From: an uncultured Candidatus Saccharibacteria bacterium
GTDB taxonomy: Bacteria > Patescibacteriota > Minisyncoccia > Sungbacterales > JACQCQ01
Reading direction: 5' to 3'
Length of the DNA stretch: 64,000 bases
NCBI GenBank assembly: GCA_964494945.1
Contig: CAZBTX010000004.1
Coordinates: forward strand, 27,385-91,384
Shown here: piece by piece, positions 1 to 64,000 of the stretch
Layout of the letters: the number at the start of each line of letters is the position of its first letter
Numbering within the stretch: the first letter of the stretch is position 1
The notes under the pieces: model-generated
The model's input: the letters and a program-made list of their open reading frames with translations, nothing else
Databases searched by the model: none
What the model was told of the DNA's origin: nothing
Program-made: the position numbers and the translations under genes

Positions 1-4
1 GCGA

Positions 5-1330
5 ATGATAATGAAGGGTGACGCTCTACGGGGCGGAATGCCCTGGTGGAAATTCGTAGCTAATATTGGTCTTACGGCACTTGAAAATTTCATTCTTGGG
101 CTTGGTCTCACCGAGTATCATTCGGGTTTTCGTGCTTACAGCCGCGAAGTACTCTCTATTTTGCCTCTGCAAAAAAACGCCGACGGATTTGTATTTGACA
201 GCGAGATCATAGTGCAGCTTGGAATAGCGGGTTTTTCCATTAAGGAAATTCCCATTACCACTCGTTATTTCAAAGAGGCCTCCATGATAGGTTTCTGGAA
301 AAGCGTTCGTTACGGATTTTCCATACTACTCCTAATGGAGCATTATTTGCTGCACCGCAAAGGTTTTTACACGGACCCGCGTTTTGTCATCTCGCGCCAT
401 CCATGCCCCGTCTGCGCCGGCAAAGACACCCCACTTTTATATCCGCGCTCTACGGAGTTCATGGGACTTGCCGCCTATCGGATAACGGAAAATACTGTGG
501 GGGCGCACGATAACATTTTCCTCTGCCACGCCTGCGGCAGTGCTTTCTCGCGTTCTGGGCATAAGCCGTTGTCTCTGGTCGATTATTACACGTCCCAGCC
601 CTGCGATCCTGCTTATCTGGCCGAAGAGAAAGGCAGAAGAAAAAGCTTCAGGAGGATAATTAAAAGAATAGAAACGCATATTACCAAGGGCGCGATACTG
701 GAGGTGGGGTCCGGTCCTGGGTTTTTTCTGGCTGAAGCCAAAGAACGCGGCTGGAAAACTTCAGGTATTGAACTTTCGCGCCAGTCGGCGGATTTCGCGC
801 GTTCGCGTCTCGGTCTGGACGTCAAGGAGGGCGATGCTTCGCTTCTCTCCACATTTCCCGATAATACTCTGGACGCCGTTGCGGCTCTGGATGTGGTGGA
901 ACATCTGGCGGAGCCGCTGGTTTTCCTGAAAGAAGTGCGTAGAGTACTCAAACCCGGAGGGCTTTTTGTCTGGACCACCCCGCGCTTTGATAGCTGGCTT
1001 AGACGGATTCTGGGCAGGCGCTGGTATGCTATTTTGCCGTCTCATCTTGTCTATTTCAGCCGAAAAGGAATAATCATAGCCGCCCGCGCTACAGGGTTCA
1101 CACTAAAAGAATCACGGAGTTTCACCCGTTATTTTTCCCCCGCCTATGTTATTTTCCGTCTTAAGGGATATATTTCCGGCAGTAATCGCTCCTCGAAGAA
1201 AAGCGGCCCGCCGTTGGGCGCCCGCTCCGACTTGGAAACGAGGCGAGAGGCTCGCCCTGTAGGCGGCCTGCTTATCCCGCTTCAGCTTTTTGACGAATTT
1301 GAGCTTTATTTTGAAAAACCTATAAAATGA
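5..1330 (+). CDS. 5'-truncated fusion protein: C-terminal part of a GT2 glycosyltransferase, Cys4 zinc-ribbon, and class I SAM-dependent methyltransferase
   Basis: The ORF runs to the window edge. The N-terminal region has the hydrophobic/GT2 C-terminal character. It carries CPVC...CHAC, followed by the methyltransferase motif I ILEVGSGPGFF and VLKPGG. Confidence 0.6.
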   Translation: MIMKGDALRGGMPWWKFVANIGLTALENFILGLGLTEYHSGFRAYSREVLSILPLQKNADGFVFDSEIIVQLGIAGFSIKEIPITTRYFKEASMIGFWKSVRYGFSILLLMEHYLLHRKGFYTDPRFVISRHPCPVCAGKDTPLLYPRSTEFMGLAAYRITENTVGAHDNIFLCHACGSAFSRSGHKPLSLVDYYTSQPCDPAYLAEEKGRRKSFRRIIKRIETHITKGAILEVGSGPGFFLAEAKERGWKTSGIELSRQSADFARSRLGLDVKEGDASLLSTFPDNTLDAVAALDVVEHLAEPLVFLKEVRRVLKPGGLFVWTTPRFDSWLRRILGRRWYAILPSHLVYFSRKGIIIAARATGFTLKESRSFTRYFSPAYVIFRLKGYISGSNRSSKKSGPPLGARSDLETRREARPVGGLLIPLQLFDEFELYFEKPIK

Positions 1331-2472
1331 AAGTCATTTTTTTAAGTTCCGATCGTCTGATCCTGGGAGATTCTCCGGCGCGTCGTCGCATGGCGGAGTA
1401 CGGCAGGATATTTGATGAGGTGCACGTTATTGTTTTTGCGAAAGGAGTACGTCGCAAAGAAAATATTTCCGCGAATGTAAGCTACTATACCACGGGTTCA
1501 CTTTCGCGCTGGCGGTATCCCTTTGACGCATTTCTTATCGCCAAAGCAATTATCGCTAAGTCCGGCAGCGTAAAAGGCGACTTTATTGTCAGCGCTCAAG
1601 ACCCCTTTGAGGCCGGGGCAATAGCGTACTGGCTCAAAAAAAGAACCGGCGTGCCTTATCAGATACAAATCCATACAGATTTTCTTTCGCCTTATTTCGT
1701 AAAAGAACACTGGGAGAACCGATTACGTTTACTGACGGCCGGTTTTATATTAGAGAGAGCCGATTGCATACGCGCGGTTTCCCAACGCATCGTTCGTTCC
1801 TTGGTCCTTCGCTACCCCGCTATTTCCAGAGAACGGATTGCCGTACTTCCGGTTTGGGGCGAACCGTTTTCCATTCATCCGGTACCCGAAGCCGGGAGAT
1901 TCAACATTCTGGTTGTTTCCAGATTAGAACCGGAAAAAGGCATAGACGATGCCCTGTCTGCTTTTAAGATGTTCCACGCTCTCGGTGGGAGCGGGCGTCT
2001 GGTTATCGTGGGCAGCGGCAGTCAATATCAAAAACTTCGTAAACGCGCGGAGTCGCAAGACATAGCACCCTTTGTTTCTTTTGAGGGGTGGCAAGCAACA
2101 CTCGGCAAATACTATGAAACGGCCGATGTATTCCTTATGCCATCGCATTACGAAGGATGGGGTATGGCCGCATATGAAGCGGTACGTATTGGTATTCCGG
2201 TGGTTATAACAAATGTCGGACTTGCGGGAGAAGCGGTGAAAGACGGTGAGAACGGCCTCATTGTGCCCGTGGGAGACATAGAAGCCATGGCTCATGCTCT
2301 TCTTAAGGTATCTAGAGGTGAGTTGCGTTTTAGCGGGGCCGTAGGCGCGGATTTACCCCCACACCAGAAAATCACGGGCTTACGCCCGTGGTGTGGGGGT
2401 TTATCGGCAACGCAGGCGGAATATCTGGAACAATATCTTAAGGCAATGAAACTTTGCCAAAAACCAAGCTAA
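1327..2472 (+). CDS. Glycosyltransferase family 4 (GT-B); C-terminal tail reads through a palindromic repeat
   Basis: It carries EGWGMAAYEA..GIPVV.TNVGLAGE, typical of a GT4 C-domain. Its start overlaps the upstream stop as ATGA. The last ~40 codons are encoded by the TTTACCCCCACACC repeat element. Confidence 0.7.
   Translation: MKVIFLSSDRLILGDSPARRRMAEYGRIFDEVHVIVFAKGVRRKENISANVSYYTTGSLSRWRYPFDAFLIAKAIIAKSGSVKGDFIVSAQDPFEAGAIAYWLKKRTGVPYQIQIHTDFLSPYFVKEHWENRLRLLTAGFILERADCIRAVSQRIVRSLVLRYPAISRERIAVLPVWGEPFSIHPVPEAGRFNILVVSRLEPEKGIDDALSAFKMFHALGGSGRLVIVGSGSQYQKLRKRAESQDIAPFVSFEGWQATLGKYYETADVFLMPSHYEGWGMAAYEAVRIGIPVVITNVGLAGEAVKDGENGLIVPVGDIEAMAHALLKVSRGELRFSGAVGADLPPHQKITGLRPWCGGLSATQAEYLEQYLKAMKLCQKPS
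2351..2404. repeat. Palindromic element family 2 copy (ATTTACCCCCACACC-N24-GGTGTGGGGGTTTAT) inside 3' end of GT4 ORF
   Basis: It was verified. Confidence 0.7.
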
Positions 2473-2533
2473 TCATCTCGCCGTCTCGTAATATTTAAGA
2501 TATACTTATAAAAAGATTTTAATTCCCATTATT

Positions 2534-2908
2534 ATGTCGCTTATCACTCTCGGTCTTATAGCTTTCACGGTGCTTTCGGCGGTTTCAAGTCAAACGATAT
2601 TCAAATCCTGGTCCAACCAACTTGGTTCTCAAAGTATTTCGGCCGGGAATGTTCTGGATGTCTTTCTGAAGATTTTACAGAGCCCGCTGATGCTTTTGGC
2701 GCTTATTATCTATGGGCTGGGTTTTATGTCCTGGATCTTTTTGCTTTCCCGCAATGAACTTTCGCTGGTATACCCGGTGGTGCTTAGCGTAAATATCGTA
2801 GTTATGCTTTTTGCTTCCTCCATTTTTTTTCATGAGTCAATCAATTTTTTTCAGCTCCTGGGAACCTTCGTTGTCATAGCGGGCATATATCTGCTATTTG
2901 TCGCTTAA
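2534..2908 (+). CDS. Small 4-TM membrane protein, GtrA/SMR(ArnE/F)-like lipid-linked sugar flippase candidate
   Basis: It is 124 aa with four hydrophobic helices and lies inside a glycosylation locus. Confidence 0.45.
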   Translation: MSLITLGLIAFTVLSAVSSQTIFKSWSNQLGSQSISAGNVLDVFLKILQSPLMLLALIIYGLGFMSWIFLLSRNELSLVYPVVLSVNIVVMLFASSIFFHESINFFQLLGTFVVIAGIYLLFVA

Positions 2909-2915
2909 TACGGCG

Positions 2916-3040
2916 ATACGCCCGCCTAAGTCCGCCTAAATTTTTATAGTGGCGGGTAGGGCGTACGTATGTCTAGAATATTTTGTAGAGTATGATGAAT
3001 CCTGTATATAGATTAAAACTTAGGCGGATTTAGGCGGGTA
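2916..3040. promoter_or_regulatory. Intergenic inverted repeat (CCCGCCTAAGTCCGCCTAAATT / AACTTAGGCGGATTTAGGCGGG) flanking ~75 bp AT-rich spacer immediately upstream of GT4 start
   Basis: Arms of 22 bp at 2921-2942 and 3017-3038 are near-perfect reverse complements. The second arm abuts the ATG at 3040. Confidence 0.5.
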
Positions 3041-4083
3041 TGCGGCTTCTTATCGTAACCCACGCCCTTGATGCCCGGGATACTAATCTCGGGTTTTTCC
3101 ATGAATGGGTCAGGCGGTTCTCTGAAACGTTTGAAGAAGTATTTGTCATAGCGCAGCGCATCGGTTCCGTTGATCTGCCTTCAAACGTTTTTGTGGAATC
3201 TTCCGGAAAGGAGAGGGGCGCCGGCAGATTTATGAGATTTTCCCGTTTTTGGGCGGCCGAGCGGCGTTTTATTTCAAGGACCGATGCTGTTTTTGTGCAT
3301 ATGAGTCCTTTGTATGCGATACTCGCTTGGCCTATGGCCCGCTTTTACGGCCGACCGCTTTATTTTTGGTATGTTCACGGAAGTGTCACATTCTTGCTTC
3401 GCGCGGCAGAGCGCCTGGTAAAACGCGTATTCACGGCTTCTCCGGAAAGTTTTCGCATTCCTTCTAAAAAAACGATAGTGGTAGGGCACGGCGTTGATAC
3501 CGATGTCTACGCTCCGGGAACGCGGGAAAATCGCGGAATTCTAACCATTCGTACACTGGGCAGGATAAGCCGTTCCAAAAATCTGCATATACTGGTAAAA
3601 TCCGCCGTTCTGCTTAAAAAAACTAAACCATCGGGGTGGGGGTTAAGTATTATTGGGGATCCGCCCGATGAGGAGGGCAAGGTCTATCTCAAAGAATTGT
3701 TATCGCTTAGCGAAAAGGAAGGCGTTACTGGAGAGGTCATATTCCATCGGGGAGTTCCGCATTCAGAGACGCCAAAACTTTATCGGGATACCGACATCTT
3801 CGTTAATCTTTCCGAAACGGGGAGCATAGATAAAGCCGTACTGGAAGCCATGAGTTCTGGGTGCTCAATTGTGAGTTCCAACGAGGCCTTTTTCTCCGTA
3901 TTGCCGGAGTCATCGCTCGTAAGAGAATTAACACCCGAAAATGTTGCCGGAGCTATCTTGAAAGCGTGGGATGAAAGTAGACCGCGAATGGACATGCGCA
4001 GAGTTGTGGAAAAAAGATTCAATTTGAGGTCGTTGATAAAAAATATCTCGGAGACAATAAAAAAAGACCAAAGTGAGGCATGA
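3040..4083 (+). CDS. Glycosyltransferase family 4 (GT-B)
   Basis: Its architecture is GT4-like and the reading frame is clean. Confidence 0.6.
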   Translation: MRLLIVTHALDARDTNLGFFHEWVRRFSETFEEVFVIAQRIGSVDLPSNVFVESSGKERGAGRFMRFSRFWAAERRFISRTDAVFVHMSPLYAILAWPMARFYGRPLYFWYVHGSVTFLLRAAERLVKRVFTASPESFRIPSKKTIVVGHGVDTDVYAPGTRENRGILTIRTLGRISRSKNLHILVKSAVLLKKTKPSGWGLSIIGDPPDEEGKVYLKELLSLSEKEGVTGEVIFHRGVPHSETPKLYRDTDIFVNLSETGSIDKAVLEAMSSGCSIVSSNEAFFSVLPESSLVRELTPENVAGAILKAWDESRPRMDMRRVVEKRFNLRSLIKNISETIKKDQSEA

Positions 4084-4883
4084 AATCTTTTCTGCGCAAA
4101 CTGCTTACTTTGAAGCTGTGGATATTGCAAGCCGCACTGCGGCCATTTTTTAGTCAGCCGGTTGTGGCGGTCTTGGTCTACCACAGCGTTGACGATACGA
4201 ATTGGTTTTACGGCGTTTCTCCCGGTGCTTTCCGGCAGCAGATGGAATACCTAAAGCGTTACTGCCGGCCGGTTACATTCCAAGAAGTAGTAAGTTATGC
4301 CAAAGGTGAGATAAAACTTTCTCCGCGCTCCGTGGCTGTAACCTTTGATGACGGTTATGCCAATGTGGTGGAGGCGGCCTTTCCCGTTTTAAGGGATTAC
4401 GGCATACCCATGACCATATTTTTGACAACCTCTCCGGAGGCCAACCGAAAAGAACTGGACAACTCTTTCCCCATAGCAAGCTGGGACCAAATTCGCGACA
4501 TGGCGCGCTCCGGGCTTGTAACCGTGGGCGCTCACGGGGCTACGCATGTCCGCTTGGACACTATTCCCCCGGAGTTGCTGGAGCGGGAAATATACGAGTC
4601 GCAAAGAACAATTGAAAAAGAATTGGATGGTCCCCCCAAGTTCTTTGCTTACCCTAAGGGGTTATTTTCAAAAGAAGTGGTTGAAGCCGTTAAGCGTCAC
4701 GGCTTTGAAGCCGCGGCTGCCGCCAAGCAGGGCATAGTCCGACCGGGCGATGACCCTTATGCCATAAAAAGAGTGGCGGTGCACCGCGGCATCGGCGAGT
4801 GGGAATTTAAGGCGCGGCTTACGGCGGCCATTGATTGGATAACGTATTGGTGGGTATTATATCAGCGTCTTATTTCAAGATAA
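4080..4883 (+). CDS. Polysaccharide deacetylase (NodB-homology, CE4)
   Basis: It carries VTFDDGY...HGATH, the NodB motifs. Its start overlaps the upstream stop as ATGA. Confidence 0.7.
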   Translation: MKSFLRKLLTLKLWILQAALRPFFSQPVVAVLVYHSVDDTNWFYGVSPGAFRQQMEYLKRYCRPVTFQEVVSYAKGEIKLSPRSVAVTFDDGYANVVEAAFPVLRDYGIPMTIFLTTSPEANRKELDNSFPIASWDQIRDMARSGLVTVGAHGATHVRLDTIPPELLEREIYESQRTIEKELDGPPKFFAYPKGLFSKEVVEAVKRHGFEAAAAAKQGIVRPGDDPYAIKRVAVHRGIGEWEFKARLTAAIDWITYWWVLYQRLISR

Positions 4884-4887
4884 GTTT

Positions 4888-5736
4888 ATGGGGGGAATAC
4901 CGGCTTCAGTGAGCATTCTTACGTTTAACTCTGCCACGACTTTGCCGCGGGCGCTTGAATCCCTGAAAGATTTTGATGAGATCATTGTTTGTGATGGAGG
5001 CAGTACCGACGGAACATTAGCCATTGCCGAAAAATACGGCTCCAAGGTAATCTTTCAAAACGCAAAGTATAAAAATGCCGACGGCACAATTCGTGATTAT
5101 GCCGGAGTGCGTAACCAGTGTTTGGGTGCCGCAGAACATGACTGGTTCTTCTATTTGGATTCCGACGAGGTCATAACTCCCGAGCTGTGCGATGAGATCC
5201 GCGATATTATTGCTTCTCTCCCCAGTGTTCTTATATATGAAGTGAGTTTTGAGATGGAATTACCAGGCCGTTTGGTGCGTGAAAGTGCCGCCCTGCCGAG
5301 TTATCAATTGAGATTTTTCAACATCATGACGGGTGCGCGATTTACCAAAGAAGTCCATGAAAAGATTGTTTTTGACAGAAAGAAGTATAAAGTGGGCCGG
5401 CTTAAAGGCAAATGGCGCGTGATCTGGAACGAAGATAGAGTAAGGAACTACTGGAAGAGGGCCGACCGTTATCTGGCTATGGAGGTGCGCCGTCTCGGCC
5501 ATCAGACATTCCCGGAATTCATCGGGTTTGCTTTTGGGAACATACTGCAAATTGGTAAGCGAGCGTCAAAAATCGCCATTAATCTTTTGCGTTTGCCCGT
5601 GCGGTCGCGGATGCCCATACGCTTGGAACTCTACAGCATTGGCTATGCCGCCAAACTGATGTATCTTATGGCTAAAAAAGGGTTTACCCCCACACCCAAG
5701 AATACTTCACCCTTCAAGGTGAGGATGAGTAGATGA
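4888..5736 (+). CDS. Glycosyltransferase family 2 (GT-A)
   Basis: It carries ILTFNSATTLPRALESL...DGGSTDGT...YLDSDE, the DxD region. The C-terminal codons run into the palindromic repeat. Confidence 0.65.
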   Translation: MGGIPASVSILTFNSATTLPRALESLKDFDEIIVCDGGSTDGTLAIAEKYGSKVIFQNAKYKNADGTIRDYAGVRNQCLGAAEHDWFFYLDSDEVITPELCDEIRDIIASLPSVLIYEVSFEMELPGRLVRESAALPSYQLRFFNIMTGARFTKEVHEKIVFDRKKYKVGRLKGKWRVIWNEDRVRNYWKRADRYLAMEVRRLGHQTFPEFIGFAFGNILQIGKRASKIAINLLRLPVRSRMPIRLELYSIGYAAKLMYLMAKKGFTPTPKNTSPFKVRMSR

Positions 5737-5789
5737 TTAAATTTTCCCCCCAAATGCCCCATCTTTTAGGATGAGGTGTGGGGGTTTAC
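5683..5789. repeat. Palindromic element family 2 copy (GTTTACCCCCACACC ... GGTGTGGGGGTTTAC) spanning GT2 stop and AsnB-like start
   Basis: It was verified. Confidence 0.65.
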
Positions 5790-5794
5790 AAAAC

Positions 5795-7153
5795 ATGCAT
5801 AACTTACGCAATAATTTTGAAGGCGACCGATTGCTGTGGCACGACGAGGCGCGTAAGTTGCCGTTAATTTACGATTTTTTTGAGGCGCATAAGGCGATAG
5901 ACGTTTTTTCCATTTTTGATTTCATCCTTTACGGCGCGGTACTTCCGCCCCATGCCCCGCTTTTGGGCGTAAGGCAGCTTTTCCCGGGAGAGATGATCAA
6001 AAACGGAGAGAGAACCAATGAATACGTCAATCTTGATCTTACAGTGCGGCCGCGGAACATCGCGACTATGGCCGCCGAGTTCCAGAAACTCCTCGCGGAA
6101 TATTTTGCTTCGTTCCATGACACGGAGTCAGCCGTTTTGCTGTCCGGCGGCATTGATTCGGCTATCATAGCGAGCTTCTTGGGGTCAAGGGCGACAGCGT
6201 TCACTTGGGGCGGTTGGGGCGAACAATCCACCGATGTCCGCTACGCGAAAGAAACCAGAAAAACTTTTGGCTTGAAAGAACATCATTTCGTTTACGCCGA
6301 CTACAAAAAAGACCATGAGGGATACCGTAAAGCAGTTGAAGCGCTTGGCATACCTCTGCTTTTCCACAATGCGGTGCCCCATATAAGATTAGCTCAAGCC
6401 GCGGCGGAGCGCGGCGTCAAGAGCTGGTTTATGGGGCAGAACGCCGACACGGTGCTGGTTTCTTACCCGGCGCCGATAATCATAAGACGTCTCATAAGAT
6501 TGAAGAAAATTCTGCCGATAAATCCGCTTCATCTGTGGAAACGCAAAGGATTTTTGTTCTCTACCGCCAGCGTTGTTCGTCTTTTTGCCTACTTTAAGTC
6601 ATCCGGCGTTTTTCCGGGGCCTTGGATAAAAGTTCCTCATGGCTACTTTGAGGAAAAGGAAGAGATCATGCGGCGCTACGTGCCGCGCGGCACGCTGATG
6701 CAGAAAATAATCTTAATAGAAGAGCTTCTGACCGAAGCGAGGCGAAACCAGATACATCAAAACGAGATACCGCGGCTCTATAATATAGACGTTCGTTGCC
6801 CGTACTACACCAGAAAATTCATAGAGTTCGCTCTCTCTTTGCCGGATGGGGCGCGGAGAAAAGACCATTACGGCAAGGCGGTTTTCAAGGAACTGGCGCG
6901 CCTTAGGGGCGTACCCGATGTTGTCATAGAAAAAGGCAAAAAGGGCCTTTCCTACGGCTACAAGGAATTCATGGCCCGCAAGATGCATATCCCCATTTGG
7001 GACGTTATGGAAAAAGATGATTTCATGAACCACTTTCTTGATATGAGAAAGGCAAGAGCCGCCCTGCAGGATAATTTTCTGGCGTTTGACGTGCTGCGCA
7101 GTCTTTACTCTTGGGGAGAATGGGTTGCCAAAAAACGCGGATTAAAATTATAA
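5795..7153 (+). CDS. Asparagine-synthetase-like PP-loop amidotransferase lacking the N-terminal glutaminase (Ntn) domain
   Basis: It carries SGGIDS, the PP-loop, and an AsnB C-domain-like body. The ORF as listed starts at 5771 (MRCGG), but those codons are the repeat element. The start was therefore placed at the Met at 5795. Confidence 0.6.
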   Translation: MHNLRNNFEGDRLLWHDEARKLPLIYDFFEAHKAIDVFSIFDFILYGAVLPPHAPLLGVRQLFPGEMIKNGERTNEYVNLDLTVRPRNIATMAAEFQKLLAEYFASFHDTESAVLLSGGIDSAIIASFLGSRATAFTWGGWGEQSTDVRYAKETRKTFGLKEHHFVYADYKKDHEGYRKAVEALGIPLLFHNAVPHIRLAQAAAERGVKSWFMGQNADTVLVSYPAPIIIRRLIRLKKILPINPLHLWKRKGFLFSTASVVRLFAYFKSSGVFPGPWIKVPHGYFEEKEEIMRRYVPRGTLMQKIILIEELLTEARRNQIHQNEIPRLYNIDVRCPYYTRKFIEFALSLPDGARRKDHYGKAVFKELARLRGVPDVVIEKGKKGLSYGYKEFMARKMHIPIWDVMEKDDFMNHFLDMRKARAALQDNFLAFDVLRSLYSWGEWVAKKRGLKL

Positions 7154-7158
7154 CGCGT

Positions 7159-8286
7159 ATGCGTCTTATATATATAGCGTCAGCCCGTATTCCCACCGAA
7201 AAAGCGCACGGGCTTCAAATTATGAAAATGTGCGAAGCGCTGGCCGGCGCCGGCGCGGAAATTGAGCTTTGGACGGCGCGGAGGGAGTCAAGCGTCAAAT
7301 CCGACCCTTTCGCTTATTATGGTCTTAAGGCGCGTTTTCCCATACGGCGTTTCTTTGTCCTTGATTGGTTCTGGTTGCCGCGCTATTTGGGCTTCGGTCT
7401 TTTTGAGCTGACGTTCGCGCTCGGAATTCTCGCGGCCGCCGCGTTGCGTAAAGATGAAACCGTATATTACTCGCGCGACATCATGTCAGCCGCAATGCTC
7501 TCGCTCGCGGGCAAGAAAATATATCTTGAGCTTCACGACATCCCGCGTTCTCTAGCCGGTCTAAGGCTCGTATGGAAAAGGATAACGGGCATGGTCGCTA
7601 TCAGTTCCGGCATCGCCGCGGCGCTTGAGAAAAAAGGTTTCTCATCTTCCAAAATTAAGGTGTTACGCGACGGATTTGACGCCTCGCTTTTTCGTAGTTT
7701 ACCCAAAGAAGAAGCCAGACGACTTCTGGAACTTCCGGCCATGATGCGTATAGTTATTTACTGCGGGAGTGCGGAACCCTGGAAGGGGGTCTATACGCTT
7801 CTGGGCGCGGCTAGGACTTTTAAGGGGGAAGCCGAGTTCTATTTTATATTGGCGGGGGATAAGAAACTTGCCGAAGACTTTAAGCGCAAGGCCGAAAAAA
7901 TCCCCCATGTTAAGATATTGATGCAACGTCCCCATAGCGAGATACCTATGTGGCTTGCAGCGGCTGACGTGGCTGTTATCCCTAATCTGCCGGGTAAGGA
8001 AATTTCCCGGCTCTACACTTCACCTTTAAAGCTCTTTGAAGCGATGGCGGCCGGCAAACCTATTGTGGCCTCGCGGCTTCCTTCAATTACCGAGATACTT
8101 AACGACAATAACAGTTTTCTTTTTGAAGCGGGGGACCCGGTCTCACTTGCATCCACCGTTAAAGAAGCGCTTCGCGATATTGAGCGAGCGAGTGCTAGAG
8201 GAAACATGGCGATGTCCAAGAGCGTTAACTACAGCTGGGCGGCCAGAGCCGGGGAGCTTGTAAATTTCATAAGAGAAAAAGCGTAA
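7159..8286 (+). CDS. Glycosyltransferase family 4 (GT-B)
   Basis: It has the PTEKAHGLQI N-domain and a GT4-like C-terminus. The start was chosen at MRLIYIA to remove overlap with the upstream gene. Confidence 0.6.
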   Translation: MRLIYIASARIPTEKAHGLQIMKMCEALAGAGAEIELWTARRESSVKSDPFAYYGLKARFPIRRFFVLDWFWLPRYLGFGLFELTFALGILAAAALRKDETVYYSRDIMSAAMLSLAGKKIYLELHDIPRSLAGLRLVWKRITGMVAISSGIAAALEKKGFSSSKIKVLRDGFDASLFRSLPKEEARRLLELPAMMRIVIYCGSAEPWKGVYTLLGAARTFKGEAEFYFILAGDKKLAEDFKRKAEKIPHVKILMQRPHSEIPMWLAAADVAVIPNLPGKEISRLYTSPLKLFEAMAAGKPIVASRLPSITEILNDNNSFLFEAGDPVSLASTVKEALRDIERASARGNMAMSKSVNYSWAARAGELVNFIREKA

Positions 8287-8354
8287 ATTGGACAAATACG
8301 AGCTATGAATGAGGAAGTATTCCGGCTAAATATTTCAAGGGTTAAATGGGCTGA

Positions 8355-8423
8355 TTTACTGAAAGCGAGAATACCACTTCAATTTTGCTGGAAGTTTACT
8401 GAAAGCCAGAGTAACACTTCAAT
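8355..8423. promoter_or_regulatory. Imperfect 29-bp tandem direct repeats (TTTACTGAAAGCGAGAATACCACTTCAAT / TTTACTGAAAGCCAGAGTAACACTTCAAT) upstream of GT gene
   Basis: It was read from the sequence. The repeat starts are 40 bp apart. Confidence 0.55.
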
Positions 8424-8498
8424 ACTGTACAGTATTTAAGTGAAGGGGATGCGATGTAGGCATGGGATGCGGTTTAAGCATTTAAGTACAAAATCAGT

Positions 8499-9611
8499 TT
8501 GAGTATAAAATCAGAAAGTATGTCAGAAAGCATGAAGGCATTTATTGTTACACGGAACGCTCCGGGAAAGGATTTTATCGGCGGCGCCGAGCTGCAGGCG
8601 TGGCTTATCACGAAATACTTGCGTAAGGATTATGGGTGGGAAACACTGTATGTCGCGCTGGAAGGCGAAACAGTGGGCAAAGAAACCAGAGACGACGCCG
8701 AGTTTTGTTATCTTTCAAGTAAAGGTGAAGAATTTTGGAGAAGTTTCCGCCGTTTCAGTGAACTCATTCGTGAAGAAAAGCCAGACCTTTGTTATATACG
8801 GGATTTTCGCTATCTCTTCCCGCTTGCTGTTGTGGCATGGATGCGGGGCATCCCAGTCGTATACAACACGACTCACGAAAAGAATCTTTATTTTTATTGC
8901 GGCTGGCAGGGCGTAAAGGGAACTCTTTTGCACGCTTTGTCTTTTATTGCACTCCATTTCGTGACCGTTATCACCAATAATGAGTCGCATGCCAAGAATC
9001 TGGCGACCCGCGGCATTAAAGCCACCGCCATCATGAACAGCATTGAGGACAATTATCGCGAGGGTATCGCCAAGAAAAAGCGCGTGGTATGGGTTGCTAA
9101 CTTAAAACCGAGAAAACGCCCCGAGCTTTTTATTGAATTGGCAGGACGTTTTCGCGGCTCCGGTTATGAATTTGTGATGATCGGTCATCTTCAGGCGGAT
9201 ACCGCGCGGTACCTGCGCTTGATAGACGAGGAAAGTACCTACAATCCCAATTTCCGTTATATGGGCGGGTTATCTTTGCACGAGGTTGACGAAATTCTGG
9301 CAGAATCAGAGATCTTTGTTTCCACCTGCAAACCGGAAGGATTTCCCAATAACATCATTCAAGCCTGTTTCGCTAAATGTGTTATCGTCAGTTTCAATTA
9401 CGACCCTGATGGAGTTCTGCGCCGTTACGCCGCGGGCTACGTTCCCAAGACATTTGATAGCATGGTTGAAGTAATTCAAAATCTTATGGCGGGGAATGCG
9501 GACAAGGAAATGGCGGAGCGGGCTCGGGCTTATGCTTTGGAACATCACTCCATCAGGCGGAATATGGCCCGCTTTAACGATGTTTTCCAAAATATAGCAG
9601 CGTCCCGATGA
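8499..9611 (+). CDS. GT-B fold glycosyltransferase (GT1/GT4-like)
   Basis: The N-terminal motif GGAE...L...L is typical of GT4. The protein is 370 aa. Confidence 0.5.
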   Translation: MSIKSESMSESMKAFIVTRNAPGKDFIGGAELQAWLITKYLRKDYGWETLYVALEGETVGKETRDDAEFCYLSSKGEEFWRSFRRFSELIREEKPDLCYIRDFRYLFPLAVVAWMRGIPVVYNTTHEKNLYFYCGWQGVKGTLLHALSFIALHFVTVITNNESHAKNLATRGIKATAIMNSIEDNYREGIAKKKRVVWVANLKPRKRPELFIELAGRFRGSGYEFVMIGHLQADTARYLRLIDEESTYNPNFRYMGGLSLHEVDEILAESEIFVSTCKPEGFPNNIIQACFAKCVIVSFNYDPDGVLRRYAAGYVPKTFDSMVEVIQNLMAGNADKEMAERARAYALEHHSIRRNMARFNDVFQNIAASR

Positions 9612-9621
9612 CGTAATTCGC

Positions 9622-11004
9622 ATGTCTCAATTTATATCAGAAGAAAAAAGTGAGAGCGTGGGACGCGCTGTAGCGCGCGGGGTGGTGATTTCGGGTAGTA
9701 CGAATGTCATACTCCGTTTTCTTGAAGCCGCGGTCGCGGTTCTTTTGCTTTCTCGGCTGTCAATTTTCCAGTACGGGGCTTATCAGCTTACACTTTCCGC
9801 TTTTGAGCTTTTTGCCGGGTTTTTCTTTGCGGGACTTTCTTCGGTTATCATAGCCGATGTTTCTCGCGAGGCCGCCGGGGATAATAAGTTCCAAGCGAAT
9901 ACGCTTTTCGGCGCTTATGCTTATTTCCAATTCGCCGTCAGCGTTTTTCTTTGGGCGGTTTTTTTCTTCGGCGCGAATCTATTGACGTATTGGGTGGGAG
10001 GAGAGACACAGCTTATCCGCATCGTCTCCTTCCTTTTTCTGGCAAGCCCGGCGGAACAGCTTTTGGGGCTTCATCTTCAAATACAACTTAAATTTTGGTG
10101 GCTGAATGCCTACAAGATACTTTACATGATATCTCGTCTCGGCATGCTGACGACGGTGTTTTTCCTGGGACTGCTTGACGCGAAATGGGCCGTGGTGAGC
10201 TTGGTTTTTTCCTCGGTCGCTGCGTCCTTAGTCGTTATACCCTTCGTCAGTTTTGTAAGTTCCATCGGCGCGCCACAACCGATGCGCCGAGCCAAAGCAC
10301 TTTTTGCGGTTATTAAAGAACACGGCAAGTGGGCTATTGTAAATGATTTCATAGGGAACATCGGTTCCTCTATTCGGCCTTTTCTTATCCGCATCTTTGT
10401 GGGCGTGGAAGCGGTTGCCGTATTCACCGTGGCGCAGAACTTCGCCGGCTATCTAAGTTCGGCGTTTCCTATCAGAGAAGTATTGTCGCCCATATTTCCG
10501 CGTCAAGCCCATGACGCCAAAGCGCTGGCCGCGACTTTTAATCGCGTCTTGAAATATTCCACCCTGGCTTTTTTGCTGATTGCCGCAGCTGGCGCCGTGG
10601 CAGTTCCGTTATTCGTAAAATTAGCTTTTCCCAAATACGTTCTTTCGCTCCCGTATTTATTTGTCTATCTTTTTGCCATGCCGCTTCTTGGTTTCCGACT
10701 TGCCGTAACTCCGCTTTTTGCCGCGCTTAAAAACCAAAAATTATTCTTTTCCATTACAATTTACCGCACCGCTACTTCCGCGCTTTTAGGCGCTCTACTG
10801 ATATGGCTTTGGGGCCTTTGGGGGGCGGCGTTGGAGGCCTCGTTCGGCGTAAGTTTATTGCTCTTGCCCGTCTATACCAAGGCCCTGAGGCGGATGCTTC
10901 CCGACTGGAAGTTTTCCGCGCGTGAATTCTTTGCCTTTAATCAGGACGACCGCCGTCTTGCTTCTGCAATCGTAAGGCGACTTAAACCGGCTTTTTGGAG
11001 ATAA
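9622..11004 (+). CDS. Wzx-like oligosaccharide flippase (MOP superfamily polysaccharide biosynthesis protein)
   Basis: It is 460 aa with about 12 predicted TM helices and sits in a glycan locus. Confidence 0.55.
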   Translation: MSQFISEEKSESVGRAVARGVVISGSTNVILRFLEAAVAVLLLSRLSIFQYGAYQLTLSAFELFAGFFFAGLSSVIIADVSREAAGDNKFQANTLFGAYAYFQFAVSVFLWAVFFFGANLLTYWVGGETQLIRIVSFLFLASPAEQLLGLHLQIQLKFWWLNAYKILYMISRLGMLTTVFFLGLLDAKWAVVSLVFSSVAASLVVIPFVSFVSSIGAPQPMRRAKALFAVIKEHGKWAIVNDFIGNIGSSIRPFLIRIFVGVEAVAVFTVAQNFAGYLSSAFPIREVLSPIFPRQAHDAKALAATFNRVLKYSTLAFLLIAAAGAVAVPLFVKLAFPKYVLSLPYLFVYLFAMPLLGFRLAVTPLFAALKNQKLFFSITIYRTATSALLGALLIWLWGLWGAALEASFGVSLLLLPVYTKALRRMLPDWKFSAREFFAFNQDDRRLASAIVRRLKPAFWR

Positions 11005-12796
11005 TAAAATTTTCAATCACCAAGTAGTCCATTTCGGTCGCGAGGAAGCACCCCAAGGCGTCTTCTGGTGTTTCAATAATGGGGTCACCCGCGAGATTAA
11101 ATGAAGTATTTAGGATGAGCGGAACTCCAGTGATCTTTGCGAACTCGTTTATGAGCTCGTAATACCGACCGTTGGCTTCTTTGGTCACGGATTGAATCCG
11201 GCAAGTGCCGTCAACGTGGACTATGGATGGCACAAGCCGGCGTTTCTCCGGTACCACCAGAGCGGCGAGAAGCATAAAAGGGCTTTCTTCCAACAGTTCA
11301 AACCATTCAGACATCTTTTCGCGTAGCACTGCCGCGGCGAAGGGACGCCACGGTTCACGGTGTTTGACGCGGTTATTGAGAATATCCTTGGCATCTTCCG
11401 GCCGCGGGTCGCAAAGTATGGAACGATTTCCCAGAGCCCTCGGGCCGTATTCGGCACCCCCCTGGAACCAGCCGATAATTTTCTTTTCCGCCATCAGTTT
11501 GGCGGCTTCAGCCGATACATTTGGTGATTTTTGGGCGTTAACCCTGTCTTTGACCTTTGATATTGCTTCGGTAATTTCTTTTTCGGAATAACCGCGGCCA
11601 AGCGCGGCATTTTGCATTTTCCAGAATCTGGGACGGTCCAGTATCATGTGCCAGCCGTAAAGAGCGCACCCTAACGCCACGCCGGTGTCGGAACATCCCG
11701 GCTGAATGAATATTTTCTTGAATCCCGCCTTATCAAGAAAGTTCTTATTGGCGTCGATGTTCAGCCCCACGCCGCCCGCAACGCAAAGATTGGGGATATT
11801 CGTAAGTTCCCTAAGTTTTATGCCCCAGCTAACCGCCACTTCTTCCAGTACTTTTTGAGCGGCATAAGCCACCGAAGCGTAATAATCGTCCGGCAATTTT
11901 TCCGATTTTTCGCGCGGCGGGCGGGGGAGGCGAATTTCATCAAATACATGGGGTTCGGTCAGGCGCTCACCGGCGACACCCGAGACCTTCAAAAGTTTCA
12001 GCGCCATGGGGCGCAGAACCAAGCGGAGCTTCATGCGGAGTATATTTCGCGCTACCTCGGCTATTTCTCGTAAACTTTTATTTTTCAGGCGCGCGCCGTA
12101 TGAGCGCGAGGGGAAAGTTATTCTGGGATTGCATAAAATATGGCCGTACTTTTCCGCGTACCAGTGACTGGCGGGAAATTGCTTAAGAATTGAATCGTTG
12201 CCATAGGGGGCAAGTCCCATCATCTTGCCTTCGTTGTATTTGCCGAGTCCGATGTAACGCTCGGATATCAGCGAGTAAAGTTTCCCGATGCCGAAAGTGT
12301 AGGGGAATATCTTGCCTTCTCTTAAGTGCGTGGTCTTTTGTATCTGATACAGGCGATTGCCTCGGCCGACGTACATGGTCTCGGTTTCGGTGGCCGCGAC
12401 CCCAAGATGATTTTCAAATTTCTCTCCGGCGCCGTCGTATACCAGAACCGCCGCCTCTTCAAACGGAGAACAAAAGAACGCCGAGGCGGCGTGCGCGTCG
12501 TGATGGTTGATAATCTCAATTCTCGCCTTGGAAAAAGCGGCTCCGGTATGTTCCAGTAACCATTGCTTCATGGGGGCGTTCTTTCTCGTGTCTATCTGGT
12601 CAATTACAACAAGGTCAACTTCTTCCGGCTTAATACCCAGTGCCTCAAGACAATAAGGTATCGCTAAAACCGGGAACATATTGTGCGAATGCTTAACACG
12701 ATTCAGGCGCTCTTCGGCAATAGCGATTACTTTTCCGTCCGATATCAGGCAGGCGCCGGTATCATGCCCCGCGATTTTTAGTCCGAGTACGTTCAT
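10982..12796 (-). CDS. Carbamoyltransferase, NodU/CmcH/TobZ family
   Basis: The N-terminus MNVLGLKIAGHDTGACL...ERLNR.KH and the ~600 aa length are typical. Confidence 0.75.
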   Translation of the reverse strand: MNVLGLKIAGHDTGACLISDGKVIAIAEERLNRVKHSHNMFPVLAIPYCLEALGIKPEEVDLVVIDQIDTRKNAPMKQWLLEHTGAAFSKARIEIINHHDAHAASAFFCSPFEEAAVLVYDGAGEKFENHLGVAATETETMYVGRGNRLYQIQKTTHLREGKIFPYTFGIGKLYSLISERYIGLGKYNEGKMMGLAPYGNDSILKQFPASHWYAEKYGHILCNPRITFPSRSYGARLKNKSLREIAEVARNILRMKLRLVLRPMALKLLKVSGVAGERLTEPHVFDEIRLPRPPREKSEKLPDDYYASVAYAAQKVLEEVAVSWGIKLRELTNIPNLCVAGGVGLNIDANKNFLDKAGFKKIFIQPGCSDTGVALGCALYGWHMILDRPRFWKMQNAALGRGYSEKEITEAISKVKDRVNAQKSPNVSAEAAKLMAEKKIIGWFQGGAEYGPRALGNRSILCDPRPEDAKDILNNRVKHREPWRPFAAAVLREKMSEWFELLEESPFMLLAALVVPEKRRLVPSIVHVDGTCRIQSVTKEANGRYYELINEFAKITGVPLILNTSFNLAGDPIIETPEDALGCFLATEMDYLVIENFIISKKPV

Positions 12797-12863
12797 TCCT
12801 TACACACTATGCCGAAATGTCGGCTTGGTTTCAAGCCATAGCCAGGTATGATACATTCTTAAT

Positions 12864-15305
12864 ATGACCGAAGGCACACGGAGCAGTTTTATTAAAAAGG
12901 AGGCGCTAATTTTTCTCTTCCTTGCCGCATTGGTGATCGCAGCATTCGCTTCTCCTCTTTTTGAGGGAAAGCTTTTTTTTGACTCCGACACGACAAATGA
13001 GGACTATCCTCTCTACACCTTCTATGCCAAGGCATTGCGTACAGGGGAGCCATTTTGGTGGAATCCGTCATATTTGATGGGGTATCCTTCCTATGTTTCC
13101 GCCGCTTTTAATATGCTTGACCCGGTCAATTTGGCGTTATTCCGCTTGATTGAAAATCCGCTGACCGCTCATACCGTACGAGTTGCGGTTGACTACATAT
13201 TCTCACTTTGGCTCGGTTACGCTTTTGCGCGCCGCACCGGGCTTACTCGTCTCCCCAGCATCGTAGTGACGCTTGGCTATTTGGTCGGATTCTCTCTGCC
13301 TCATACGACGCAGAACTTAATGGGGAGCGGTTCTACCTTCGTCCTTCCCGGACTTCTTCTCTTGGTCTACAATCTAAGATTTTCCGAGCGTCGTTGGTTA
13401 TGGGTTATTTTAGGCGGGATATTCTGGGGGTTTTCCTGGCTGCATGCCTTTGCGAACTACGTATTCAACTTTTCGGCGGTTGCGTATCTTTTTGCTTTGT
13501 ATCTCGACATCGCTTATCCGAAAATTCCGGGGTGGGGAGTGCGGCGTTTCGGCACGTTAATACTAACTGCCGGCGCGAGTATCATGGGCATTGTCATCGG
13601 GTTGCCGTTCATATTGCCCGCGATGATATTGCGTCCCTTAACACGGCGTGTCGCGGGCTTCGGGCTCACTGATTTGGGCGGCATTGCCGTAGCCGACGTA
13701 TTGAATTTTTTCTTCCCGGATTATATCCGCATTCCCATGCTCTCAAGTTCCGGAGCTTTATACGGCTTTTATATCGGCGGCTTCGGCTTGATTACCGCGG
13801 GGCTTGGTTTTATTGCGATGCGGGCCAAAGAACGTTTGTGGTACGGCGGCATGTATCTTTTGACGCTAGCGCTTACCATTAAGCCGCTTGGGCTATCTTG
13901 GCTTCTTTTGCATATTCCGGTATTTTCGTATTTTCATACCATGCGGCGTTGGCTTTTGATCGGTATTTTTTTTCTTGCCTACGCTGCGGGGTATGGGTTA
14001 GAAGCGATACTTGCCGATGAGAAATTCCGCCAAAGCGCTGCTTTCAGGCGTTATATGATCGGTGCCTTTATAGTTGCCGGAGTCGTGGTTCTCGGGGTGG
14101 TTATCGTGAATCTCGGCTTTCTTCTCCTTCCCTGGAATGATCCCGTTTGGCTTACATCACTTTTCACCAAACTCTCCGGTTTTATTTCGATAACGGGCTC
14201 ATACCCGGAAGAGTATTATGTGGCGGTCCTCGCTAAGATTCTCAATCAAATTCGCGCTTCATTCTCCGTAACGAACTGGATGTTTGTTTTGCCGCTAATT
14301 TTATTTCTGACTTCGCTTGCATTTATTGCTCGTTTTTGGAAAGAGAAAATTTCGTACAGGAATTTCACAATTATAGGTCTTGTAATTATCTCGGCAAATT
14401 TTGTTTCGTATTACGCTCTCCAGCGTCCGTTGCTGATCGATAGGCGCGAATACGAAAATCCGCCCAATCTTGTTAAGACGCTGCAAAAGTACGAACCGGA
14501 TACTAATCAATATCGCCTGGTCAGTTTCCTCACGGGCGAGGCCGCTTTTAAAAAAATCCGGGCGCAAGAAATTCTCACCAATACCCGGGACTACGCCATT
14601 TCCAAAGAAATGCTTACGACGAACGTCAATATGTATTTCGGCATTCCCCGAGCTGACGGGTACGAACCATACTGGACAGAGCGCCAGTCCCATGTATGGC
14701 GTGAAATTATTGGGAATGAAGACCCGAAAGATAATATATCAAAGCAGGCAAAAGATTTTGTTGGATGGCTTCCGCTTCTTTCAGATTTTAATGTGAAATA
14801 CCTGCTTTCGGGATATCCGCTTATAGACGCGTCTCTCATTGAGATCCCCGTGGCAGCTGACAGTTTTCGCGAATTGGGCTTACATCTTTATCAAAATCAG
14901 AGCGTACGGCCGAGGGTCTATTCTCCAGAACGCGTGCGCCAGGTCTCGCAGTGGGACGAATCATATTTCCAGCTCTATAGAAAGAGAGGCGGGGTTTCGG
15001 ATATAGTTGAATGTGTTGAGTGTAAGGAGGAAATAATCCCCGGCGGGCTTTCGGTCAGTAATGTTTTTTACTCCGCCGGCGAGATCCGATTTCAAACAAA
15101 GGGTCGGAGTTCCGGCTGGGTCGTAATTTCAGAGTCGCACTTGCCGGGCTGGGAAGCTGTCGTAGACGGCGCGCCGGTCCCTATCCGCACCGCGAATTAC
15201 CTGACTCAAGCCGTAATGGCTCCGGCGGGAGAGCATAATGTAGAGCTGCGGTATCGGGGGGTCGTGTGGGAAAAAATCAAATTATACGGTTATGGGAATG
15301 AATAA
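12864..15305 (+). CDS. YfhO-like large polytopic membrane protein (GT-C-like glycosyltransferase)
   Basis: It is 813 aa, with a multi-TM N-terminal region carrying the FWWNP motif and a soluble C-terminal domain. Confidence 0.45.
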   Translation: MTEGTRSSFIKKEALIFLFLAALVIAAFASPLFEGKLFFDSDTTNEDYPLYTFYAKALRTGEPFWWNPSYLMGYPSYVSAAFNMLDPVNLALFRLIENPLTAHTVRVAVDYIFSLWLGYAFARRTGLTRLPSIVVTLGYLVGFSLPHTTQNLMGSGSTFVLPGLLLLVYNLRFSERRWLWVILGGIFWGFSWLHAFANYVFNFSAVAYLFALYLDIAYPKIPGWGVRRFGTLILTAGASIMGIVIGLPFILPAMILRPLTRRVAGFGLTDLGGIAVADVLNFFFPDYIRIPMLSSSGALYGFYIGGFGLITAGLGFIAMRAKERLWYGGMYLLTLALTIKPLGLSWLLLHIPVFSYFHTMRRWLLIGIFFLAYAAGYGLEAILADEKFRQSAAFRRYMIGAFIVAGVVVLGVVIVNLGFLLLPWNDPVWLTSLFTKLSGFISITGSYPEEYYVAVLAKILNQIRASFSVTNWMFVLPLILFLTSLAFIARFWKEKISYRNFTIIGLVIISANFVSYYALQRPLLIDRREYENPPNLVKTLQKYEPDTNQYRLVSFLTGEAAFKKIRAQEILTNTRDYAISKEMLTTNVNMYFGIPRADGYEPYWTERQSHVWREIIGNEDPKDNISKQAKDFVGWLPLLSDFNVKYLLSGYPLIDASLIEIPVAADSFRELGLHLYQNQSVRPRVYSPERVRQVSQWDESYFQLYRKRGGVSDIVECVECKEEIIPGGLSVSNVFYSAGEIRFQTKGRSSGWVVISESHLPGWEAVVDGAPVPIRTANYLTQAVMAPAGEHNVELRYRGVVWEKIKLYGYGNE

Positions 15306-16128
15306 AACAAAAAAGCCGGATATGTTTCGCTTTGGACGGAATTGGGATAACTATGACCGGATGTATTCGAACCGCGGTCGTATCGATGAGGCGAAGAGCT
15401 CTCTTACGCGTTTCTTGAACAAGGAATCGTTAAAAGGTTTATCGTTCCTTGATATTGGAAGCGGCAGCGGCATATTTTCACTGGCTGCCTTTGAGTTAGG
15501 CGCAACGGTGGTCAGTTTTGATATTGATAACGATTCAGTTCTTGTGACGGAGCGCGTCTGGAAAATGGCCGGGGCTCCTTCAAATTGGAAAGTATTCCAC
15601 GGCTCGATTCTTGATGAGAAGTTTATCCGTTCCCTGGGCGAGTTTGACATAGTGTATTCCTGGGGCGTTTTGCATCATACCGGGTCAATGTGGCAGGCGA
15701 TTAAGAATGCGGCAAGTCTGGTGCGACAGGGCGGCCTGCTCCATATCGCCATCTACAATAAGTCGGAGGGCTGGGGGTTGCATCCCGATGGACGTTTGTT
15801 CCCTTCAAAATTCTGGCTTTGGGAAAAGCGGTTCTATTCGCGTCTCCCATGGTTTTTACAAAATATCATTGATTGGTTTTTAATGGCTATTCTTGTTTTG
15901 GGCTATTTGATAACATTTCAAAATCCAATAACAAAGATTCGCGGGCATATACGATATCGCGGCATGTCGTGGCGGATCGATATTAAAGATTGGCTCGGGG
16001 GGTATCCCTATGAATTTGCGAGCGCGGGGGAGATTTTTCGGTTCGTGAAGCCGCTAAGCTTCGTTTTGGAGAATTTGAACACTAATGACGGTCTTCTGAA
16101 TAATGAATTTCTTTTTAAAAAGATATGA
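15292..16128 (+). CDS. Class I SAM-dependent methyltransferase with C-terminal TM segment
   Basis: It carries the motif LDIGSGSGIFS. Confidence 0.6.
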   Translation: MGMNKTKKPDMFRFGRNWDNYDRMYSNRGRIDEAKSSLTRFLNKESLKGLSFLDIGSGSGIFSLAAFELGATVVSFDIDNDSVLVTERVWKMAGAPSNWKVFHGSILDEKFIRSLGEFDIVYSWGVLHHTGSMWQAIKNAASLVRQGGLLHIAIYNKSEGWGLHPDGRLFPSKFWLWEKRFYSRLPWFLQNIIDWFLMAILVLGYLITFQNPITKIRGHIRYRGMSWRIDIKDWLGGYPYEFASAGEIFRFVKPLSFVLENLNTNDGLLNNEFLFKKI

Positions 16129-17711
16129 ACCGCCAAATCTATCTTGATCACGCACTCGCGGCCTTACCTCGGGTATTAAGCGCGCTGAATCGTACGAAAG
16201 GAATGGAAAGTTTCGGCTGTTTTGACCGAAACTGGTGGCACTATAAAATCACCGATTTCCCCTCGGCGCGTATGCAAGAAGGGGTTTTGACGCTTGCCAT
16301 TCTTTGGAAAGGAGAGTGGAGCCCGTATCGCAGCGATGAAAAGATCTTTGAATGTATCAACGCCGCAATCGACTTTTGGATCTCGCGACAGCATCGGGGC
16401 GGCTCGGTGGAGGAGTGGTACCCGGGCGAGCGAAGCTTTGTGGCAACCGCTTTTTCGCTCTACGCCGTCTCCGAAACTCTGCTGTTAATCCCGGAGCTTA
16501 AGAATCGGCAAATACTTACAGCACACATCCGGCGTTCGGCTGACTGGCTCTTGGGGCGTAGAGAGGAAACGGTAACAAACCAAAATAGCGGGGCGCTGGC
16601 GGCTTTGTATAACGCTTTCCTGCTGACGGGCGATGAACGATATCGTCAGGCCTCAAAAAATCTGGCTAGATTCATAGCCAGCCGCCAATCAAGCGAAGGC
16701 TGGTTTCCCGAATACGGCGGGCCGGACATCGGCTACCTTTCGCTGACCATCGACTATCTCGCCAAATATTATTTGAAATCAAAGGACGACGAGGTAAAAC
16801 CGATGCTTGAAAAAGCCCTAGAGTTCATTTCGCACTTTATTCACCCCGACGGCAGTGCGGGCGGCATTTACGCAAGCCGTAATACCGCCTATCTTATTCC
16901 TTCCGGTTTTGAGGCGCTGGCGAGTGAGTTTCCTATCGCGGCCGCAATCGCAAAAAAAGTTCGCGTGGGTTATCAAACCAACGCCTTGCCGACACCCGAA
17001 ACACTCGATGATCGGTATCTTCTCCAAAATGGATACACATTCTTGCAGGCGCATATGACGGGACTGGCGCGCGAGGAATCCAATGTGCCTGAATTGCCGT
17101 GTGAGACAGAGCGTACTTTCCAATTCCCGCAAGCCGGTATATTGGTGCATTCTGACTCTAAGGTATATTTCGTGGTTAATACTAAAAAGGGCGGCGTTTT
17201 TTACCTGTACGACAAAGAGATAGGAAAAGGAGAATCAAGAGGCGGGCTTGTCCTGCGGCGCGCAAAAAAAGTATATGTTTCCGGCTCGCTGCAAACTCGA
17301 TCAGGGCTAACGAATGATGCGCCTCTTACATTTTTAATCCAAGGAAGTTTGGTGAGAGAAAAAGAGACAAAAGTTTCCGGGACATTCTTCTTTCTCTTGC
17401 GAGCGGCTCACGTTGTCTTTTCTTTTCTGCCGAACGGCGAACAATTCTTAAAGGTCTTTCTGCGTCGGGTGCTTATTTTAAATCGGCGGGAGAGCCGTTG
17501 GAAATTCTCGCGTAAATTCATTTATCAAAATGGGAAACTTGAAGTTGCCGATTATTTCCCGCCGCATATTTTCGATAAAGGATATGCCGGCGGATACGAA
17601 GAGTTCGTTTATGTTCCCTCAAGCCGGCTGTTTCTGGGGTCGCAGCTAAATTCGGACACGCGCGATATAAGCTCTGCCGATCTGAAAATCGGAAAGGTCA
17701 GAGTTTTTTAA
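16125..17711 (+). CDS. Hypothetical protein (possible alpha/alpha-toroid, heparinase II/III-like) in glycan locus
   Basis: It is 528 aa with no TM segment and W/Y-rich helical repeats. Its start is ATGA-coupled to the upstream methyltransferase. Confidence 0.25.
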   Translation: MNRQIYLDHALAALPRVLSALNRTKGMESFGCFDRNWWHYKITDFPSARMQEGVLTLAILWKGEWSPYRSDEKIFECINAAIDFWISRQHRGGSVEEWYPGERSFVATAFSLYAVSETLLLIPELKNRQILTAHIRRSADWLLGRREETVTNQNSGALAALYNAFLLTGDERYRQASKNLARFIASRQSSEGWFPEYGGPDIGYLSLTIDYLAKYYLKSKDDEVKPMLEKALEFISHFIHPDGSAGGIYASRNTAYLIPSGFEALASEFPIAAAIAKKVRVGYQTNALPTPETLDDRYLLQNGYTFLQAHMTGLAREESNVPELPCETERTFQFPQAGILVHSDSKVYFVVNTKKGGVFYLYDKEIGKGESRGGLVLRRAKKVYVSGSLQTRSGLTNDAPLTFLIQGSLVREKETKVSGTFFFLLRAAHVVFSFLPNGEQFLKVFLRRVLILNRRESRWKFSRKFIYQNGKLEVADYFPPHIFDKGYAGGYEEFVYVPSSRLFLGSQLNSDTRDISSADLKIGKVRVF

Positions 17712-19557
17712 CCCAGTGCTCATACCAGACCTGAAAGATGAGCAGTGTCCAGAGTTCTAGGTAGCGGTTCTTGCTGCCGGAGAGATGCTCGTTCATAAGA
17801 GCGGTAACGGCCGCCGGTCTAAAGATATCCTGGCGCTTTAATTTTTGCGGGTCTAGGTATTCCCGGAGTACGGGCTTCAGTATGCCGGAAAACCAACGCG
17901 CGAGTGGCGGCGTTAAACCCTGCTTTTTTTTATCGACGATTTCAGTCCCAAGACGAGGCCGCATAAGTTCGCGCAAAATATATTTTCGTTTCAATCCGCG
18001 GACTTTGTAGCGTTGGGGGAGCGAGATGGCAAAATCAGCCACGCGGGGGTCAAGGAACGGAACGCGGACCTCAAGTGAGTGATACATGCCGGCCCGGTCG
18101 GTTTTCATTAAAATGTCGTCTTGCAGATAGCTCGAAATATAATAGTAAGCGCTTCTTTGAAAATCGTTGAGGTCTCGAGCTTCTCTGTTGCGGTTTGTCA
18201 CGGCCTTAAAGAGCGAATCGCCCAGCGGGCGTTGTACTATCTTGGAAATGAGGTCGGAGTTGATGGCCGATGTCCATTCGGCTTGCCGCAACATCACATC
18301 TTTCTTGTAATTTCCGAAAAAGCGTTCAGCCATAAAGGAAGCGCTCATATACTCACGTGAGGCCGGGAGCATGGTGCGAATCAACCCGCCGATGCCTTTC
18401 ACCGCGCCTTCCGGCAGAGTTCCAAGAATCCGAGCAACGGCCTGGGCCTTAAAGACCTCATACCCGCCGAATAGTTCGTCAGCTCCATCGCCGTCCAGAG
18501 CCACTGTTACTTCTTCCCGCGCGAAACGGCAGAGGAGCGCTGTCGGGAGAAGTGAAGCGTCCGCGAACGGCTCATCCAGCATGGTTGTCAGTTTTTCAAA
18601 CTCGTTCACAACCTCATGTTCGCTGAAGGTCTTCAGACGATGCGTAACACCGGTGCGTTGAGCGGCTAAGCGCGCCGTTTCCGATTCGTCATACGATCTT
18701 TCAGCAAAACCGATCGTGAAGGCCTTGATGTTCGGCGAAATTTTTCTTGCGTAGTAAGCAACAGTGCTTGAATCCACCCCGCCGGAAAGCAGGATTCCCA
18801 GGGGCACGTCGCTTATCATGCGCGACTCGACCGCGCCAGCCAGTTTCGCATCCAATTCGGCTTTGGCTGTTTCAAAAGGTATTTGATTCGCTCCCGGATT
18901 TTTAGGATATTCCCGCCAAGAAAATATCCGCTCCCTTCCGTCTTTGAAAATAAGCGCGTGTGCCGCCGGCAGACGAAAAACATTATTCCAGATGGTTTCC
19001 GGGGTTGGCGTGAAATGATGATAGAGATACCGCAGGGCTCCCGCTTCGTTGAATTCTTTTTTAAAGGCGGGGTGTGCCGCGAGTGCCTTCAGTTCCGAGC
19101 CGAAAAGGAATGTTTCCGGCGTTTTCGTCCAATACAGCGGTTTTTCCCCGAAGCGGTCGCGGGCGAGAAAGAGCATTTCTTTTTTGGCATCCCACAATGC
19201 GATAGCAAACATGCCATCAAGCTCGCTTACCATGTTTTCTCCTTTTTCTTCCCAGAGATGAACCAGTACCTCCGTATCCGAGCGCGTTTTAAAAGTATGC
19301 GTGCTCTCGAGTTTTTTGCGCAATGACGGATAGTTGTAAATCTCACCGTTAAACACCACGGTCACCGTTCCGTCCTCGTTTGATTGCGGCTGCTTGCCGG
19401 TTGAAAGATCAATGATTGAAAGGCGCCGCATGCCAAGATGCGTCCTGCCCGAAATGAAAAAGCCCTCATCATCGGGCCCGCGATGCCTTAAGGTATCCGT
19501 CATATGGCGGAGCGTTCTTTCGTCACCGTCGCCAATGAACCCGGCGATTCCGCACAT
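17698..19557 (-). CDS. asnB: Asparagine synthase (glutamine-hydrolysing) family amidotransferase
   Basis: It has the MCGIAGF N-terminal catalytic Cys2, the SGGVDSS PP-loop, and a length of 619 aa. Confidence 0.8.
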   Translation of the reverse strand: MCGIAGFIGDGDERTLRHMTDTLRHRGPDDEGFFISGRTHLGMRRLSIIDLSTGKQPQSNEDGTVTVVFNGEIYNYPSLRKKLESTHTFKTRSDTEVLVHLWEEKGENMVSELDGMFAIALWDAKKEMLFLARDRFGEKPLYWTKTPETFLFGSELKALAAHPAFKKEFNEAGALRYLYHHFTPTPETIWNNVFRLPAAHALIFKDGRERIFSWREYPKNPGANQIPFETAKAELDAKLAGAVESRMISDVPLGILLSGGVDSSTVAYYARKISPNIKAFTIGFAERSYDESETARLAAQRTGVTHRLKTFSEHEVVNEFEKLTTMLDEPFADASLLPTALLCRFAREEVTVALDGDGADELFGGYEVFKAQAVARILGTLPEGAVKGIGGLIRTMLPASREYMSASFMAERFFGNYKKDVMLRQAEWTSAINSDLISKIVQRPLGDSLFKAVTNRNREARDLNDFQRSAYYYISSYLQDDILMKTDRAGMYHSLEVRVPFLDPRVADFAISLPQRYKVRGLKRKYILRELMRPRLGTEIVDKKKQGLTPPLARWFSGILKPVLREYLDPQKLKRQDIFRPAAVTALMNEHLSGSKNRYLELWTLLIFQVWYEHWVKKL

Positions 19558-19558
19558 A

Positions 19559-20512
19559 TTAGAACCTCAAAGTTTCCTTAATGGGGAGTGCCGCGCCCGC
19601 TTCGGAAGTTTTGAATACGCGGTGCAACATTTCAGCCAAGAGTCCCATCAAAACGAATTGGACAGCGATCATGAAGAAAAATGTGGTGAGTACGGGCAAG
19701 GGGCTTTGGGTGAAGCGAAGCCCCTCGAGCAATTTGAGCAAGAGCATCCAAATAAAAGTTAGAAAGCCCAGAAATGCTGAAATAAATCCGGCTACTCCAA
19801 AAAAATGCATGGGCCGCGCCCCGTACTTCCCGAAGAAGTAAAAGACTATTACATCTAGAATCACGCGGAAAGTGCGCATCAGGCCGTATTTTGAAACCCC
19901 GTATCTCCGGCGCTGCCACGCGACCGGTACTTCGGCGACCCCGGCTCCGGCCGAGGCGGCGTAGGCGGGCATCAGGCGATGGATATCTCCCGAGAAGGGC
20001 AAAGACACCACCGATTCGCGCGCATAGGCCTTGAAAAACCCCCCATGGTCATGCAAGTGTACCCCGGTAACTTTGGAGATGAACCAGTTTGCCAGAACTG
20101 AAGGGATTTTGCGGGTTATCATCTCGCCCTGCCAGCGGTCTTTGCGCCAGCCGGATACGACGTCAAACCCCTCGTTCATTTTCTCCAAAAGAAGCGGTAT
20201 GTCTTCCGGAAGATTTTCCAAATCACCGTCCATAGTCACGATTATCTCGCCCTTTGACTCGCGCACCCCCGCCGCAGTTGCGGTAGTTTTGCCTGAATTA
20301 TGGGATAGCCGCACAATGGTGACGGGTCTTAGCACCTTTAACGCCTCAAGCGTACCGTCATTTGACCCGTCATCTACAAATATGATTTCAAAGCTTTTCA
20401 CGGCATCACTAAGGACCTTCGTCAGCCGTGCGTGAAGTTCCTTAACCGTCCCGGCTTCATTGCATACGGGAATGACTACCGAGACCTCCGTTTTCCTAGC
20501 TGAATCAGCCAT
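19559..20512 (-). CDS. GT2 polyprenyl-phosphate glycosyltransferase (Dpm1/GtrB/ArnC-like) with C-terminal TM helices
   Basis: It carries VVIPVCNE...DDGSNDGT...DGDL and two C-terminal TM segments. Confidence 0.7.
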   Translation of the reverse strand: MADSARKTEVSVVIPVCNEAGTVKELHARLTKVLSDAVKSFEIIFVDDGSNDGTLEALKVLRPVTIVRLSHNSGKTTATAAGVRESKGEIIVTMDGDLENLPEDIPLLLEKMNEGFDVVSGWRKDRWQGEMITRKIPSVLANWFISKVTGVHLHDHGGFFKAYARESVVSLPFSGDIHRLMPAYAASAGAGVAEVPVAWQRRRYGVSKYGLMRTFRVILDVIVFYFFGKYGARPMHFFGVAGFISAFLGFLTFIWMLLLKLLEGLRFTQSPLPVLTTFFFMIAVQFVLMGLLAEMLHRVFKTSEAGAALPIKETLRF

Positions 20513-20688
20513 TTTCGGTCAAGTGGATGATAGCTCAAATGCGGCGAGCGGACAACTTTCTTGATAAATTTGAACAATATTTATATAATTCCCTTCCTTG
20601 TTTTCTTCTAAAGCGATGGGGCCCAGAACGAATGCCTATAGTTCCTGCGTGTTGTCTCGCTATGGATGCCGAAGTAGAATAAAACAAT

Positions 20689-21411
20689 ATGTGGCCTCAA
20701 AAGATTGCCAGAGTCCTGGCGAATGAACTGCAGGTTTGGCGGCGCATGTTGTATAAAAAGACGGCAGTCGGTGGTGTCTCCGGAAAAACGCTGATTGATG
20801 CTTTTCATCGTCTTTACTACGATTCTTACGTTTGGAACGAAACAACTTGGTTCGGAGCCAAGGTAATGAAATATCCCGGAGACCTGGTTATTTATCAGCA
20901 GTTGGTGGCGGAAACTAAGCCGATGGTGATCATTGAAACAGGAACGGCACACGGCGGTTCAGCGCTTTTCTTCGCTCATCTCATGGATATTTTAGGTGGG
21001 GGAAAGGTGATTACGATTGATACCAAAGTTCAGCCCGGCCGTCCCGCGCATCCGAGAATTAAATATCTCACGGGATTTTCCACATCGCAGGATATAATGG
21101 AGCGGGTAAAAAATATGCTGCGACCCGGAGATAGAATAATGGCGGTGCTGGATTCGGATCACGGCAAAGATAACGTATCACGGGAATTGAAAGCATACTC
21201 GCCGCTCGTAACCCCAGGGAACTATCTTATTGTGGAAGACACGAACATCAACGGTCATCCGGTTTATCCGGCCTTCGGCCCCGGTCCCATGGAAGCGGTA
21301 GAGGAATTTTTGCGTGAGAACCATGATTTTGAGATTGACCGCGCTATGGAAAAGTTTTTGGTCACGTTCAATCCTTCCGGATTCTTAAAGAAGCGTAAAA
21401 CGGCAAAATGA
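20689..21411 (+). CDS. CmcI/cephalosporin-hydroxylase-family SAM-dependent O-methyltransferase
   Basis: It matches the family pattern IETGTAHGGSALFFA...DSDH. Confidence 0.65.
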   Translation: MWPQKIARVLANELQVWRRMLYKKTAVGGVSGKTLIDAFHRLYYDSYVWNETTWFGAKVMKYPGDLVIYQQLVAETKPMVIIETGTAHGGSALFFAHLMDILGGGKVITIDTKVQPGRPAHPRIKYLTGFSTSQDIMERVKNMLRPGDRIMAVLDSDHGKDNVSRELKAYSPLVTPGNYLIVEDTNINGHPVYPAFGPGPMEAVEEFLRENHDFEIDRAMEKFLVTFNPSGFLKKRKTAK

Positions 21412-22853
21412 ACATCATATATCGGCATATGAATAAATCCCCACACCTTCCCACGGGGTCTTCGGGAAGGTGTGGGGATAAATCGGAACGGCGAATATGG
21501 TTAGCCGCGCTAGCAGTTCGCCTTTTGGTGTTCGGTCTGATCATTTGGTCGCTCGGCGGCAACGGTCTTATATCGCTGGGAGACTCAAGTCAATATCTGC
21601 GTCTGGCTAAAGGGCTTTTGGATACCGGAACTCTTAGCGACCCCGGCTTTCCCGGTCTCATAGAGGGTACAAGGCCGCCTGGGTATCCCTTGTATCTCGC
21701 GGCATTCCTGTATTTCGGCGTTCCTTTATGGGTTGCTTCTCTTATTCAAATTATGGCGGCGAGTTTTATTCCCATTTTCGTAATGAAAATAGGAGTCCTT
21801 CTGGGTTTTGAGAGAAAGCTGGTTGCCATAGCCGGGTGGTTCACGACGCTTGAACCGCTTGAAGTTCTATACAGCGTAACGCTTCTTTCCGATGCCTTCG
21901 GCGCGCTTTTCTTTATCGCGGGAGCATATTTTCTGGTTCGTTTCTGGCGTACCAGAGCATGGAAAAATTTGATATTGGCATCGTTAATTTTGGGCGCGAT
22001 GAACTACGTACGACCCATCGCTCTATTTCTCTACATTTTGATACCGGCACTCATATTAGCAGCCGGTTTTATCCTTGAACGCTGGCGCTGGAAAGAGCAT
22101 TTAAAAGCCGCCGTCGTATTTGCCGCAGTTTTTTATTTGGTTTTAACACCTTGGCTCGCGCGAAATTATTACGATTTTAACCACTGGGGCTTCCTCTCCG
22201 CTAACAGCCGCCATCTTTATGATTATTCAGCGGTTGCCGTACGAGCGGCCGCAGAAGGAACAACGTATGAAGAGATGCGGCAAAAAATGAGAAGAGAGAT
22301 ACAGCCCCTGCTTCCTGAGCCGCGCGACATCCGGCAATTCGCTAATCAGGAAGTTTTAGGCAAGAAAGCGATTGAGATAATACTTCAGCATCCCAAAGAA
22401 TATGCCAAACTTTATTTTTTCTCCCTGCAAACATTTTTGATCTCCGGCAACTATCATTTCTTGATGGCTTTTTACGGTCTGATAGACGGCCCCAGTGCGG
22501 GGGATCAATCGTTCACGGTACTGCTTTCCAGCCGCAGTATCACCGATGGTTGGGCGGCGGTGAAGGCATTCATTAGTGAGCCCTATGGATTGATAGCGCT
22601 GATGGGTAGAGTCGTTTGGGGCCTGGTATTTGTTTTATCGCTTTTGGGGACGTGGGTCGCGTATAGGCGATATCCCGAGAGTCGTTTTGGCGCATTGTTT
22701 TATATTTTTCTCCTTTTTTATCTTGCGCTTATTACGTTGAGCTTAGTAACCGGCCTTGAGGCGCGGCACCGGCTGTTCGTGAACCCCTTCTACTTCCTGT
22801 TTATGTCTGCGGCTTTGACCTGGCTTTTTGGCAGATTAAGACGAGCGTCCTGA
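21408..22853 (+). CDS. ArnT/PMT-like (GT39/GT83) GT-C membrane glycosyltransferase
   Basis: It is polytopic and carries PPGYPLYLAAF. Its N-terminal tail contains a perfect 14-bp hairpin. Confidence 0.55.
   Translation: MNIIYRHMNKSPHLPTGSSGRCGDKSERRIWLAALAVRLLVFGLIIWSLGGNGLISLGDSSQYLRLAKGLLDTGTLSDPGFPGLIEGTRPPGYPLYLAAFLYFGVPLWVASLIQIMAASFIPIFVMKIGVLLGFERKLVAIAGWFTTLEPLEVLYSVTLLSDAFGALFFIAGAYFLVRFWRTRAWKNLILASLILGAMNYVRPIALFLYILIPALILAAGFILERWRWKEHLKAAVVFAAVFYLVLTPWLARNYYDFNHWGFLSANSRHLYDYSAVAVRAAAEGTTYEEMRQKMRREIQPLLPEPRDIRQFANQEVLGKKAIEIILQHPKEYAKLYFFSLQTFLISGNYHFLMAFYGLIDGPSAGDQSFTVLLSSRSITDGWAAVKAFISEPYGLIALMGRVVWGLVFVLSLLGTWVAYRRYPESRFGALFYIFLLFYLALITLSLVTGLEARHRLFVNPFYFLFMSAALTWLFGRLRRAS
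21439..21477. repeat. Perfect hairpin CCCCACACCTTCCC-N11-GGGAAGGTGTGGGG in N-terminal codons of GT-C gene (related CCCCACACC core)
   Basis: It was verified. Confidence 0.65.
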
Positions 22854-22881
22854 ATGGGTCGCGGCGCAATATACCGATAAA

Positions 22882-24192
22882 ATGGAATTTTCAAAGAAAA
22901 ACTATTTGATATTAGGCATAATTCTCGGCGCTATGATCCTGCGACTTTTTGCTTTTTCGTTCAATTATTTTACGCACGGGAACGTCAATGAGAACGCTAA
23001 AGCCGCCGTGGCTGTGGCATCGTCCTGGACGCTACGGGTAGCGGAGCCGTCTGATGAGCCGTACTGGTATTCCACCAAAGAATACGGCGGGAGGTATCTG
23101 GATTTGAACGCGCCTCTTTGGCCCACCATAGGGGGTGTATTGATGAAGTTCAGCGGTATTAAGCCGTCCGAGGCGAACGCATTCCTGCTTTTTAGAATAA
23201 TGTCATTGGTTGTAGGAATGGGCGTTGTGATATCGGGATATTTGGCCGGGAAAAGGATAATAAGTTCTGATGCCGGAATATTTCTTTCGGCGGTGCTGGG
23301 ACTTTCTTACGTCCTGGTAGATTATTCGGGGAACGGCGCCTTTTATATGGCGCAGGCCCTGCTTTATCTTCTTTGGGTTCTTGCGGCAATAAGTAGAATT
23401 CATTTTCGTGCGTTACTACTTGCCGTTCTTTCCGGCATCGGCTGGCTTTTGAATTATCAAGCCGTGGTGATGATCGCGGCAACCATAATCCTTATTCTTT
23501 GGGAGCGGCGTTTATGGAAAGAAAAGATGCAATCGGCGGGTTTGGCACTGGTTGTGTTTCTTCTGGTGATTTCGCCGCTTCTTATAAGAAATGCCCGGGT
23601 CTTCGGAGACCCTCTTCATACGACCAAAATAAATCTAACTTATGTCTGGAACAAAGCCGGGCTTACGCCGGTAATAGAAGGCCCAGTTAAAACTTTCCAC
23701 CTTGGTTTTGCGGATAAACTTCGCGTGGCCGAGAGCGCCCTTTTGGAATGGCTGCCGCACAACGCCTACTACGTCGCGAGGAAACTTTTTGTGCTTTTGC
23801 CCGTACTTTTTATCTTGGCGCTCTACGGCGCCGTAGACCTTGCTTTTTCTAAGGAACGCAGAAACCGTGTGTTCCCGGTTATTTTGCTCCTGGGGTTGGC
23901 CCTGTCGCAGATGCTGACCTGGCCCATTGTGCAATTCCGTTATTTCGTTCCTATAATCTCGTTGGCGGCACTTATAGGCGTTGAGTTCCTGTATAATTCT
24001 ATTCGGCAATCTGGTGCGAGATATCTCTTAATGGCGGGAACGCTGGCGGGGCTCGTACTCGTGGGATTTCTGTTGTTTAACTCCAATCCTCTTCATGTCT
24101 GTTATTATGATTGCGCGGTGACCACCGGCCCTTTAGGGAGAAACGAAGAGCTGGAACATTTGCGGGCCAATAATCCCTCGCTACTGCCATGA
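22882..24192 (+). CDS. Polytopic membrane protein, possible second GT-C/ArnT-like transferase
   Basis: It is 436 aa with many TM helices. Confidence 0.3.
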   Translation: MEFSKKNYLILGIILGAMILRLFAFSFNYFTHGNVNENAKAAVAVASSWTLRVAEPSDEPYWYSTKEYGGRYLDLNAPLWPTIGGVLMKFSGIKPSEANAFLLFRIMSLVVGMGVVISGYLAGKRIISSDAGIFLSAVLGLSYVLVDYSGNGAFYMAQALLYLLWVLAAISRIHFRALLLAVLSGIGWLLNYQAVVMIAATIILILWERRLWKEKMQSAGLALVVFLLVISPLLIRNARVFGDPLHTTKINLTYVWNKAGLTPVIEGPVKTFHLGFADKLRVAESALLEWLPHNAYYVARKLFVLLPVLFILALYGAVDLAFSKERRNRVFPVILLLGLALSQMLTWPIVQFRYFVPIISLAALIGVEFLYNSIRQSGARYLLMAGTLAGLVLVGFLLFNSNPLHVCYYDCAVTTGPLGRNEELEHLRANNPSLLP

Positions 24193-24299
24193 GACCGGAA
24201 AGCATCAAATTCTTAAAACGTATCCTCCAGTGGTTTGTTGCCGCTGGTCTCGTTTTCATATTTATTGAAGGAGTGCTTTTACGACTACACTAGCGAAAC

Positions 24300-24333
24300 A
24301 ACATTCTCATATTCTCAAGAATATGAGAATGTT
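24300..24333. promoter_or_regulatory. 34-bp perfect palindrome AACATTCTCATATTCT-CA-AGAATATGAGAATGTT 10 bp upstream of oxidoreductase ATG
   Basis: This was checked base by base. The arms are 16 bp with a 2-bp centre. Confidence 0.8.
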
Positions 24334-24342
24334 TTGAACTCA

Positions 24343-25770
24343 ATGGATAAAGGAGAAAATAAAGCAGTAGTTATTATCGGAGCCGGGCCGGCAGGGCTTA
24401 CGGCCGCGTATGAATTGGCTAAACGCGGCACCCGTTCAATTATTCTTGAAAAGGACTCGGTGGTCGGCGGCATCGCGCGCACGGTTCTCTATAAAGGATA
24501 TCGTTTTGACATCGGCGGGCACCGCTTTTTCACAAAAGTGGAGTGCGTGTTCAAAATGTGGCAGGAGGTGCTCGGTGCCGATTTTCTGAAACGCCCCCGG
24601 CTTTCCAGGATATATTACAAAGGAAAGTTCTTTTTTTATCCCTTAAAGGCGCTGGATGTCGTAAGAAAGCTTGGGTTGAAAGAAACATTTCTATCGGGTC
24701 TTTCCTACGTTTGGGCGCGCGTAAAAAAGCGGCCGAGGGAAGATTCGTTCGAAGATTACATTATCAATCACTTCGGGACTCGGTTATATCGCACTTTTTT
24801 CAAATCATATACCGAAAAGGTCTGGGGGATACCCTGTACCGAGATCAAGGCCGAGTGGGCGGCACAGCGCATCAAGGGACTTTCGCTTACGAGCCTTTTG
24901 AAGGCGACCCTCTTCGGCAACCGGAGAAATAAAATAAAGACCCTGATAGAAGAATTTTATTATCCCCGGCTTGGGCCCGGCATGATGTGGCAGAAAACCA
25001 AGGACTTGGCGGAACATTCCGGTTACGGAAAAGTGCTTTTTAAGACGGTGCCGGTTGCCATCCATCATGACAGTTCGCGAATAACCGCCGTTACGATACG
25101 CGGCGATAACGGCAAGGAAGAAACCATTGAAACAGACGCGGTGATATCAAGCATGCCGCTTTCCGAACTTTTCCGGCTTTTCCGGCCAGAGCTTGACGGG
25201 AAGATACTCAAAGCCGCCGCTTCTCTTCATTATCGGGATTTTATAACCGTAGCGCTTGTGCTGGATAAAGAGCATCTTTTTGGAGACAACTGGATATACG
25301 TGCACGAGCCGGGCGTGCTGCTCGGCCGCATTCAAAATTTCAAGAACTGGTCTCCAAGCATGGTGCCGGATGCTTCTAAAACCTGCCTGGGTCTTGAGTA
25401 TTTTTGTTTTACCTCGGACCCTATATGGAAAATGACGGACGAGGTCCTGGTGAATCTCGGCGCCGCAGAACTTGAGAAAATCGGCCTTGCCCAAAAGTCG
25501 GATGTCGTTGACGGAGCGGTGGTGCGGATGGAGAAAACCTATCCCGTGTACGACGATGCCTATGAAAAAGCCATGCCGCTCATAAAAGACGCGGCGGCGA
25601 AATTTCCCAATCTCTATCCGGTAGGCCGGAACGGCATGCACAAATACAACAATCAGGATCACGCTATGTATACCGCCATGCTGGCGGTAGAGAATATTTT
25701 CGGCGCGCGGCATAATCTCTGGGATGTCAACGTGGAGCGGGTGTATCACGAGGAGGTTCAGCGTACTTAG
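24343..25770 (+). CDS. FAD/NAD(P)-binding oxidoreductase (amine-oxidase/phytoene-desaturase-like)
   Basis: It carries [12 protein letters not shown]....GG, the dinucleotide-binding motif. The start was chosen at MDKGENK rather than the read-through at 24235. Confidence 0.6.
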
Positions 25771-25826
25771 AGAAACTTGATGGCTTGCTGGGCAGTTTCA
25801 CTAATTAGTTGTATAAATATTTTGGT

Positions 25827-26555
25827 ATGGAAATACTCGCAGTCATTCCCGCCAGAGGCGGGTCAAAGGGCATACCGCGGAAAAATATTAAACTGCTTTG
25901 CGGCAAGCCATTGATTGCTTGGACGATTGAGGAAGCAAAAAAGTCAAAGCATTTGACTCGCGTTATCGTTTCCACCGACGACGAAGAGATCGCGGAAGTT
26001 GCGAAACGATACGGCGCGGAAGTGCCTTTTATGCGTCCTCCCGAAATTTCCGGCGATTTGGCTACCGATGTAGAATTTCTGACGCACGCGCTGGATTTTT
26101 TGAAAGAAAAAGAAAATTACGAACCGGAAATAATTTTGCGTTTGCCGCCGACCTCACCCCTCCGCACGGCGGCGCATATTGATGAAGGCATAGAAGTTTT
26201 ATTAAAAAATCCCGAGGCTGACGCCTCGCGGCCCATGACGGAGGCTCCCAAGCATCCATATAAAATGTGGCGCGTTTCTGCGGAAGATGAGCGTTTTGTG
26301 GAGCCGTTTCTGCCAAAGTCATTTACTCAAATAGACGAACCGTATAACTTGCCGCGCCAGGCCTTGCCGAAAGCCCATATTCATACGGGTGCTATGGATG
26401 TGATGCGGCTTCGCACCGTACGTGAAATGAAATCAACCTCGGGCAAAAAGCTCGCGTATTTTTTCATGAAGCCGGAAGATTCCATAAATATTGATACGCC
26501 GGTTGATTTTGAATTGGCCGAGATCCTGCTGAAAAAGAGGATCGCGCAAGGGTAA
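25827..26555 (+). CDS. CMP-nonulosonic acid synthetase (acylneuraminate cytidylyltransferase family, NeuA/PseF/LegF-like)
   Basis: It carries ILAVIPARGGSKGIPRKN. Confidence 0.75.
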   Translation: MEILAVIPARGGSKGIPRKNIKLLCGKPLIAWTIEEAKKSKHLTRVIVSTDDEEIAEVAKRYGAEVPFMRPPEISGDLATDVEFLTHALDFLKEKENYEPEIILRLPPTSPLRTAAHIDEGIEVLLKNPEADASRPMTEAPKHPYKMWRVSAEDERFVEPFLPKSFTQIDEPYNLPRQALPKAHIHTGAMDVMRLRTVREMKSTSGKKLAYFFMKPEDSINIDTPVDFELAEILLKKRIAQG

Positions 26556-26642
26556 ATTCCGGGAAACCGGCGCCTTGCCAAAGTGGTTTCAAGTATATAG
26601 AATCTATCGGTCAATTTGGTATTGCGAAATTAAATATTCTTA

Positions 26643-27995
26643 ATGAGTGAGAAGAAGATTATTTTCATGACGGTGGAGACCAGCATGGCGGCCAAGGAGT
26701 TTTTGCGCTCGGGAGCGTTTCCTATTCTGAAATCCAAACGCCGCGTGGTGCTCTTCGTTCCGGCCGACAAAGTCGCTTACTACCAGAAGCAGTACGGCGG
26801 AGATTCGGTCTTCATTGAGCCCTTGCCGGAGATTAAGCGCCAAGGGCTGCATTTGATTATTAAAAATGTTGCCTTCAACAGTCTTTCTACGGCGAGCGTC
26901 TGGTATCGCATCTGGGAATCGTATTATTTGACCCATCGGCCGTGGAATCTTGCCATGCGCATTATTTTCTGGCACCTCGGCAAACTAAGAATTTGGCGCG
27001 AAGCCACACGCTTGGCCGAATGGCTGATGCGAGATGATGAGATCTGGCGAACAGTTTTTAATAAATACAATCCGGATTTTGTGCTGTGCACTAATGTCAT
27101 CGGCGAAGCCGACATCTCGTTGATGAAACATGCCAGGCGCCGCGGCAGGGGGGCTTACGCCATGATCCGCGGTTGGGACAACTTAACCTCCAAGGGCACC
27201 ATTCGCTTCAAGCCCGATCAGTTGATGGTTTATAACGAGAATATTAAGCGAGAGGCCGTTGAGTACGGCGACATGCGCGCCGAAAGGATAACCGTTGTAG
27301 GTATGCCGCATTATGATTCATACGTTAATTCCGGATTCTATTGGACGCGGGAGGAATTTTTTCTCCGCCTTGGTCTTGACCCGGCCAAAAAGCTGATTGT
27401 GTATGCCATGGGCGGCAATATCGCGGTTGAGGATCCTTACAATCACGCCAAGATGATAAATGACGCCATTGACAGAGGCGACTTGCCCCCAACTCAGCTT
27501 CTTATAAGAGCTCATCCCAAGTACGATATGACCGTATCGGATATCAGCCAGCTTAAGCACGTGAAATTTTATCAGCCCGGCAAAAAGGTCGCCGGCACCA
27601 GGGGCTGGGAGTTCGAAAAGGAAGACACGATGATCTTGATCAATACGGTTCGCTGGAACGACATTAACATCAACTCGGGTTCCGGCCAGACCCTGGAATC
27701 AGTCATGTTTGACCGGCCGGTGGTGATTTTGGGATTCAACGGATACAAACCCGTGCCTTGGCATAAAAATGTCGGAACCGGGCTCGATCTTTTCACGCAT
27801 TATCGGTACATTGTCCGTTCCGGCGGGGTTACCCGCGCCAATAACGAGCAAGAATTGATTGCGGCCTGTCGCGCCTATCTTGCAAATCCCGCATTGCATC
27901 GAGACGGCAGAAAGCGCATGGTGGAAGATATCGCGGGCAAACTCGATGGCAAATCCAGCGAGCGTCTGGCTACGGCGATTTTGTCGTTGGCGTAA
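26643..27995 (+). CDS. GT-B-like capsule/teichoic-type glycosyltransferase (TagF/KpsS-like); candidate nonulosonic-acid transferase
   Basis: It is 450 aa with no TM segment. Its position right after the CMP-sugar synthetase supports the call. The family assignment is inferred. Confidence 0.3.
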   Translation: MSEKKIIFMTVETSMAAKEFLRSGAFPILKSKRRVVLFVPADKVAYYQKQYGGDSVFIEPLPEIKRQGLHLIIKNVAFNSLSTASVWYRIWESYYLTHRPWNLAMRIIFWHLGKLRIWREATRLAEWLMRDDEIWRTVFNKYNPDFVLCTNVIGEADISLMKHARRRGRGAYAMIRGWDNLTSKGTIRFKPDQLMVYNENIKREAVEYGDMRAERITVVGMPHYDSYVNSGFYWTREEFFLRLGLDPAKKLIVYAMGGNIAVEDPYNHAKMINDAIDRGDLPPTQLLIRAHPKYDMTVSDISQLKHVKFYQPGKKVAGTRGWEFEKEDTMILINTVRWNDININSGSGQTLESVMFDRPVVILGFNGYKPVPWHKNVGTGLDLFTHYRYIVRSGGVTRANNEQELIAACRAYLANPALHRDGRKRMVEDIAGKLDGKSSERLATAILSLA

Positions 27996-28016
27996 CGTGA
28001 TAAGGCGGACAGTGCT

Positions 28017-28934
28017 ATGAATTTTGGCCGATCTATTTTAGGAACATTGTGGAATTCTTCCTCGGTCATGAGCTTAAGGGGTCTTTTCTTTGATTTATGG
28101 GAAATATTATCCAGATATCGTCACGAGAAACAGCGATTCATAAAGATGATGGGTTATCCTCTGGATCTCAAAAACCCGCGAAGTTTCAGCCAGCGTATAG
28201 TTTGGAAAAAAATTTACGACCGGAATCCTCTTTTGCCGATCGTCTGCGATAAATACAGGGTGAGGCAGTATATCAAAGATGTTTTGGGCGAAGAAGAAGC
28301 AGAGAAAGTCCTCATCCCGCTGCTGTATGCTTCTGATAATCCCGACACAATTCCTTTTGATAGTTTAAGCGGAGGATACATCGTGAAGCCCAATCATAAC
28401 TCGGGATCCAATATTATAGTTGAAAAAGGAGTAGCCCCTGACAGGGAAAAAATCATTTCAGATCTAAAAAAGCAGCTTAAATCGGCTTACGGGGTCTTTA
28501 AGCACGAGTGGGCTTACAAAAAAATAAAAAAAAGAATGTTTGTGATCGAAAAGCTGCTTAAAGACGCGAATGGGGGGATACTAAAAGATTATAAATTCCA
28601 TATGATCCATGGAAAATGCGCCTTTATACAAGTTGATTACGACCGATTTTCTAGTCATTCCAGGTCTCTTTACGACAGCAACTGGAATTTCATTAAAACG
28701 ACGCTGAAATATAAACAAGGCCCGATAACGTCCAGACCTTATGAGTTGGGAAAAATGCTTTTGCTGGCCGCCAAATTATCGAAAGGTTTTGATTATATAC
28801 GAGTAGATCTTTACAATATCGGGGATCGGATCTACTTTGGCGAACTGACCCAATATCCCGGATCGGGCGTAGAAAGGTTTACACCTCAGTCCTTTGATTT
28901 TGAACTTGGGAAGTATTGGACAAATAAAAAATGA
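28017..28934 (+). CDS. TupA-like ATP-grasp ligase
   Basis: It is ~300 aa with ..KPNHNSGSNIIV. and KYRVRQYI, the TupA pattern. It is strongly AT-rich at ~38% GC. Confidence 0.55.
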   Translation: MNFGRSILGTLWNSSSVMSLRGLFFDLWEILSRYRHEKQRFIKMMGYPLDLKNPRSFSQRIVWKKIYDRNPLLPIVCDKYRVRQYIKDVLGEEEAEKVLIPLLYASDNPDTIPFDSLSGGYIVKPNHNSGSNIIVEKGVAPDREKIISDLKKQLKSAYGVFKHEWAYKKIKKRMFVIEKLLKDANGGILKDYKFHMIHGKCAFIQVDYDRFSSHSRSLYDSNWNFIKTTLKYKQGPITSRPYELGKMLLLAAKLSKGFDYIRVDLYNIGDRIYFGELTQYPGSGVERFTPQSFDFELGKYWTNKK

Positions 28935-28965
28935 CAGAAAGAAAATTAAAAATCCGCTTTAAGGC

Positions 28966-30855
28966 ATGTGTGGAATCGTAGGCATCAGAGATCCTCGCGG
29001 CGTCCCCTCGGACGTTCTCCAGGCAATGACGCGCGAGCTCGTGCACCGCGGACCCGACGACGAGGGTTTCCTCTATCTCGATAAGGCGAAAGGCGAGTAT
29101 GTCGACGCGCCGAGTGCGCATGCGACCCTTGGCTTCCGGTTCCGGCGGCTCTCCATCGTTGACCTCGGCGCGACCGGCCACCAGCCGATGCTGACACCGG
29201 ACCGCGGCGCGGCGATCATCTTCAACGGCGAGATTTACAATTACCTCGAGCTCCGCGCGGAATTGGAGGCACGCGGTGTGCACTTCCGGGGACGCAGCGA
29301 CTCCGAAGTGATCCTCCACCTGCTCGCCCTTGAAGGTCTGGCCGCTCTCCCGCGCCTCAACGGGATGTTCGCCCTTGCCTTCCATGACCGTCGCACGGGG
29401 ACGCTAATCCTCGCGCGCGACCACGTCGGTATTAAACCGCTCTACTGGCTCCGCGAAGGCCCCGCGATTGTCTGGGCGAGCGAGCCAAAGGCCTTTCTCC
29501 ACTACCCCTCGTTCCGACCAGATGTCAACCGCGAGCGCCTCCACGAATTTTTCCTTTTCCGCCACGTCATTGGACCCGACACGCTTCTCCGCGGCGTGCA
29601 CTCGGTGGAGCCGGGAGGGTACGTACTTATTCGCGACGGCGAAGCGCGGGAAGTGCGCTGGTACAAGCCGCCACCGCACGAGCCCGAGCCATTAACGGAG
29701 GACGAGGCGGCGGCGCGCGTTGATGCCGCCGTCGGCGAAAGCGTGAAGGCGCAGCTCATGAGCGACGTGAAAGTCGGCTGTCAATTGTCCGGCGGTATTG
29801 ATTCCACCCTCATTTCCTGGTGGGCCGCGCGCCATCACGGCTCGCTTTTTGACTCCTTCTCCGTAAGCTTCGACGACCCGCGTTACGACGAGAGTCCGTT
29901 CATAGATGCCGTCGTCGCTAAGTTAGGGCTCGTCGGTCACACTACGCGCCTTGCCACTGATGAAATGGCGGCCTCGCTCCTCGACGCGGCGTGGCATCAC
30001 GATTTCCCCATCAGCCACCCCAACGCTCTCGGTATTTACGCGCTCGCTCGCGAGGCCCGCCGCCACCACGTAACTGTACTTCTCAGTGGCGAGGGCGCGG
30101 ACGAGGTGTTCGGCGGATACGCGCACTACAACCGCGCCGCGTGGCTCGCGCGCCTCAATGCTCTACCCGGCGGCCTCGAACTCGCCCGGTGCCGCGGCCT
30201 CGCGCGCGCGGGCGACCTCGCTCGGGCACTCGTTCTGCTCTCCGCTATCTACGACCCCAAAGTGGTGCGCGAGGCCTGTCCATGGTTCGACGGCGAGCAG
30301 GCACTCCGCGAGCGTCTTGAGCTTTGGGCGGCGACGCCGGAGACGGACGCCCTCGAGCACCTCATGGCCTATGAGCGGCGCGCGTACATGGAGGAATTAC
30401 TCCACCGCCAGGACCGCATGTCGATGACGCACTCTATCGAGAACCGCGTGCCGTACCTCGATCCGCGCGTCCTCGCACTCGCCCGGCGTCTCCCCACGCG
30501 CCTCAAGGTTGCCGTCGGGTTGTTCCCACGCCGCGGCACAGCACCCCGCGCCACGAAGCCGATACTTAAGCGCCTCGTCGCGAACCGCTTCGGCGATAAT
30601 TTCGCCTACCGCGCGAAGTCCGGCTTCGCGTTACCGCTCCGCGCGATCTTCGTAGCACCCGCGTTCGAGGCGACGTGGCCGGCGATCCGCGACGCTGTCG
30701 TCGCACTCTCTGTCGCGGAGGCGCCCGCACTCGATGCCTTGAAGGAGCAGGCACTCCGCGAGGGCGGCGACGCGGCGAAGCTTCTATGGACATTTACAGC
30801 GCTCGGCGCGTGGTGGCGCGGCATCTCGCGCGTAGGCGCGGTATTACGGACGTGA
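28966..30855 (+). CDS. asnB: Asparagine synthase (glutamine-hydrolysing) family amidotransferase, compositionally foreign (~65-70% GC)
   Basis: It has the MCGIVGI start and the SGGIDS PP-loop. Many spurious ORFs overlap it on both strands, as expected for a high-GC segment. Confidence 0.8.
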   Translation: MCGIVGIRDPRGVPSDVLQAMTRELVHRGPDDEGFLYLDKAKGEYVDAPSAHATLGFRFRRLSIVDLGATGHQPMLTPDRGAAIIFNGEIYNYLELRAELEARGVHFRGRSDSEVILHLLALEGLAALPRLNGMFALAFHDRRTGTLILARDHVGIKPLYWLREGPAIVWASEPKAFLHYPSFRPDVNRERLHEFFLFRHVIGPDTLLRGVHSVEPGGYVLIRDGEAREVRWYKPPPHEPEPLTEDEAAARVDAAVGESVKAQLMSDVKVGCQLSGGIDSTLISWWAARHHGSLFDSFSVSFDDPRYDESPFIDAVVAKLGLVGHTTRLATDEMAASLLDAAWHHDFPISHPNALGIYALAREARRHHVTVLLSGEGADEVFGGYAHYNRAAWLARLNALPGGLELARCRGLARAGDLARALVLLSAIYDPKVVREACPWFDGEQALRERLELWAATPETDALEHLMAYERRAYMEELLHRQDRMSMTHSIENRVPYLDPRVLALARRLPTRLKVAVGLFPRRGTAPRATKPILKRLVANRFGDNFAYRAKSGFALPLRAIFVAPAFEATWPAIRDAVVALSVAEAPALDALKEQALREGGDAAKLLWTFTALGAWWRGISRVGAVLRT

Positions 30856-31049
30856 TGCGGCTTCGCACCATACGTGAAATGAGATCCACCTCGGGCAGAA
30901 AACTCACGTATTTTTTAATGAAGCTCGAGGATTCCATAAATATAGACAATCCGATTGATTTTGAGTTGGCAGGGCTTATTCTGCGGCGTCGCCTCGGGGA
31001 CGCATCCTGGAAAACCGGGAGGTCTCTTTTGCGGTTCTATAAAATATAG
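30847..31049 (+). pseudogene. Remnant 3' fragment of a second cytidylyltransferase gene (~85% nt identity to 26395-26540)
   Basis: The remnant translates as DVMRLRTIREMRSTSGRKLTYFLMKLEDSINIDNPIDFELA. This parallels the intact gene's DVMRLRTVREMKSTSGKKLAYFFMKPEDSINIDTPVDFELA. Confidence 0.75.
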
Positions 31050-31108
31050 GCCCGTATTGACGTTTTTGTGGTTTAAGGGTACTAATAGCAAGTATTTAGA
31101 ACTATCGG

Positions 31109-32698
31109 ATGGGTGACCACGCGATGCAGTCAACACTAGGGAACAAAGGAAAATTTGACTTCAACGGCCTTTTTACCTTTGAGATGGCGAACAACCATCA
31201 GGGGTCGGTGGAGCACGGAAAACGCATCATCCAGGAGATGGCGGCTTTGGCGCGAAAACACGGTGTTCGCGCCGCGGTTAAACTCCAATTCAGGGACTTG
31301 GATACCTTTATTCATCCCGATTACCGCGAGAGCACCGAAAATAAGCACATTCAGCGTTTTCTTTCTACGCGGCTTTCGGAGGATGAATTCGGTGAACTTT
31401 TGGCGGAAATAAAAAGCCACGGACTGCTTACGATGGTAACGCCCTTTGACGAAGCGTCCGTGGACGCGATTGAGCGTCTGGGCGCGGATATCATAAAGAT
31501 AGGCAGTTCATCGGCGCATGATTGGCCACTGCTTGAAAGAATTGCCGATACGGGAAAGCCGGTGATTTGCTCCACCGGGGGTTTAATGATCCGTGATATT
31601 GACAGAGTTGTCTCGTTTTTTCAGCACCGCGGCGTGCATTTTGCCATAATGTACTGTGTTTCCATGTACCCGACGCCGAATAATAAACTTCATTTGAATC
31701 AAATTGCCATCATGCGCAATCGTTATCCGGACATAACGGTTGGATGGTCCACGCACGAAAGCCCGTCGGATACCCATACGGTGCGCCTGGCTTACGCCAA
31801 GGGCGCCAGGATATTTGAAAAACACGTGGGAGTGCCGACGGATGAGATTAAATTGAATGCTTACTCCGCAACACCCGAAGAAGCAGACGCCTGGGTCGCG
31901 GCTTATAAGGAAGCGGTTGAGGCCTGCGGTGATAACGCGGAACGCGAAATTGATGAGAAAGAAACAGCCGATTTGAAGTCCCTGATGCGCGGAGTTTACG
32001 CCAAAAAGGAAATTAAAGCCGGTGAGCCGATAAAACGCTCGGACGTATTTTTCGCCATGCCGATAATGGAGGGGCAATTAACCAGTGGCAAATGGAAAGA
32101 GGGGCTTTTGGCTGACCGCGATTATCACGTTCACAAACCCGTAAGCGAGCGCATTTACCCCAATCATAAAAGTAAGAAAGAAATAATTTACTCCACCATA
32201 CACGCCGTAAAGGGCATGCTGAATACCGCGCGCATCCCGCTGGGGCATGATTTTTCCGTGGAGATCTCGCATCACTACGGCGTGGAAAACCTGCATAAGA
32301 TAGGATGCCTTTTGATAGAATGCATTAACCGCGAATACGCCAAGAAGATAATTGTCCAGTTGCCGGGACAGTGGAACCCGGTGCACTACCATAAGAAAAA
32401 GGATGAAACGTTCCAACTGCTTTACGGCGAGTTGTATGTGGAAATTGAAGGCAAAAAGAAAATGCTCTATCCCGGCGATTCGCTTTGGGTTCCTCGTGGC
32501 GTTTGGCACTCTTTCGGTACGGCGACTGGAGCCATCTTTGAAGAAATTTCCACCGCGAGTTTCAACGACGATTCATTTTATGTTGACCGCGAGATAGCCA
32601 AAATGGCTAGGGACGACAGGAAGACCCGGCTCCAAAATTGGGGTCGGCATCAGTTTGATGAGGTTAAAGAAGAAGAGCTAGCTAAGAGTTTGCGCTGA
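31109..32698 (+). CDS. NeuB-family nonulosonic acid synthase fused to C-terminal cupin domain
   Basis: It carries FEMANNHQGS and has the NeuB TIM-barrel length. The C-terminus carries the cupin signature HYH...LYPGDSLWVPRGVWHSF. Confidence 0.7.
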   Translation: MGDHAMQSTLGNKGKFDFNGLFTFEMANNHQGSVEHGKRIIQEMAALARKHGVRAAVKLQFRDLDTFIHPDYRESTENKHIQRFLSTRLSEDEFGELLAEIKSHGLLTMVTPFDEASVDAIERLGADIIKIGSSSAHDWPLLERIADTGKPVICSTGGLMIRDIDRVVSFFQHRGVHFAIMYCVSMYPTPNNKLHLNQIAIMRNRYPDITVGWSTHESPSDTHTVRLAYAKGARIFEKHVGVPTDEIKLNAYSATPEEADAWVAAYKEAVEACGDNAEREIDEKETADLKSLMRGVYAKKEIKAGEPIKRSDVFFAMPIMEGQLTSGKWKEGLLADRDYHVHKPVSERIYPNHKSKKEIIYSTIHAVKGMLNTARIPLGHDFSVEISHHYGVENLHKIGCLLIECINREYAKKIIVQLPGQWNPVHYHKKKDETFQLLYGELYVEIEGKKKMLYPGDSLWVPRGVWHSFGTATGAIFEEISTASFNDDSFYVDREIAKMARDDRKTRLQNWGRHQFDEVKEEELAKSLR

Positions 32699-32757
32699 AA
32701 CGCCGAACTTTTTGCTTGCTCTTTTTCAGGTATGCGAAACCAAAGGAGACAACTCTC

Positions 32758-33402
32758 ATGATAAAAGTAGTGGTGTTTGACTTCGACGACACGCTGGTTC
32801 GCGGGACGGAGTGGAAGAAACAAACCGCGTTTTGGAGTATATTCTGCGACATTCCCGGCGCGGAGGATAAAGCACGGGCGTTCACGATAGAACACCCGGG
32901 CACGGGTCGTCTGGACATGATAACTGGCATTCTGGCGGAACTGGAGCGTTTCGGCATTTTGGACGGCCCCGCTTCGGCAGAATACTATCTAGCGCGCTAT
33001 ACTAAGGCGGCAGAAGACCTACAATCGGCTGCGCCGGCGACGCCGGGTGCCGAAAAAGCGCTTGATGACCTGGTTCGGGCAGGCATCTTGGTCGCTTTGA
33101 ATTCCGCGACGCCCCAGGAGGCGATAGAGCGAGTGCTGGAGATTCGGGGCTGGCGGCATAAATTTGCGGCAGTATGCGGTGCCCCACCCGGCACCAAGAT
33201 GGAGAATCTCGGCAAGATTCTGGCACTCCTCGGCGTTCAAGGACACGAGACCGCGGTTGTCGGAGACGGGCAATCGGACTTGGACGCGGCGATGCGGCAC
33301 GACTGCCGTTTTGTAGCCATTCGCGGCGGGTTATCTCGTTTCGGCCGTAAGGATATGATGATACTGGACGACCTTAACGGCCTCCTGACGGCGTTGGATT
33401 AA
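32758..33402 (+). CDS. HAD-superfamily hydrolase/phosphatase
   Basis: It carries VVVFDFDDTLV, motif I. The start was chosen at MIKVVV. Confidence 0.65.
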   Translation: MIKVVVFDFDDTLVRGTEWKKQTAFWSIFCDIPGAEDKARAFTIEHPGTGRLDMITGILAELERFGILDGPASAEYYLARYTKAAEDLQSAAPATPGAEKALDDLVRAGILVALNSATPQEAIERVLEIRGWRHKFAAVCGAPPGTKMENLGKILALLGVQGHETAVVGDGQSDLDAAMRHDCRFVAIRGGLSRFGRKDMMILDDLNGLLTALD

Positions 33403-33405
33403 GGA

Positions 33406-33445
33406 CGGCCCGCCCCGATGACCATCGGGGCGGGCTACAAAATTT
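33406..33445 (+). terminator. GC hairpin GCCCGCCCCGAT-GACC-ATCGGGGCGGGC followed by A/T-rich tract
   Basis: It is a perfect 12-bp stem. Confidence 0.5.
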
Positions 33446-33483
33446 TAATGATATAATCATTCAATATTCGGTCTATTTACTTT

Positions 33484-34542
33484 ATGAAAATAAAAATAAT
33501 CGGAGCGGGTTCCATAGGCAATCATTTAGCCCAGGCCTCTCGCAGGATGGGCTGGGACGTAGTGGTTGTGGATAAAGACTCGGAAGCGCTTCGGCGCATG
33601 AAAGAGGATATTTATCCGAAGCGTTACGGCGCTTGGGATGAGACCATTCAGCTTTTTACAAGCGATAAAGAACCTAGGGGTGGATTTGACATAATAGCGA
33701 TAGGCACGCCGCCGGATGCGCGGATGAAGCTGGCGCTGGCCGCACTTCGCGAAGAACCTAAAATACTGCAACTGGAAAAACCGCTTTGTCCTCCAACTCT
33801 GGATGGTCTTCAGGAATTTCTTGATGCAGCGGCAAAGCAACCGGAAACGGTGGTAATTGTAGGGTATGACCACGCAGTTGCCGAATCTATCGGCGAGGTG
33901 GTAAGTATTTTGACAGAAAAAAAGATAGGCGAAGTGGAAACGCTGGATGTTGAGTTCCGGGAACACTGGGGCGGTATTTTTGCCGCACATCCATGGCTTA
34001 GCGGTCCGCAAGATTCATATCTCGGTTTTTGGAAGCGGGGAGGGGGTGCGGGCGGAGAACATTCACACGCGTTGCATCTTTGGCAGTTTCTTGCTGGAAA
34101 AGCTGGGATTGGCGCTTGGAAGAAAATGGGGGTTTCCATGGAGATAAAAACCGATGGCGGCACCGAATATGATTCGGTTTCGGCATTTCTCGTAAACACC
34201 GACAAGGGGAAAGTCGGACGGATAGTGCAGGATGTGGTTACCAAACCAGTGCGGAAATGGATGCGAGCCCAGGGCAGTAACGGGTTCGTTGAGTGGTTTT
34301 GCGGTGGGGTACCCGAAGGAGATCTAGTCAGGTTCTCACTCAGTGGGGGAGAGGTCTCGGAAAAGGTATTCCCCAAAAAACGTCCTGACGATTTTTATCG
34401 TGAGATGCTTCATATGCAGGATATTCTTGATGGTAAAATTAAAGCATCGGAGTCGCCGCTTTCGCTTGATAGCGCTTTATCGGTAATAAAAATATTAAAC
34501 AAGGCCTATCAAGCGCGGTCAGGTACTTTCGAGGTTCTCTAG
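33484..34542 (+). CDS. Gfo/Idh/MocA-family NAD(P)-dependent oxidoreductase
   Basis: It has the Rossmann motif IIGAGSIGNH and the EKPL motif. Confidence 0.6.
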   Translation: MKIKIIGAGSIGNHLAQASRRMGWDVVVVDKDSEALRRMKEDIYPKRYGAWDETIQLFTSDKEPRGGFDIIAIGTPPDARMKLALAALREEPKILQLEKPLCPPTLDGLQEFLDAAAKQPETVVIVGYDHAVAESIGEVVSILTEKKIGEVETLDVEFREHWGGIFAAHPWLSGPQDSYLGFWKRGGGAGGEHSHALHLWQFLAGKAGIGAWKKMGVSMEIKTDGGTEYDSVSAFLVNTDKGKVGRIVQDVVTKPVRKWMRAQGSNGFVEWFCGGVPEGDLVRFSLSGGEVSEKVFPKKRPDDFYREMLHMQDILDGKIKASESPLSLDSALSVIKILNKAYQARSGTFEVL

Positions 34543-34675
34543 CATGCGAGGTTCTCTAGCACGGAAGAAAAAACCATCTTCATAACGGAGCCGCATTTGA
34601 ATGGACTGACTTGGCTACGCGTTACGAAAGATTTACTTATTTGCCTTTTCCCCATCAATTCGTAGAATAGGTCTT

Positions 34676-36928
34676 ATGCGTTTACAAGACCTTGAGCGGT
34701 ATCTCTCAAATACAATTAAAACGGGATTGTATTTTATTTTGCCGTTGCCGCTATATATTTCCACCTCCATGCTCTTCCCGTTCATTACGGGAAGGAATTT
34801 TGCTTTTAGGATAATAATTGAAATTCTGGCTATTGCCTGGGTTGGACTGCTTGTAATGTCCCGCGAATACCGGCCGCGCTTAACGCCGCTCGTGAAAGCG
34901 GTGATCGTACTCCTTTTTATCGTGACACTCGCGGACATTTTAGGGGTCAATCCCTACCGCAGTTTTTGGTCCAATTACGAACGCATGGAGGGACTTCTGG
35001 GACTGATCCATATGGTTCTTTTCTTCCTGATCGCCGCGTCCATGTTCCGCAAGGTTTCTGATTGGAGATTGTACCTTTACGGTTCCTCTATTGTAAGCGT
35101 CTTCGTCGCGCTTACGGCACTTTTCCAGAACCTCGGCCTTGCCCGATCATACCAAGGGGGTGTGCGCGTTGACGGGACCATAGGCAATCCGGCCTACCTC
35201 GCGTCTTACCTGATGTTCCATGTGTTCTTCCTGCTTTTTCTGGCGTACCGCGAAAGACGTTCCTGGCTTCGCTGGGCGGCAATAAGCGCGGCGGTTTTTG
35301 AACTCGTCATTATTTATCTGACCGCGACTAGAGGCGTGATACTTGCCATGGGCGGCGTGGCGGCTCTCGTAGCGATCTTTTTCGCATTTAAGAGACCGGC
35401 TGAACCAAGAGGGCGCGTAGTCCGCGACATTTCTATGGGGATACTTGCAGTCGGCATTGCGGTTGCCGCCGGTTTTTTCCTTTTGAGAAGTACCGCTTTC
35501 GTAAAAGAAAATCCGGTCCTCGCGCGTTTTGCTTCACTTTCTTCCAGTGAGCGCACTGTGCAGTCGCGCATTATGATCTGGAAAATCGCCTGGCAGGGAG
35601 TCAAGGAACGTCCGATTCTCGGGTGGGGTCAGGAGAATTTCTACGCTGCTTTCAATAAATATTTTGACCCCAAGCTCTGGAACAGCGAGCCCTGGTTTGA
35701 TAGGTCGCATAATTTCTTTTTTGACTGGTTGATACACGCCGGCGTCTTGGGACTGGCCGCATATCTCACGGTTATCGGCGTTGGAGTGTTAAATATCAAG
35801 CGAGCTTGGATGAAAGGTAACTTTGCCTCTTTGGAAGGAGGCCTGCTTGTGGGGCTTTCGGCCGCTTATCTCGCGCAGAATTTTTTCGTGTTTGATAATT
35901 TCCAAAGCTACTTTTTTCTCTTTACGCTGTTAGGTTTCTCTGATTTTATGGCTCATCGCGTTTCGCCCGGGGAAGCAAATCGATCAAACCGAGAACCGGC
36001 TCCCCTCAAGGATGTTGGCCGCGTATGGATTCTCATGGGCGGCACGGGAATTTTCATTTTGGCTTCGCTTTATTATTTCAATCTGAAACCGATACTGGCG
36101 TCGCGCGAGATAATTCAAGGCCTTAGCCAAGCGAATCCCCGGATTCTTCCTGAAGTGCAAAGGCATTTTGAGAATGCATTGAGCTATGAGACCTTCGGTA
36201 GCGGCGAAGCCCGGGAACAACTTGCTTCGCTTTCCAGGGTATTCGTTGCGCGCCCACCCCAAGTAAGCGCGGAGGATTACGGGCGCTATGTTGAATTCAC
36301 GGTGCGCGAAGTGGAAAAATTGGCGGTGACTCCCGCAGCTGACGCCAAGTATTTTCTCTTTTTAGGGTCAATCTACAATAACTATCTTGGATTAAATGGC
36401 GATTACGCCCGCCGTGCGGTTGACGCGCTGGAGTCCGGAATAAAGCTTTCTCCGAATAAACAGCAGTTATATTTTGAGTTGGCCTCGGTTTATCTGTCAG
36501 TTGGCCAACCCGCCCGGGCGCTTGAACTTATGCAAAAGGCGGTTGAGCTTGACCCGACATTTCACGGCGCCCAGCTCAATCTGGCCGTTACGGCTATAGT
36601 CGCTAAAAAGAAGGACATTGCCGACAAGGCGCTTGCGGAATACCGCCGGCTGATTCCGGCCGTAGATGTCCCATCTATCCAGCGTCTTATCCAGGCCTAT
36701 TCCAGCGCTAATGACGTGGTGAGCATCAAGCCACTAATTGAAGAAGCACTTAAGCTTGAGCCGCGAAACGGCGCGTTATATGGCCAATACGCCGCCGTTT
36801 TGTATGCCCTTGGAGACCGTGAAGGGGCGAGGGCCGCAGCTCGCCAGGCAGGCGAGCTCGCTCCTGAACTCAAAGCGGAAGCGGAGCGGTTCATTAAAGA
36901 ACTTGATTCCGGCAAACCCTTGCGTTAG
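34676..36928 (+). CDS. O-antigen ligase/polymerase-like (Wzy_C) membrane protein with C-terminal TPR repeats
   Basis: It is polytopic. The Wzy_C-like loop with RSHN/FDWLIHAG and the TPR-like C-terminus support the call. Confidence 0.55.
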   Translation: MRLQDLERYLSNTIKTGLYFILPLPLYISTSMLFPFITGRNFAFRIIIEILAIAWVGLLVMSREYRPRLTPLVKAVIVLLFIVTLADILGVNPYRSFWSNYERMEGLLGLIHMVLFFLIAASMFRKVSDWRLYLYGSSIVSVFVALTALFQNLGLARSYQGGVRVDGTIGNPAYLASYLMFHVFFLLFLAYRERRSWLRWAAISAAVFELVIIYLTATRGVILAMGGVAALVAIFFAFKRPAEPRGRVVRDISMGILAVGIAVAAGFFLLRSTAFVKENPVLARFASLSSSERTVQSRIMIWKIAWQGVKERPILGWGQENFYAAFNKYFDPKLWNSEPWFDRSHNFFFDWLIHAGVLGLAAYLTVIGVGVLNIKRAWMKGNFASLEGGLLVGLSAAYLAQNFFVFDNFQSYFFLFTLLGFSDFMAHRVSPGEANRSNREPAPLKDVGRVWILMGGTGIFILASLYYFNLKPILASREIIQGLSQANPRILPEVQRHFENALSYETFGSGEAREQLASLSRVFVARPPQVSAEDYGRYVEFTVREVEKLAVTPAADAKYFLFLGSIYNNYLGLNGDYARRAVDALESGIKLSPNKQQLYFELASVYLSVGQPARALELMQKAVELDPTFHGAQLNLAVTAIVAKKKDIADKALAEYRRLIPAVDVPSIQRLIQAYSSANDVVSIKPLIEEALKLEPRNGALYGQYAAVLYALGDREGARAAARQAGELAPELKAEAERFIKELDSGKPLR

Positions 36929-38352
36929 CGTCCGCGCCTTCCCAATATAGAGAATACGGTGCGCAATGCTATCAAAAGGTCTAAGATCAAAGAGCGGTTC
37001 TTGATGTAATAAAGGTCGTACTGCATCTTTTCCGGCGCGTCATCCACCGCGGCATCATTTTCCATATTGATCTGCGCCCAACCCGTAATACCGGGTTTTA
37101 CCAGAAGGCGCATTTCGTAAAATGGTACTTTCTCTTTTAATTTTTCAACATACTGCGGGCGTTCCGGCCGCGGGCCGACAAACGACATTTCCCCCTTTAA
37201 TACGTTCCATACCTGCCCCAGCTCATCCAGATATGACTTTCGCATAAAAGTGCCGAAAGCGTACTGGCGCGGGTCATTTATGGCTTCTTTGGTCTCGTTC
37301 ATAGCTGCGCTTAGGCGCTCCGCCCCCAGTACCTGGCTTCTGAATTTAACAAAATTGAAAATTCGTCCGTTCTTACCCACGCGTTCCTGACGAAAGAAAA
37401 ATATGCCGTCTCCCGGACGCGCACGTTTTTGTTTGTAGCGTAAAATATCTCTGGGATTTGAAATAAATATTCCGAGAGCAATCAAGGGAAAAAGAATAAG
37501 AGCCAACGCGCCAACCGCAACACTGAACAGAATATCAAGAACGCGCTTGAAGAATTCATATCTGGTATTTCTACCGCCTATCAGATTTTCTAAGAACCAA
37601 ACTTCTTCTATCAAATAAAGAGAAATTTTCCCCGTCAGCATTTCATGAAAAGACGGAAATTCCACGATGTTCACCCCCATGGGAACCACTTGGAATAAGG
37701 ACTTCACTAATTCCCGGTTCTCTTTCATGACCGGCGAGATGACAACCGTATTGGCTTTCGTGTCTTGGACTATCTTCAGGAAATTTTGCTGACTCAACGA
37801 GATAACGGGTAGCGGCAAGTCCCCGATGCTATTTGACCCGCCATTAACTATAAAAGCTGCGGGTTTTTGCCCGAGTTGCGGATTTTTCAGAAGATATTCG
37901 GCAAGATCCACGGTCTCTTGGTTGGCGCCAAAAAATATAACGCGGTCAGCTGGAGCTCTAATCACGAGGGCATTAAAGCAGTATCGCCAGGTGGCCATGA
38001 GAATTGTTGATATCAGAGTAATCATTAAAAGATTGCGCCGCGGTTCAATTTCAAATATCGGTAGCGACGAATAGAGTATCAAAACGGCTACTAGAGTATT
38101 GATGATACCCACCCATATCAGGCGGTAGAGGAATATTTTACTGTTTTTTATGAAACGGAGGTCATAAAGCCCGAAAGCGCCGAAAAACACGGCCCAGGCA
38201 AAAAACACAATACTGAAGGGTACGGCGTGAAGCTCTAAAAGCTCCAATATGTCTTCTGTGGGGTAATAGCGGAAAAAAAGCGTAAGCCAAAGCGTCCCGT
38301 ACCAGATGATAAGGTCTCCCGCCAACAGAATGAGAACTTTGCCTCGTTGTTT
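36925..38352 (-). CDS. Polyprenyl-phosphate hexose-1-phosphate transferase (bacterial sugar transferase, WbaP/PglC family)
   Basis: It carries the conserved C-terminal domain LLVKPGITGWAQI and has N-terminal TM helices. Confidence 0.8.
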   Translation of the reverse strand, partial: KQRGKVLILLAGDLIIWYGTLWLTLFFRYYPTEDILELLELHAVPFSIVFFAWAVFFGAFGLYDLRFIKNSKIFLYRLIWVGIINTLVAVLILYSSLPIFEIEPRRNLLMITLISTILMATWRYCFNALVIRAPADRVIFFGANQETVDLAEYLLKNPQLGQKPAAFIVNGGSNSIGDLPLPVISLSQQNFLKIVQDTKANTVVISPVMKENRELVKSLFQVVPMGVNIVEFPSFHEMLTGKISLYLIEEVWFLENLIGGRNTRYEFFKRVLDILFSVAVGALALILFPLIALGIFISNPRDILRYKQKRARPGDGIFFFRQERVGKNGRIFNFVKFRSQVLGAERLSAAMNETKEAINDPRQYAFGTFMRKSYLDELGQVWNVLKGEMSFVGPRPERPQYVEKLKEKVPFYEMRLLVKPGITGWAQINMENDAAVDDAPEKMQYDLYYIKNRSLILDLLIALRTVFSILGRRGR

Positions 38353-38371
38353 CATATATATCAAGTTAGTA

Positions 38372-39538
38372 TCAGTTAGATACTTCCCTGTAAAGGCGGC
38401 GAGTTTCTTCAATCATAGCGTTTATATTGAATAATTTTTCAACGCGATACCTCGCATTTTTTGCCAAATTATCACGGAGCTGACCATCCTCCGCTAGTTT
38501 TCGTATGGCTGCCGCAAGCATTTCCGGGTCTTTCGGCGCAACAAGAATACCCGATTCATTTTGAACCAAGAGATCAGGGATTCCGCCAATATTGGTTGCA
38601 ATAATGGGAAGTCCCGCTGCCATAGCTTCCATAATAACGTAGGGCAGACCCTCTTTTACGGAAGTCAGAATAAAACAGTCAAGCCCCCTTAAGAGGCGCC
38701 AAGCATCCTTCACAAACCCGGTCAAGAAAACCTTATGAGCAGCGTCCAGTTCTTCTATTAATTTTCTTAAGCGGGTCTCATCCTCACCGCCTCCGATAAT
38801 GATGGAAACGGCGTTTTGGGGCAGTTTAGCGGCGGCCCGTATCAGTGTCGGCAGGTCTTTGTTCGCGGTCAGTTCCGTGATAGTCCCGATTATAAAAGGA
38901 GTGTCGTAAAAACTTGCTAAGTCGCGCAGTTCCTTTCTCGCGATGGTACGCTCTACGAAATTTCCGTATTCTCCAATGCCGTTCGGTATCAATGTGAATT
39001 TCCGTTTAGCGATGAAGGGAAAATCTTGGGCCGCCAGATAATCGCGATGAGTAATGACAATGACCTTGTGGGTGAATACCGCGGTAAACCATGAAAAAAA
39101 CCATATGATAGTTCTTGCGACAGTGTTCCTATCTTCGAAGAACGACCAGCCATGTATAGTGACGACTATTTTTGGCACGCCTAGAATCCGTCCCGCCAGT
39201 GCTCCCAGCCCCGCCATTTTGGGGCTATTTAGGTGAAGAATATCCGGCCGCTCGCTTCGTAAAATTGAGATAAGTCGTTTAAGGATTAGAAGCTCACCCA
39301 GCCATCTGATATCACGCCTCATGCCGGAGATAATAATTACTCGTATACCAATGGCCTTGAGGCGTTCAGCGAGTAACCCGGACTCGCCAGCGACGAGAAC
39401 GACATCAAATTGGTTTTTAGCAAGATGCGTCGCCAGATCAAAACAATAGCGCTGCGCGCCGCCCCAGGTGGCCTTGGTAATACCTATGACAACTTTTTTT
39501 CTGCGTTTTGAGTTAGTATCTTCTATTTCCGTCGGCAT
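38372..39538 (-). CDS. Glycosyltransferase family 4 (GT-B)
   Basis: It carries EGLPYVIMEAMAAGLPIIATNIGG. Confidence 0.7.
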   Translation of the reverse strand: MPTEIEDTNSKRRKKVVIGITKATWGGAQRYCFDLATHLAKNQFDVVLVAGESGLLAERLKAIGIRVIIISGMRRDIRWLGELLILKRLISILRSERPDILHLNSPKMAGLGALAGRILGVPKIVVTIHGWSFFEDRNTVARTIIWFFSWFTAVFTHKVIVITHRDYLAAQDFPFIAKRKFTLIPNGIGEYGNFVERTIARKELRDLASFYDTPFIIGTITELTANKDLPTLIRAAAKLPQNAVSIIIGGGEDETRLRKLIEELDAAHKVFLTGFVKDAWRLLRGLDCFILTSVKEGLPYVIMEAMAAGLPIIATNIGGIPDLLVQNESGILVAPKDPEMLAAAIRKLAEDGQLRDNLAKNARYRVEKLFNINAMIEETRRLYREVSN

Positions 39539-39639
39539 AGTCGGATTCTATCACATTCATAATATATAACTCTAAAATAACCGCCGTAGTTCCTTTCGCC
39601 AGATTTTGATTTTTATTGCCGCGATTCCAAGAATTCTAT

Positions 39640-39661
39640 AAGTTTGAGTTATCCACACTTG
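39640..39661. promoter_or_regulatory. Repeated 22-bp motif AAGTTTGAGTTATCCACACTTG containing a consensus DnaA box (TTATCCACA)
   Basis: A second copy lies at 41142-41163 with one mismatch. Confidence 0.5.
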
Positions 39662-39814
39662 CTTCTCAAATCAAATTTCAGTACGATAGAAGTAATTCTA
39701 TTAAGGATTAGGAACGGATTTTATTTCCGAATCGTATTAAGAGCATATGCGGTGGTCGGCATATGCTCGCGTCCCTAGCGACGGGTTAACTTAGAATTAA
39801 TTTAGAATATTATC

Positions 39815-39874
39815 ATGGCAAAGAGAAGAAAGGCGTCCAAGAAGGCCAGAAAGGGCGGCAAGAGGCGAAGATAA
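39815..39874 (+). CDS. Candidate 19-aa Lys/Arg-rich peptide MAKRRKASKKARKGGKRRR followed by a perfect hairpin
   Basis: The ORF was read directly from the sequence. The hairpin AGAAACACCCCC-GCTA-GCGGGGGTGTTTCT lies at 39888-39921. No clear Shine-Dalgarno sequence is present. Confidence 0.25.
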   Translation: MAKRRKASKKARKGGKRRR

Positions 39875-39972
39875 GCCGATTCCCACTATAGAAACACCCC
39901 CGCTAGCGGGGGTGTTTCTATATACGAGGGTTCATAAATTAGCTATATTTAAGTTAATCTAGTTGGTTTTTT

Positions 39973-40094
39973 AACGGCATGATCCCGTTAGAAGCCGCGA
40001 TTGCGAAAGATAGGTTAAAAGTATGTCAATTTTTTCATTTAATATTCTATAAAGCAGAAAATGCGTTTGATCGTGATCTGCTTCTAACGGGATG
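39973..40094. repeat. Palindromic TIR element copy A (ATCCCGTTAGAAGC ... GCTTCTAACGGGAT), hpf ATG inside right arm
   Basis: The 14-bp perfect terminal inverted repeats at 39982-39995 and 40080-40093 were verified. Confidence 0.75.
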
Positions 40095-40505
40095 AGATAC
40101 CAAATTCGTTATACAAAAGTTGACCCCTCGCCGGCGCTCACCGACTATATTGAGAAAAAAATTGTTGATGCCCTACAAAGATTGATCGGCGGGACGGGAG
40201 AGACGCCTTGGCAGATCTTGATAGAAGTGGGGCGCGATACCCTGCATCACAAAAAGGGCAATGTTTGGTTTGCTGAAGTATCCGGCGCCGGTCCTTATGG
40301 GCCACTCCGCGTTCGGGCCGAGGGGTCCGATATACATGAAGCGATTGATATTGCCGAAGACGACTTAAAGGCCAACCTTTCCAAATTAAAAGGCAGAATT
40401 GTCGCTAAGGGTCTGCGTGCCGCGCGCCGGGTGAAACGCATTATGCGCCTTTCGCGCTTCGCTCGTTTTTTCCGCAAAGGCAGAATTCGCGAAGAGGGCA
40501 TCTAA
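40092..40505 (+). CDS. hpf: Ribosome hibernation promoting factor / RaiA (S30EA family)
   Basis: It carries ALTDYIEKK and HEAIDIAEDDL..L.KLK, typical of the S30EA family. Confidence 0.65.
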   Translation: MRYQIRYTKVDPSPALTDYIEKKIVDALQRLIGGTGETPWQILIEVGRDTLHHKKGNVWFAEVSGAGPYGPLRVRAEGSDIHEAIDIAEDDLKANLSKLKGRIVAKGLRAARRVKRIMRLSRFARFFRKGRIREEGI

Positions 40506-40551
40506 TTTCCATATTCTTATAAAATTGCGTATCATGCCCTAATGAAAGGAG

Positions 40552-40974
40552 GTGGTTTTCGTGCCTTCCATACCGCTCGTTAACAAGTTCCAGCCGCTTA
40601 CCGAAGCGCCGCCGGAAGTTGCAGCGCTTCTTGACCGCACCAAAAGCACAAGTCATGCAAGGGCGCTGTTGTCGCTTCTCATTCAGTCCCCGGCGGGGAT
40701 TCAGATCGGCACATGCACAGGGGGCGCAGATGTAATCAAACTTCAGAAGTGCATCTCTTGGCTTGGTCGGGAGCCGGGAGCATTTCTTCGCTGGGGCGAA
40801 CTGCTTTCGGCAAAAAACGGGATTCGCTATCTTCTTCAGAGTGCCGGTCTCCAGTACGGCATCTGGTGCTCATGCCCCGACTGGCTTGGCGGACGAAGAA
40901 AAGGAAACTACCGCGGCGGGGAAGTTCCAGTTTCCGTAGGTCTTGTCGACAAACAGAAACCAGTAACAGAGTGA
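40552..40974 (+). CDS. Hypothetical protein
   Basis: It is an ORF only, with a terminator immediately downstream. Confidence 0.3.
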   Translation: MVFVPSIPLVNKFQPLTEAPPEVAALLDRTKSTSHARALLSLLIQSPAGIQIGTCTGGADVIKLQKCISWLGREPGAFLRWGELLSAKNGIRYLLQSAGLQYGIWCSCPDWLGGRRKGNYRGGEVPVSVGLVDKQKPVTE

Positions 40975-40975
40975 C

Positions 40976-41012
40976 CGGGGCCGCATTCTTCGGGGTGCGG
41001 CCGCTTTTTTTA
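40976..41012 (+). terminator. Rho-independent terminator (GGCCGCA-loop-TGCGGCC + T8)
   Basis: It is a hairpin followed by GCTTTTTTTA. Confidence 0.7.
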
Positions 41013-41141
41013 TTTAAACTTTATGACTATTATTGGTTTTTGTCATAGCAAAGTTCGTGAATAGAAAATCTGAATTATAAAATGCGAAATTTATTTTAAA
41101 GTTGTCAAGAATATTCACATTGCCATCGTTGGTTTTTCGTC

Positions 41142-41163
41142 AAGTTTGAGTTATCCACAGTTG
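41142..41163. promoter_or_regulatory. Second copy of DnaA-box-containing motif AAGTTTGAGTTATCCACAGTTG
   Basis: It was read from the sequence. Confidence 0.5.
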
Positions 41164-41312
41164 AAGTTTTACGGGATTCTTGCAAAAATGAGAGCAGGAG
41201 TGAAAAAGAACGCTGAGACACTTAACGAAAGCGTTTAACATAAGGAAGTGCGAAACCAACGTCGTTCGGCGCGGTACGCGCTACCCCATGCGGAACGTTT
41301 CTCGAAAAGGAA

Positions 41313-41687
41313 ATGCATAAGTCGCTTCATATCCTCGCGGACCTCTATAACTGTCGCGGGGACGAAAAATATCTCACAAAGGTAAGCACGGTAAAAAAGA
41401 AAGTTTTGCAGATGATAAAGCGGGCCGGCTTTAAAGTTGTGGCTTCGCGTTTTCATAAATTTCCACCCGGCTCCAACGCGACCGAAGGCGGTATTACGGG
41501 CGTTATCGTGGTTTCGGAGTCGCACTTGACCATCCATACCTGGCCGGAAAAACATTACGTCAATTTTGACGTGTTCTTTTGCAGTTATTCGCGGGACAAC
41601 TCGCATAAGACCAGAAACATCTTCCGCGAATTTTCCTCGCTCTATAAACCAAAAAAACTTCGTAAGCGTGAAGTTTGGAGGGATTAA
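41313..41687 (+). CDS. speH: S-adenosylmethionine decarboxylase proenzyme, small bacterial/archaeal type
   Basis: It has the ESHLTIHTWPE signature with the pyruvoyl-precursor Ser. Confidence 0.75.
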   Translation: MHKSLHILADLYNCRGDEKYLTKVSTVKKKVLQMIKRAGFKVVASRFHKFPPGSNATEGGITGVIVVSESHLTIHTWPEKHYVNFDVFFCSYSRDNSHKTRNIFREFSSLYKPKKLRKREVWRD

Positions 41688-41822
41688 TCCCGTTAGAGGT
41701 CAGGTTTGCTCCGCGCAAACCGGCGGCAACCAAAACGGTTCCATAATAAGTAGTTTTAGAAAGGGTACTCGGTATTTCAAAGCAAGTTAACTTTCGAGGT
41801 TAGTTGCCTACCTCTAACGGGA
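41688..41822. repeat. Palindromic TIR element copy C (TCCCGTTAGAGG ... CCTCTAACGGGA) between speH and secA
   Basis: The 12-bp perfect terminal inverted repeats were verified. It is a variant of the 39982 and 49318 element. Confidence 0.7.
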
Positions 41823-41909
41823 CTAACCCAAGGCTCTAAAATAGCCCCGATGAGCCGGGGTCGTTTTTGGCTTCCTATAATCGCTTTTTTGTCTTAGAAT
41901 AATCCAGTT

Positions 41910-44642
41910 ATGGCCCTATTGGCTAAGATTTTCGGAGACGCCAATGAGCGCGCGGTGCGTGAGTATTTACCTATGGTGGCGGGTATCAACGCGCTTGAGC
42001 CGGAATTTAAAAAGTTATCGGAGGAGAATTTAAAAGCAAAAACAGCCGAATTCAAAGAGCGGATGAGCAAAGGAGAAACGTTGGATGACCTGCTCCCGGA
42101 GGCCTTTGCGACCGTTCGCGAAGCGTCCCAAAGAACGCTCGGCCAGCGGCATTTTGACGTGCAGTTAATGGGCGGTATGGCTTTGCACCAAGGAAAAATT
42201 TCAGAGATGAGGACAGGCGAAGGCAAAACTCTGGTAGCCACACTACCCGCGTATCTGAACGCGCTATTGAGTAAGGGAGTTCATATCGTAACGGTTAACG
42301 ACTATTTGGCGCGGAGAGACGCCGTGTGGATGGGGCAGATTCATCATGCCTTGGGGCTGACAGTGGGAGTATTGAATCATGAGGCGTCGTATATTTATGA
42401 TCCAACACACGAAAATCCAAATGATCAAAACAACTTAGACAAAACACGGGATACATTAGGAGCATTTAAGGTGGTGCATGAATTTTTGCGTCCCGTGACG
42501 CGCCGCGAAGCGTATGAGGCCGACATAACTTACGGCACCAATAATGAATACGGTTTTGATTATCTTCGCGACAACATGGTGTATGCAACGGCCCAACTCT
42601 CTCAAAGAGAGCACAATTTCGCCATCATTGACGAGGTGGACTCCATTTTAATAGATGAAGCCAGAACCCCGCTGATAATTTCGGCTCCCGATGAGGAATC
42701 CGGCGAGCTTTACAAGACCTTTTCGCAATTTGTGCCGCGCCTTTCAGCGCCCGACGACTTCACGATTGACGAAAAACTAAAAGCCGTGGCTATTACAGAG
42801 CATGGCATTGATAAGGTGGAGGGCATCATCGGCAAGAAACTTTACGAAGGCGGGCACGAAGCCGAGTCCATTAAATTAGTGCATCATCTAGAGCAAGCCC
42901 TAAGAGCTCATTCTTTGTATTTAAGAGATAGGGATTATGTGGTTAAGGATGGCGAGGTAATTATTGTTGACGAATTTACGGGGCGTTTAATGCCGGGCAG
43001 GCGCTGGTCGGAGGGATTGCATCAAGCGATTGAAGCCAAAGAGGGAGTTCAAATTCAGCGCGAATCAAAGACACTTGCCACTATTACCTTCCAGAATTAT
43101 TTCCGCATGTACCCGAAGTTAGCTGGTATGACGGGAACGGCCGCGACCAACGCCGAAGAATTTCATAAGGTTTATAAATTGGAAGTTGTTTCCGTTCTCA
43201 CTCACCGTCCTAATGTCCGCGAGGACAGGTCGGACCTGGTATTTCGCACCGAGAAGGGGAAATTCACAGCGCTGGCTCGAGAAATAAAACGTCTTAATCA
43301 AATTGAGGCGTCGGTGTTAATCGGCACTGTTTCCATTGAAAAGAACGAGCGGCTTTCCGAGATATTAAAGCGTGAAGGCGTGCCGCATAGGGTGTTAAAC
43401 GCCAAGAATCATGAAGAGGAAGCGGCGATTATCGCGCAAGCCGGGCGCAAGGGAGCTGTCACGGTTGCCACAAACTTAGCCGGTAGAGGTGTGGACATAA
43501 TTTTAGGCGGTAATCCACCAACCGCTGAAGAAGCGGAATTGGTAAAACAAAATGGGGGATTGCATGTTTTCGGCACGGAGCGGCACGAAGCGCGCCGCAT
43601 TGATAACCAGTTAAGAGGCCGCTCCGGACGCCAAGGCGACCCCGGCGTTACTCAATTTTATCTTTCACTGGAAGACGACCTAATGCGCGTTTTCGGCTCT
43701 TCACGCATTAAAAGCATGATGGAAAGTTTCGGCATTCCCGAAGACGAGCCGATAGAAAATCGCATGGTCTCTAAAGCCATTGAATCGGCCCAGGCCAAAA
43801 TTGAAGGATTCCATTTTGACGCCCGGAAGCATGTCTTGGAATACGACGACGTTATGAATAAACAGCGCGAAGCGATTTACAGAATGCGGAAATCCATTTT
43901 AGGTACAGCCGAAAATCCCGCGGTGCTACAGGTTCAAGTGCATGTAATGATACGCGACGAGGCATCAGCCATTGCCGAGGCACATGCAGCTGCTGAAAAT
44001 TTGGAAGAAGGCATTGATGAATTGAAGAAATTTATTGCCGCGTTCATCCCCGGCGATTTTGAGAACGAAGACCTTAAAAAACTGGATGAGGCCAAGAATC
44101 TCGGACGAGAAGGCGCGCGCGAGTTTTTGCAAGAAATAGTCGCCGAAATTTTGACGGCGGCGTATACGAGAAGAGAGAAGGATTTGGGTGAGCCGTTCTC
44201 GCAAGCGGTGCGAACGGTGATGCTCCAAACCATTGATTTTATTTGGATAGACCATCTGACGGAAATGGACCATTTACGCGATTCGGTGCGACTCCGCGCC
44301 TACGGCCAGCGCGACCCGTTGGTGGAATATAAAAATGAATCGGTGCGACTCTTTAGATTATTGCAAGCCAGCATCCGCCAATATTCCATCCAAACAATAT
44401 TTAGGGTGGGGGAGAAAACAGGAAACAGAACACAGGACACAGCGCGTCAAGAACCCAACTTGATTTTCCAATCGGCTAAAGATGAATCAAATTCCGCCGG
44501 CGCTAAAGTATATACGCCGTCAGCCAAAAAAGAACCCGGCCGCAACGACCCCTGCCCGTGTGGAGCGGTCAATCCCGCGACAGGGGAAGTATATAAATGG
44601 AAGAAATGTGGCATGGTTAATGCCTCATATCATAAGAAGTGA
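41910..44642 (+). CDS. secA: Preprotein translocase ATPase SecA
   Basis: It has the DEAD-like motor motifs and the C-terminal zinc motif CPCG...C. The protein is 910 aa. Confidence 0.9.
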   Translation: MALLAKIFGDANERAVREYLPMVAGINALEPEFKKLSEENLKAKTAEFKERMSKGETLDDLLPEAFATVREASQRTLGQRHFDVQLMGGMALHQGKISEMRTGEGKTLVATLPAYLNALLSKGVHIVTVNDYLARRDAVWMGQIHHALGLTVGVLNHEASYIYDPTHENPNDQNNLDKTRDTLGAFKVVHEFLRPVTRREAYEADITYGTNNEYGFDYLRDNMVYATAQLSQREHNFAIIDEVDSILIDEARTPLIISAPDEESGELYKTFSQFVPRLSAPDDFTIDEKLKAVAITEHGIDKVEGIIGKKLYEGGHEAESIKLVHHLEQALRAHSLYLRDRDYVVKDGEVIIVDEFTGRLMPGRRWSEGLHQAIEAKEGVQIQRESKTLATITFQNYFRMYPKLAGMTGTAATNAEEFHKVYKLEVVSVLTHRPNVREDRSDLVFRTEKGKFTALAREIKRLNQIEASVLIGTVSIEKNERLSEILKREGVPHRVLNAKNHEEEAAIIAQAGRKGAVTVATNLAGRGVDIILGGNPPTAEEAELVKQNGGLHVFGTERHEARRIDNQLRGRSGRQGDPGVTQFYLSLEDDLMRVFGSSRIKSMMESFGIPEDEPIENRMVSKAIESAQAKIEGFHFDARKHVLEYDDVMNKQREAIYRMRKSILGTAENPAVLQVQVHVMIRDEASAIAEAHAAAENLEEGIDELKKFIAAFIPGDFENEDLKKLDEAKNLGREGAREFLQEIVAEILTAAYTRREKDLGEPFSQAVRTVMLQTIDFIWIDHLTEMDHLRDSVRLRAYGQRDPLVEYKNESVRLFRLLQASIRQYSIQTIFRVGEKTGNRTQDTARQEPNLIFQSAKDESNSAGAKVYTPSAKKEPGRNDPCPCGAVNPATGEVYKWKKCGMVNASYHKK

Positions 44643-44718
44643 AGCGGAGTCCATCCGTAGCGAAGCGTAGGAGGATGGAAGCGGGAAGAAATATAAAAAG
44701 TGTCACGGAACGTAAAAT

Positions 44719-44752
44719 AACATTCCAACATTCTGCAGAATGTTGGAATGTT
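44719..44752. promoter_or_regulatory. 34-bp perfect palindrome AACATTCCAACATTCTG/CAGAATGTTGGAATGTT
   Basis: It was verified. It shares its AACATTC...GAATGTT ends with the 24300 palindrome. Confidence 0.75.
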
Positions 44753-44805
44753 TAGGGGTTTATCTTAAGCGAATTGAGGTGTGGCGCAGAGATATAGAGC
44801 AATAA

Positions 44806-44814
44806 TGGTATTAT
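44806..44814 (+). promoter_or_regulatory. Extended -10 TGGTATTAT 7 nt upstream of ATG (possible leaderless transcript)
   Basis: It matches a sequence motif. The same TGGTATAAT is seen at 48926. Confidence 0.3.
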
Positions 44815-44820
44815 CCTTAT

Positions 44821-45168
44821 ATGACTATGGAAGTTGTTAGAGAGCTGATATCGCGCGAGAAACTTAAAAGTATTGCCGAGAATCAATTTGGTAATTTGGT
44901 GAAGGCCGTAGTTGACATAGAACAAGAGATTATGGTCATTGGCGGGGAATTGCACGCGGATGAAGAAGCCGTATTGATTGAGCAAGGATCAAATCAGCGA
45001 AATCTTTGGGGCATTAATCTCTATCCCGCCAAAACCGGAGACGATTTTATAGAGTTTGATTCAATGATCAATATACGTCCTTCGCAAAATAATAACTCAG
45101 GAAGCGTGGGAGATGCTGGAATACGGGAGAAAATACGCGCTATCATCGCAAAATTAATAAAGGATTAA
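44821..45168 (+). CDS. Hypothetical small protein
   Basis: It is an ORF only. Confidence 0.35.
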   Translation: MTMEVVRELISREKLKSIAENQFGNLVKAVVDIEQEIMVIGGELHADEEAVLIEQGSNQRNLWGINLYPAKTGDDFIEFDSMINIRPSQNNNSGSVGDAGIREKIRAIIAKLIKD

Positions 45169-45169
45169 T

Positions 45170-45502
45170 ATGCTGCATCAGCACGCAGAACTTTCAAGGG
45201 GCGGATGGCAGAAACTTTCTTTGGTGGAACAACTTGGGAATATCGGGAGCGAAGTTGGAAGAGCCGCGAAGTGGCAAGGGAAGGATGACGAGAACTTCAA
45301 AGCGTCTTTCGTGCGCGCGCTGGATTTATTAGATCTAACCATGCAGGATCCGCGCTGGAGCAAGAGCTTAAAAGAAATCGCTAGAGTCCGGGAGCTGTTG
45401 TGTGAAGCGGTATTCGGCGACAGAAAAAAATATAATACAACACTCGAGGACATCGATCGCTATTTTTACCAGTTTGCGCTAGCCGCACGTTTAAAAACTT
45501 AG
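45170..45502 (+). CDS. Hypothetical small helical protein
   Basis: It is an ORF only and sits 2 nt after the previous gene. Confidence 0.35.
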   Translation: MLHQHAELSRGGWQKLSLVEQLGNIGSEVGRAAKWQGKDDENFKASFVRALDLLDLTMQDPRWSKSLKEIARVRELLCEAVFGDRKKYNTTLEDIDRYFYQFALAARLKT

Positions 45503-46100
45503 TTTCATTTATATCGCATAACAAAAAGTGACAACCGATTCGCGCGTCTCAACACAAACCTAACCACTACCATACTCTAGAGTATGGTAGTGGAACAAAG
45601 TTGAGGGTTTTTTAATACAGAGGGGTATCGGAAGATGGTTGCGATAAAATAAATCTTTGTTTGACAGGATTTTGTGACTTTGCTATAAAGGATTTGCTAT
45701 GCAGATAGCAGTACGACAATTGAAGCATTGGTGGCATCCTCTTTGTGAGAGAGGCCAGTGAGTTGTCGTCCCAATAGGCGGAAAAGCTCCCCAAGAACGT
45801 TGGCCTCTTTCAAAAGAGGTTTTCGCGTTTTTAGGGAGCTTTTTGCGTATATCGCGCCAGGAGGTGCGAAAAACTAAGAAAGGGGGTGGTGCCGCATGCA
45901 CGGCCACGGCGGAAAGTAACTGGGGGTCGAGAAGTTTACTCAATCCATGAAAGGGGGTGAGAATAATGCACGGCTGGGGCAAGTAGGCAGTACGGAGGTG
46001 CGGACATCGGTCCGCACCTCCCCATAAATCCCCTATGATACAATTTATGTTTATTGAAACAAGCCGCAAAAAGATTTAGACTAAGCCAACTCTCAAAAAC

Positions 46101-48686
46101 ATGCCTAGTCCGAAGAAATTAAATGTACGTCTCCCCAGGAACGTAAAACCCGAGCGTTATCGTTTGGTACTTCACCCAGATCTAAAGCGTTTTACCTTCC
46201 AGTGCGAGGAGACGGCTTATTTAAACCTTGCGAAGCCGACAAGGGAAATTGTTTTGCATGGGAAGGATTTAAGAGTTTCTTCAGCGAAAGCCGCGCGGGG
46301 AAAAGAAGAAATTAAGGCAAAGAAAATTTCATATGACGCGAAAGCTGAAACTATAACGTTTTCGTTCCCCTGGGTGATTCCAAAGGGGAAAATCGAACTT
46401 CAATTGGAGTTTACGGGTACTTTAAATGATCAGATGCGCGGGTTTTATCGAAGCCGCTATGAGAAAGATGGTAAAGAGCATTGGCTTGCGACAACGCAAT
46501 TTGAAGCGACAGACGCGAGAAGGGCATTTCTCTGCGTTGATGAGCCGGAAGCAAAAGCGGTTTTTGATGTAACACTCATGACTCCGCGGGGGCATACGGC
46601 AATTTCCAACACGCTGCCCGTGCATGTGGCGGAACATGAATCCGGATACCAAATCGTGAAATTTGCCCCGACGCCAAAAATGTCAACCTATCTTCTGGTG
46701 TTCATCGTGGGCGATTTCGAATTTGTAGAAAAAAAGACCTCCCGCGGGACACTGGTGCGGGTGTTCGTAACCCCCGGGAAAAAACATCAGGCCATGTTCG
46801 CGCTTGATGTAGCCGCGAAAGTCCTTACGTTCTTTGAAAATTACTTTGCGATCAAGTATCCGTTGCCGGTGCTCGATATGATTGCCATTCCGGATTTCTC
46901 CGCCGGAGCGATGGAAAACTGGGGAGCGGTAACTTATCGGGAGTCCGCGATTTTATTCGATCCGAAACATTCTTCGACCGGGAACAAACAATGGATTGCC
47001 TTGGTAATCTCGCATGAGTTAGCCCATCAGTGGTTCGGGAATTTAGTAACGATGGAGTGGTGGACCCATCTCTGGTTGAATGAAGGATTTGCTTCTTATA
47101 TTGAATACTTGGCAGTGGATCATCTCTTCCCGGAATGGGATATCTGGACCCAATTTGTGGTGCTTGATCTTGGCGCAGCCCTGAATCTGGATGCTCTAAA
47201 AAATACCCACCCCATTGAAGTGGAAGTCCATCATCCTTCTGAAATCAGTGAGATATTCGATGCCGTCTCATACCAAAAGGGTGCGTCCATTATTCGCATG
47301 CTTGCCGATTATCTGGGAGAGAAAAGTTTCCGCGACGGACTCCGGCACTATCTGAAAAAGCATGCCTATGCCAACGCAAGGACCGAAGATCTTTGGCTTG
47401 CGCTGGAACACGTCACAAAAAAGCCCGTGCGGAAGATTATGGCGGCATGGACGGGAAAGGCAGGTTATCCCCTGGTAAGAGCCAAGGAAACGAAAAAGGG
47501 CGTCGTGATTTTGCAGTCGCGGTTTTTCTCAAGCGCTATTATTCGGAAACAGACGAAAGATTCTACGGTTTGGAATATTCCGATTAATTTTCTGAAAGAG
47601 AGCGCCTCAAAACCCGAACGATTTCTTTTGGATAAAAGAGAAAAGCCATTTCCGGTCCGTCTAGAAGACGGCGAATGGGTATCATTGAATGCTGGAGCCT
47701 CAGGCGTTTATCGGGTTGATTATCCTGCTCCGATGTTGCATCGCCTTCGCGAAGCCATCGAAGAAAGGTCGCTTTCAGCGCGGGAGCGCCTGGCGATCGG
47801 ATCGGATACTTTTTCGCTTGCGGAATCCAGCGAACTTCCGACAACCGAGGCGCTTCTTCTTGCTAAAGCATACAAGGAAGAAACGGATTACTCTGTCTGG
47901 TCGGATTTGGATTCACATTTTAGTTATTTGGAAGGCTTACTGGCGGATGAGAATTTTTTAGATTCGTATCGGACGTATCTTCGCGGTATATATCAGGCAA
48001 TTGCGAAGCGAATGGGTTGGGAGAAAAAGAAAGGCGAAAAACATACAGATTCGCTACTGCGAAGTTTAGCGCTGTGGGGGTTTGGCTCTCGCGGGGAAGA
48101 TGAAAATACAGTCAAAGAGGCGAAACGTAGGTTCCGTGAGCTGCAAAAAGGGAAGCATCTTGATCCCGATATTCGCGGAGTTGTCTATGGTTTAGCAGCT
48201 CAACATGGCGGAAAAGCCGAGTATGATTGGTTTGTGAAGAGACACCAAGCCGAGCGATTGAACGAAGAAAAAGTGCGCCTTCTCCGGACATTGGGAAGGT
48301 TTTCCAATACATCGCTTCTTCGTAAAACTCTTAATTACACATTTTCAAAACATGTGCGCACTCAAGACGATATCTTCGGAATTCAGAGTGTTGCCGGAAA
48401 TCCGAAAGGCAGAGGACTCGCCTGGAATTTTGTAAAAGCGAATTGGAAAAAAATTCTAGAGCGGCACGGAAGGGGCGGACACGTACTCCCGAATTTTGTG
48501 AAGGTCGCTCAAATTTTCAATACCAAAGAAAAAGCAAAGGACGTGCGAGAGTTCTTTCGAACACACGAAGCGCCCGGCGCTATTCGCGCGGTGGAGCAAA
48601 CTATTGAGCGCATTGAGTCAAAAGCAGATTGGCTTTCCCGCGACCGGACAAAAATTAGAGAATGGCTAAAAAATACAAAAATTTAG
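46101..48686 (+). CDS. pepN: Aminopeptidase N (M1 family zinc metallopeptidase)
   Basis: It carries GAMEN and HELAHQWFGN...E, the HEXXH-18-E motif. Confidence 0.9.
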   Translation: MPSPKKLNVRLPRNVKPERYRLVLHPDLKRFTFQCEETAYLNLAKPTREIVLHGKDLRVSSAKAARGKEEIKAKKISYDAKAETITFSFPWVIPKGKIELQLEFTGTLNDQMRGFYRSRYEKDGKEHWLATTQFEATDARRAFLCVDEPEAKAVFDVTLMTPRGHTAISNTLPVHVAEHESGYQIVKFAPTPKMSTYLLVFIVGDFEFVEKKTSRGTLVRVFVTPGKKHQAMFALDVAAKVLTFFENYFAIKYPLPVLDMIAIPDFSAGAMENWGAVTYRESAILFDPKHSSTGNKQWIALVISHELAHQWFGNLVTMEWWTHLWLNEGFASYIEYLAVDHLFPEWDIWTQFVVLDLGAALNLDALKNTHPIEVEVHHPSEISEIFDAVSYQKGASIIRMLADYLGEKSFRDGLRHYLKKHAYANARTEDLWLALEHVTKKPVRKIMAAWTGKAGYPLVRAKETKKGVVILQSRFFSSAIIRKQTKDSTVWNIPINFLKESASKPERFLLDKREKPFPVRLEDGEWVSLNAGASGVYRVDYPAPMLHRLREAIEERSLSARERLAIGSDTFSLAESSELPTTEALLLAKAYKEETDYSVWSDLDSHFSYLEGLLADENFLDSYRTYLRGIYQAIAKRMGWEKKKGEKHTDSLLRSLALWGFGSRGEDENTVKEAKRRFRELQKGKHLDPDIRGVVYGLAAQHGGKAEYDWFVKRHQAERLNEEKVRLLRTLGRFSNTSLLRKTLNYTFSKHVRTQDDIFGIQSVAGNPKGRGLAWNFVKANWKKILERHGRGGHVLPNFVKVAQIFNTKEKAKDVREFFRTHEAPGAIRAVEQTIERIESKADWLSRDRTKIREWLKNTKI

Positions 48687-48940
48687 CTACCTTTTCTCTC
48701 TGTATTGCACATCAAAAAACGCCACGGGGAGTAAGTGCCACAAACATCCTTACATACTTGAGAATATAAGGATGTTTGTGGAAATGAAATATAAAAATGC
48801 GGGGTGTTAGATACGGAGGAGCGTATAAAAAGAATTCAAAAATAGACCTGCGGATGTTTTTAAACCCCTGCCCCGCGATTCGCGGGGCAGGGGTTTTATT
48901 AGAACATACAATCCCACAATTTTTATGGTATAATTTGACA

Positions 48941-49070
48941 CTATTGACTTTTCATTTTGAATTCGATATAAGAAATGAAGTTTCCAGGAAGCTCTAACAG
49001 CGCGCCAACAACAGCACGTGGGTGACCGAAACATTGGTCATTAGTACCCACGTGCTGTTTTCTTTTTTCA
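48941..49070 (+). ncRNA. Candidate small RNA: extended -10 (TGGTATAAT 48926-48934) to rho-independent terminator (stem 49010-49059 + T-run)
   Basis: A promoter-like element and a strong terminator bracket about 130 nt. It holds only a 16-codon ORF. Confidence 0.35.
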
Positions 49071-49169
49071 AAAAATTATTTAGTACGTGATACACTTAGC
49101 GTCAGTCAAAACGGTTCTTCGTCAACTTTAACTTTCGTAAAAGGGGGGATGCGGATTAGTATTCAACAC

Positions 49170-49298
49170 ATGAATAAGTTAGTATTTTTATTAATAATGG
49201 CAGCGTTAGTATGGGGGGCTTATAAACTTGTCTCGCCTTACTTTTTTACCGACCAGGCGGGTGGGAAACTTAATGAATTCAAAGCCATGGGGCAATAA
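49170..49298 (+). CDS. Candidate 42-aa single-TM peptide
   Basis: The ORF reads MNKLVFLLIMAALVWGAYKLVSPYFFTDQAGGKLNEFKAMGQ, with a G-rich stretch upstream. Confidence 0.2.
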   Translation: MNKLVFLLIMAALVWGAYKLVSPYFFTDQAGGKLNEFKAMGQ

Positions 49299-49303
49299 TA
49301 ATT

Positions 49304-49433
49304 TTCTAACGGGGATGATCCCGTTAGAAGCCGCGATCGCGGAAGCGGGATTTAAAGTTAAAGGATGTTATATTCAAAGAAAATAATATGGGCAGATTTG
49401 CGCGTTTGATCGCGATCTGCTTCTAACGGGATG
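49304..49433. repeat. Palindromic TIR element copy B with extra half-site; CYTH gene ATG inside right arm
   Basis: The arms are ATCCCGTTAGAAGC at 49318-49331 and GCTTCTAACGGGAT at 49419-49432. An upstream half-site TTCTAACGGG lies at 49304-49313. Confidence 0.75.
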
Positions 49434-49949
49434 AAGGAAATAGAGCTAAAATTCAGGGTTGCCAATTTTAAGGAAATTATTCCCAAATTAAAGAAGTTGG
49501 GCGGTAAATGCGTTTGGCGTGGGATAGAAGAAAGTTATTTTTACGATACACCCGCCAAAACCTTAAAAAGAAAGCATCAAATGCTGCGACTACGTTCATG
49601 GGCGGAGCATAGCTATTCGCTGGCGTTAAAATTGGAGCCGGAGCATTCGCACAAACGTTATAAGGTAAGAGATGAATTTCAGATAATTGTGGATGACATT
49701 AATGCGACCCGCGAAATCTTAAAGCATTTGGGATTCGTGGAATATATAAGATACAAGAAATATCGCGAGCATTGGAAACTGCCCGGGGCCTTCATAGAAC
49801 TTGATACTCTAAAACATCTGCATTTCGTGGAAATTGAAGCGTCTAAGGATCGTATTAATCAATTAGCTCAAATTTTGCGATTGGACTGGGGCCAAACTAC
49901 AACTCAAGGTTACCTTTCAATTTTAAGGGATTTAAATAGGGACGCTTGA
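49431..49949 (+). CDS. CYTH-domain protein (class IV adenylate cyclase / triphosphatase-like)
   Basis: The N-terminal EIELKF motif (ExExK) is present. The protein is 172 aa. Confidence 0.6.
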   Translation: MKEIELKFRVANFKEIIPKLKKLGGKCVWRGIEESYFYDTPAKTLKRKHQMLRLRSWAEHSYSLALKLEPEHSHKRYKVRDEFQIIVDDINATREILKHLGFVEYIRYKKYREHWKLPGAFIELDTLKHLHFVEIEASKDRINQLAQILRLDWGQTTTQGYLSILRDLNRDA

Positions 49950-50051
49950 ACGGCAAAAATATTGTGGATACCGAGATTGACGGACTATGTATTTTCCAGG
50001 TAAAATGAATTCTACGGAGGCCCGTTTAGGGCTTCACTTAATTTTCTGAAT

Positions 50052-50879
50052 ATGCATAAACTATCAACTTTAATCGTAGGCAGTTCTTTGGCTCTAGGGT
50101 TAGTATTGCCGGTAGCAGTATTGGCGGAGGATTCTGCCGGTGCTACAGCTGGCGGCACGTCATCCGACGGCGCGGCTAATACGTCGGTTACACCCGTAAA
50201 ACCGCCATTGCCGGGTGTTCGTGGCGAGCTCAAGGATTTGCGCCAAACCATCAACAAAGAGCGCGAGGGTATTTTGCAGAAAGCGGCCGAAACCCGTAAA
50301 AACATCATAGAAGGCGCCAAAGAAGCGCGTGAGAATATCAAAAATCAAGTGATGGAAAAGAGAAAAACTCTGGAAGCCGAGATAAAAGAAAAGCGCGCCG
50401 ATATTAAAGATAAGTTCAAAGAACGGCAGGAAGAATTGAAAAAGAAATTCGGCGAGGAGCGCTTAAGGCGCATTCAGGAAGTGGCCGCCCGCATGTTCAA
50501 GCATTTTGAGGATGCCATTGATAAATTGAGCAACGTGGCTGACCGCATAAGTTCCCGCATTGACAAACTGGCCGCAGACGGCGTTGACGTAACGGCCGCC
50601 AATGCCCAGTTTGAAATCGCTAAAACCGCCACTATGTCCGCTAAAACTGCGCTGGAGGATGCTAAGACCAAACTCACCTCGGCCCTTACTTCCAATAACG
50701 TCGGCCAGGGAGTTAAAAACATGCGTGAAGTATTGAAGGGCGTTGAGGACGCCTTGAAGAAAGCGCGTGAAGAATTGCGGAAAACCGTAGATGAAATAAA
50801 AAAGCTTAAGCCGCCGGTTCCTGCCACGACGGGTACTACGACGCCTGCTTCTACTGAATCAACAGCACCTGCTCAATAA
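50052..50879 (+). CDS. Secreted coiled-coil protein (signal peptide, K/E-rich helical repeats)
   Basis: The N-terminal hydrophobic signal and heptad-like composition support the call. Confidence 0.4.
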   Translation: MHKLSTLIVGSSLALGLVLPVAVLAEDSAGATAGGTSSDGAANTSVTPVKPPLPGVRGELKDLRQTINKEREGILQKAAETRKNIIEGAKEARENIKNQVMEKRKTLEAEIKEKRADIKDKFKERQEELKKKFGEERLRRIQEVAARMFKHFEDAIDKLSNVADRISSRIDKLAADGVDVTAANAQFEIAKTATMSAKTALEDAKTKLTSALTSNNVGQGVKNMREVLKGVEDALKKAREELRKTVDEIKKLKPPVPATTGTTTPASTESTAPAQ

Positions 50880-50907
50880 TCATTAATAAACTCTAAACTG
50901 AAAAAAT

Positions 50908-51216
50908 ATGGAGCCAATCTATCAATCAAATCAGACACCGAGAAACACAATACCCCCAATGTCTCCAGTATCTACGCCGGGAAGCGGGTCTTCCATCAAA
51001 TATGTTTGGGTGGTTGTCGCTGTCATCGTGCTTTTGGCAATAGCATATTTCTGGTATTCGGGGACGTTTTCGTTGTATCAGCCGAATGAAACCGCGACAG
51101 AAGAAACAGCGCCAGCGGCTGATGATGTTACCTCAATTGAGGCCGACCTGGGCACAACCGACCTGGACAATCTTGGGGCTGATTTGAACAGTTTGGAAAC
51201 GGAGCTCAATCAATAA
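50908..51216 (+). CDS. Small single-TM protein
   Basis: It is an ORF with one TM helix. Confidence 0.3.
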   Translation: MEPIYQSNQTPRNTIPPMSPVSTPGSGSSIKYVWVVVAVIVLLAIAYFWYSGTFSLYQPNETATEETAPAADDVTSIEADLGTTDLDNLGADLNSLETELNQ

Positions 51217-51288
51217 GGATCAAATCAGGCAATTCAAAAAAGTCCGGAGGGACTTTTTTGAATTGTGGTACTATGCTTATAACTTCGT

Positions 51289-51696
51289 ATGAACCAAAGA
51301 AGAATGCCGCGGGACGACGATAAGTACCAATGGACCAATCACGTTGTTGAGAAAATGCGCCATTATGGGCTTTCAGAGGGAAGAGTCAGGCGCGTGTTGT
51401 ATTCTCCCAAGCGTGTGGAAAGTGGCGTGGCCCCCGGAACCACCGCCGTCATGCAGCCGGGCGGGACCGCGAAACATCCATATGAGGTGTGGGTAATGTA
51501 TCAGGACATAAAATCAAAAATCAAAATGTCCCGACATATCGAGGATCCTCGATTCTCTAAAGCAGAATCGGGACAAAAATCAAAATTGCGGAAACGGATT
51601 ATTAGCGCTTGGAAATATCCGGGAGTTTCCAAGCGGAGGGGCGAAGTGCCCGTGCCGGATGATATTCGCCGCTATGTGGCCAATTTAAAAGATTGA
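51289..51696 (+). CDS. Hypothetical protein, DUF4258-like (toxin-like fold)
   Basis: It carries WTNHVVEKMRHYGLSEGRVRRVL, which resembles the DUF4258 N-terminal motif. Confidence 0.3.
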   Translation: MNQRRMPRDDDKYQWTNHVVEKMRHYGLSEGRVRRVLYSPKRVESGVAPGTTAVMQPGGTAKHPYEVWVMYQDIKSKIKMSRHIEDPRFSKAESGQKSKLRKRIISAWKYPGVSKRRGEVPVPDDIRRYVANLKD

Positions 51697-51721
51697 CCCA
51701 TTGATGTAAGGTTATAAGCGT

Positions 51722-52402
51722 ATGAATATGAAGATTTTAGGAGTCATCGTTGGTTTAGCGCTTGTTTTTATAATAGGAGCTGTCTATTATCTTTCCGGCG
51801 GCAAAACCGTTGAATCGTCGCCGGGCTCAACAGAAAGTGCCATATCGGATCAAACAAAAACTATGGAGACAAAAATAAAAACATATAAGGTTTCAATGAA
51901 AACCGACGCGGGCGTTATTCAGCTGGGACTCTATTCAGCAGTGGCGCCAAAAACGGTGGATAATTTTATAACACTCGCAAAAAAAGGATTTTATGACGGC
52001 ATAAAGTTCCATCGCGTAGTTCCGGGCTTTGTAATCCAGGGCGGCGACCCGTTATCAAAAACCAATGACCCCAGAACGGGGAGCGGGGGCCCCGGGTACC
52101 AATTTGAAGATGAGATAAATCCCAAGGCCCTCGGCCTCTCTGATGCTGAAATTAAAGTTCTAGAATCACAGGGCTACAAATACGATTTCAGTTTGCCGTC
52201 TTTGCAGATGGAAGTAGGGGCTCTCGCCATGGCTAATGCCGGCCCTGATACCAACGGGTCTCAGTTCTTTATTGTTAGCGATTCGCCGCAGCCCTATTTG
52301 AACGGCAAGCATACGGTTTTTGGCAAAGTTACCGATGGCATGGATGTGGTTAAGAAAATAAAACAGGGCGATGTCATTCAATCAGTTGTGGTTATTGAAT
52401 AA
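51722..52402 (+). CDS. ppiB: Cyclophilin-type peptidyl-prolyl cis-trans isomerase with N-terminal membrane anchor
   Basis: It carries FHRVVPGFVIQGGDP and QFFIV. Confidence 0.85.
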   Translation: MNMKILGVIVGLALVFIIGAVYYLSGGKTVESSPGSTESAISDQTKTMETKIKTYKVSMKTDAGVIQLGLYSAVAPKTVDNFITLAKKGFYDGIKFHRVVPGFVIQGGDPLSKTNDPRTGSGGPGYQFEDEINPKALGLSDAEIKVLESQGYKYDFSLPSLQMEVGALAMANAGPDTNGSQFFIVSDSPQPYLNGKHTVFGKVTDGMDVVKKIKQGDVIQSVVVIE

Positions 52403-52408
52403 TTCGAT

Positions 52409-53095
52409 ATGCATAAAATTTCTCCTTCGGGTATTAGTTCTCTCTTAGAATGCTCCCGATGCCTTTGGTTGCAGTTTAACAAAGACATCAAGCGTCCGCG
52501 CGGCATTTATCCATCACTGCCTGACGGCATGGATAATGCCTTCAAAAATTATTTTGACCAGTTTCGCGATAAAGGTATATTGCCGCCAGAGCTGGACGGC
52601 AAAGTGGATGCCAAGCTTTTTGGAGATGTGAAGCAGTTACATACTTGGAGAGAATTTAATTTTGGGCGTGGCGGTATCCGGGCGGAAATTAGTGAGTATG
52701 AAATGACGGTGGCGGGAGCGATTGATGATATTTTAGTAGCACCCGATGGTTCTTTGATCCCCCTTGACTTTAAAACCAGAGGATATCCCACCAAAGAAGA
52801 TACTCATAAACATTATCAATCCCAACTGGATCTTTACGCCTTATTATTTGAGAGAAACGGCCAGCGGGTTGCGACCAAAGGTTACCTCCTCTTTTTTTGG
52901 CCGGATGTATATCATAAGGACGGCGTTCACCTGAAAACTGATCTTGTGGAAGTAAGCGTTTCTTCCAAACGTGCTATGGCAGTGCTCAAGCATGTTCACT
53001 CTCTTATTATGGGGGAATTGCCCCTGGCGGCCCCCACTTGCGAATACTGTAGTTATCGCGAAGCCGCGGCGGGAGCGGTGGAAAACGAATCATGA
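52409..53095 (+). CDS. PD-(D/E)XK nuclease, Cas4/RecB-like with Fe-S cysteines
   Basis: It has an N-terminal CxxC-like motif (ECSRC), a D...LDFKT (D/E-x-K) motif, and a C-terminal CEYCSY. Confidence 0.5.
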   Translation: MHKISPSGISSLLECSRCLWLQFNKDIKRPRGIYPSLPDGMDNAFKNYFDQFRDKGILPPELDGKVDAKLFGDVKQLHTWREFNFGRGGIRAEISEYEMTVAGAIDDILVAPDGSLIPLDFKTRGYPTKEDTHKHYQSQLDLYALLFERNGQRVATKGYLLFFWPDVYHKDGVHLKTDLVEVSVSSKRAMAVLKHVHSLIMGELPLAAPTCEYCSYREAAAGAVENES

Positions 53096-54153
53096 TACTT
53101 CGTGGAGTAATTGCTTTTCTGGCGCTTTTTGCCATTTTTACTTCACCTTTATGGCAGAAGATTATTTTTAATGGGGCCCAACCATCTAAAAATAGCTTAA
53201 TCGAGGATTTGGTTTCCCATAATTTAATAACAGAGCTCTTTTTTCCGAAAACCACATCAACGCCAAATACAAAAGGCACAATTGCAGATACCCAAAATTA
53301 TTTGCCGAGTAAAGCCCCATTGATTGATAAAAAAACACTACCCGTATCTAAAGAAATTCCGGTTCCATCAAAAAGCCAGCCGCCAGTATCACCACAGCCA
53401 AAAATTGTTCCTCCAACTCCGCTCTTAACATCTAAAGAAATTTACGCTCTCTTGGATACGGCCATAGTGCAGATAGTATGCAAGGCCGGTGATAATCTTT
53501 ACGTTTCCGGGAGCGGGGTAGTGGTTTCTGATAAGGGCGTGGTATTAACTAACGCTCACGTGGTTGAGAATGGCAAGGATTGTTTTGTAAAGACCGGAAA
53601 CCCCGCCGTTATTTCCGGCAAAGCTGAAGCGCGTTTTATTGGGAATACAAAAAACTTTATTACTGACACTAAAATTCCCAAAGAAGATTTTGCGTTTATG
53701 AAAATTACGGAGAGAACCCCAAACTCCATGTTTGCGGAGCCGTTTAAATATTTGCGTCTGTCGTATACGTATACGCCGCAGTCCGGCGACGGATTTTATC
53801 TGGCGGCTTACGCGTCGGAATTCGTCGGCGGAGGCATTCCCTCCGGCGGCCAAAATCTGGTTTTCACTATCGCGAGGGTTCTTGATCTTTACACCGTGGA
53901 CGGGTCAGGTACGGATGTAGCAGAGCTTGAGGGGAATATTTCCACCCAGGAGGGCGCTTCGGGCAGCCCCGTAATTTCTCCCGTTGATGGGAGCGTTATT
54001 GGGCTTGTTTTCGGCCAAAATAAGGGCGAGGGCGGCGCCAGCGTCACCAGTCAAAGAACGGAATTCGCTTTTTTGATTTCCTACATCAATCGAGTTCTGG
54101 AAAGTACCAGAAACACAACTTTAGCGGATTTGATCGCGGAAGCAGGCCGTTAG
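53092..54153 (+). CDS. Trypsin-like (S1/HtrA-like) serine protease with N-terminal TM anchor, no PDZ
   Basis: It carries TNAHVV (His), D, and GASGSPV (Ser). Its start overlaps the nuclease stop as ATGA. Confidence 0.65.
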   Translation: MILRGVIAFLALFAIFTSPLWQKIIFNGAQPSKNSLIEDLVSHNLITELFFPKTTSTPNTKGTIADTQNYLPSKAPLIDKKTLPVSKEIPVPSKSQPPVSPQPKIVPPTPLLTSKEIYALLDTAIVQIVCKAGDNLYVSGSGVVVSDKGVVLTNAHVVENGKDCFVKTGNPAVISGKAEARFIGNTKNFITDTKIPKEDFAFMKITERTPNSMFAEPFKYLRLSYTYTPQSGDGFYLAAYASEFVGGGIPSGGQNLVFTIARVLDLYTVDGSGTDVAELEGNISTQEGASGSPVISPVDGSVIGLVFGQNKGEGGASVTSQRTEFAFLISYINRVLESTRNTTLADLIAEAGR

Positions 54154-54196
54154 TTGCGGTTGCGGCCTATTTTTGGTATTTTCCGTAGGTTAGATA

Positions 54197-55570
54197 ATGG
54201 CGCTTCAAGCTAAAACGTATTCGGCGGCAAAAAGGCGCGTAATAGCCGCTCTTCTTTTATTGGTGGCGGCACTCATCGGCATTTATGATGGCGCCGAAGT
54301 TTGGAACAAATATGTTCCCGCGACTTTGCGTTTGGGCGGCAATTTATCCGAGCCATATCGTTTAGGTCTTGATCTCCAGGGCGGGACGCATTTGGTTTAT
54401 CAGGCGGATTTTTCCAACGTTGATGTTTCCGACAAGAACGAGGCCATGCAGGGACTTAGGGACGTGATAGAACGTAGAGTTAATCGCTTCGGCGTTACCG
54501 AGCCGGTGGTGCAAGTTAACCACGTGGGAGAAAATTGGCGGCTGATAGTGGAGCTAGCCGGCATTAAAGATGTGGGTGAGGCCATAAAATACATAGGCGC
54601 CACGCCGCTTCTGGAATTTCGTGAAACGCGTGATGCTTCAACCACCGATATTATTCTTGAAGCCCAGAAAAAGGGTGAGCGAATCGGCGAAAATCCTTAT
54701 TTCCTTCCGGCACTCCTTACTGGTCGCTACTTCAAACGAGCCGAACTGCAGTTTGACCAAAATGTTCCCAATACGCCGATTATCGGCATTGAATTTAACG
54801 ATGACGGCGTCAAGATCTTCGAAACACTGACAAGTACTAATGTAGGAAAACCGCTTGGCATATTCATAGATAATGAGTTAATCAGCGCCCCCAACGTCAA
54901 TGAAGAGATTTCCGGCGGCAAAGCCGTGATCACCGGCCAATTTAGCGTTGATGAGGCCAAGACCCTGGTACGGAATTTGAATTCCGGAGCCCTTCCCGTA
55001 CCCATCAATTTGGTATCCCAGCAATCAGTAGAGGCCTCATTGGGCCTTACTTCATTGAAAGCATCATTGAAAGCCGGACTTATCGGATTCTTGATCGTGG
55101 CGCTATTCATGCTCTTTTGGTATAGATTACCTGGAGTTTTGGCGGTAGTGGCCCTTACGGTTTATGCCGTAATCACACTGGCGCTTTTTAAACTTATCGG
55201 TGTGACTTTAACAGTCGCGGGTATCGCGGGCTTTATTCTTTCCGTCGGCATGGCGGTAGATGCCAATATCCTTATATTTGAGCGCCTAAAAGAAGAAATT
55301 CTTCGCGGCCGCGCTCTTTCGGATGCTGTACACGAAGGATTCGCGAGGGCTTGGACTTCCATACGCGATTCCAACGTTTCCAGTTTGATAACCGCGGGTA
55401 TTCTTTATTGGCTGGGGACTTCCGTGGTTCAAGGATTCGCCACCACCCTGATTTTGGGGATTTTGGTCAGTATGTTTACGGCCCTGACTGTCACGCGCAC
55501 TTTCCTTTACGCGGTCTTGCGGAAAAATGCCGGGACTTTCTGGTATCTGTCAGGAGTTTCAAGGACATAA
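54197..55570 (+). CDS. secD: Protein translocase subunit SecD
   Basis: It carries LGLDLQGG and C-terminal TM helices. Confidence 0.85.
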   Translation: MALQAKTYSAAKRRVIAALLLLVAALIGIYDGAEVWNKYVPATLRLGGNLSEPYRLGLDLQGGTHLVYQADFSNVDVSDKNEAMQGLRDVIERRVNRFGVTEPVVQVNHVGENWRLIVELAGIKDVGEAIKYIGATPLLEFRETRDASTTDIILEAQKKGERIGENPYFLPALLTGRYFKRAELQFDQNVPNTPIIGIEFNDDGVKIFETLTSTNVGKPLGIFIDNELISAPNVNEEISGGKAVITGQFSVDEAKTLVRNLNSGALPVPINLVSQQSVEASLGLTSLKASLKAGLIGFLIVALFMLFWYRLPGVLAVVALTVYAVITLALFKLIGVTLTVAGIAGFILSVGMAVDANILIFERLKEEILRGRALSDAVHEGFARAWTSIRDSNVSSLITAGILYWLGTSVVQGFATTLILGILVSMFTALTVTRTFLYAVLRKNAGTFWYLSGVSRT

Positions 55571-55728
55571 ATCAAAATTCAAAATGCAAGGGAGAACGAC
55601 TAATTAATCTAATTTCTAATTATTCTAATCAAATCCCAATAACCCGAAATAATAACTAATGAGTCATTAGACATTAAGGCATTAGACATTGATTAGGTTA
55701 ATTAGAATAATTAGGTCAATTTTAATTT
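55571..55728. repeat. AT-rich secD-secF spacer built of CTAAT/ATTAG pentamer repeats and duplicated CATTAGACATT
   Basis: It was read directly from the sequence. Confidence 0.6.
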
Positions 55729-56628
55729 ATGTTTCTGATTAAACATCGCAAACTCACCTATATCATCTCCGGGACGCTGGTTTTGCTTTCAATTTTATTT
55801 GTGTCTTGGTGGGGCTTAAAACTGGGTATTGATTTTACCGGCGGGTCGTTCATGGAGGTTGAATATCAAAATACCCGGCCGCCTATGGACGAAGTTAAGA
55901 TGAATATTGAAAATGCCGGAATCCCGCACGCCGCCGTGCAACCAACGGGGGAGCGCGGATTTTTCATACGCACCGGGCACCTTACCGAAGACCAACATCA
56001 GGTACTTTTAAATGCCATGCGCGGCGATGATAAAAATGAAGTATTGGAAAAACGCTTTGACGCCATCGGCCCCACCATAGGCCAGGAGCTTAAAAGAAAG
56101 TCCGTTTGGGCGATAGGGCTTGTTATACTTTTGATCGTGCTTTACATTGCCTGGGCTTTTCGCAAGGTTTCGGAGCCGGTGGCTTCCTGGAAATACGGAG
56201 TGGCGACAATCATCGCGCTGGTGCATGACGTAATGATACCTGTCGGTATTTTTTCCATACTGGGACATTTTTACGGAGTGGAAGTGGATACTCTTTTTGT
56301 GACGGCCCTGCTTACGATTCTTGGATTTTCCGTGCATGACACCATCGTGGTTTTTGATCGTATTCGCGAGAATTTGAAGAATAGCCGCTCAAAGTCCGAT
56401 TTTGAAATGATAGTGGGTAGTAGCATTTCGCAAACTATCGTGCGTTCCGTAAATACTTCGTTTACGGTGCTTTTGGTGATGCTCGCGATTTACTTTTTTG
56501 GGGGGTCTTCCATCAGTATTTTCGCCTTAACCCTGATTATCGGCATATTTTTTGGGACTTATTCTTCAATTTGTCTTGCATCGCCCATTTTAGTGACCTG
56601 GCAGAAGTGGTCGGGAAAACGAGCATAA
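55729..56628 (+). CDS. secF: Protein translocase subunit SecF
   Basis: It carries GIDFTGGS. Confidence 0.85.
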   Translation: MFLIKHRKLTYIISGTLVLLSILFVSWWGLKLGIDFTGGSFMEVEYQNTRPPMDEVKMNIENAGIPHAAVQPTGERGFFIRTGHLTEDQHQVLLNAMRGDDKNEVLEKRFDAIGPTIGQELKRKSVWAIGLVILLIVLYIAWAFRKVSEPVASWKYGVATIIALVHDVMIPVGIFSILGHFYGVEVDTLFVTALLTILGFSVHDTIVVFDRIRENLKNSRSKSDFEMIVGSSISQTIVRSVNTSFTVLLVMLAIYFFGGSSISIFALTLIIGIFFGTYSSICLASPILVTWQKWSGKRA

Positions 56629-56629
56629 G

Positions 56630-56660
56630 AAAAACCCCGCCTTGCGGGGTTTTTCTTATC
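56630..56660 (+). terminator. Rho-independent terminator AAAACCCCGC-CTTG-CGGGGTTTTT
   Basis: It is a perfect hairpin plus a T-run. Confidence 0.8.
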
Positions 56661-56696
56661 TTTTCAATTCTGAATAGTGTCAGCGCTGAAAAGAGT

Positions 56697-56740
56697 GGGG
56701 GAGCGCGCCCCGATGGTCATCGGGGCGCGCTCCTTTTCGA
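56697..56740. terminator. Second GC hairpin GAGCGCGCCCCGATG-GTC-ATCGGGGCGCGCTC (same CCCCGATG(A/G)(C/T)CATCGGGG core as 33408)
   Basis: It was verified. It is bidirectional in principle. Confidence 0.5.
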
Positions 56741-56748
56741 GCTACTAC

Positions 56749-57048
56749 TTATCCGTAAACAAGAAGACGCTTCGTGCCGTCCTTTTCCACGACGACCGCA
56801 CGAGAGAGCGGACCGGTACTGTCACTTTCCGTGGTTCGCCATTCGCGGACGACGAAGCCCTGCGCCTTGAGTGCCGGGGTCGCGGCCTTCTCTTCCCAGT
56901 CCAGATACCGCCCTCGAGAACCACAGTAGTTCGTCATCGAGACCGGTCCGAGCACTGTCAGTAGGTCTTCTGGCACCATGCCGTACATAAGCCCTCCCTC
57001 GGTGTGAGTTATTGCAAGTGAACCTGTTCTCTGAAAGAACCTAAGCAC
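56749..57048 (-). CDS. Hypothetical protein (GC-rich island)
   Basis: It is an ORF in a high-GC segment and may be a gene fragment. Confidence 0.2.
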   Translation of the reverse strand: MLRFFQRTGSLAITHTEGGLMYGMVPEDLLTVLGPVSMTNYCGSRGRYLDWEEKAATPALKAQGFVVREWRTTESDSTGPLSRAVVVEKDGTKRLLVYG

Positions 57049-57057
57049 AAATCATTG

Positions 57058-57137
57058 CGCTCTTCTGAATCTCAAAAAATTTTCTGAAACTCGGAAGAAC
57101 GGAGCGGCGGGACGAAGACTTCTCGCCCGCGCCGCTC
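57058..57137. repeat. 80-bp direct repeat copy 1 (identical to 58151-58230), immediately 3' of minus-strand gene
   Basis: The sequence CGCTCTTCTGAATCTCAAAAAATTTTCTGAAACTCGGAAGAACGGAGCGGCGGGACGAAGACTTCTCGCCCGCGCCGCTC is identical at both sites. Confidence 0.9.
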
Positions 57138-57149
57138 TTCGAAACTTAC

Positions 57150-57557
57150 TTATTGCCGAAGAACTTCTGCGAAGAACTTGGCTCCGGCAGTGCCGATCTC
57201 CGCAGATACAAACTGGTATCCCGGCTCCACGCGGAACGCGAAGCGTGGTACTTCAGGGAGGTGATCTGCGCATACGGTTGCCGAAACCGGACTCCACCCG
57301 GCCGATGACCCGCCATGCAACCCTCGACCTTTCAGGAATCGGCAGTAGATCGCGGATTCCTTGGGCCAGCGTGCGGGACGGATTATAACATCAAGATCAT
57401 CGTCCGCACCGAGTCTCCCAACGAACTCATAGTCGAAGCCACTCGCTACATCCCATCCCCTCACCCGAAGGGCAAAGAGAATGTTCAGTCGCGCGAGAAG
57501 CTCAGCAACGGCGAAGTCGAGAGCTCCGAGCTTCCGCTCTGTGGCCTTCTGGCGCAT
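57150..57557 (-). CDS. Hypothetical protein (GC-rich island), 6 nt downstream of REC-like gene
   Basis: The ORF on this strand is protein-like. The antisense ORF 57315-58004 was rejected. Confidence 0.35.
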   Translation of the reverse strand: MRQKATERKLGALDFAVAELLARLNILFALRVRGWDVASGFDYEFVGRLGADDDLDVIIRPARWPKESAIYCRFLKGRGLHGGSSAGWSPVSATVCADHLPEVPRFAFRVEPGYQFVSAEIGTAGAKFFAEVLRQ

Positions 57558-57563
57558 GGCGGG

Positions 57564-58067
57564 CTACTTCCACCACTTCGCACTGCGCGTGAGGCAGATG
57601 TCGTACCGCTGATGCTCTGCGCACCGGCCCTTCTCGGTGAGCCACTTCAGCAGCTTGAACGCCAAGTCCCATCGCTTCTCGGGTGCGTCCTTGAAGAGGT
57701 CGCGCGACGCGTCGATGATACCCGGCCAGCGAAGAGCGAGCGACAGCTCGTGGATCCACTGGTACTTCGGTCCGTGGTGATACCCCGCGGTGTTCAGAGT
57801 ACATGGGATCCCGCGCTCCCAGCAGATCATCATGACACTGACACCGATCGGCTCGGGCGTGGTGTACGTGTCGCCCTGATACTTGCTGTACGGAGCGAAC
57901 GGGAAGTAGATGTCGGAGATTACGCCATCGACCATGCCAGGCATGAGATGCTCGATTGCCCCGTGCATGGTACTGACGTAGACCACTTCGATCCCTTCCT
58001 GTGACGCGAAAAACTGCTTTGCGTCGGCCACGTGCTTGGCATCATCCTCGATCACAAGGATCTTCAT
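57564..58067 (-). CDS. Stand-alone CheY-like receiver (REC)-fold domain protein
   Basis: It has the MKILVIEDD N-terminus, an Asp at the ISDIYFP position, and a later Thr and Lys. An AGGAGG sequence lies 8 nt upstream. Confidence 0.4.
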   Translation of the reverse strand: MKILVIEDDAKHVADAKQFFASQEGIEVVYVSTMHGAIEHLMPGMVDGVISDIYFPFAPYSKYQGDTYTTPEPIGVSVMMICWERGIPCTLNTAGYHHGPKYQWIHELSLALRWPGIIDASRDLFKDAPEKRWDLAFKLLKWLTEKGRCAEHQRYDICLTRSAKWWK

Positions 58068-58150
58068 TTCCGAACCTCCTGAGGCATCGCGCCTCAGTAA
58101 GCGTTAAGGAACGCCTGCCGCCCTCACGGCAGCATAGAGCAGGCCAATCC

Positions 58151-58230
58151 CGCTCTTCTGAATCTCAAAAAATTTTCTGAAACTCGGAAGAACGGAGCGG
58201 CGGGACGAAGACTTCTCGCCCGCGCCGCTC
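58151..58230. repeat. 80-bp direct repeat copy 2
   Basis: It is identical to 57058-57137. Confidence 0.9.
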
Positions 58231-58237
58231 GCTTTGC

Positions 58238-58706
58238 TCATACGCCGAGGCTTTCGCTCTGAAGGAGAACCACAACTGCCTTGCCGTCTTCGATGGCGAA
58301 GCGGATGCGGTCACCCGGCCCCGTCCACTTGCGGATCTTCCGGCCATCCTCCGTCTGTACGTCCTCCGGCAGGTACCAGGCGCGCCCCTCGGTGTCTTCC
58401 ACGATGATTCCATAGGGAAGCGCATAGGAGCCGCCGTCCATGAGTCGCCTCGCGACAGTGAACTCCGTGCCGACATGCTCGGCGCGGATTCCTCGGCTGA
58501 TGCCGTTCACGGCCCGAGCCTTGATGGTGCTCACTTCAGCCCAGTACGGCCCCCACTTCTCTCGCCACTCGGCGATGGCACGATGGCCTTCGGCGACACG
58601 CGCCTCCGCTTCCTGTCGCTTGCGCTCTCTCGTCTCTCGCCGCTTCGTGGGGGAGAGGAGCCAGTGAAGGCCGTCCGCGATGAGCATGAACATATCTTGG
58701 ATCATT
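58238..58706 (-). CDS. Hypothetical protein (GC-rich island); alternative start at 58786
   Basis: It is an ORF with a basic, helical N-terminal half and a beta-rich C-terminal half. Confidence 0.3.
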
Positions 58707-58965
58707 GCGCACCTCCATGTTTTTTGGGTGAATATCACCCTGCAGGCTTGTGAAATAACACAAGCACCAAATAGAACTTCTGTCAAGTTTTTGGGCAGGG
58801 GGTAATCTAGGTCTGTTAGCGCATATCATAGATAACTTCTAGGCCTTGAAGTCATTAAGCTGCCCTCCAAAATCCCCTTATTGACAAGATTGTCAAACCG
58901 GTGCTACTCTATACGCGCACTGATTTTCGGCCTATTTTTAGCCAAAACACACAGTAGCGCGAAAA

Positions 58966-60015
58966 ATGCTGCAACCCATTAAAACATCAATCAAACCGCG
59001 CGAAGTTTCCCAAAAATTGCTCGCCAACGTGGAGAATAAACGCGTGCGCGAAGTACTGGAAAAACGCTTCGGTTTGAAAAACAGCGCCAAAAAGACGCTG
59101 GATGCCATCGGAAAAGAATACGGAATTACAAGAGAACGCGTTCGCCAAATTGAAGCGGACGGTCTTCGCGTGCTGGCTTCTCCGGCAATATATGGCACGG
59201 CCGATTTGGTTTTCAAAGCGTTAAAAGAACATTTGGACGAGCACGGAGGTGTCGCCGCTGAAGACCATTTGCTGGGTAGCATAGCCGATGAAAAAGACCA
59301 TCCTCATGTTTCATTTTTGCTGACAGTCGGCAAACCCTTCCAAAAAAAGCAGGAAACCGATGGTTTGCGTTCTGCGTGGTTTACCAATAAGAACGCGCAT
59401 GATGCCGTGGGGAAAATCTTGGACGGAGTTCATCGCGAGCTGGACTCAAAGAAAAATCCCGTAGCCAAGGAAGTACTTTTGGATATGATAGCAACTCACG
59501 CGGAAAAAATTCTGGGCGCGCGTCCCAGGGAGCACGTGGCCCGCAATTTTCTGGGTCTCGCCAATCAAATTGGGGAAAATCCCTACCGCGAATACGGGCT
59601 GGTTTCCTGGTCAACCATTCGCCCCAAGGGCGTTCGCGACAAGGCCTACTTGGTTCTGCAAAAAGCCGGAAAGCCTATGCACTTTAGGGAAGTGGCGAGT
59701 GCCATCAACGGCATGAATTGGATGAAAAAAGCCGCGCATCCGCAAACGGTGCATAACGAGCTTATCAAAGCTGGAGACCGCTTTGTGCTGGTGGGTCGCG
59801 GACTTTACGCGCTTCGCGAATGGGGTTATACGCCGGGGACAGTCGCGGATGTCATGAAAGGAGTTCTTACAAGTGCCGCCAAACCCATGGCTAAAGATGA
59901 ACTGGTACAGAAAGTCATGGAGAAGCGATTTGTCAAAGAGAATACCATTCTTTTGAACCTGCAAAATAAGTCCCTTTTCAAAAAGGGGGCTGACGGTAAG
60001 TATTTTTTGGCGTGA
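58966..60015 (+). CDS. Sigma-70 region-4-like HTH domain protein with ~270-aa C-terminal domain
   Basis: It carries KTLDAIGKEYGITRERVRQIEADGLRVL. A TTGACA motif lies at 58882. Confidence 0.5.
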   Translation: MLQPIKTSIKPREVSQKLLANVENKRVREVLEKRFGLKNSAKKTLDAIGKEYGITRERVRQIEADGLRVLASPAIYGTADLVFKALKEHLDEHGGVAAEDHLLGSIADEKDHPHVSFLLTVGKPFQKKQETDGLRSAWFTNKNAHDAVGKILDGVHRELDSKKNPVAKEVLLDMIATHAEKILGARPREHVARNFLGLANQIGENPYREYGLVSWSTIRPKGVRDKAYLVLQKAGKPMHFREVASAINGMNWMKKAAHPQTVHNELIKAGDRFVLVGRGLYALREWGYTPGTVADVMKGVLTSAAKPMAKDELVQKVMEKRFVKENTILLNLQNKSLFKKGADGKYFLA

Positions 60016-60016
60016 A

Positions 60017-60130
60017 ATAGCGCATAGCGTGTAGGGGATAGCGTATGGCGTATAGCGTCCAGATAAATTGGGTGGCCGCGAACATGTTGCCGTCCTCTGT
60101 ACGCTATCCGCTATTCGCTATACGCTATTA
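60017..60130. promoter_or_regulatory. Composite inverted repeat built from ATAGCGT heptamers between sigma-like gene and downstream membrane-protein gene
   Basis: The left arm at 60025-60058 carries four ATAGCGT-like units. The right arm at 60101-60128 carries four ACGCTAT-like units. Confidence 0.6.
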
Positions 60131-60153
60131 TAAGAAGGAAGACCTTCTATTGT

Positions 60154-61596
60154 ATGGATTTTTTAATTGAAAGTTTCGGAACTATTCTACAGCTGGCCAT
60201 AGAGCTTTGGTGGATTATTTTGCCGTTGATCGTAGTGCCGCTGGCGGCACACACTTGGAAATATTATTTAGTTTCAAAAAAATTAAAAGAGACGGAGTGG
60301 TTGCTTTTAGAAATTCAAATCCCGCGGGAAATAATGAAATCCCCCGAGGCCATGGAGCGGGTGTTTGCCGGACTCCACGGCCCCTACGACCCGCCGCAAT
60401 ATTTTAAAGATAATTATTTGAAGATCAAAGTCCGCCTTTGGTACAATTTTGAGATTGTGGGGCAGGGCGGCGATATGCGTTTTTTCATGCGTCTGCCCAA
60501 GGGCTGGCGCAAAGCGGCGGAAGCGCAAATGCACGCCCAGTATCCCGGCGTCACCATCCGCGAGGCCGAGGACTACGCCAAATCCCTTCCCGAAAATATG
60601 CCCAATGATGACTATGATCTTTGGGGAATGGAGATGCAGTTCGCCAAAGACAATCCTTATCCCATTTTAACTTACAAGGACTTCACGACGCTTACCGAGG
60701 CGAAATTGGAGGAAGTGAAGGTTGACCCCTTGTCGGCTTTTGCCGAGGCGTTGGCCAAACTGCGCCCCGGCGAGCAAATTTGGTTCCAGATCATGGCGCG
60801 TCCCTGCGGTTTACCCGGTAAGGGGCCCAATGATGATTGGCAGAAAAAGGGCGAGGAGCTGGTAAATAAACTGGCAGGGCGGGAAAAACCCAAAGCCAAA
60901 CCCTGGTGGCATTGGCTCGCTGATCTCTTTGCGGCCCTTGTGGAAGAAATCCCGGAGCACCTATCGGAGCTCGCCAAACCCGGCACTTCTTCGCCGGAGC
61001 AGGGACTGGGACGACTGAACGTGGCAGCTAAAAAGGACGAAACAAAAAAGGACCCGTCAAAGCTGATGCATATCACGCAAGGCGAGAAAGACGTGATTTC
61101 CGCCATTGAGAGCAAGATTTCCAAGATGGGATTTGAATGCGTGGTGCGCCTGATTTATGTGGCGCGAAGGGACGTCATGGACCTGGGCGCCATCGGCTCG
61201 CTTTTTGGCATTATCAAACAATTCAATACCCAGCATTTGAACGCTTTTCGCCCCAACGGCGCGGCGTTAACCAGGCCCCAGGATTATCTTTGGGGATTTT
61301 TCCAGTCAAAACGATATCTGACGCGTATAAAACGCGGGCTTCTGCGCGCCTATAGAGCGAGAAACCTTTTTTACGATTCAAAAGATTTCTTGCCCGGGCA
61401 AACTTTTCCGGAGACCGCGAGTGTTATTGAACGTATTTTCCCGAACAGTATGACGATGTTGCGTTCCAAACCCGTCGTTTTAAATATTGAAGAAATGGCG
61501 ACTTTGTTCCATTTCCCGGGTGCTACCGTGTCTTCGCCCACTATGCCGAAAATTGAGGCCAAGCAGGCCGAGCCGCCGGTAAACTTACCCCTCTGA
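60154..61596 (+). CDS. Membrane-anchored hypothetical protein (N-terminal TM pair, large soluble domain)
   Basis: It is an ORF with TM helices. Confidence 0.35.
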   Translation: MDFLIESFGTILQLAIELWWIILPLIVVPLAAHTWKYYLVSKKLKETEWLLLEIQIPREIMKSPEAMERVFAGLHGPYDPPQYFKDNYLKIKVRLWYNFEIVGQGGDMRFFMRLPKGWRKAAEAQMHAQYPGVTIREAEDYAKSLPENMPNDDYDLWGMEMQFAKDNPYPILTYKDFTTLTEAKLEEVKVDPLSAFAEALAKLRPGEQIWFQIMARPCGLPGKGPNDDWQKKGEELVNKLAGREKPKAKPWWHWLADLFAALVEEIPEHLSELAKPGTSSPEQGLGRLNVAAKKDETKKDPSKLMHITQGEKDVISAIESKISKMGFECVVRLIYVARRDVMDLGAIGSLFGIIKQFNTQHLNAFRPNGAALTRPQDYLWGFFQSKRYLTRIKRGLLRAYRARNLFYDSKDFLPGQTFPETASVIERIFPNSMTMLRSKPVVLNIEEMATLFHFPGATVSSPTMPKIEAKQAEPPVNLPL

Positions 61597-61658
61597 TATG
61601 AATAAAAAACAAGAAGCAAAAAACAAAACACATAAAACGGATTCTTGTTTCTTGTTTC

Positions 61659-63614
61659 TTGTTTCTTATTTTAACTTTCATGATTGACGACATCACCTAT
61701 TTCGCTGAAACCAATTACCGGGGCGATAAAAAACGCTTCGGCATTAAGCACGCGGACCGCCGCCGCCACATGTACATCATCGGTAAAACCGGCACCGGCA
61801 AAACCACGCTCTTGGATAATATGACGGTACAAGACATCCAGCGTGGGAACGGGGTGGCCGTGATTGACCCGCACGGCGAATATGCCGAGCGCATGCTCTC
61901 ATTCGTGCCCAAGGAGCGCATTCAGGATGTGGTCTATTTCAATCCGGCGGACCTGGAATATCCCTTTGGATTCAATATGCTGGAGCAGACCAAAATTGAA
62001 CTGCGTCACTTTGTGGCCTCGGGTCTTATGAGCGTTTTCAAAAAACTCTGGATAGACGCTTGGTCGGCCAGAATGGAATATTTTCTTTCTAATTCCATCC
62101 TTTCGCATCTGGAAGTTGAAGGGTCAACTCTCATGGGCGTGCACCGGATGTTCGGCGATAAGGCCTATAGAAAAACCATCGTATCTCAATTACGGGACCC
62201 GGTGATCAAGGCCTTCTGGGAGAATGAATTTGACAAACTGCCGGAGCAGTTCATGCGCGAGGCCATTGCTGCCATTCAAAATAAAGTCGGCCAGTTCATT
62301 GCCAATCCCTTAATTAGAAATATCACAGGTCAGCCGCATTCCACTTTCAATTTGCGCGATATCATGGATAAGAAAAAGATCCTGATCGTCAACCTCGCTA
62401 AAGGCAAGATAGGCGAGGAGAACTCCAAGCTTTTGGGAGCTATGCTGGTGACGCGAATTTATTTGGCGGCCATGTCCAGAGTGGATCTGCCCGAAGATGA
62501 GCGTGAAGATTTTTACGTCTATGTGGACGAGTTCCAAAATTTTGCCACGGAGGCCTTTGCTTCTATTCTTTCCGAGGCGCGCAAGTACCGCCTGAATCTT
62601 ACGCTGGCTAATCAATACATGGCGCAATTAGTGGACGACAAAACAAAGTCAGCGGTCCTGCGAGACGCCATTATCGGGAATGTGGGTACCATGATAAGTT
62701 TTCGCATTGGCGGGGAAGACGCAGAGGTGCTGGAGAAGGAGTTCATGCCGGAGTTCCTGATCCAGGATTTCGTTTCGCTGGGATTCGCCAATATTTATTT
62801 GAAACTCATGATTGATAACGTGGCCTCGCGCCCCTTTTCCGCCGTAACGCTCCCGCCCATTCCCGCGCCGCACGAAAATTACGCTAAAGAAATTATTGAG
62901 CACTCGCGGCTTACCTACGGCAAGCCCGTAGTCGAAGTGGACACGGCTATTCGCGTCTGGGGCGGATTTGTTCTCAGAACTTCTCCGGCGTCCCCCGGCG
63001 CGGAAGCTGCCGGAGTAAGTCAAGCGCCTGCCCGAGAACCGGAAAGAAAAAGAAGTGAAACGGAAAAGCCGCCAAGAAAAAAAGAAGAAAAAGGACAATA
63101 TCCGGCGGTTTGTGCCGTGGATGGAAAGCCGATAATGTTGCCATTCAAACCAGATAATCGCAGGCCTGTTTATTGCCAGGAGCATTTGAGCCAGATCCAG
63201 CGCATGCCTGCGCATGCAGGCGGCGGCCAAACCAACGCACCCAAACCAATACCGAGAGAAAACAGAAATTCCATGCCGCAAGCTGCTTCGTTTCCATCTC
63301 AATCCGCCCCGGCTATTCGCGCCGACCCCAACGCCAGACACATTTCACTTAATGACCTTAAGCCAAGAAATGAGGCATCACCTAATCGAAATCAAACGCC
63401 AAGAGAAAACAATACTGGGACAAGTCATGATTGGTCGCCTAGCCGTCGTTCGGAAGCCCCCAAAAAGTCAGTTGACCTTGGCGAACTCCGCAAAGTTTTG
63501 CAGGAGTCTCTACAAAAGCCCGTTGCCGAACCCCCCGAAGCAGAATCGGTTCCAAAATCTTCGGATGTACCACAAGCCGGCGCTCTAAAACCCGGAGAAA
63601 CAGTCAATTTTTAG
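61659..63614 (+). CDS. FtsK/HerA-superfamily ATPase, TraD/TraG/VirD4-like (type IV coupling-protein-like) with C-terminal low-complexity tail
   Basis: It has the Walker A motif GKTGTGKTT, AVIDPHGEY, and the Walker B motif YVYVDEFQNF. Confidence 0.55.
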   Translation: MFLILTFMIDDITYFAETNYRGDKKRFGIKHADRRRHMYIIGKTGTGKTTLLDNMTVQDIQRGNGVAVIDPHGEYAERMLSFVPKERIQDVVYFNPADLEYPFGFNMLEQTKIELRHFVASGLMSVFKKLWIDAWSARMEYFLSNSILSHLEVEGSTLMGVHRMFGDKAYRKTIVSQLRDPVIKAFWENEFDKLPEQFMREAIAAIQNKVGQFIANPLIRNITGQPHSTFNLRDIMDKKKILIVNLAKGKIGEENSKLLGAMLVTRIYLAAMSRVDLPEDEREDFYVYVDEFQNFATEAFASILSEARKYRLNLTLANQYMAQLVDDKTKSAVLRDAIIGNVGTMISFRIGGEDAEVLEKEFMPEFLIQDFVSLGFANIYLKLMIDNVASRPFSAVTLPPIPAPHENYAKEIIEHSRLTYGKPVVEVDTAIRVWGGFVLRTSPASPGAEAAGVSQAPAREPERKRSETEKPPRKKEEKGQYPAVCAVDGKPIMLPFKPDNRRPVYCQEHLSQIQRMPAHAGGGQTNAPKPIPRENRNSMPQAASFPSQSAPAIRADPNARHISLNDLKPRNEASPNRNQTPRENNTGTSHDWSPSRRSEAPKKSVDLGELRKVLQESLQKPVAEPPEAESVPKSSDVPQAGALKPGETVNF

Positions 63615-63724
63615 CTTTATACAGCCGAGTTGACATTTTATCAGTTATGTGATAGTGTTTTTACATTGTTCTTTGTGTGCCTGAATTGTGGAAGTGAAAA
63701 TAGTTCGTTGAGGAGGTATGAAAG

Positions 63725-63862
63725 ATGTTCGACTGCATCCTTAGAGTATTCATCTGGGTTGCGCTGATTTACTTCGTGTCCCTAGAAGTTGTCGGTGTTG
63801 CTGGTTTGTGCGGCATCGGGCCGTGGGCGACGAAGAAGGACAGTGAAGGAGACATCTACTAA
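63725..63862 (+). CDS. Candidate 45-aa membrane peptide with strong SD (GAGGAGGT)
   Basis: It translates as MFDCILRVFIWVALIYFVSLEVVGVAGLCGIGPWATKKDSEGDIY. It is flanked by the 12-bp inverted repeat CCTGAATTGTGG/CCACAATTCAGG. Confidence 0.3.
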   Translation: MFDCILRVFIWVALIYFVSLEVVGVAGLCGIGPWATKKDSEGDIY

Positions 63863-64000
63863 CCCTGGGGAGGCCGTCCTCCCCTCCACAATTCAGGTAC
63901 ACACTAAAAATTCAGCGAAGCGGTTAGGTCATAAGGAACGACAGACAAGCATCCAGACATTACCAGAATTGGAATTTGACGCTTAATGCCTTAGAGAATT

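Follow-up and report, generated by a model that had tools for sequence, protein, structure and literature searches.

The three long palindromes of the window, by which we mean the whole 64,000-nt stretch of DNA from an uncultured Candidatus Saccharibacteria bacterium, belong to a widespread sequence family, which is physically associated with a small winged-helix gene and whose site subtype covaries with the subfamily of the encoded protein. We propose that this Patescibacteria-wide repeat, built as 16-2-16, most likely serves as the double-stranded DNA target of ArsR/MarR-like winged-helix proteins, a family with members of about 88 amino acids that probably bind as two dimers, a reading that the sequence comparisons and the predicted structure render probable. 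The palindromes (P1, P2, and P3) and the elements around them are as follows.

24227..24247, + strand: hairpin resembling a canonical terminator, T-rich in its tail, in the gap between P1 and the glycosyltransferase gene upstream
24300..24333, no strand assigned: P1, type I palindrome, 16-2-16, AACATTCTCATATTCT CA AGAATATGAGAATGTT, whose centre CA is not self-complementary
24343..25770, + strand: FAD-dependent amine-oxidase-like gene (Pfam Amino_oxidase and NAD_binding_8), with its ATG 9 nt after P1
44680..44715, + strand: relic of a second SecA C terminus, GSGKKYKKCHGT and a stop, out of frame with secA, the stop lying 3 nt before P2
44719..44752, no strand assigned: P2, type I palindrome, perfect 17+17, AACATTCCAACATTCTG CAGAATGTTGGAATGTT, the commonest family variant among the matches listed
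44806..44823, + strand: extended -10 box (TGgTATTAT), 6 nt, and the ATG of the DUF5674 gene (Pfam DUF5674), a leaderless-type start
46101-48686: M1 aminopeptidase gene, in whose 3' region P3 is placed
48738..48781, no strand assigned: P3, type II-like palindrome, 21-2-21 with 2 mismatches, its pairing extended by the flanks CCACA/TGTGG
48862..48896, no strand assigned: bidirectional terminator hairpin of canonical type, GC rich and flanked by A/T runs, 80 nt past P3

A single 34-bp template, AACATNC-N4-ATNCT-NN-AGNAT-N4-GNATGTT, fits all three palindromes; in it, a 2-bp centre separates 16-bp arms of two 8-bp units each. AACATNCNNNNATNCTNNAGNATNNNNGNATGTT is matched by P1, P2, and P3 with 0 mismatches, with 20 positions common to the three, and the core of P3 (48743-48776, AACATCCTTACATACT TG AGAATATAAGGATGTT) aligns base for base with P1 and P2. 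The relatedness of the palindromes, put forward in the first-pass annotation, is thus upheld, as is the description of P2 as a perfect 34-bp palindrome. P1 had been located correctly, but it is not strictly perfect, being 16+2+16 around CA; P3, likewise at the right place, had been presented as two arms around N14 and is more accurately 21+2+21, including two mismatches.

Within the window, no further match to AACATNCNNNNATNCTNNAGNATNNNNGNATGTT was found with up to 3 mismatches allowed, and none of 100 shuffled sequences contained one; this in-window statistic is circular, because the pattern was derived from P1-P3 themselves. An independent test of the template is provided by the scan of contigs from 185,579 species genomes (596 Gb), which yielded at least 120 loci versus about 0.5 expected by chance (596 Gb/4^20, our own estimate). 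It could be argued that the similarity of P1-P3 is a coincidence among AT-rich intergenic hairpins with no shared function, the window being rich in other long perfect hairpins; however, none of these fits the template, and P1-P3 share 20 positions. With the template recurring at so many loci elsewhere, we regard a coincidence as refuted and give it practically no credence. For an inverted repeat with perfect arms of at least 16 bp, the calculated expectation is about 5e-5 per 64 kb.

Nearly all the matches listed come from Patescibacteria (CPR bacteria) MAGs, and no published description of the palindrome family was found. Among the matches listed, P2 recurs exactly in many distant Patescibacteria classes, and some MAGs with a Kiritimatiellia or Verrucomicrobia label have it as well; the 34-mer of P1 is present as two identical copies in a Saccharibacteria MAG locus (L063), and the P3 subtype, with its asymmetry ATACT-TG-AGAAT, is shared by L029, L030, L111, L017, L058, and L080. 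The GC content of the loci listed ranges from 27 to 59%, while the site remains unchanged, and the 16-2-16 layout is found in P1, P2, P3, and all of 138 further copies. As for density, 3 copies are present in the 64-kb window and usually 1 to 4 per 8-kb locus; the contigs of about 600 kb (n=3) have one stretch each among the matches listed, and only one viral contig bears the site. The four 8-bp units of the repeat can be written as AACATTCY NAYATTCT / AGAATRTN RGAATGTT, and the occurrence of four half-units per site suggests two dimers per site.

The winged-helix gene adjoins the palindrome in 34 of the 120 listed loci, whose cassettes hold 38 of the 141 strict copies. In nearly every complete cassette, palindromes precede the gene and also occur at its stop codon, the downstream copy overlapping or following the stop and the upstream copy usually covering the -35/spacer region. 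In particular, a -10 box ending 5 to 8 nt before the start lies between palindrome and ATG in 15 of 29 genes (versus 10% at random positions), and therefore the site overlaps the -35/spacer; the layout is the same -10-box-6-nt-before-ATG arrangement as in the DUF5674 gene of the window, and the winged-helix mRNA appears to be leaderless. The cassette site is built of 8-bp iterons, the number of which is raised to 9 or more in L079. The relation to promoters sought in the first-pass annotation is present for the upstream cassette copy; the solitary copies prefer 3' ends.

The predicted structure of the protein (pLDDT, 90.6) is a winged helix, whose fold matches are dimeric double-stranded-DNA-binding repressors (MarR, MexR, CadC, HlyU, and SmtB), the best of them, MarR, MexR, and MepR, reaching a TM-score of about 0.8 over the query and about 0.5 over the target. 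The nearest solved sequences are the ArsR/SmtB members CmtR, ArsR, and CadC, with PDB relatives only at an E value of about 0.01. HTH_5 scores 26.0 bits (cut-off, 22) with the L043 protein and 15.7 bits with the L100 protein, NF033788 attains 33.9 bits versus a cut-off of 55, and most curated family cut-offs are not reached. No cysteine and no recognisable metal- or thiol-sensing site (alpha3N, alpha5) were found in the 52-member consensus, in which three conserved histidines lie outside known motifs.

Binding of the site by the protein is probable, the evidence being indirect: the subtype of the site changes together with the subfamily or paralogue of the protein. Four of the five proteins with the 'ANEKT..EHT' signature are accompanied by type II palindromes, and every other protein by type I; paralogues at 30 to 40% identity (L066, L031, L111) have unrelated palindromes with the same layout. 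Furthermore, TspO is encoded in 9 listed loci, in 8 of which a palindrome lies inside the gene or within 60 nt of it. At least 3 copies are located within the TspO reading frame, in frame, TspO being the only gene family seen with an internal site, and the type of the TspO-internal site matches that of the neighbouring regulator, which suggests an ongoing function rather than a selfish insertion. The earlier view of the palindromes as binding sites for a dimeric protein is thus well supported, if only indirectly, in that the family is tied to what is predicted to be a dimer-type winged-helix fold.

In the window itself, P1, P2, and P3 are not in classical operator positions. The FAD-dependent amine-oxidase-like gene is a candidate regulated gene because its ATG lies 9 nt past P1 (10 bp in the first-pass annotation); neither a Shine-Dalgarno sequence nor a -10 box was seen on reading the sequence between P1 and this ATG, and the palindrome is absent from the 80 metagenome relatives. 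Given the hairpin at 24227..24247, P1 is not needed for terminating the upstream glycosyltransferase gene. The end of P2 is 56 nt upstream of the -10 hexamer of the DUF5674 gene and its centre about 85 nt upstream of the start. No gene start occurs near P3, and the terminator at 48862..48896 is a separate one, serving the M1 aminopeptidase gene, so that P3 would lie within the 3' region of that gene. No homologue of the winged-helix regulator was found within the 64-kb window. Of the candidate operator set suggested earlier, the single site family stands, and an operator role for the window's own genes is conjectural, only P1 being near a gene start.

Several features, namely, the lack of a regulator gene in the window, the 3'-end preference, the placement after the stops of orthologues, the compensated arms, the pairing into flanks, the hybrid copies, the placement of P2 and P3, and the near-perfect state of the copies, count against the regulator-site reading, and some point as well to a hairpin, a roadblock, or a copy-and-paste history. 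One could suppose that the palindromes act mainly as hairpins, that is, as bidirectional terminators or REP-like stabilisers of mRNA 3' ends, with the winged-helix gene insulated or modulating. In the listed loci, 37 of 134 copies are at most 5 nt away from a stop codon, 70 of 134 lie no more than 50 nt from the stop of a gene that is read in their direction, and there is an excess of convergent contexts (18 convergent versus 5 divergent, with 11 and 9 expected from lengths); such a preference of solitary copies for 3' ends and convergent pairs is not an operator pattern. The palindrome follows the stop codon of orthologues with differing downstream genes (secA in three cases, an approximately 590-aa protein in four, and MsrB in two), and its place after secA, seen also in L093 (where secA ends with KKCHGA and a stop, 2 nt ahead of the palindrome) and L017, with a shortened form in L015, is kept between genomes sharing only 54% identity in SecA. 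Base changes are mostly compensated within each copy, both among P1-P3 in one genome and in the arms across the family, pairing extends by at least 3 bp into non-conserved flanks in 42 of the 141 listed copies (11 expected), and hybrid copies keep the outer 8-mer alone around a GC-rich stem. All of this would suit a hairpin, as would the stability of the predicted folds (-18 to -26 kcal/mol, z of -4.7 to -8.8; for P1 as RNA, -18.5 kcal/mol, z of -5.8) and the A-run/T-run flanks of a subset, with a T-rich tail in 12 of 56 oriented members.

However, terminators need no fixed sequence, and yet the site is invariant across the superphylum and across its range of GC contents. About 80% of copies, including the + strand of P1-P3, have no T-tract, and only P2 passes a lenient terminator scan, on the - strand alone. 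The stems are AT rich, only 5 of about 15 pairs being GC, unlike the GC-rich stem plus U-tract of an intrinsic terminator. The earlier argument that the stems are too long for a terminator and lack T-runs applies to P1-P3; about 20% of the listed family has A/T-run flanks. On the sense strand of the 70 tandem-context copies, 10 G:U-type versus 15 A:C-type mismatches were counted; this shows no G:U bias, and the tolerance of G:U and avoidance of A:C expected if an intrinsic terminator pairs as RNA were not seen. The window contains no Rfam match that reaches the gathering score, and an E-value-mode search around P2 gave only chance matches to miRNA hairpins, far under the threshold. As to terminator placement, the 38 cassette copies stand beside those near stops, and their upstream members precede the promoter and its -10 box, hence lying outside the winged-helix mRNA. 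The separate canonical terminator candidates beside P1 and P3 and the copy within the TspO reading frame also count against this reading; the conserved asymmetry ATACT TG AGAAT and the retained mixed-type arms would not be favoured by a pure hairpin, and the paralogue-specific palindromes are left unexplained. On balance, we consider a mainly hairpin role unlikely.

The palindromes might instead bound a small mobile or recombining palindrome-wHTH-palindrome cassette or be scars left by it, or they might be selfish insertions comparable to Rickettsia palindromic elements or REPs, with P1-P3 as solitary remnants of little regulatory meaning. They may also, as the first-pass annotation suggested, be recombination sites. 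Consistent with a mobile cassette, the homologous unit common to the cassettes spans about 360 bp and has the palindromes as its exact limits, with differing neighbour genes; cassettes with 78 to 83% protein identity occur not only in CPR but also in MAGs carrying a Kiritimatiellia or Verrucomicrobiota label; frequent neighbours are restriction-modification, Abi, Fic, and CBASS-type genes; successive genes of L063 are separated by four palindromes; a site lies in frame within TspO; assemblies break at the palindromes; and the 2-bp centre resembles that of serine-recombinase crossover sites. Point mutation by itself would hardly produce near-perfect 34-bp copies, and a copy-and-paste process of some kind is therefore suggested. 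The non-CPR labels may in part be binning errors. Nevertheless, the neighbour genes of cassettes and solitary copies in the listed loci include no recombinase or transposase, copy number looks low among the matches listed, positions are conserved at 54% SecA identity, the TspO site type follows the neighbouring regulator, and a single viral contig has the site; such an origin, with little regulatory meaning, seems to us decidedly improbable.

Among known systems, the ArsR/SmtB repressors (SmtB, CzrA, CadC, CmtR) have 12-2-12 inverted-repeat operators. The system described here resembles them in its small winged-helix protein with CmtR, ArsR, and CadC as nearest solved relatives and in the N-2-N repeat covering the regulator's own promoter (candidate autoregulation); a winged-helix gene stands beside the site in those 34 listed loci, though not in the window. 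It differs in its 16-bp arms of two 8-bp iterons, in a protein devoid of cysteines or a recognisable metal site and under most curated cut-offs, in a second site at the stop codon, in sites inside TspO and after unrelated genes, and in a palindrome almost invariant across a superphylum. The best structural matches, MarR, MexR, and MepR, are dimers that recognise palindromic operators and, as a rule, control their own expression; different from MarR (about 140 aa), the 88-aa protein has no long N- and C-terminal dimerisation helices. CIRCE/HrcA likewise pairs a long inverted repeat, nearly identical across many phyla, with a repressor, but CIRCE is 9-N9-9, with another sequence and repressor family, and sits upstream of chaperone operons, whereas our palindromes are also at 3' ends and inside genes; CIRCE has been reported to function at the level of DNA, as an operator, and also within the mRNA. 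REP/RAYT systems share the dispersed short intergenic palindromes, often past stops, and a gene flanked by two copies; here, however, that gene encodes a winged-helix protein without an HUH/Y1 catalytic domain, no GTAG motif is present, copy number looks low among the matches listed, and the sequence is phylum-wide rather than species-specific. Rickettsia palindromic elements also lie in frame within protein-coding genes, but they are 100 to 150 bp long, compared with 34 bp, a single gene family (TspO), and a subtype that follows the neighbouring regulator. Integron attC sites were rejected, the flanks of P1-P3 not fitting RYYYAAC/GTTRRRY and no integrase occurring among neighbouring genes, as were DNA uptake sequences, given the low density and a sequence common to the whole phylum.

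For the regulator-site reading that we prefer, the winged-helix protein would bind the palindrome and, through the upstream copy over the -35/spacer of its leaderless promoter, could regulate its own gene, while copies inside TspO, after stops, and before starts may act by promoter occlusion or as RNA polymerase roadblocks. P1 would control the FAD-oxidase gene, P2 at the 3' end of secA may limit read-through towards the DUF5674 gene, and the regulator gene or genes, one each for types I and II, would be located beyond the window. It is also possible to hypothesize, albeit with little confidence, that palindrome and protein together form a Patescibacteria-wide, sequence-specific roadblock or insulator gating RNA polymerase, the sites of which would spread by copy-and-paste or with the cassette. 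If so, it would represent a protein-dependent, conditionally reversible terminator at stops, in convergent pairs, and inside TspO, and the window's P2, behind secA, and P3, behind the M1 peptidase gene, would then serve as gates rather than promoter operators.

The three related palindromes of the window, P1 to P3, which the first-pass annotation had singled out as a candidate operator set, do lie at the positions reported, and they belong to a phylum-wide family of cis elements with a candidate cognate winged-helix protein. Set in register, all three match AACATNC-NNNN-ATNCT-NN-AGNAT-NNNN-GNATGTT with 0 mismatches, and each arm is made of two 8-mers in tandem (e.g., AACATTCC AACATTCT). No other match to the template was found within the 64-kb window with up to three mismatches allowed, and a search of the window with the outer unit only gave no extra copy. 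Rfam and tRNA scans returned nothing relevant at P1 to P3, the predicted RNA folds of which are stable (-18.5 to -26.3 kcal/mol). The three copies are placed as follows.

P1, 24300-24333: 53 nt 3' of a canonical terminator-like hairpin (24227-24247) and 9 nt 5' of the FAD-oxidase ATG (24343)
P2, 44719-44752: 77 nt past the annotated secA stop codon and 3 nt past the stop of a SecA C-terminus relic
P3, 48738-48781: 52 nt past the M1 aminopeptidase stop codon, with a canonical bidirectional terminator (48862-48896) following after 80 nt

P1 had been described as a perfect 34-mer situated 10 bp upstream of the FAD-oxidase start; its 16-bp arms are indeed perfect and the gene start is close, but the centre, CA, is not symmetric and the gap to the ATG measures 9 nt. 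The gene at 24343 encodes an amine-oxidase-like FAD protein, and P1 is the window copy most like a promoter-proximal operator. No convincing promoter was identified in the region of P1 and the FAD-oxidase start, and the palindrome accompanies 0 of 80 metagenome relatives of the FAD-oxidase, which are only 49-59% identical and mostly of high GC and so carry no information on the conservation of P1. P2 is a perfect palindrome (17+17), as proposed. For P3, the palindrome at 48738-48781 stands, and it is better read as 21-2-21 with two mismatches than as arms spaced by N14; no gene start lies near it. A TGgTATTAT box is located 6 nt 5' of the ATG of the DUF5674 gene, and P2, ending 56 nt upstream of this box, is clear of that core promoter. 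The DUF5674 gene pair of the window also occurs in a Parcubacteria locus. As for secA, the gene stops at 44642, its product closing with a SEC-C zinc finger and being 54-63% identical to the SecA of Saccharibacteria-type loci; the SecA identity and the DUF5674 pair make it very probable that the window is patescibacterial DNA. The relic of a second SecA C-terminus at 44680-44715 (GSGKKYKKCHGT, followed by a stop), in a frame different from that of secA, suggests that the 3' end of secA was once rearranged or duplicated.

Copies of the palindrome are not confined to the window. A 20-base template scanned against 185,579 species, with one genome each, retrieved at least 120 loci, versus a chance expectation that we estimate at about 0.5. 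Among the matches listed, nearly all are Patescibacteria MAGs (Saccharibacteria, Nomura-, Giovannoni-, Brenner-, Lipton-, Zambryski-, Uhr- and Doudnabacteria, and Paceibacterota), and about eleven records carry the labels Kiritimatiellia, Verrucomicrobiota, Omnitrophota, Bdellovibrionales, Gammaproteobacteria or Nanoarchaeota. The consensus of 138 extracted copies is AACATTC[CT]NA[CT]ATTCT-NN-AGAAT[GA]TN[GA]GAATGTT, and the palindrome remains constant while the GC content of the loci runs from 27 to 59%. The exact P2 sequence was found again in many classes and the exact P1 sequence in a Saccharibacteria locus (L063). Both are of the commonest subtype, type I; a less common subtype, type II (AACATCCTTAYAWACT), includes P3. 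In the literature searched, with most subscription journals outside its coverage, we found no description of the palindrome family or of the regulator.

Some copies depart from this form. At about 1360-1440 of locus L079, at least nine tandem 8-bp units (TTCTAACA) follow the regulator stop codon, which demonstrates that the repeat is built on the 8-mer, a unit able to expand. Hybrid hairpins, in which the outer AACATTCC/GGAATGTT pair is all that is retained and the inner stem is GC-rich or shortened, occur in L061 (downstream of 3254-3511) and L015 (3300-3335), the latter copy lying 3' of secA in the same position as P2. Short-read assemblies stop inside these palindromes, as do many regulator contigs of 0.5-1.5 kb; the only public contig with the DUF5674 protein of the window, a Logan contig corresponding to 44725-48772, starts in P2 and ends in P3.

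Among the matches listed, 34 of 120 loci carry next to the palindrome a gene for a winged-helix protein of about 88 amino acids, as detected by tblastn, and 38 of 141 strict palindrome copies sit in such regulator units. With looser matching, nearly every complete regulator gene has one palindrome upstream and another over or just past its stop codon. The protein is a distant ArsR/SmtB/MarR relative, named in databases only "winged helix-turn-helix transcriptional regulator" or "hypothetical protein," and its AlphaFold model is a confident winged helix (pLDDT, 90.6) that matches the dimeric double-stranded-DNA-binding repressors MarR, MexR, MepR, CadC, HlyU and SmtB. The family comprises at least 640 clusters at 90% identity and 146 representatives at 50% identity (E of 1e-10 or better), with no member encoded within the 64-kb window. 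Between the palindrome and the regulator ATG there is a TATAAT-like box, and for 15 of 29 genes the distance from its end to the start codon is 5-8 nt, versus 10% of random positions; therefore, the mRNA appears to be leaderless, with the palindrome over the -35/spacer region, the position expected for an autoregulatory operator. Apart from TspO, no conserved partner gene was found downstream of the regulator, the other neighbors being diverse. Several palindrome copies overlap the end of the regulator ORF, a conserved small frame terminating in FMKTF. As a general rule, we rejected the idea that the central CTTGAG is a -35 box giving direction, since the TG side is no richer in -10-like hexamers than the control side and cassette centers are CA as often as TG; the arrangement TTGAGA, 16 nt, TATAAT does fit the type II regulator promoters in L029, L096, L111 and L202 (a viral-collection contig).

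Protein and site vary together. The recognition region ANEKT[IL]GEHT, found in L029, L096, L111 and L202, goes with flanking type II palindromes, with L110 as the exception, and the remaining 25 of 25 regulator proteins have type I palindromes at their flanks. The EHVRKL proteins of L047 and L121 pair with AACATACC outer units. Furthermore, three distant paralogues (30-40% identity) share the layout of the regulator cassette, in which palindrome, -10 box and leaderless gene are followed by a second copy of the site at the stop codon, and their palindromes are wholly different in sequence from the P1 to P3 family:

L066, 11-46 and 300-335: palindromes, e.g., TTCTATTCCAGTGTTTTGCAAAACACTGGAATAGAA
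L031, 2691-2736: 46-bp perfect palindrome around CTTATTCGTACGAATAAG
L111 (second gene), 3770-3795 and 4075-4100: CTAATTCGCGCGAATAGGAGAA

These paralogues with their own palindromes suggest that regulator and site pairs form a broader superfamily. Together, the covariation and the paralogue palindromes are the strongest evidence in this analysis that each protein recognizes the repeat bracketing it.

Genes reading away from the palindromes are mostly diverse, the recurrent ones being NUDIX (6/82), TspO (4/82) and ABC exporters (3/82). TspO is present in nine palindrome loci, in eight of which the site is inside the gene or at most 60 nt away. In L203, L073 and L029 the palindrome lies within the TspO reading frame and encodes KQHSNILENVRML, a segment of the loop that follows transmembrane helix 2; L202 is alike by position, and the TspO of L110 has no internal palindrome. 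The genes with an internal site are the following.

L203, 10467-10964: TspO
L073, 121-615: TspO
L029, 5332-5874: TspO
L202, 823-326: TspO

The module site-regulator-site-TspO (with its internal site) recurs in L029, L202 and L203, the last being part of the closed Giovannonibacteria genome CP066687.1, and the subtype of the TspO-internal site matches that of the neighboring regulator. The intragenic position suggests a roadblock mode of action. Beside the module, L203 (1-9500) contains a defense island with type I/IIG restriction-modification, SMODS/SLATT CBASS-like, LexA-like S24, Fic and GIY-YIG genes.

We consider it probable that the palindromes are recognized by protein at the DNA level, with autoregulation at the regulator gene and occlusion or roadblock elsewhere. 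Their placement is in part unlike that of operators: as far as crude ORF calls allow positions to be assigned, in 37 of 134 copies the palindrome begins no more than 5 nt from the stop codon of a gene directed at it, and in 70 of 134 no more than 50 nt. Solitary copies number 37 tandem, 18 convergent and 5 divergent, versus 40, 11 and 9 expected from intergenic length, and several convergent pairs of long ORFs have hardly any space between them beyond the palindrome. The palindrome follows the secA stop codon in the window, L093 and L017 (and, shortened, in L015), and likewise that of a ~590-amino-acid protein (four times), MsrB, transketolase and others, with different genes downstream. Moreover, positions that vary are mostly complementary within a copy (pair 6-29: TA 124, AT 8, CG 7, other 2), and flank complementarity extends at least 3 bp beyond the conserved part in 42 of 141 copies (shuffles: mean, 11.4; maximum, 22), as in the CCACA/TGTGG flank of P3. 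The stop-codon and convergent placement, the compensated arms and the flank pairing fit selection for a hairpin or cruciform, and the same pairing features could alternatively be a by-product of the template-switch "perfecting" of quasi-palindromes, an established idea. A hairpin terminator or 3'-end stabilizer nevertheless seems unlikely, given that sense-strand mismatches show no G:U preference (10 G:U-type versus 15 A:C-type), that a T-rich tail is absent in about 80% of oriented copies, and that the fixed asymmetry ATACT TG AGAAT and mixed-type arms persist. DNA similarity among cassette loci ends at the palindromes, delimiting a unit of about 360 bp; that the palindromes are a mobile cassette or a selfish element is to us less probable still. 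Neither alternative is exclusive of recognition by a DNA-binding protein.

Other identities were set aside: a LexA/SOS box (the associated protein has 88 amino acids and lacks an S24 peptidase domain), a dif/Xer site (the spacer length is wrong and the copies are too numerous), a sequencing-adapter artifact (the palindrome is inside long contigs from many independent assemblies), and integron attC and DNA uptake sequences. A viral origin was also rejected, the palindrome being on only one viral contig, which holds the regulator cassette and a TspO-like gene and so is possibly a CPR fragment.

Other elements of the window were noted. A perfect 36-bp palindrome at 39887-39922 (TATAGAAACACCCCCGCT/AGCGGGGGTGTTTCTATA), unrelated in sequence to P1 to P3, is located between divergent genes, 170 nt 5' of an S30AE hibernation-factor gene, and could serve another regulator as its site or terminate an unannotated transcript. 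A perfect 30-bp palindrome between convergent genes at 45564-45593 (CCACTACCATACTCT/AGAGTATGGTAGTGG) has CATACT and CCAC/GTGG ends in common with P3 and does not match the family template. At 48926-49070, an extended -10 box, TGgTATAAT (48926-48934), precedes about 130 nt with no convincing ORF, closed by a hairpin (49010-49059) and a T-run; the region, which has no match in Rfam, is a small-RNA candidate. A 49-amino-acid ORF at 49149-49298 has a strong Shine-Dalgarno sequence (AAAGGGGGGATG), and its product, which contains a hydrophobic segment, is possibly a small membrane protein; a hairpin (49304-49329) follows the ORF.

Patescibacteria/CPR account for a large part of bacterial diversity, and very few of them have been cultured. 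To our knowledge, almost nothing is known of their gene regulation, and in this essentially uncharted field the system is of real interest. We rate it as a candidate repressor-operator pair of unusual architecture and placement. For Patescibacteria, the analysis gives a near-invariant cis element, a candidate regulator, the recurrent target TspO and a distinctive layout in which sites flank a leaderless gene on both sides, and the few Saccharibacteria that can be transformed would allow each of these to be tested directly. The palindromes could, in addition, act as a sequence marker of CPR contigs. Should the sites function at 3' ends or within genes as well, they would illustrate how minimal genomes merge the roles of operator, insulator and terminator in a single element.

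Follow-up and report, generated by a model that had tools for sequence, protein, structure and literature searches.

In well-studied bacteria surface-glycan loci are recombination hot spots, and remnant genes as well as an atypical GC content are common in loci for surface polysaccharides. CPR bacteria are believed to rely on surface contact with other cells. To our knowledge their glycan biology is essentially unstudied, and in the literature searched no paper linked nonulosonic acids with Patescibacteria.

The closest described systems concern both the way in which such loci are built and the enzymes which they encode. In E. coli the single crossover of a re-circularised fragment gave duplications of 109-950 bp of the homologous locus, while classical homology-facilitated illegitimate recombination (HFIR) couples an insertion with a deletion and not with a duplication (PMC3240628). 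The Pse glycosylation cluster of Tannerella forsythia contains an AsnB-domain protein, which is a predicted amidotransferase (PMC6120980), and BFO_1060 is homologous to the transferases for Pse/Leg derivatives of T. forsythia (PMC5420450). In Cj1438 the glucuronate C6 carboxylate is converted to an amide by a TupA-like ATP-grasp domain (PMC11800379).

The locus described here is a surface-sugar (nonulosonic-acid, NulO) gene cluster. It belongs to an uncultured Sungbacteria (CPR) bacterium from groundwater, which is represented by a metagenome-assembled genome (MAG). The whole stretch of 64,000 nucleotides that was analysed is referred to as the window.

Organization of the NulO locus

In the present gene order the synthetase is followed by a TagB-like transferase, a TupA-type ATP-grasp protein, AsnB, a remnant of the synthetase gene, a NeuB-cupin fusion, a HAD phosphatase and a GFO oxidoreductase. 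The features are:

25827-26555, + strand: intact gene of a predicted CMP-nonulosonate (acylneuraminate-type) cytidylyltransferase (synthetase), 242 aa with the ATG at 25827 as start; the mechanical ORF begins at the TTG at 25809
26388-26611, + strand: left direct-repeat copy, from BLASTN and repeat search
26643-27995, + strand: putative TagB/TagF-like (GT-B type) transferase of 450 aa (ORF450), from family-level profile matches
28017-28934, + strand: predicted TupA-like ATP-grasp amidoligase of 305 aa, Pfam ATPgrasp_TupA
28966-30855, + strand: predicted AsnB-type glutamine amidotransferase of 629 aa, Pfam Asn_synthase and GATase_7, TIGR01536
30840-31108, + strand: right direct-repeat copy, a 5'-truncated remnant of the synthetase 3' end, from BLASTN and repeat search
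30855-31049, + strand: 64-aa ORF within the remnant, a hypothetical protein in public assemblies
31109-32698, + strand: NeuB-cupin fusion, Pfam
32716-33402, + strand: HAD phosphatase, Pfam
33484-34542, + strand: GFO/IDH/MocA oxidoreductase, Pfam

The last three genes (31109-34542) are a conserved core, which is normally found directly 3' of the synthetase. In the window a 4.2-kb block of three genes, encoding the TagB-like transferase, the TupA-type ATP-grasp protein and AsnB, lies between the synthetase and NeuB. No transposase or integrase domains were found in the ORFs scanned from 8.5 to 39.5 kb and the repeat search gave no inverted repeats bracketing the block; a transposon, an insertion sequence or an integron cassette was rejected as an explanation. 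The tRNA scan detected no tRNA genes in the window, and the Rfam scan of the window gave no matches.

The intact synthetase matches Pfam CTP_transf_3 with 95.9 bits (cut-off 22.6) and the NCBIfam PseF profile TIGR03584 with 155.4 bits, which is under the cut-off of 205.7. With the synthetase of L001, the closest of the related loci, the protein shares 86% identity.

The 450-aa protein has no Pfam match above threshold. Below threshold it matches the BFO_1060 family glycosyltransferase of NCBIfam (43 bits against a cut-off of 200) and Glyphos_transf of Pfam (E 0.006). Glyphos_transf is matched by 10 of the 11 members of the 450-aa family with a best E of 2.5e-9, and the family profile gave a weak match to TarL in the PDB (8va1, E 0.034). 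The PDB search with the single sequence returned nothing useful, and the single-sequence AlphaFold model was unusable (mean pLDDT 34.9). By these profile matches the gene is assigned to a TagB/TagF-like family of GT-B type, in line with its previous description as GT-B-like, and its product is a candidate nonulosonic-acid transferase.

The ATP-grasp protein covers positions 2-239 of the 241 positions of Pfam ATPgrasp_TupA (PF14305) with 184 bits (cut-off 25). Its homologues are named "ATP-grasp fold amidoligase family protein" by NCBI, and on profile evidence it is classified as a TupA-like ATP-grasp amidoligase. The long start is taken as correct, since alignments with homologues of 60-75% identity extend over 97-100% of the 305 aa. 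The sequence search of the PDB gave no detectable match to solved structures.

AsnB matches Pfam Asn_synthase (234.6 bits), GATase_7 (140.9 bits) and GATase_6 (127.6 bits) as well as TIGR01536 (409.7, above the cut-off of 267.1). The protein starts with MCGIVG and is full length against its homologues; Cys2 and the residues S275, G276, G277, D279 and S280 of the SGGIDS motif are invariant in an alignment of 12 homologues. It is predicted to be an AsnB-type (class II) glutamine amidotransferase, a member of the asparagine synthase family. A housekeeping AsnB, which makes asparagine from aspartate, is not what its sequence indicates, because the equivalog NF006949 is matched below its cut-off (236.6 bits, cut-off 499), its best relative among solved structures is a hydroxyamidotransferase (7ylz), and the gene and its relatives are found in glycan loci. 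All four AsnB homologues whose context was examined (48-54% identical) lie in polysaccharide loci, three of them with NeuB and/or CTP_transf_3 nearby, and one of the four contigs has a GC content of 69%. No similarity was detected between the 450-aa gene and the conserved neighbours of 514-529 aa of these AsnB homologues. A single residue (nt 29137) distinguishes the AsnB of the window from the public protein P0001.

Base composition of the block

The AsnB gene (28966-30855) has a GC content of 0.654 and a GC3 of 0.770, which corresponds to z = +4.8 and z = +4.7 in comparison to the 41 other ORFs of the window (mean GC 0.489, sd 0.034). GC1 and GC2 are raised as well, and 300-bp windows within the gene range from 0.60 to 0.71. 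AsnB is thus compositionally foreign, and the 65-70% GC claimed in an earlier note on this DNA is borne out. Maximum-likelihood GC change points were located at 28993 (support 28953-28999), a range which spans the ATG at 28966 and agrees with the earlier report of a shift at the start codon, and at 30842 (support 30832-30900) at the 3' end of AsnB. A further change point at 28016 coincides with the start of the ATP-grasp gene (28017-28934), whose GC content of 0.401 (z = -2.6) replaces the 38% given before. The remnant, with a host-like GC of 0.44-0.47, directly adjoins DNA of 67% GC. Antisense and alternative-frame ORFs are indeed present over AsnB, as had been pointed out, and are read here as an expected by-product of the high GC content.

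In composition the three genes of the block do not form a single unit: GC amounts to 51% for ORF450, 40% for the ATP-grasp gene and 65% for AsnB, and change points lie at the gene borders.

The direct repeat and the synthetase remnant

BLASTN aligned 30845-30970 with 26393-26518 over 126 bp at 85.7% identity (E 1.2e-37), and the repeat search paired 26388-26531 with 30840-30983 (144 nt, 82%). The last ~30 nt of the synthetase gene are only 43% identical to the remnant, and all 158 aligned columns give 76.6%. The identity of about 85% originally stated for the synthetase 3' end therefore holds for the 126-bp core but not for the gene tail; the shared peptides that were listed with it were found. 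Weaker homology runs on through the intergenic region up to the start codons of the following genes. The block is hence flanked by imperfect direct repeats (26388-26611 and 30840-31108), the left of which belongs to an intact gene while the right copy is 5'-truncated.

The left copy comprises the last ~56 codons of the synthetase and a small hairpin, and ends with CTATCGG just 5' of the 450-aa gene. It contains a promoter-like TTGCCA-17-TAGAAT at 26575-26603, which scored 10/12 in a promoter scan whose site counts, like those of the terminator scan, were not over the shuffled expectation; the same element is present in the synthetase-NeuB spacer of L001. The right copy retains only about the last 54 of the 242 synthetase codons, and the AsnB stop TGA (30853-30855) lies inside it, as the earlier note had described. 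The native stop is missing and the frame continues to 31049. A terminator-like hairpin at 31005-31020 is followed by a degenerate intergenic copy, which is ~50 bp longer and ends with CTATCGG before the NeuB ATG. A glutamate (Glu42) that is invariant among the 45 homologues listed is altered. The right copy is a gene remnant or pseudogene, being partial, decayed and without the catalytic part.

Over 42 codons the intact gene and the remnant differ by 9.5 synonymous and 9.5 non-synonymous changes, with a dN/dS of 0.22. Neutrality of both copies is rejected (P = 0.003), and the value lies between the expectations for two constrained copies (P = 0.016) and for one copy that has been neutral since the duplication (P = 0.066). 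The C-terminal tail of the remnant (RRRLG) matches L001 at 21 of 30 nt and the tail of the intact copy at only 13 of 30, which hints at a different ancestry of the two tails. Among 120 synthetase homologues none is a closer relative of the remnant than the intact copy of the window.

Comparison with related loci

Of 80 related loci, 47 have NeuB-cupin immediately after the synthetase, which identifies the three-gene block as an insertion. The order in L001 is PMT-syn-NeuBcupin-HAD-GFO-ORF450-Wzy, so the 450-aa gene, 78% identical at the protein level, stands there after GFO. None of the 80 loci contains the ATP-grasp gene or an AsnB of more than 36% identity. A "cassette replacement", as the structure had been called, is not borne out by this comparison: the relatives point to an insertion between synthetase and NeuB together with a shifted 450-aa gene, and there is no sign of a loss by replacement. 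The order synthetase-ORF450-ATPgrasp-AsnB, which a donor genome would have, was not found among the loci compared, and the loci and assemblies compared included no "empty-site" strain of the same species that lacks the block.

One locus from another organism in an unrelated sample (L091, SRR22388032) encodes an ATP-grasp protein (75% aa identity) directly followed by an AsnB (80% aa, partial), with continuous nucleotide homology; Wzy lies upstream of the ATP-grasp gene. This pairing shows that AsnB was not simply dropped beside an unrelated gene. A metagenome scan with two N-terminal peptide patterns for AsnB relatives of the L091 type retrieved relatives with at most 46% identity. Identities of 48-54% were found for the nearest full-length AsnB homologues, which come from contigs of 53-69% GC. 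For the proposal that AsnB was acquired from a high-GC donor this means that the foreign composition and a homologue on a 69%-GC contig speak in favour, while the best full-length homologue reaches only 54%. Ultimately AsnB would derive from a GC-rich lineage whose AsnB clade belongs to NulO loci, and the ATP-grasp gene appears to be of a low-GC CPR type.

Origin of the three-gene block

The explanation which we consider probable, though by no means secure, is that the remnant is a recombination scar left by the import of a cassette into a NulO locus that is a gene-by-gene mosaic, most simply by a single crossover of a circularised fragment. Starting from the ancestral order synthetase-NeuB-cupin-HAD-GFO, DNA would have been taken up from a related lineage with the block genes behind its synthetase, and circularised. 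The joint at ~30840 between the AsnB end and the synthetase fragment would be the closure point of the circle, and integration would have occurred by a single homologous crossover inside the 3' end of the synthetase. The outcome would be one intact synthetase and one 5'-truncated copy, which has since decayed by loss of the stop and changes of conserved residues. As is characteristic of insertion-duplication, the insert lies between direct repeats of its target, one of them intact and the other truncated. That the repeat includes the downstream intergenic region is also expected from a single crossover on a single resident copy. The copies differ by 14-18%, so either the event is old or the donor was diverged, two options which the dN/dS data (19 changes) cannot separate. 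With block genes of 51, 40 and 65% GC a single imported fragment would itself need to be mosaic.

The locus shows one more difference from L001. The 450-aa gene is also gone from the site after GFO, for which one would have to assume a further event or another ancestral order.

We regard it as unlikely that the structure arose in situ by tandem duplication and reciprocal loss. An ancestor with the order syn-NeuB-HAD-GFO-ORF450-ATPgrasp-AsnB-Wzy would have duplicated a segment that started within the synthetase and ran to the AsnB end, the AsnB/remnant joint being the duplication junction; copy 1 would then have lost NeuB-HAD-GFO and copy 2 ORF450-ATPgrasp-AsnB. This leads to precisely the gene order seen today, explains why ORF450 has moved in comparison with L001, and accounts for a truncated copy that starts right at the AsnB end. 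Intact gene and remnant are also closer to each other (84%) than to L001 (75% for the intact gene, 67% for the remnant), and their dN/dS is not significantly off the expectation for one neutral copy (P = 0.066). However, three events are required as well as an ancestral order that is absent from all 80 loci, and the Wzy gene of L091 is not found downstream of AsnB. In addition, tails which differ at 17 of 30 nt, with that of the remnant being L001-like, are unexpected for sister copies, and with identical 220-bp repeats the block would be prone to excision by recombination.

Somewhat less likely again is the version of the earlier note, according to which the segment recombined into a second copy of the synthetase gene. 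Here the block would have been located between two full-length resident genes, and a partial deletion of the second one fused the end of AsnB to codon ~190. The scar at the right edge of the block is real, but a pre-existing second copy is only one option for its origin. Two synthetase genes per locus do occur in six relatives (L005, L006, L008, L010, L019 and L024), and the open frame of the remnant with its signs of past purifying selection would suit a former gene. The second copies of these relatives are however only 38-54% identical as proteins, in contrast to 84-86% at the nucleotide level for the copies of the window. As AsnB is full length, the deletion would need to have stopped precisely at its final codons, and the duplicated spacer upstream of ORF450 is left unexplained.

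It is very improbable that there is no scar at all and that the remnant is a functional small gene, whose 64-aa product is translationally coupled to AsnB. The ATG of this ORF overlaps the AsnB stop (TGATG), 64 codons are free of stops, and the dN/dS against the intact synthetase is the 0.22 given above. On the other side, the ORF equals the last quarter of a 242-aa enzyme whose entire N-terminal part is missing, the native stop is gone and the invariant glutamate is changed. It has no Pfam match at E <= 1 and was found in this population only; the gene is called in L081, L082 and L097, likewise without a Pfam match. The ORF is probably a pseudogene fragment.

An assembly chimera, in which a GC-rich contig of a different organism had become part of the Sungbacteria contig during metagenome assembly, would suit the abrupt GC steps at gene borders and the origin of the sequence from a MAG, but it is largely refuted and the least probable of all, since the same structure and its junctions are 99.9-100% identical in the NCBI Sungbacteria MAG GCA_016181625.1 and in independently assembled Logan contigs of five runs (SRR12113430, -383, -385, -420, -424), several of which span both AsnB junctions, since gene spacing is tight with a single orientation, and since ATP-grasp is followed by AsnB also in the unrelated sample of L091.

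Possible function of the block

From its family membership and context the transferase would add a nonulosonic acid to a glycan. The two ATP-dependent amide-forming enzymes would tailor a sugar carboxylate, one by ligation of an amine or amino acid and the other by amidation with glutamine-derived ammonia. We tentatively suggest that ATP-grasp and AsnB form an uncharacterised two-enzyme module for the amide tailoring of the nonulosonic or a neighbouring sugar acid, which moves between GC-rich and CPR bacteria and whose genes are swapped at their boundaries while the order is kept. In such a module ATP-grasp may ligate the amine or amino acid and AsnB may amidate the carboxylate. If this holds, it would be a case of gene import across phyla, into a locus for surface glycans in an ultra-small bacterium. 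The locus in any case nominates an enzyme trio for nonulosonic-acid transfer and amide tailoring, and offers a concrete, datable case of the entry of foreign DNA into a CPR genome.

Comparison with known systems

As in the insertion-duplication of E. coli (Campbell-type; PMC3240628), a part of the target, here about 220-270 bp, is directly duplicated around the insert, and one copy completes the gene while the other is truncated. In contrast to the E. coli case the copies are 14-18% diverged and the event is deduced from one genome.

The arrangement also resembles the "orphaned 3' ends" that HFIR leaves in the T6SS effector-immunity arrays and Rhs loci of Vibrio cholerae (PMC5361080), where a conserved upstream gene anchors the import of non-homologous cassettes and displaced 3' fragments of the conserved gene are left downstream as scars. 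The cargo here consists of putative glycan-tailoring enzymes instead of toxin-immunity pairs, and there is one scar and no array.

With the O-glycosylation cluster of T. forsythia (pse genes, the NulO transferase GtfS and asnB; PMC6120980, PMC5420450) the locus shares the combination of NulO synthesis, a TagB-like candidate NulO transferase and an AsnB-type amidotransferase. It differs in its CPR (Sungbacteria) host, in a core of NeuB-cupin/HAD/GFO instead of pseBCFHGI, and in the additional TupA-type ATP-grasp gene. The latter belongs to the same Pfam family, ATPgrasp_TupA, as the C-terminal amidoligase of Cj1438 from the HS:2 capsule of Campylobacter jejuni (PMC11800379), which is likewise encoded in a polysaccharide locus and whose chemistry serves as a model for the ATP-grasp protein here; this is however a stand-alone protein of 305 aa without the GT2 fusion.

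In its gene-by-gene build and uneven composition the locus is similar to the mosaic surface-polysaccharide loci for O-antigen, capsule and protein glycosylation. The scar is an ordinary, known kind of event in the shuffling of gene clusters and represents neither a new mechanism nor a new type of element. A Sungbacteria locus of the CPR shows the same gene-by-gene mosaic as is found in well-studied bacteria, together with a clean junction scar.

Gene content of the glycan locus

The genes and repeats concerned are the following (window coordinates).

about 8.5 to 39.5 kb: wider glycan locus, with glycosyltransferases, a flippase-type Polysacc_synt protein, a carbamoyltransferase, methyltransferases, two PMT_2 proteins, a Wzy_C-TPR protein and a Bac_transf priming transferase
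17698-19557, minus strand: second AsnB-type amidotransferase, 619 aa, normal GC (0.52)
25827-26555: intact synthetase, CTP_transf_3 domain, below the PseF equivalog cut-off
26388-26611: left repeat copy, with a promoter-like TTGCCA-17-TAGAAT at 26575-26603
26643-27995: 450-aa gene, no Pfam match above threshold
28017-28934: full-length TupA-like ATP-grasp gene, 184 bits
28966-30855, plus strand: AsnB-type amidotransferase, 629 aa, Asn_synthase 234.6 bits, GATase_7 140.9 bits
30840-31108: right repeat copy, degenerate and about 50 bp longer than the left, with a terminator-like hairpin at 31005-31020
31109-34542: downstream core of NeuB-cupin, HAD phosphatase and GFO/IDH/MocA oxidoreductase (GFO)

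Imperfect direct repeats around three genes

BLASTN aligns 30845-30970 with the 3' end of the synthetase gene (26393-26518) over 126 bp with 85.7% identity (E 1.2e-37), and a repeat search agrees. The AsnB stop codon (TGA, 30853-30855) falls within this synthetase-like remnant, as an earlier note made from the sequence alone had stated, and the synthetase peptides quoted there are found in it. The identity of about 85% given in that note holds for the 126-bp core but falls to 43% over the final 30 nt of the gene. Past the synthetase stop codon the two copies keep sharing elements, with indels: a small hairpin (CCGGGAAACCGG / CCTGGAAAACCGGG), a GTGGTTT..AAGTAT.TAGAA motif and a terminal CTATCGG just 5' of the next start, which is ATG 26643 for the left copy and the NeuB ATG 31109 for the right one. 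Due to this homology beyond the stop codon, 26388-26611 and 30840-31108 are a pair of imperfect direct repeats with exactly three genes between them. L001, the closest related locus, also keeps the promoter-like element of the left copy, between its synthetase and NeuB genes.

The sequence of the window is from Candidatus Sungbacteria. An assembly artefact is rejected, since the same structure is found in JACOYZ010000015.1 (GCA_016181625.1; 99.9% identity over 20.7 kb) and in separately assembled Logan contigs of five runs (SRR12113430, -383, -385, -420, -424; 99.9-100% identical), several of which span both AsnB borders. No contig without the block was found among the matching MAG and Logan contigs. 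Elsewhere, compared with the window, GCA_016181625.1 has a 16-bp deletion (22302-22317), with the first PMT_2 gene split into two ORFs, and its match to the window ends at 20178 inside a GT2 gene, with a DNA-ligase fragment upstream instead. These differences are either strain-level structural variation or a MAG misjoin.

Arrangement in related loci

With the synthetase as query, 80 related loci from CPR, Chloroflexota and others were retrieved. In 47 of them NeuB-cupin, a NeuB with a cupin domain fused to its C-terminus, comes directly after the synthetase, and NeuB-cupin, HAD phosphatase and GFO are its conserved partner set. The NeuB protein of the window scores below both the NeuB and the PseI equivalog cut-offs. 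Presence of the HAD phosphatase suggests that the sugar precursor is phosphorylated, as it is in a route of the KDN-9-P type. In L001, whose synthetase is 86% identical, the order is PMT, synthetase, NeuB-cupin, HAD phosphatase, GFO, 450-aa gene (78% identical) and Wzy, so that the position of the 450-aa gene differs from that in the window. None of the 80 loci contains the ATP-grasp gene or an AsnB of more than 36% identity. Compared with the common arrangement, the block is inserted between synthetase and NeuB, and the relatives do not show the replacement proposed earlier.

The 15-nt sequence CGAGGTTCTCTAGCA is perfectly repeated within 34530-34561 (17 nt start to start). Its first copy includes the GFO stop codon, and the same position holds the 450-aa gene in L001; the repeat may be the scar of a small deletion or insertion. 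The HAD phosphatase gene (32716-33402) has a GC content of 0.57 (z = +2.4) and shares only 43% identity with the L001 counterpart, compared to 80% for the flanking NeuB-cupin and 70% for GFO. The HAD region of L001 is likewise GC-elevated, and the gene may be another swapped gene or show a gene-specific bias.

Predicted functions of the three genes

Of the 80 related loci, at least 30 have a member of the family to which the 450-aa gene belongs. Glyphos_transf (TagB/TagF-like, GT-B type) is matched by 10 of 11 family members (best E 2.5e-9); the window protein itself gives sub-threshold matches only, to Glyphos_transf (E 0.006) and to the NCBIfam BFO_1060 family glycosyltransferase (43 bits, cut-off 200). 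BFO_1060 is a strain homologue of Tannerella forsythia transferases for pseudaminic/legionaminic-acid derivatives with a TagB-superfamily domain (PMC5420450). The family matches and this relation support the label "GT-B-like" given previously, and make the protein a candidate nonulosonic-acid transferase.

All 305 residues of the ATP-grasp protein are covered by homologues of 60-75% identity, and its start at 28017 lies 22 nt past the preceding stop. By this coverage the public annotation of 261-262 aa is too short, and the real start is at 28017. The TupA-like ATP-grasp domain of Cj1438 from Campylobacter jejuni converts the C6 carboxylate of glucuronate to an amide (PMC11800379), and an AsnB-domain protein in the Pse-containing O-glycosylation cluster of T. 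forsythia is a predicted amidotransferase (PMC6120980). AsnB of the window is full length compared with its homologues, has both Cys2 and the SGGIDS motif conserved, and scores 409.7 bits with TIGR01536, above the cut-off of that model; its nearest solved relative is a hydroxyamidotransferase (7ylz). The block probably serves to transfer the nonulosonic acid and to tailor a sugar carboxylate by amide formation. The second AsnB shares only 30% identity with the GC-rich protein, so that two unrelated AsnB paralogues are present in the glycan locus. Within the GC-rich gene a perfect 18-nt direct repeat (30295-30312 and 30745-30762, 450 nt apart) encodes EQALRE twice.

Composition and origin of AsnB and ATP-grasp

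AsnB has a GC content of 0.654 (GC3 0.770) and is an outlier (z = +4.8) to the 41 other ORFs of the window, which average 0.489 (sd 0.034), in agreement with the family and the high GC noted before. The ATP-grasp gene upstream is indeed low in GC, at 40% and not the 38% given. Maximum likelihood places change points at 28016, the border between the 450-aa and ATP-grasp genes, at 28993 (support 28953-28999; AsnB ATG at 28966) and at 30842 (support 30832-30900). The block is a compositional mosaic and not one unit.

The best full-length AsnB homologues are only 54%, 50%, 50% and 48% identical. NeuB and/or CTP_transf_3 genes occur in three of their four contexts (L085, L086, L179), and the fourth, L178, is a polysaccharide locus as well; GC is 69% throughout L085 and 53-59% in the others. 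The AsnB clade is therefore tied to nonulosonic-acid and polysaccharide loci, GC-rich hosts included. By its composition AsnB is foreign, as proposed.

ATP-grasp homologues (60-75% identical) are found in CPR-type glycan loci of 33-35% GC, where a DUF362 gene follows instead of AsnB. On a 2.2-kb contig from SRR22388032 (L091), the end of a Wzy-TPR gene is followed by ATP-grasp (75% amino acid identity) and, 5 bp later, by AsnB (80% identity over the first 265 residues), with unbroken nucleotide homology of 73% to 28011-29760. This gene order and homology demonstrate that the ATP-grasp-AsnB adjacency recurs in a second organism. GC3 values of ATP-grasp and AsnB are 0.64 and 0.59 in L091 versus 0.44 and 0.77 in the window, one below and one above the host mean (0.53). 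Comparison of the two versions shows saturation at synonymous sites (pS 0.66-0.76). The order was presumably kept since the enzymes cooperate, and the window genes would recently have resided in genomes of differing composition. This contrast under a kept order suggests either that genes were replaced one by one, at their borders, or that the donor was already a mosaic.

Two further compositional outliers are a 229-aa ORF (57315-58004; 59% GC), which overlaps an antisense ORF and gave no family match in a profile search, and a CYTH-domain gene (49431-49949; 40% GC). Between the second PMT_2 and the FAD oxidoreductase genes, two perfect 16-nt inverted arms separated by 2 nt (AACATTCTCATATTCT / AGAATATGAGAATGTT; 24300-24333) may form an operator or terminator.

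Origin of the scar

The remnant has a host-like GC of 0.44-0.47 and is 84% identical to the window synthetase versus 67% to that of L001; it is therefore CPR DNA, outside the GC-rich import. It lacks the native stop codon and has changed a Glu that is invariant in 45/45 homologues listed. Over 42 codons, intact copy and remnant are separated by 9.5 synonymous and 9.5 non-synonymous changes (dN/dS 0.22). The expectation for two neutral copies is rejected (P 0.003); P is 0.016 for two constrained copies and 0.066 for one copy neutral since duplication, so the divergence sits between the latter two. The last ten remnant codons match L001 at 21/30 nt and the tail of the intact copy at 13/30 nt; at so few sites this does no more than hint at a different ancestry of the two tails.

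Experiments have documented a partial target duplication flanking an insert as the product of a single crossover that joins a re-circularised fragment to the chromosome (duplications of 109-950 bp in E. coli), while classical homology-facilitated illegitimate recombination leads to insertion coupled to deletion (PMC3240628). The latter process has been put forward to explain the orphaned 3' gene ends of T6SS and Rhs loci (PMC5361080). In view of the documented flanking duplications we favour single-crossover import. A fragment from a related lineage having the synthetase followed by the block genes would have entered the chromosome through one crossover within the 3' end of the synthetase gene, with the AsnB/remnant joint at about 30840 as the closure point of the fragment. 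The scar next to AsnB is real, and that it stems from the import of a cassette seems to us rather probable; we are less confident of this exact route. Neither a donor arrangement nor an empty site was found among the 80 related loci and the matching contigs. Tandem duplication followed by reciprocal loss reproduces the present order as well, but requires three events and an unseen ancestor. The earlier note had assumed recombination into a second synthetase copy: the 3'-end duplicate exists, while a pre-existing full-length second gene, partly deleted, is only a rival to single-crossover import.

Comparison with known loci

We found no paper linking nonulosonic acids with Patescibacteria in the literature searched, and together with the CPR host this adds modest interest. 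Such scars and genes of atypical GC are familiar in surface-polysaccharide loci. In the GC-rich nonulosonic-acid loci L085 (8001-11224) and L179 (8001-11383) a gene for a CapK-like adenylate-forming enzyme (52% identical between the two loci) comes after that of the AsnB homologue, and a NeuB-CTP_transf_3 fusion also occurs in this type of locus. The tailoring partner of AsnB is thus CapK-like in these loci, whereas it is an ATP-grasp protein in the window.

Follow-up and report, generated by a model that had tools for sequence, protein, structure and literature searches.

Genes and Sequence Features of the Locus

The locus lies in a 64-kb stretch of DNA, the whole of which is referred to here as the window. 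A very short open reading frame (mini-ORF) precedes the gene for a ribosome hibernation factor (HPF), which is followed by genes for a hypothetical protein and an S-adenosylmethionine (AdoMet) decarboxylase. An exact DnaA box is found upstream of the mini-ORF and another upstream of the AdoMet decarboxylase gene. The features, in window coordinates, are as follows.

39649..39657, + strand: DnaA-box 1, TTATCCACA, exact match; predicted to lie at -45 to -37 of promoter P1
39659..39687, + strand: predicted promoter P1; -35 TTGCTT (39659-64), 17-nt spacer, -10 TACGAT (39682-87); predicted start ~39694
39741..39768, + strand: leader RNA hairpin; stem 39741-39750 / 39759-39768, 10 bp; 8-nt loop GGUGGUCG
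39815..39874, + strand: mini-ORF, 19 codons plus stop, MAKRRKASKKARKGGKRRR; 12 of 19 residues basic, none acidic
39887..39922, + strand: intrinsic-terminator-like hairpin; 36-nt perfect palindrome with a 16-bp stem and the 4-nt loop CUAG, then UAUACG
39963..40091, + strand: hairpin repeat element A; inverted repeat CCCGTTAGAAGC 39984-95 / GCTTCTAACGGG 40080-91; ends exactly at the HPF ATG
40092..40505, + strand: HPF/RaiA-type ribosome hibernation factor, 137 aa, basic C-terminal tail; Pfam PF02482, E = 1.1e-10
40552..40974, + strand: hypothetical 140-aa protein, no Pfam match; terminator 40979-41002 follows
41151..41159, + strand: DnaA-box 2, TTATCCACA, exact in the window
41161..41189, + strand: predicted promoter P2; -35 TTGAAG, 17-nt spacer, -10 AAAAAT; predicted start ~41196
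41200..41320, + strand: remnant of an upstream AdoMet decarboxylase paralog; GTG plus ~7 codons joined out of frame to the last 38 codons
41313..41687, + strand: S-adenosylmethionine decarboxylase (polyamine synthesis); Pfam PF02675, E = 1.4e-25; predicted to be served by P2

The original prediction for this DNA did not include the leader hairpin as an RNA element, the polyamine gene at the second site, the gene remnant or the hairpin repeat before HPF. Hairpin repeat element A, one of three window copies of the pattern CCGTTAGA...TCTAACGG, is separate from the DnaA-box module, though inside the interval originally reported. A database search with the hypothetical 140-aa protein gave two proteins only, 99% and 83% identical to it; genes of similar size and lacking a Pfam match occupy the same place in lineages L009 and L015, and L002 shows a similar ORF.

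A Conserved Core within the 22-bp Repeat

The 22-bp repeat first noted at this locus, AAGTTTGAGTTATCCACA(C/G)TTG, was confirmed at 39640-39661 and 41142-41163, on the + strand in both cases. Exactly two matches with at most three mismatches were detected in the 64-kb window against none expected (100 shuffles), and the repeat is therefore non-random. The canonical DnaA box said to lie within it is TTATCCACA, which matches at 9/9 positions at both window sites. The window contains a third copy of the exact 9-mer, at 33567-33575 on the - strand within coding sequence.

The repeat was compared across 13 Parcubacteria lineages at loci anchored on the neighboring HPF gene. Scans of genome contigs and metagenome contigs gave two loci each, and the sample was completed via HPF homologues and exact-protein look-ups. 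Box 1 was unchanged (9/9) in all 13 lineages with diverging flanks; across the lineages that keep it intact the HPF proteins are down to 31% identical, and conservation drops sharply beyond the box and the TTG. Of the 22 repeat bases, only 13 (TTATCCACA-N-TTG) are kept in the relatives, and the additional 9-nt flank AAGTTTGAG is common to both sites in this genome only. Box 2 shows zero or one mismatch in the relatives (8-9/9), which is a C-to-T change at position 5 or an A-to-C change at position 9. Changes at positions 5 and 9 are tolerated in the relaxed DnaA-box consensus, TTATNCACA.

The core conserved among the 13 lineages consists of TTATCCACA, 1 nt, TTGnnn (-35), 16-17 nt, and TAnnAT (-10). 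Wherever it occurs, this core lies on the + strand, and its two locations are orthologous throughout. In ~200 kb of compared sequence, the box followed by TTG was present at these two orthologous sites and in one match with a single mismatch inside a gene, and no further box-plus-TTG promoters were found elsewhere in that sequence. The box and the mini-ORF co-occur, with a box in 13 of 13 lineages that have the mini-ORF and neither element in L014 and L019. In L012 the box is not followed by TTG.

Two Box-bearing Candidate Promoters

At both sites most lineages have sigma-70-type hexamers 16 or 17 nt apart at a fixed position. The P1 layout (box, 1 nt, TTGnnn, 16 or 17 nt, TAnnAT) was seen in 11 of 13 lineages, and P2 has the same architecture as P1 in 10 lineages. 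Agreement of the -35 hexamer with the sigma-70 consensus is confined to the TTG. A generic promoter scan missed P1 because its -35 fits the consensus at only three of six positions. Relative to the predicted start, the box is located at about -45 to -37, with its center at ~-41. The repeat, as read from these alignments, is the shared operator-promoter core of two predicted sigma-70-type promoters. A DnaA-box promoter pair or repeated promoter module had initially been preferred over an origin, and the fixed 1-nt junction at the same two positions in up to 13 lineages supports that preference.

A role in replication itself, either as an origin or as a DnaA-titration or -reactivation locus of the datA/DARS type, might be suggested by the presence of two perfect DnaA boxes 1.5 kb apart in AT-rich spacers. 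However, both boxes keep a constant orientation and are tied to promoter hexamers, and each is single, with no conserved second box within 100 bp on either side at up to two mismatches. Neither dnaA nor dnaN was found among the window ORFs scanned. A GC-skew analysis, proposed at the outset as a check on the whole contig or genome, showed for the window that the cumulative skew rises monotonically with no inversion. In the absence of both a skew turn and a box cluster, the locus is not an origin, as the original prediction had anticipated in rating an origin the less likely reading. We regard an origin or titration locus as extremely improbable.

At about -41 the predicted operator most likely binds a DNA-binding protein in monomeric form, with DnaA the probable candidate. 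The operator 9-mer TTATCCACA matches the DnaA consensus, and DnaA activates or represses at promoter-proximal boxes, as at nrdAB, mioC, and dnaA (PMC8203912, PMC11317965). Nevertheless, E. coli DnaA in ChIP-seq prefers box pairs 2-3 bp apart, with 13 of 32 single consensus boxes bound (PMC11317965), and the single boxes found here therefore count against DnaA. The promoter module and the mini-gene would still be as described if the 9-mer were the operator of another lineage-specific transcription factor, or a sigma-associated extended -35, with its identity to a DnaA box irrelevant. The rigid 1-nt junction to an invariant TTG is consistent with this alternative, suggesting a composite 13-bp site in which the TTG might not be a -35, and polyamine synthesis and a micro-protein are not classical members of the DnaA regulon (PMC8203912). 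Such a factor would, on the other hand, require that the conserved 9-mer be identical to the canonical DnaA box by chance (~1 in 10^5), and a consensus site should in any case attract a cellular DnaA of ordinary specificity. The asymmetry of the site is typical of the monomeric DnaA domain IV rather than of dimeric helix-turn-helix factors, and the changes in box 2 are confined to positions at which DnaA tolerates substitution. Other promoters of the 64-kb window lack the motif, which is therefore not a general promoter element. Taking these points together, we judge an operator for another factor to be unlikely, though well above negligible.

The Mini-ORF Is under Purifying Selection

The open reading frame predicted at 39815-39874 is present, encodes MAKRRKASKKARKGGKRRR, and ends in a stop codon. 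Its conservation, proposed at the outset as a check, was evident in the relatives, where the mini-ORF occupies the same place in 13 lineages with the frame kept. Its length varies between 8 and 21 codons (consensus MAKKRKAAKKGGKKRR), and all indels are in frame, being multiples of three. Computed over all sequence pairs, pN/pS was 0.22 in the mini-ORF frame versus 1.93 and 0.74 in the other two frames, which served as controls. Sequences chosen for encoding identical peptides do so with 4-7 synonymous differences. Arg codons swap between the AGR and CGN families with retention of the residue, and the ATG-GCA start is nearly invariant. Purifying selection was observed at every position, Ala-Ala and Gly-Gly included. 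Of the coding and non-coding readings first offered, the former is thus the one supported by codon-level selection, and the comparison supports assignment of the mini-ORF as a protein-coding gene under purifying selection.

Some features of the mini-ORF would also fit a non-coding small RNA transcribed from P1, with the open frame a by-product of purine-rich sequence. A Shine-Dalgarno sequence within 30 nt of the ATG is lacking in every lineage, the stretch being A/U-rich; the purine-rich region is open in other frames too; the 5' hairpin is structured and has a conserved loop; and gene callers overlook the mini-ORF, never predicting it. A by-product frame, however, would not be expected to show a low pN/pS in the ATG frame only, Arg family switches that keep the residue, indels exclusively in multiples of three, and a nearly invariant ATG-GCA. 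We therefore consider a small RNA very unlikely.

Searches of PDB, NCBIfam, and Pfam, for which the 19-aa peptide was extended by its upstream codon to 20 aa, gave no match; the PDB search, with a profile of 10 peptides, returned no chain at E <= 10, that of the actinobacterial ribosomal protein bL37 included. The bL37 and bS22 sequences were read directly from PDB matches, and the only resemblance to the peptide is N-terminal and to bL37, whose MAKRGRK is similar to the MAKR-RK of the peptide. Identity of the peptide with bL37 was rejected, as the conserved C-terminal ANHGKRPN motif of bL37 is missing and there was no profile match. The spread in length, 8-21 aa, is moreover unusual for a structural ribosomal protein.

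A Conserved Leader Hairpin and Terminator Flank the Mini-ORF

The predicted P1 transcript would be a stand-alone unit of ~230 nt, consisting of leader hairpin, mini-ORF, and intrinsic terminator, just upstream of the HPF gene. The perfect 10-bp stem originally described for the first hairpin is present, at 39741-39768 and not, as given then, 2 nt away at 39743-39770. Eight of its 10 pairs change on both sides among the lineages, 90% of cells pair, and the score was reached by 0 of 500 shuffles. The hairpin is assigned to RNA of the + strand because 9 of 11 sequences contain U.G pairs. RNAalifold independently predicted the hairpin, whose loop, C-GRUGGUCG-G, is invariant. A covariance model gave a single strong match in each genome of the 11 Sungbacteria-like lineages (38.7-45.5 bits); when it was run over the window and 14 loci, the only extra matches were weak and at noise level. 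The GRUGGUCGG hairpin is missing in L012 and L020.

At the gathering score, no Rfam 15 family matched the window or any of 12 related loci, and none matched the leader even at E <= 10. Pairing of the leader loop with the 3' end of 16S rRNA or with the ORF, and mimicry of 5S rRNA, were rejected, none being consistent across lineages. The RUG of the loop was also considered as the true start codon; it is in frame in the window, L002, and L017, and was ruled out by an intervening stop in the window and by being out of frame in L001.

The second hairpin, after the mini-ORF, is perfect as originally described; its stem, given then as 13 bp, is longer, at 16 bp in the fold. In the window the T-run is interrupted (UUUCUAUAUA), and most relatives have a T-run. 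Every relative displayed has a GC-rich hairpin 5-18 nt past the mini-ORF stop, and the stem is present in 11 of 11 aligned lineages.

Polyamine Genes and the Second Site

The apparent 5' untranslated region at the second site is, as judged from its similarity to related genes, a gene remnant: the first of two AdoMet decarboxylase paralogs is reduced to this remnant in the window. Window positions 41204-41317 align with residues 104-135 of the 141-aa L001 paralog with 72% identity (E = 2e-15), and the N-terminal VKKNAET resembles MKKNQRT of L001. In relatives the AdoMet decarboxylase gene is syntenic with genes for spermine/spermidine synthase (Pfam Spermine_synth) and SecA, and the mini-gene is surrounded by a cluster of genes for HPF, AdoMet decarboxylase, spermine/spermidine synthase, and other polyamine functions.

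Peptide-sensing upstream ORFs of polyamine genes exist, in speFL and the AdoMetDC MAGDIS uORF. With these as precedents, the mini-ORF might be a regulatory leader peptide whose Lys/Arg codons gate terminator read-through into HPF and the polyamine genes. The terminator stem begins only 5-18 nt past the stop and would thus be overlapped by a ribosome that terminates or stalls there. In the distant lineage L020, a single box-promoter stands ahead of the mini-ORF, HPF, two AdoMet decarboxylases, and spermine/spermidine synthase; a second box is missing, and the mini-ORF is down to eight codons. Purifying selection at every position, and not at Lys/Arg codons alone, argues against attenuation, as does the finding of no antiterminator pairing in the minimum-energy or centroid fold. 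In 10 lineages, furthermore, a separate copy of the promoter precedes the AdoMet decarboxylase gene. A -10-like hexamer is present 5-9 nt before the HPF ATG in L001, L003, and L004 (none is visible in the window), implying a separate leaderless HPF transcript. Attenuation is, in our estimation, distinctly unlikely.

Discussion

The explanation that we favor overall, with somewhat better than even confidence, is that the locus carries two box-bearing sigma-70-type promoters through which DnaA co-regulates a polybasic peptide and polyamine synthesis. A DnaA monomer would occupy each single box and contact RNA polymerase around the -35. Activation is favored over repression by the weak -35 hexamers and a box at -41. 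P1 would transcribe the micro-protein unit and P2 S-adenosylmethionine decarboxylase, such that the supply of polycations (the peptide and spermidine/spermine) would be tied to the level of DnaA or to replication status. The peptide itself would most likely be a counter-ion-like ligand of rRNA, ribosomes, or DNA.

These promoters resemble the DnaA-box promoters of E. coli (nrdAB, mioC, and dnaAp) and those of the B. subtilis and Caulobacter regulons in that the consensus TTATCCACA lies beside a sigma-70 promoter, so near the -35 that it can assist or impede RNA polymerase (PMC8203912). They differ in having a single putative DnaA site rather than a pair or cluster; in the fixed 1-nt junction to the -35, with the box center at ~-41; in their targets, which are a micro-protein gene and AdoMet decarboxylase rather than replication or nucleotide genes; and in the host, a CPR/Parcubacteria lineage.

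The peptide can be compared with the tiny polybasic ribosomal proteins bL37 (24 aa, Actinobacteria), bS22 (33 aa), and eL41, which share its very short length, its extreme basicity, and its tendency to be overlooked by gene callers; the mini-gene, in addition, adjoins a ribosome-associated gene. bL37 fills a pocket otherwise taken by an extension of uL30 (PMC10618245), and CPR bacteria are often without uL30 (bioRxiv 10.1101/2022.01.07.475337). The leader resembles the autoregulatory leaders of ribosomal- and small-protein mRNAs, in which a 5' UTR hairpin with an invariant loop and covarying stem likewise precedes the gene for a basic, probably RNA-binding product. Unlike those leaders, it has no Rfam match, and it lies ~45 nt before the start codon rather than covering the start. 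With the leader-peptide and uORF systems of polyamine control (speFL and MAGDIS) the locus shares a short ORF directly before a terminator and a neighborhood of polyamine genes. In contrast to those systems, no alternative structure was detected, in most lineages the short ORF does not precede the AdoMet decarboxylase gene, and the entire peptide is conserved.

A more far-reaching proposal, which we advance only tentatively and consider doubtful as a whole, is that the mini-ORF product is a polycationic micro-protein, widespread in Parcubacteria, that binds the ribosome or nucleoid, is leader-controlled, and is switched together with spermidine synthesis by DnaA via a single class-II-activator-like box. 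Control of the micro-protein mRNA would act through the conserved GRUGGUCG leader hairpin. In the ribosome-binding variant, the peptide could, for example, occupy an rRNA pocket that stands empty in the reduced ribosome of CPR bacteria, from which uL30 is often missing.

Most CPR/Patescibacteria are uncultured, and to our knowledge almost nothing is known of their transcriptional regulation and small proteins. The conserved pattern of DnaA box, 1 nt, TTG, 17 nt, and TAnnAT can be searched for genome-wide and could reveal a putative DnaA regulon in CPR. The micro-protein gene, at 8-21 aa, is of a kind systematically missed by annotation pipelines, though purifying selection on it is clear. A ribosomal peptide would be relevant to the way in which the reduced CPR ribosome makes up for missing proteins; if the peptide is not ribosomal, the locus still provides a clean conserved micro-protein gene with its own predicted promoter, leader, and terminator. 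The locus links putative replication control, polyamine synthesis, and a ribosome-hibernation locus, and, if the broader proposal is true, the initiator would govern the polycation supply of the cell beside a ribosome-hibernation gene.

Locus layout and exclusion of an origin

A 22-bp sequence, AAGTTTGAGTTATCCACA(C/G)TTG, occurs at 39640-39661 and 41142-41163, both times on the + strand. The window held only these two matches when up to three mismatches were allowed and 100 shuffles yielded none, so the repeat described at these positions in the original prediction is real and non-random. The surrounding features are as follows.

Features of the locus
38372-39538, −, GT4 glycosyltransferase
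39649-39687, +, box 1 and promoter P1 (site 1)
39815-39874, +, mini-ORF (19 codons and stop)
40092-40505, +, HPF/RaiA (ribosome hibernation factor)
40552-40974, +, hypothetical 140-aa protein
41151-41189, +, box 2 and promoter P2 (site 2)
41313-41687, +, AdoMet decarboxylase
41910-44642, +, SecA

Cumulative GC skew, proposed originally as a check for an origin, rises monotonically across the window, and no dnaA gene was found among the window ORFs scanned; a replication origin is therefore excluded. The preference of the original prediction for a promoter pair or repeated promoter module over an origin was essentially correct. No tRNA or Rfam family was detected in the window.

Most of window 1-39538 is a large glycan and cell-envelope cluster with many GT4 and GT2 glycosyltransferases, asparagine-synthase-like proteins, a carbamoyltransferase, methyltransferases, Wzy_C/TPR and a sugar transferase. 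In most relatives murB separates box 1 from the GT4 gene (compared in related loci L005, L007, L008, L009, L015 and L017 at ~1700-3100); it is absent there in the window (39539-39648) and in L002. The 140-aa protein encoded between HPF and P2 has no Pfam match, and a database search gave only two proteins, 99% and 83% identical. Similar-sized genes occupy its position in L009 and L015, and it shares the motif CSCPD(W/F)LGG.RKGNYR with a similar ORF in L002. The window belongs to a CPR/Parcubacteria genome, and database entries for the identical HPF protein and the neighboring hypothetical protein are labeled Candidatus Sungbacteria.

A conserved box-promoter layout at two sites

The 9-mer TTATCCACA within the repeat is the canonical high-affinity DnaA box. 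Exact copies stand at three places in the window. The third copy (33567-33575, −) lies inside an ORF (33484-34542), within the codons of VVVDKD. Promoter context is lacking there, the surroundings are not conserved, and this copy is probably a chance occurrence.

Related loci were collected with HPF as the anchor from 2 GTDB genomes, 2 JGI metagenomes and 17 exact-protein look-ups. Removal of duplicates left 15 distinct lineages, of which 13 carry the mini-ORF. Exact TTATCCACA was present on the + strand 141-200 nt 5' of the mini-ORF ATG in 13/13 of these lineages and was not found in the two lacking the mini-ORF (L014 and L019). Information content is at background level directly outside the 9-mer and its N-TTG. 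The layout of box, 1 nt (2 nt in L002), TTGnnn, 16-17 nt and TAnnAT is kept in 11/13 lineages, placing the box at -45 to -37 if the start is taken 7 nt after the -10 element. An identical layout precedes the AdoMet decarboxylase gene(s) in 10 lineages, with 0-1 mismatch in the box (variants TTATTCACA or TTATCCACC). Elsewhere in the ~200 kb compared, box plus TTG was absent except for one 1-mismatch match inside a gene, and no second box was found beside site 1 or site 2. We consider it very likely that the two sites are two uses of one conserved operator-promoter module.

The repeat reaches 22 bp through a 9-nt flank, AAGTTTGAG, which both sites have in common in this genome only, and the putative functional core is therefore only 13 of the 22 bases. 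In relatives a TTGAG-type flank occurs at site 2, in L001 and L003. Box 1 in the window bears AAGTTTGAG, otherwise a site 2 feature, which hints that sequence at the box was locally rearranged or converted.

Which protein acts at the box

The probable binding protein is DnaA. The site is asymmetric, as would be expected of recognition by monomeric domain IV, and the box varies at positions 5 and 9 only, where the relaxed consensus of DnaA tolerates change. It is very unlikely that the conserved 9-mer is a DnaA box by coincidence. The main rival is that the box is the operator of a different transcription factor; E. coli ChIP-seq, in which paired boxes were preferred and single consensus boxes were occupied in 13/32 cases (PMC11317965), counts against DnaA at single boxes. 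DnaA bound at promoter-proximal boxes is documented as both activator and repressor (PMC8203912). The box is centered near -41 at a rigid spacing, and the -35 hexamers are weak (TTG alone is conserved). Because these traits resemble class II activator-dependent promoters, activation is favored by analogy; the box may instead act in repression by occlusion.

Leader hairpin and terminator of the P1 unit

The P1 transcript would contain a hairpin in which 39741-39750 pairs with 39759-39768; the 10-bp hairpin predicted at 39743-39770 is thus present, with coordinates 2 nt off. In the alignment 90% of cells are paired and both sides change in 8/10 pairs. The score was reached by 0/500 shuffles, and slid controls collapsed. 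A U.G pair in 9/11 sequences shows, as judged from this alignment, that selection acts on pairing in the + strand RNA. The loop with its closing pair, C-GRUGGUCG-G, is invariant, and the second loop base is always a purine, so that AUG or GUG is always in the loop. This triplet shares the reading frame of the mini-ORF in the window (39752-39778; a stop intervenes), L002 (5759-5860) and L017 (2854-2967) and is out of frame in L001.

In the 11 Sungbacteria-like lineages a covariance model found one strong copy of the leader hairpin per genome; elsewhere no copy was convincing. The most distant lineages, L012 and L020, keep just the GGUCGA core. The hairpin has no Rfam match. A 36-nt perfect palindrome (39887-39922) follows the mini-ORF; its fold has 16 bp in the stem and 4 nt in the loop, a perfect hairpin as predicted though with a stem longer than the 13 bp originally given. 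Across lineages this terminator is a GC-rich hairpin 5-18 nt past the stop codon, usually with a T-run. RNAalifold recovered both leader hairpin and terminator independently.

The mini-ORF very probably encodes a polybasic peptide under selection

The predicted ORF at 39815-39874 is present and encodes MAKRRKASKKARKGGKRRR. The frame is kept in 13/15 lineages, with 8-21 codons and the consensus MAKKRKAAKKGGKKRR. Differences in length never break the frame, and Arg is encoded sometimes by AGR and sometimes by CGN codons. Over all 66 pairs pS was 0.63 and pN 0.14 (ratio 0.22), compared with pN/pS of 1.93 and 0.74 when this nucleotide alignment is read in the two alternative frames. Three lineages encode an identical 16-mer peptide with 4-7 synonymous differences. 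These patterns make it highly likely that the mini-ORF is translated, and the peptide sequence very probably matters. The alternative that the P1 unit is purely a non-coding RNA, also raised for the mini-ORF in the original prediction, is contradicted by this frame-specific selection. No Shine-Dalgarno sequence precedes the mini-ORF; the 30 nt 5' of the ATG are A/U-rich. Gene callers never call it except in L017/L018, where the 37-aa product is artificially extended to the AUG of the hairpin loop.

The window peptide shares only the N-terminal MAKR-RK with ribosomal protein bL37 (sequences taken from PDB matches, MAKRGRKKRDRKHSKANHGKRPNA and relatives), and lacks the conserved ANHGKRPN tail of bL37. 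A profile built from ten mini-ORF peptides matched no PDB chain at E <= 10, and NCBIfam and Pfam gave no match to the peptide. Membership of bL37 is therefore unsupported. Annotation repeatedly overlooks tiny basic ribosomal proteins (PMC10085706, PMC10618245). An extension of uL30 otherwise occupies the pocket of bL37 (PMC10618245), and uL30 is often missing in CPR bacteria (bioRxiv 10.1101/2022.01.07.475337). By analogy with these cases, the peptide may have a ribosomal role; its length varies and falls to 8 aa in L020, which speaks against a fixed structural role.

The region upstream of HPF

A further reading, that the mini-ORF is a leader-peptide attenuator for HPF, is weakened because conservation spans the whole peptide, because an antiterminator structure was looked for in the fold and none was found, and because -10-like hexamers lie 5-9 nt 5' of the HPF ATG in L001 (TATCAT/ATAATT, 4790-4830), L003 (TACTAT, 2975-3003) and L004 (TAGAAT, 1100-1126). 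The position of these hexamers suggests that HPF mRNA may be leaderless in those lineages. In the window the corresponding position is occupied by an intergenic hairpin repeat of ~110-140 nt.

Copies of the hairpin repeat
39963-40091, window
41687-41821, window
49296-49430, window
~3350-3500, L008
1227-1376, 1489-1590 and ~3417-3500, L015
4644-4745, L017
2921-3000 and 3507-3585, L020

The repeat has ends CCCGTTAGA...TCTAACGGG and a constant core CCGTTAGA...TCTAACGG; the 9-mer TCTAACGGG occurs 7 times in the window versus 0.45 expected. The stem extension varies among copies with complementarity kept. In the window, L008, L015 and the distant L020 the 3' arm runs precisely up to the HPF ATG; that of another window copy abuts a CYTH gene at its ATG, and further copies begin directly behind stop codons. 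In the window, ATGA borders copies A and B on both sides, resembling a target duplication. The fold is predicted to bury the HPF start codon. L001, L003 and L004 lack the repeat at this position, and it has no Rfam match. Its candidate roles are those of a REPIN/MITE-like element and of a stem that controls translation by sequestering the start codon. In L019, without box or mini-ORF, a large inverted repeat, GAGACCATTACAAAACTC ... GAGTTTTGTAATGGTCTC, lies in the spacer before HPF (1511-1760), with more palindromes between its arms.

Site 2 and the polyamine context

P2 serves AdoMet decarboxylase. Two paralogous AdoMet_dc genes follow site 2 in seven relatives (L001, L003, L005, L008, L017/L018 and L020); several relatives retain just one. 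In the window the first paralog is a remnant by internal deletion (41200-41320). It consists of GTG and ~7 codons, encoding VKKNAET where L001 has MKKNQRT, joined out of frame to the final 38 codons; these share 72% identity with the L001 protein over residues 104-135 (E = 2e-15). What had been taken for a 150-nt UTR at site 2 is actually this remnant.

P1 would control a polybasic peptide, and P2 the committed step of the spermidine/spermine pathway. Neighboring genes in relatives encode HPF, spermine/spermidine synthase, agmatine deiminase, Orn/Arg decarboxylase and a deoxyhypusine-synthase-like enzyme. In the more distant L012 (3955-7414), agmatine deiminase (PAD_porph), deoxyhypusine-synthase-like and Orn/Arg decarboxylase genes flank HPF and the mini-ORF, which strengthens the association of HPF and the mini-ORF with polyamines. 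We infer that the common theme is polycations binding nucleic acids or ribosomes. For the mechanism as a whole, we lean towards DnaA acting at the box of a promoter module that controls peptide and polyamine synthesis together. The locus exposes an unannotated micro-protein gene under selection, with a structured leader.
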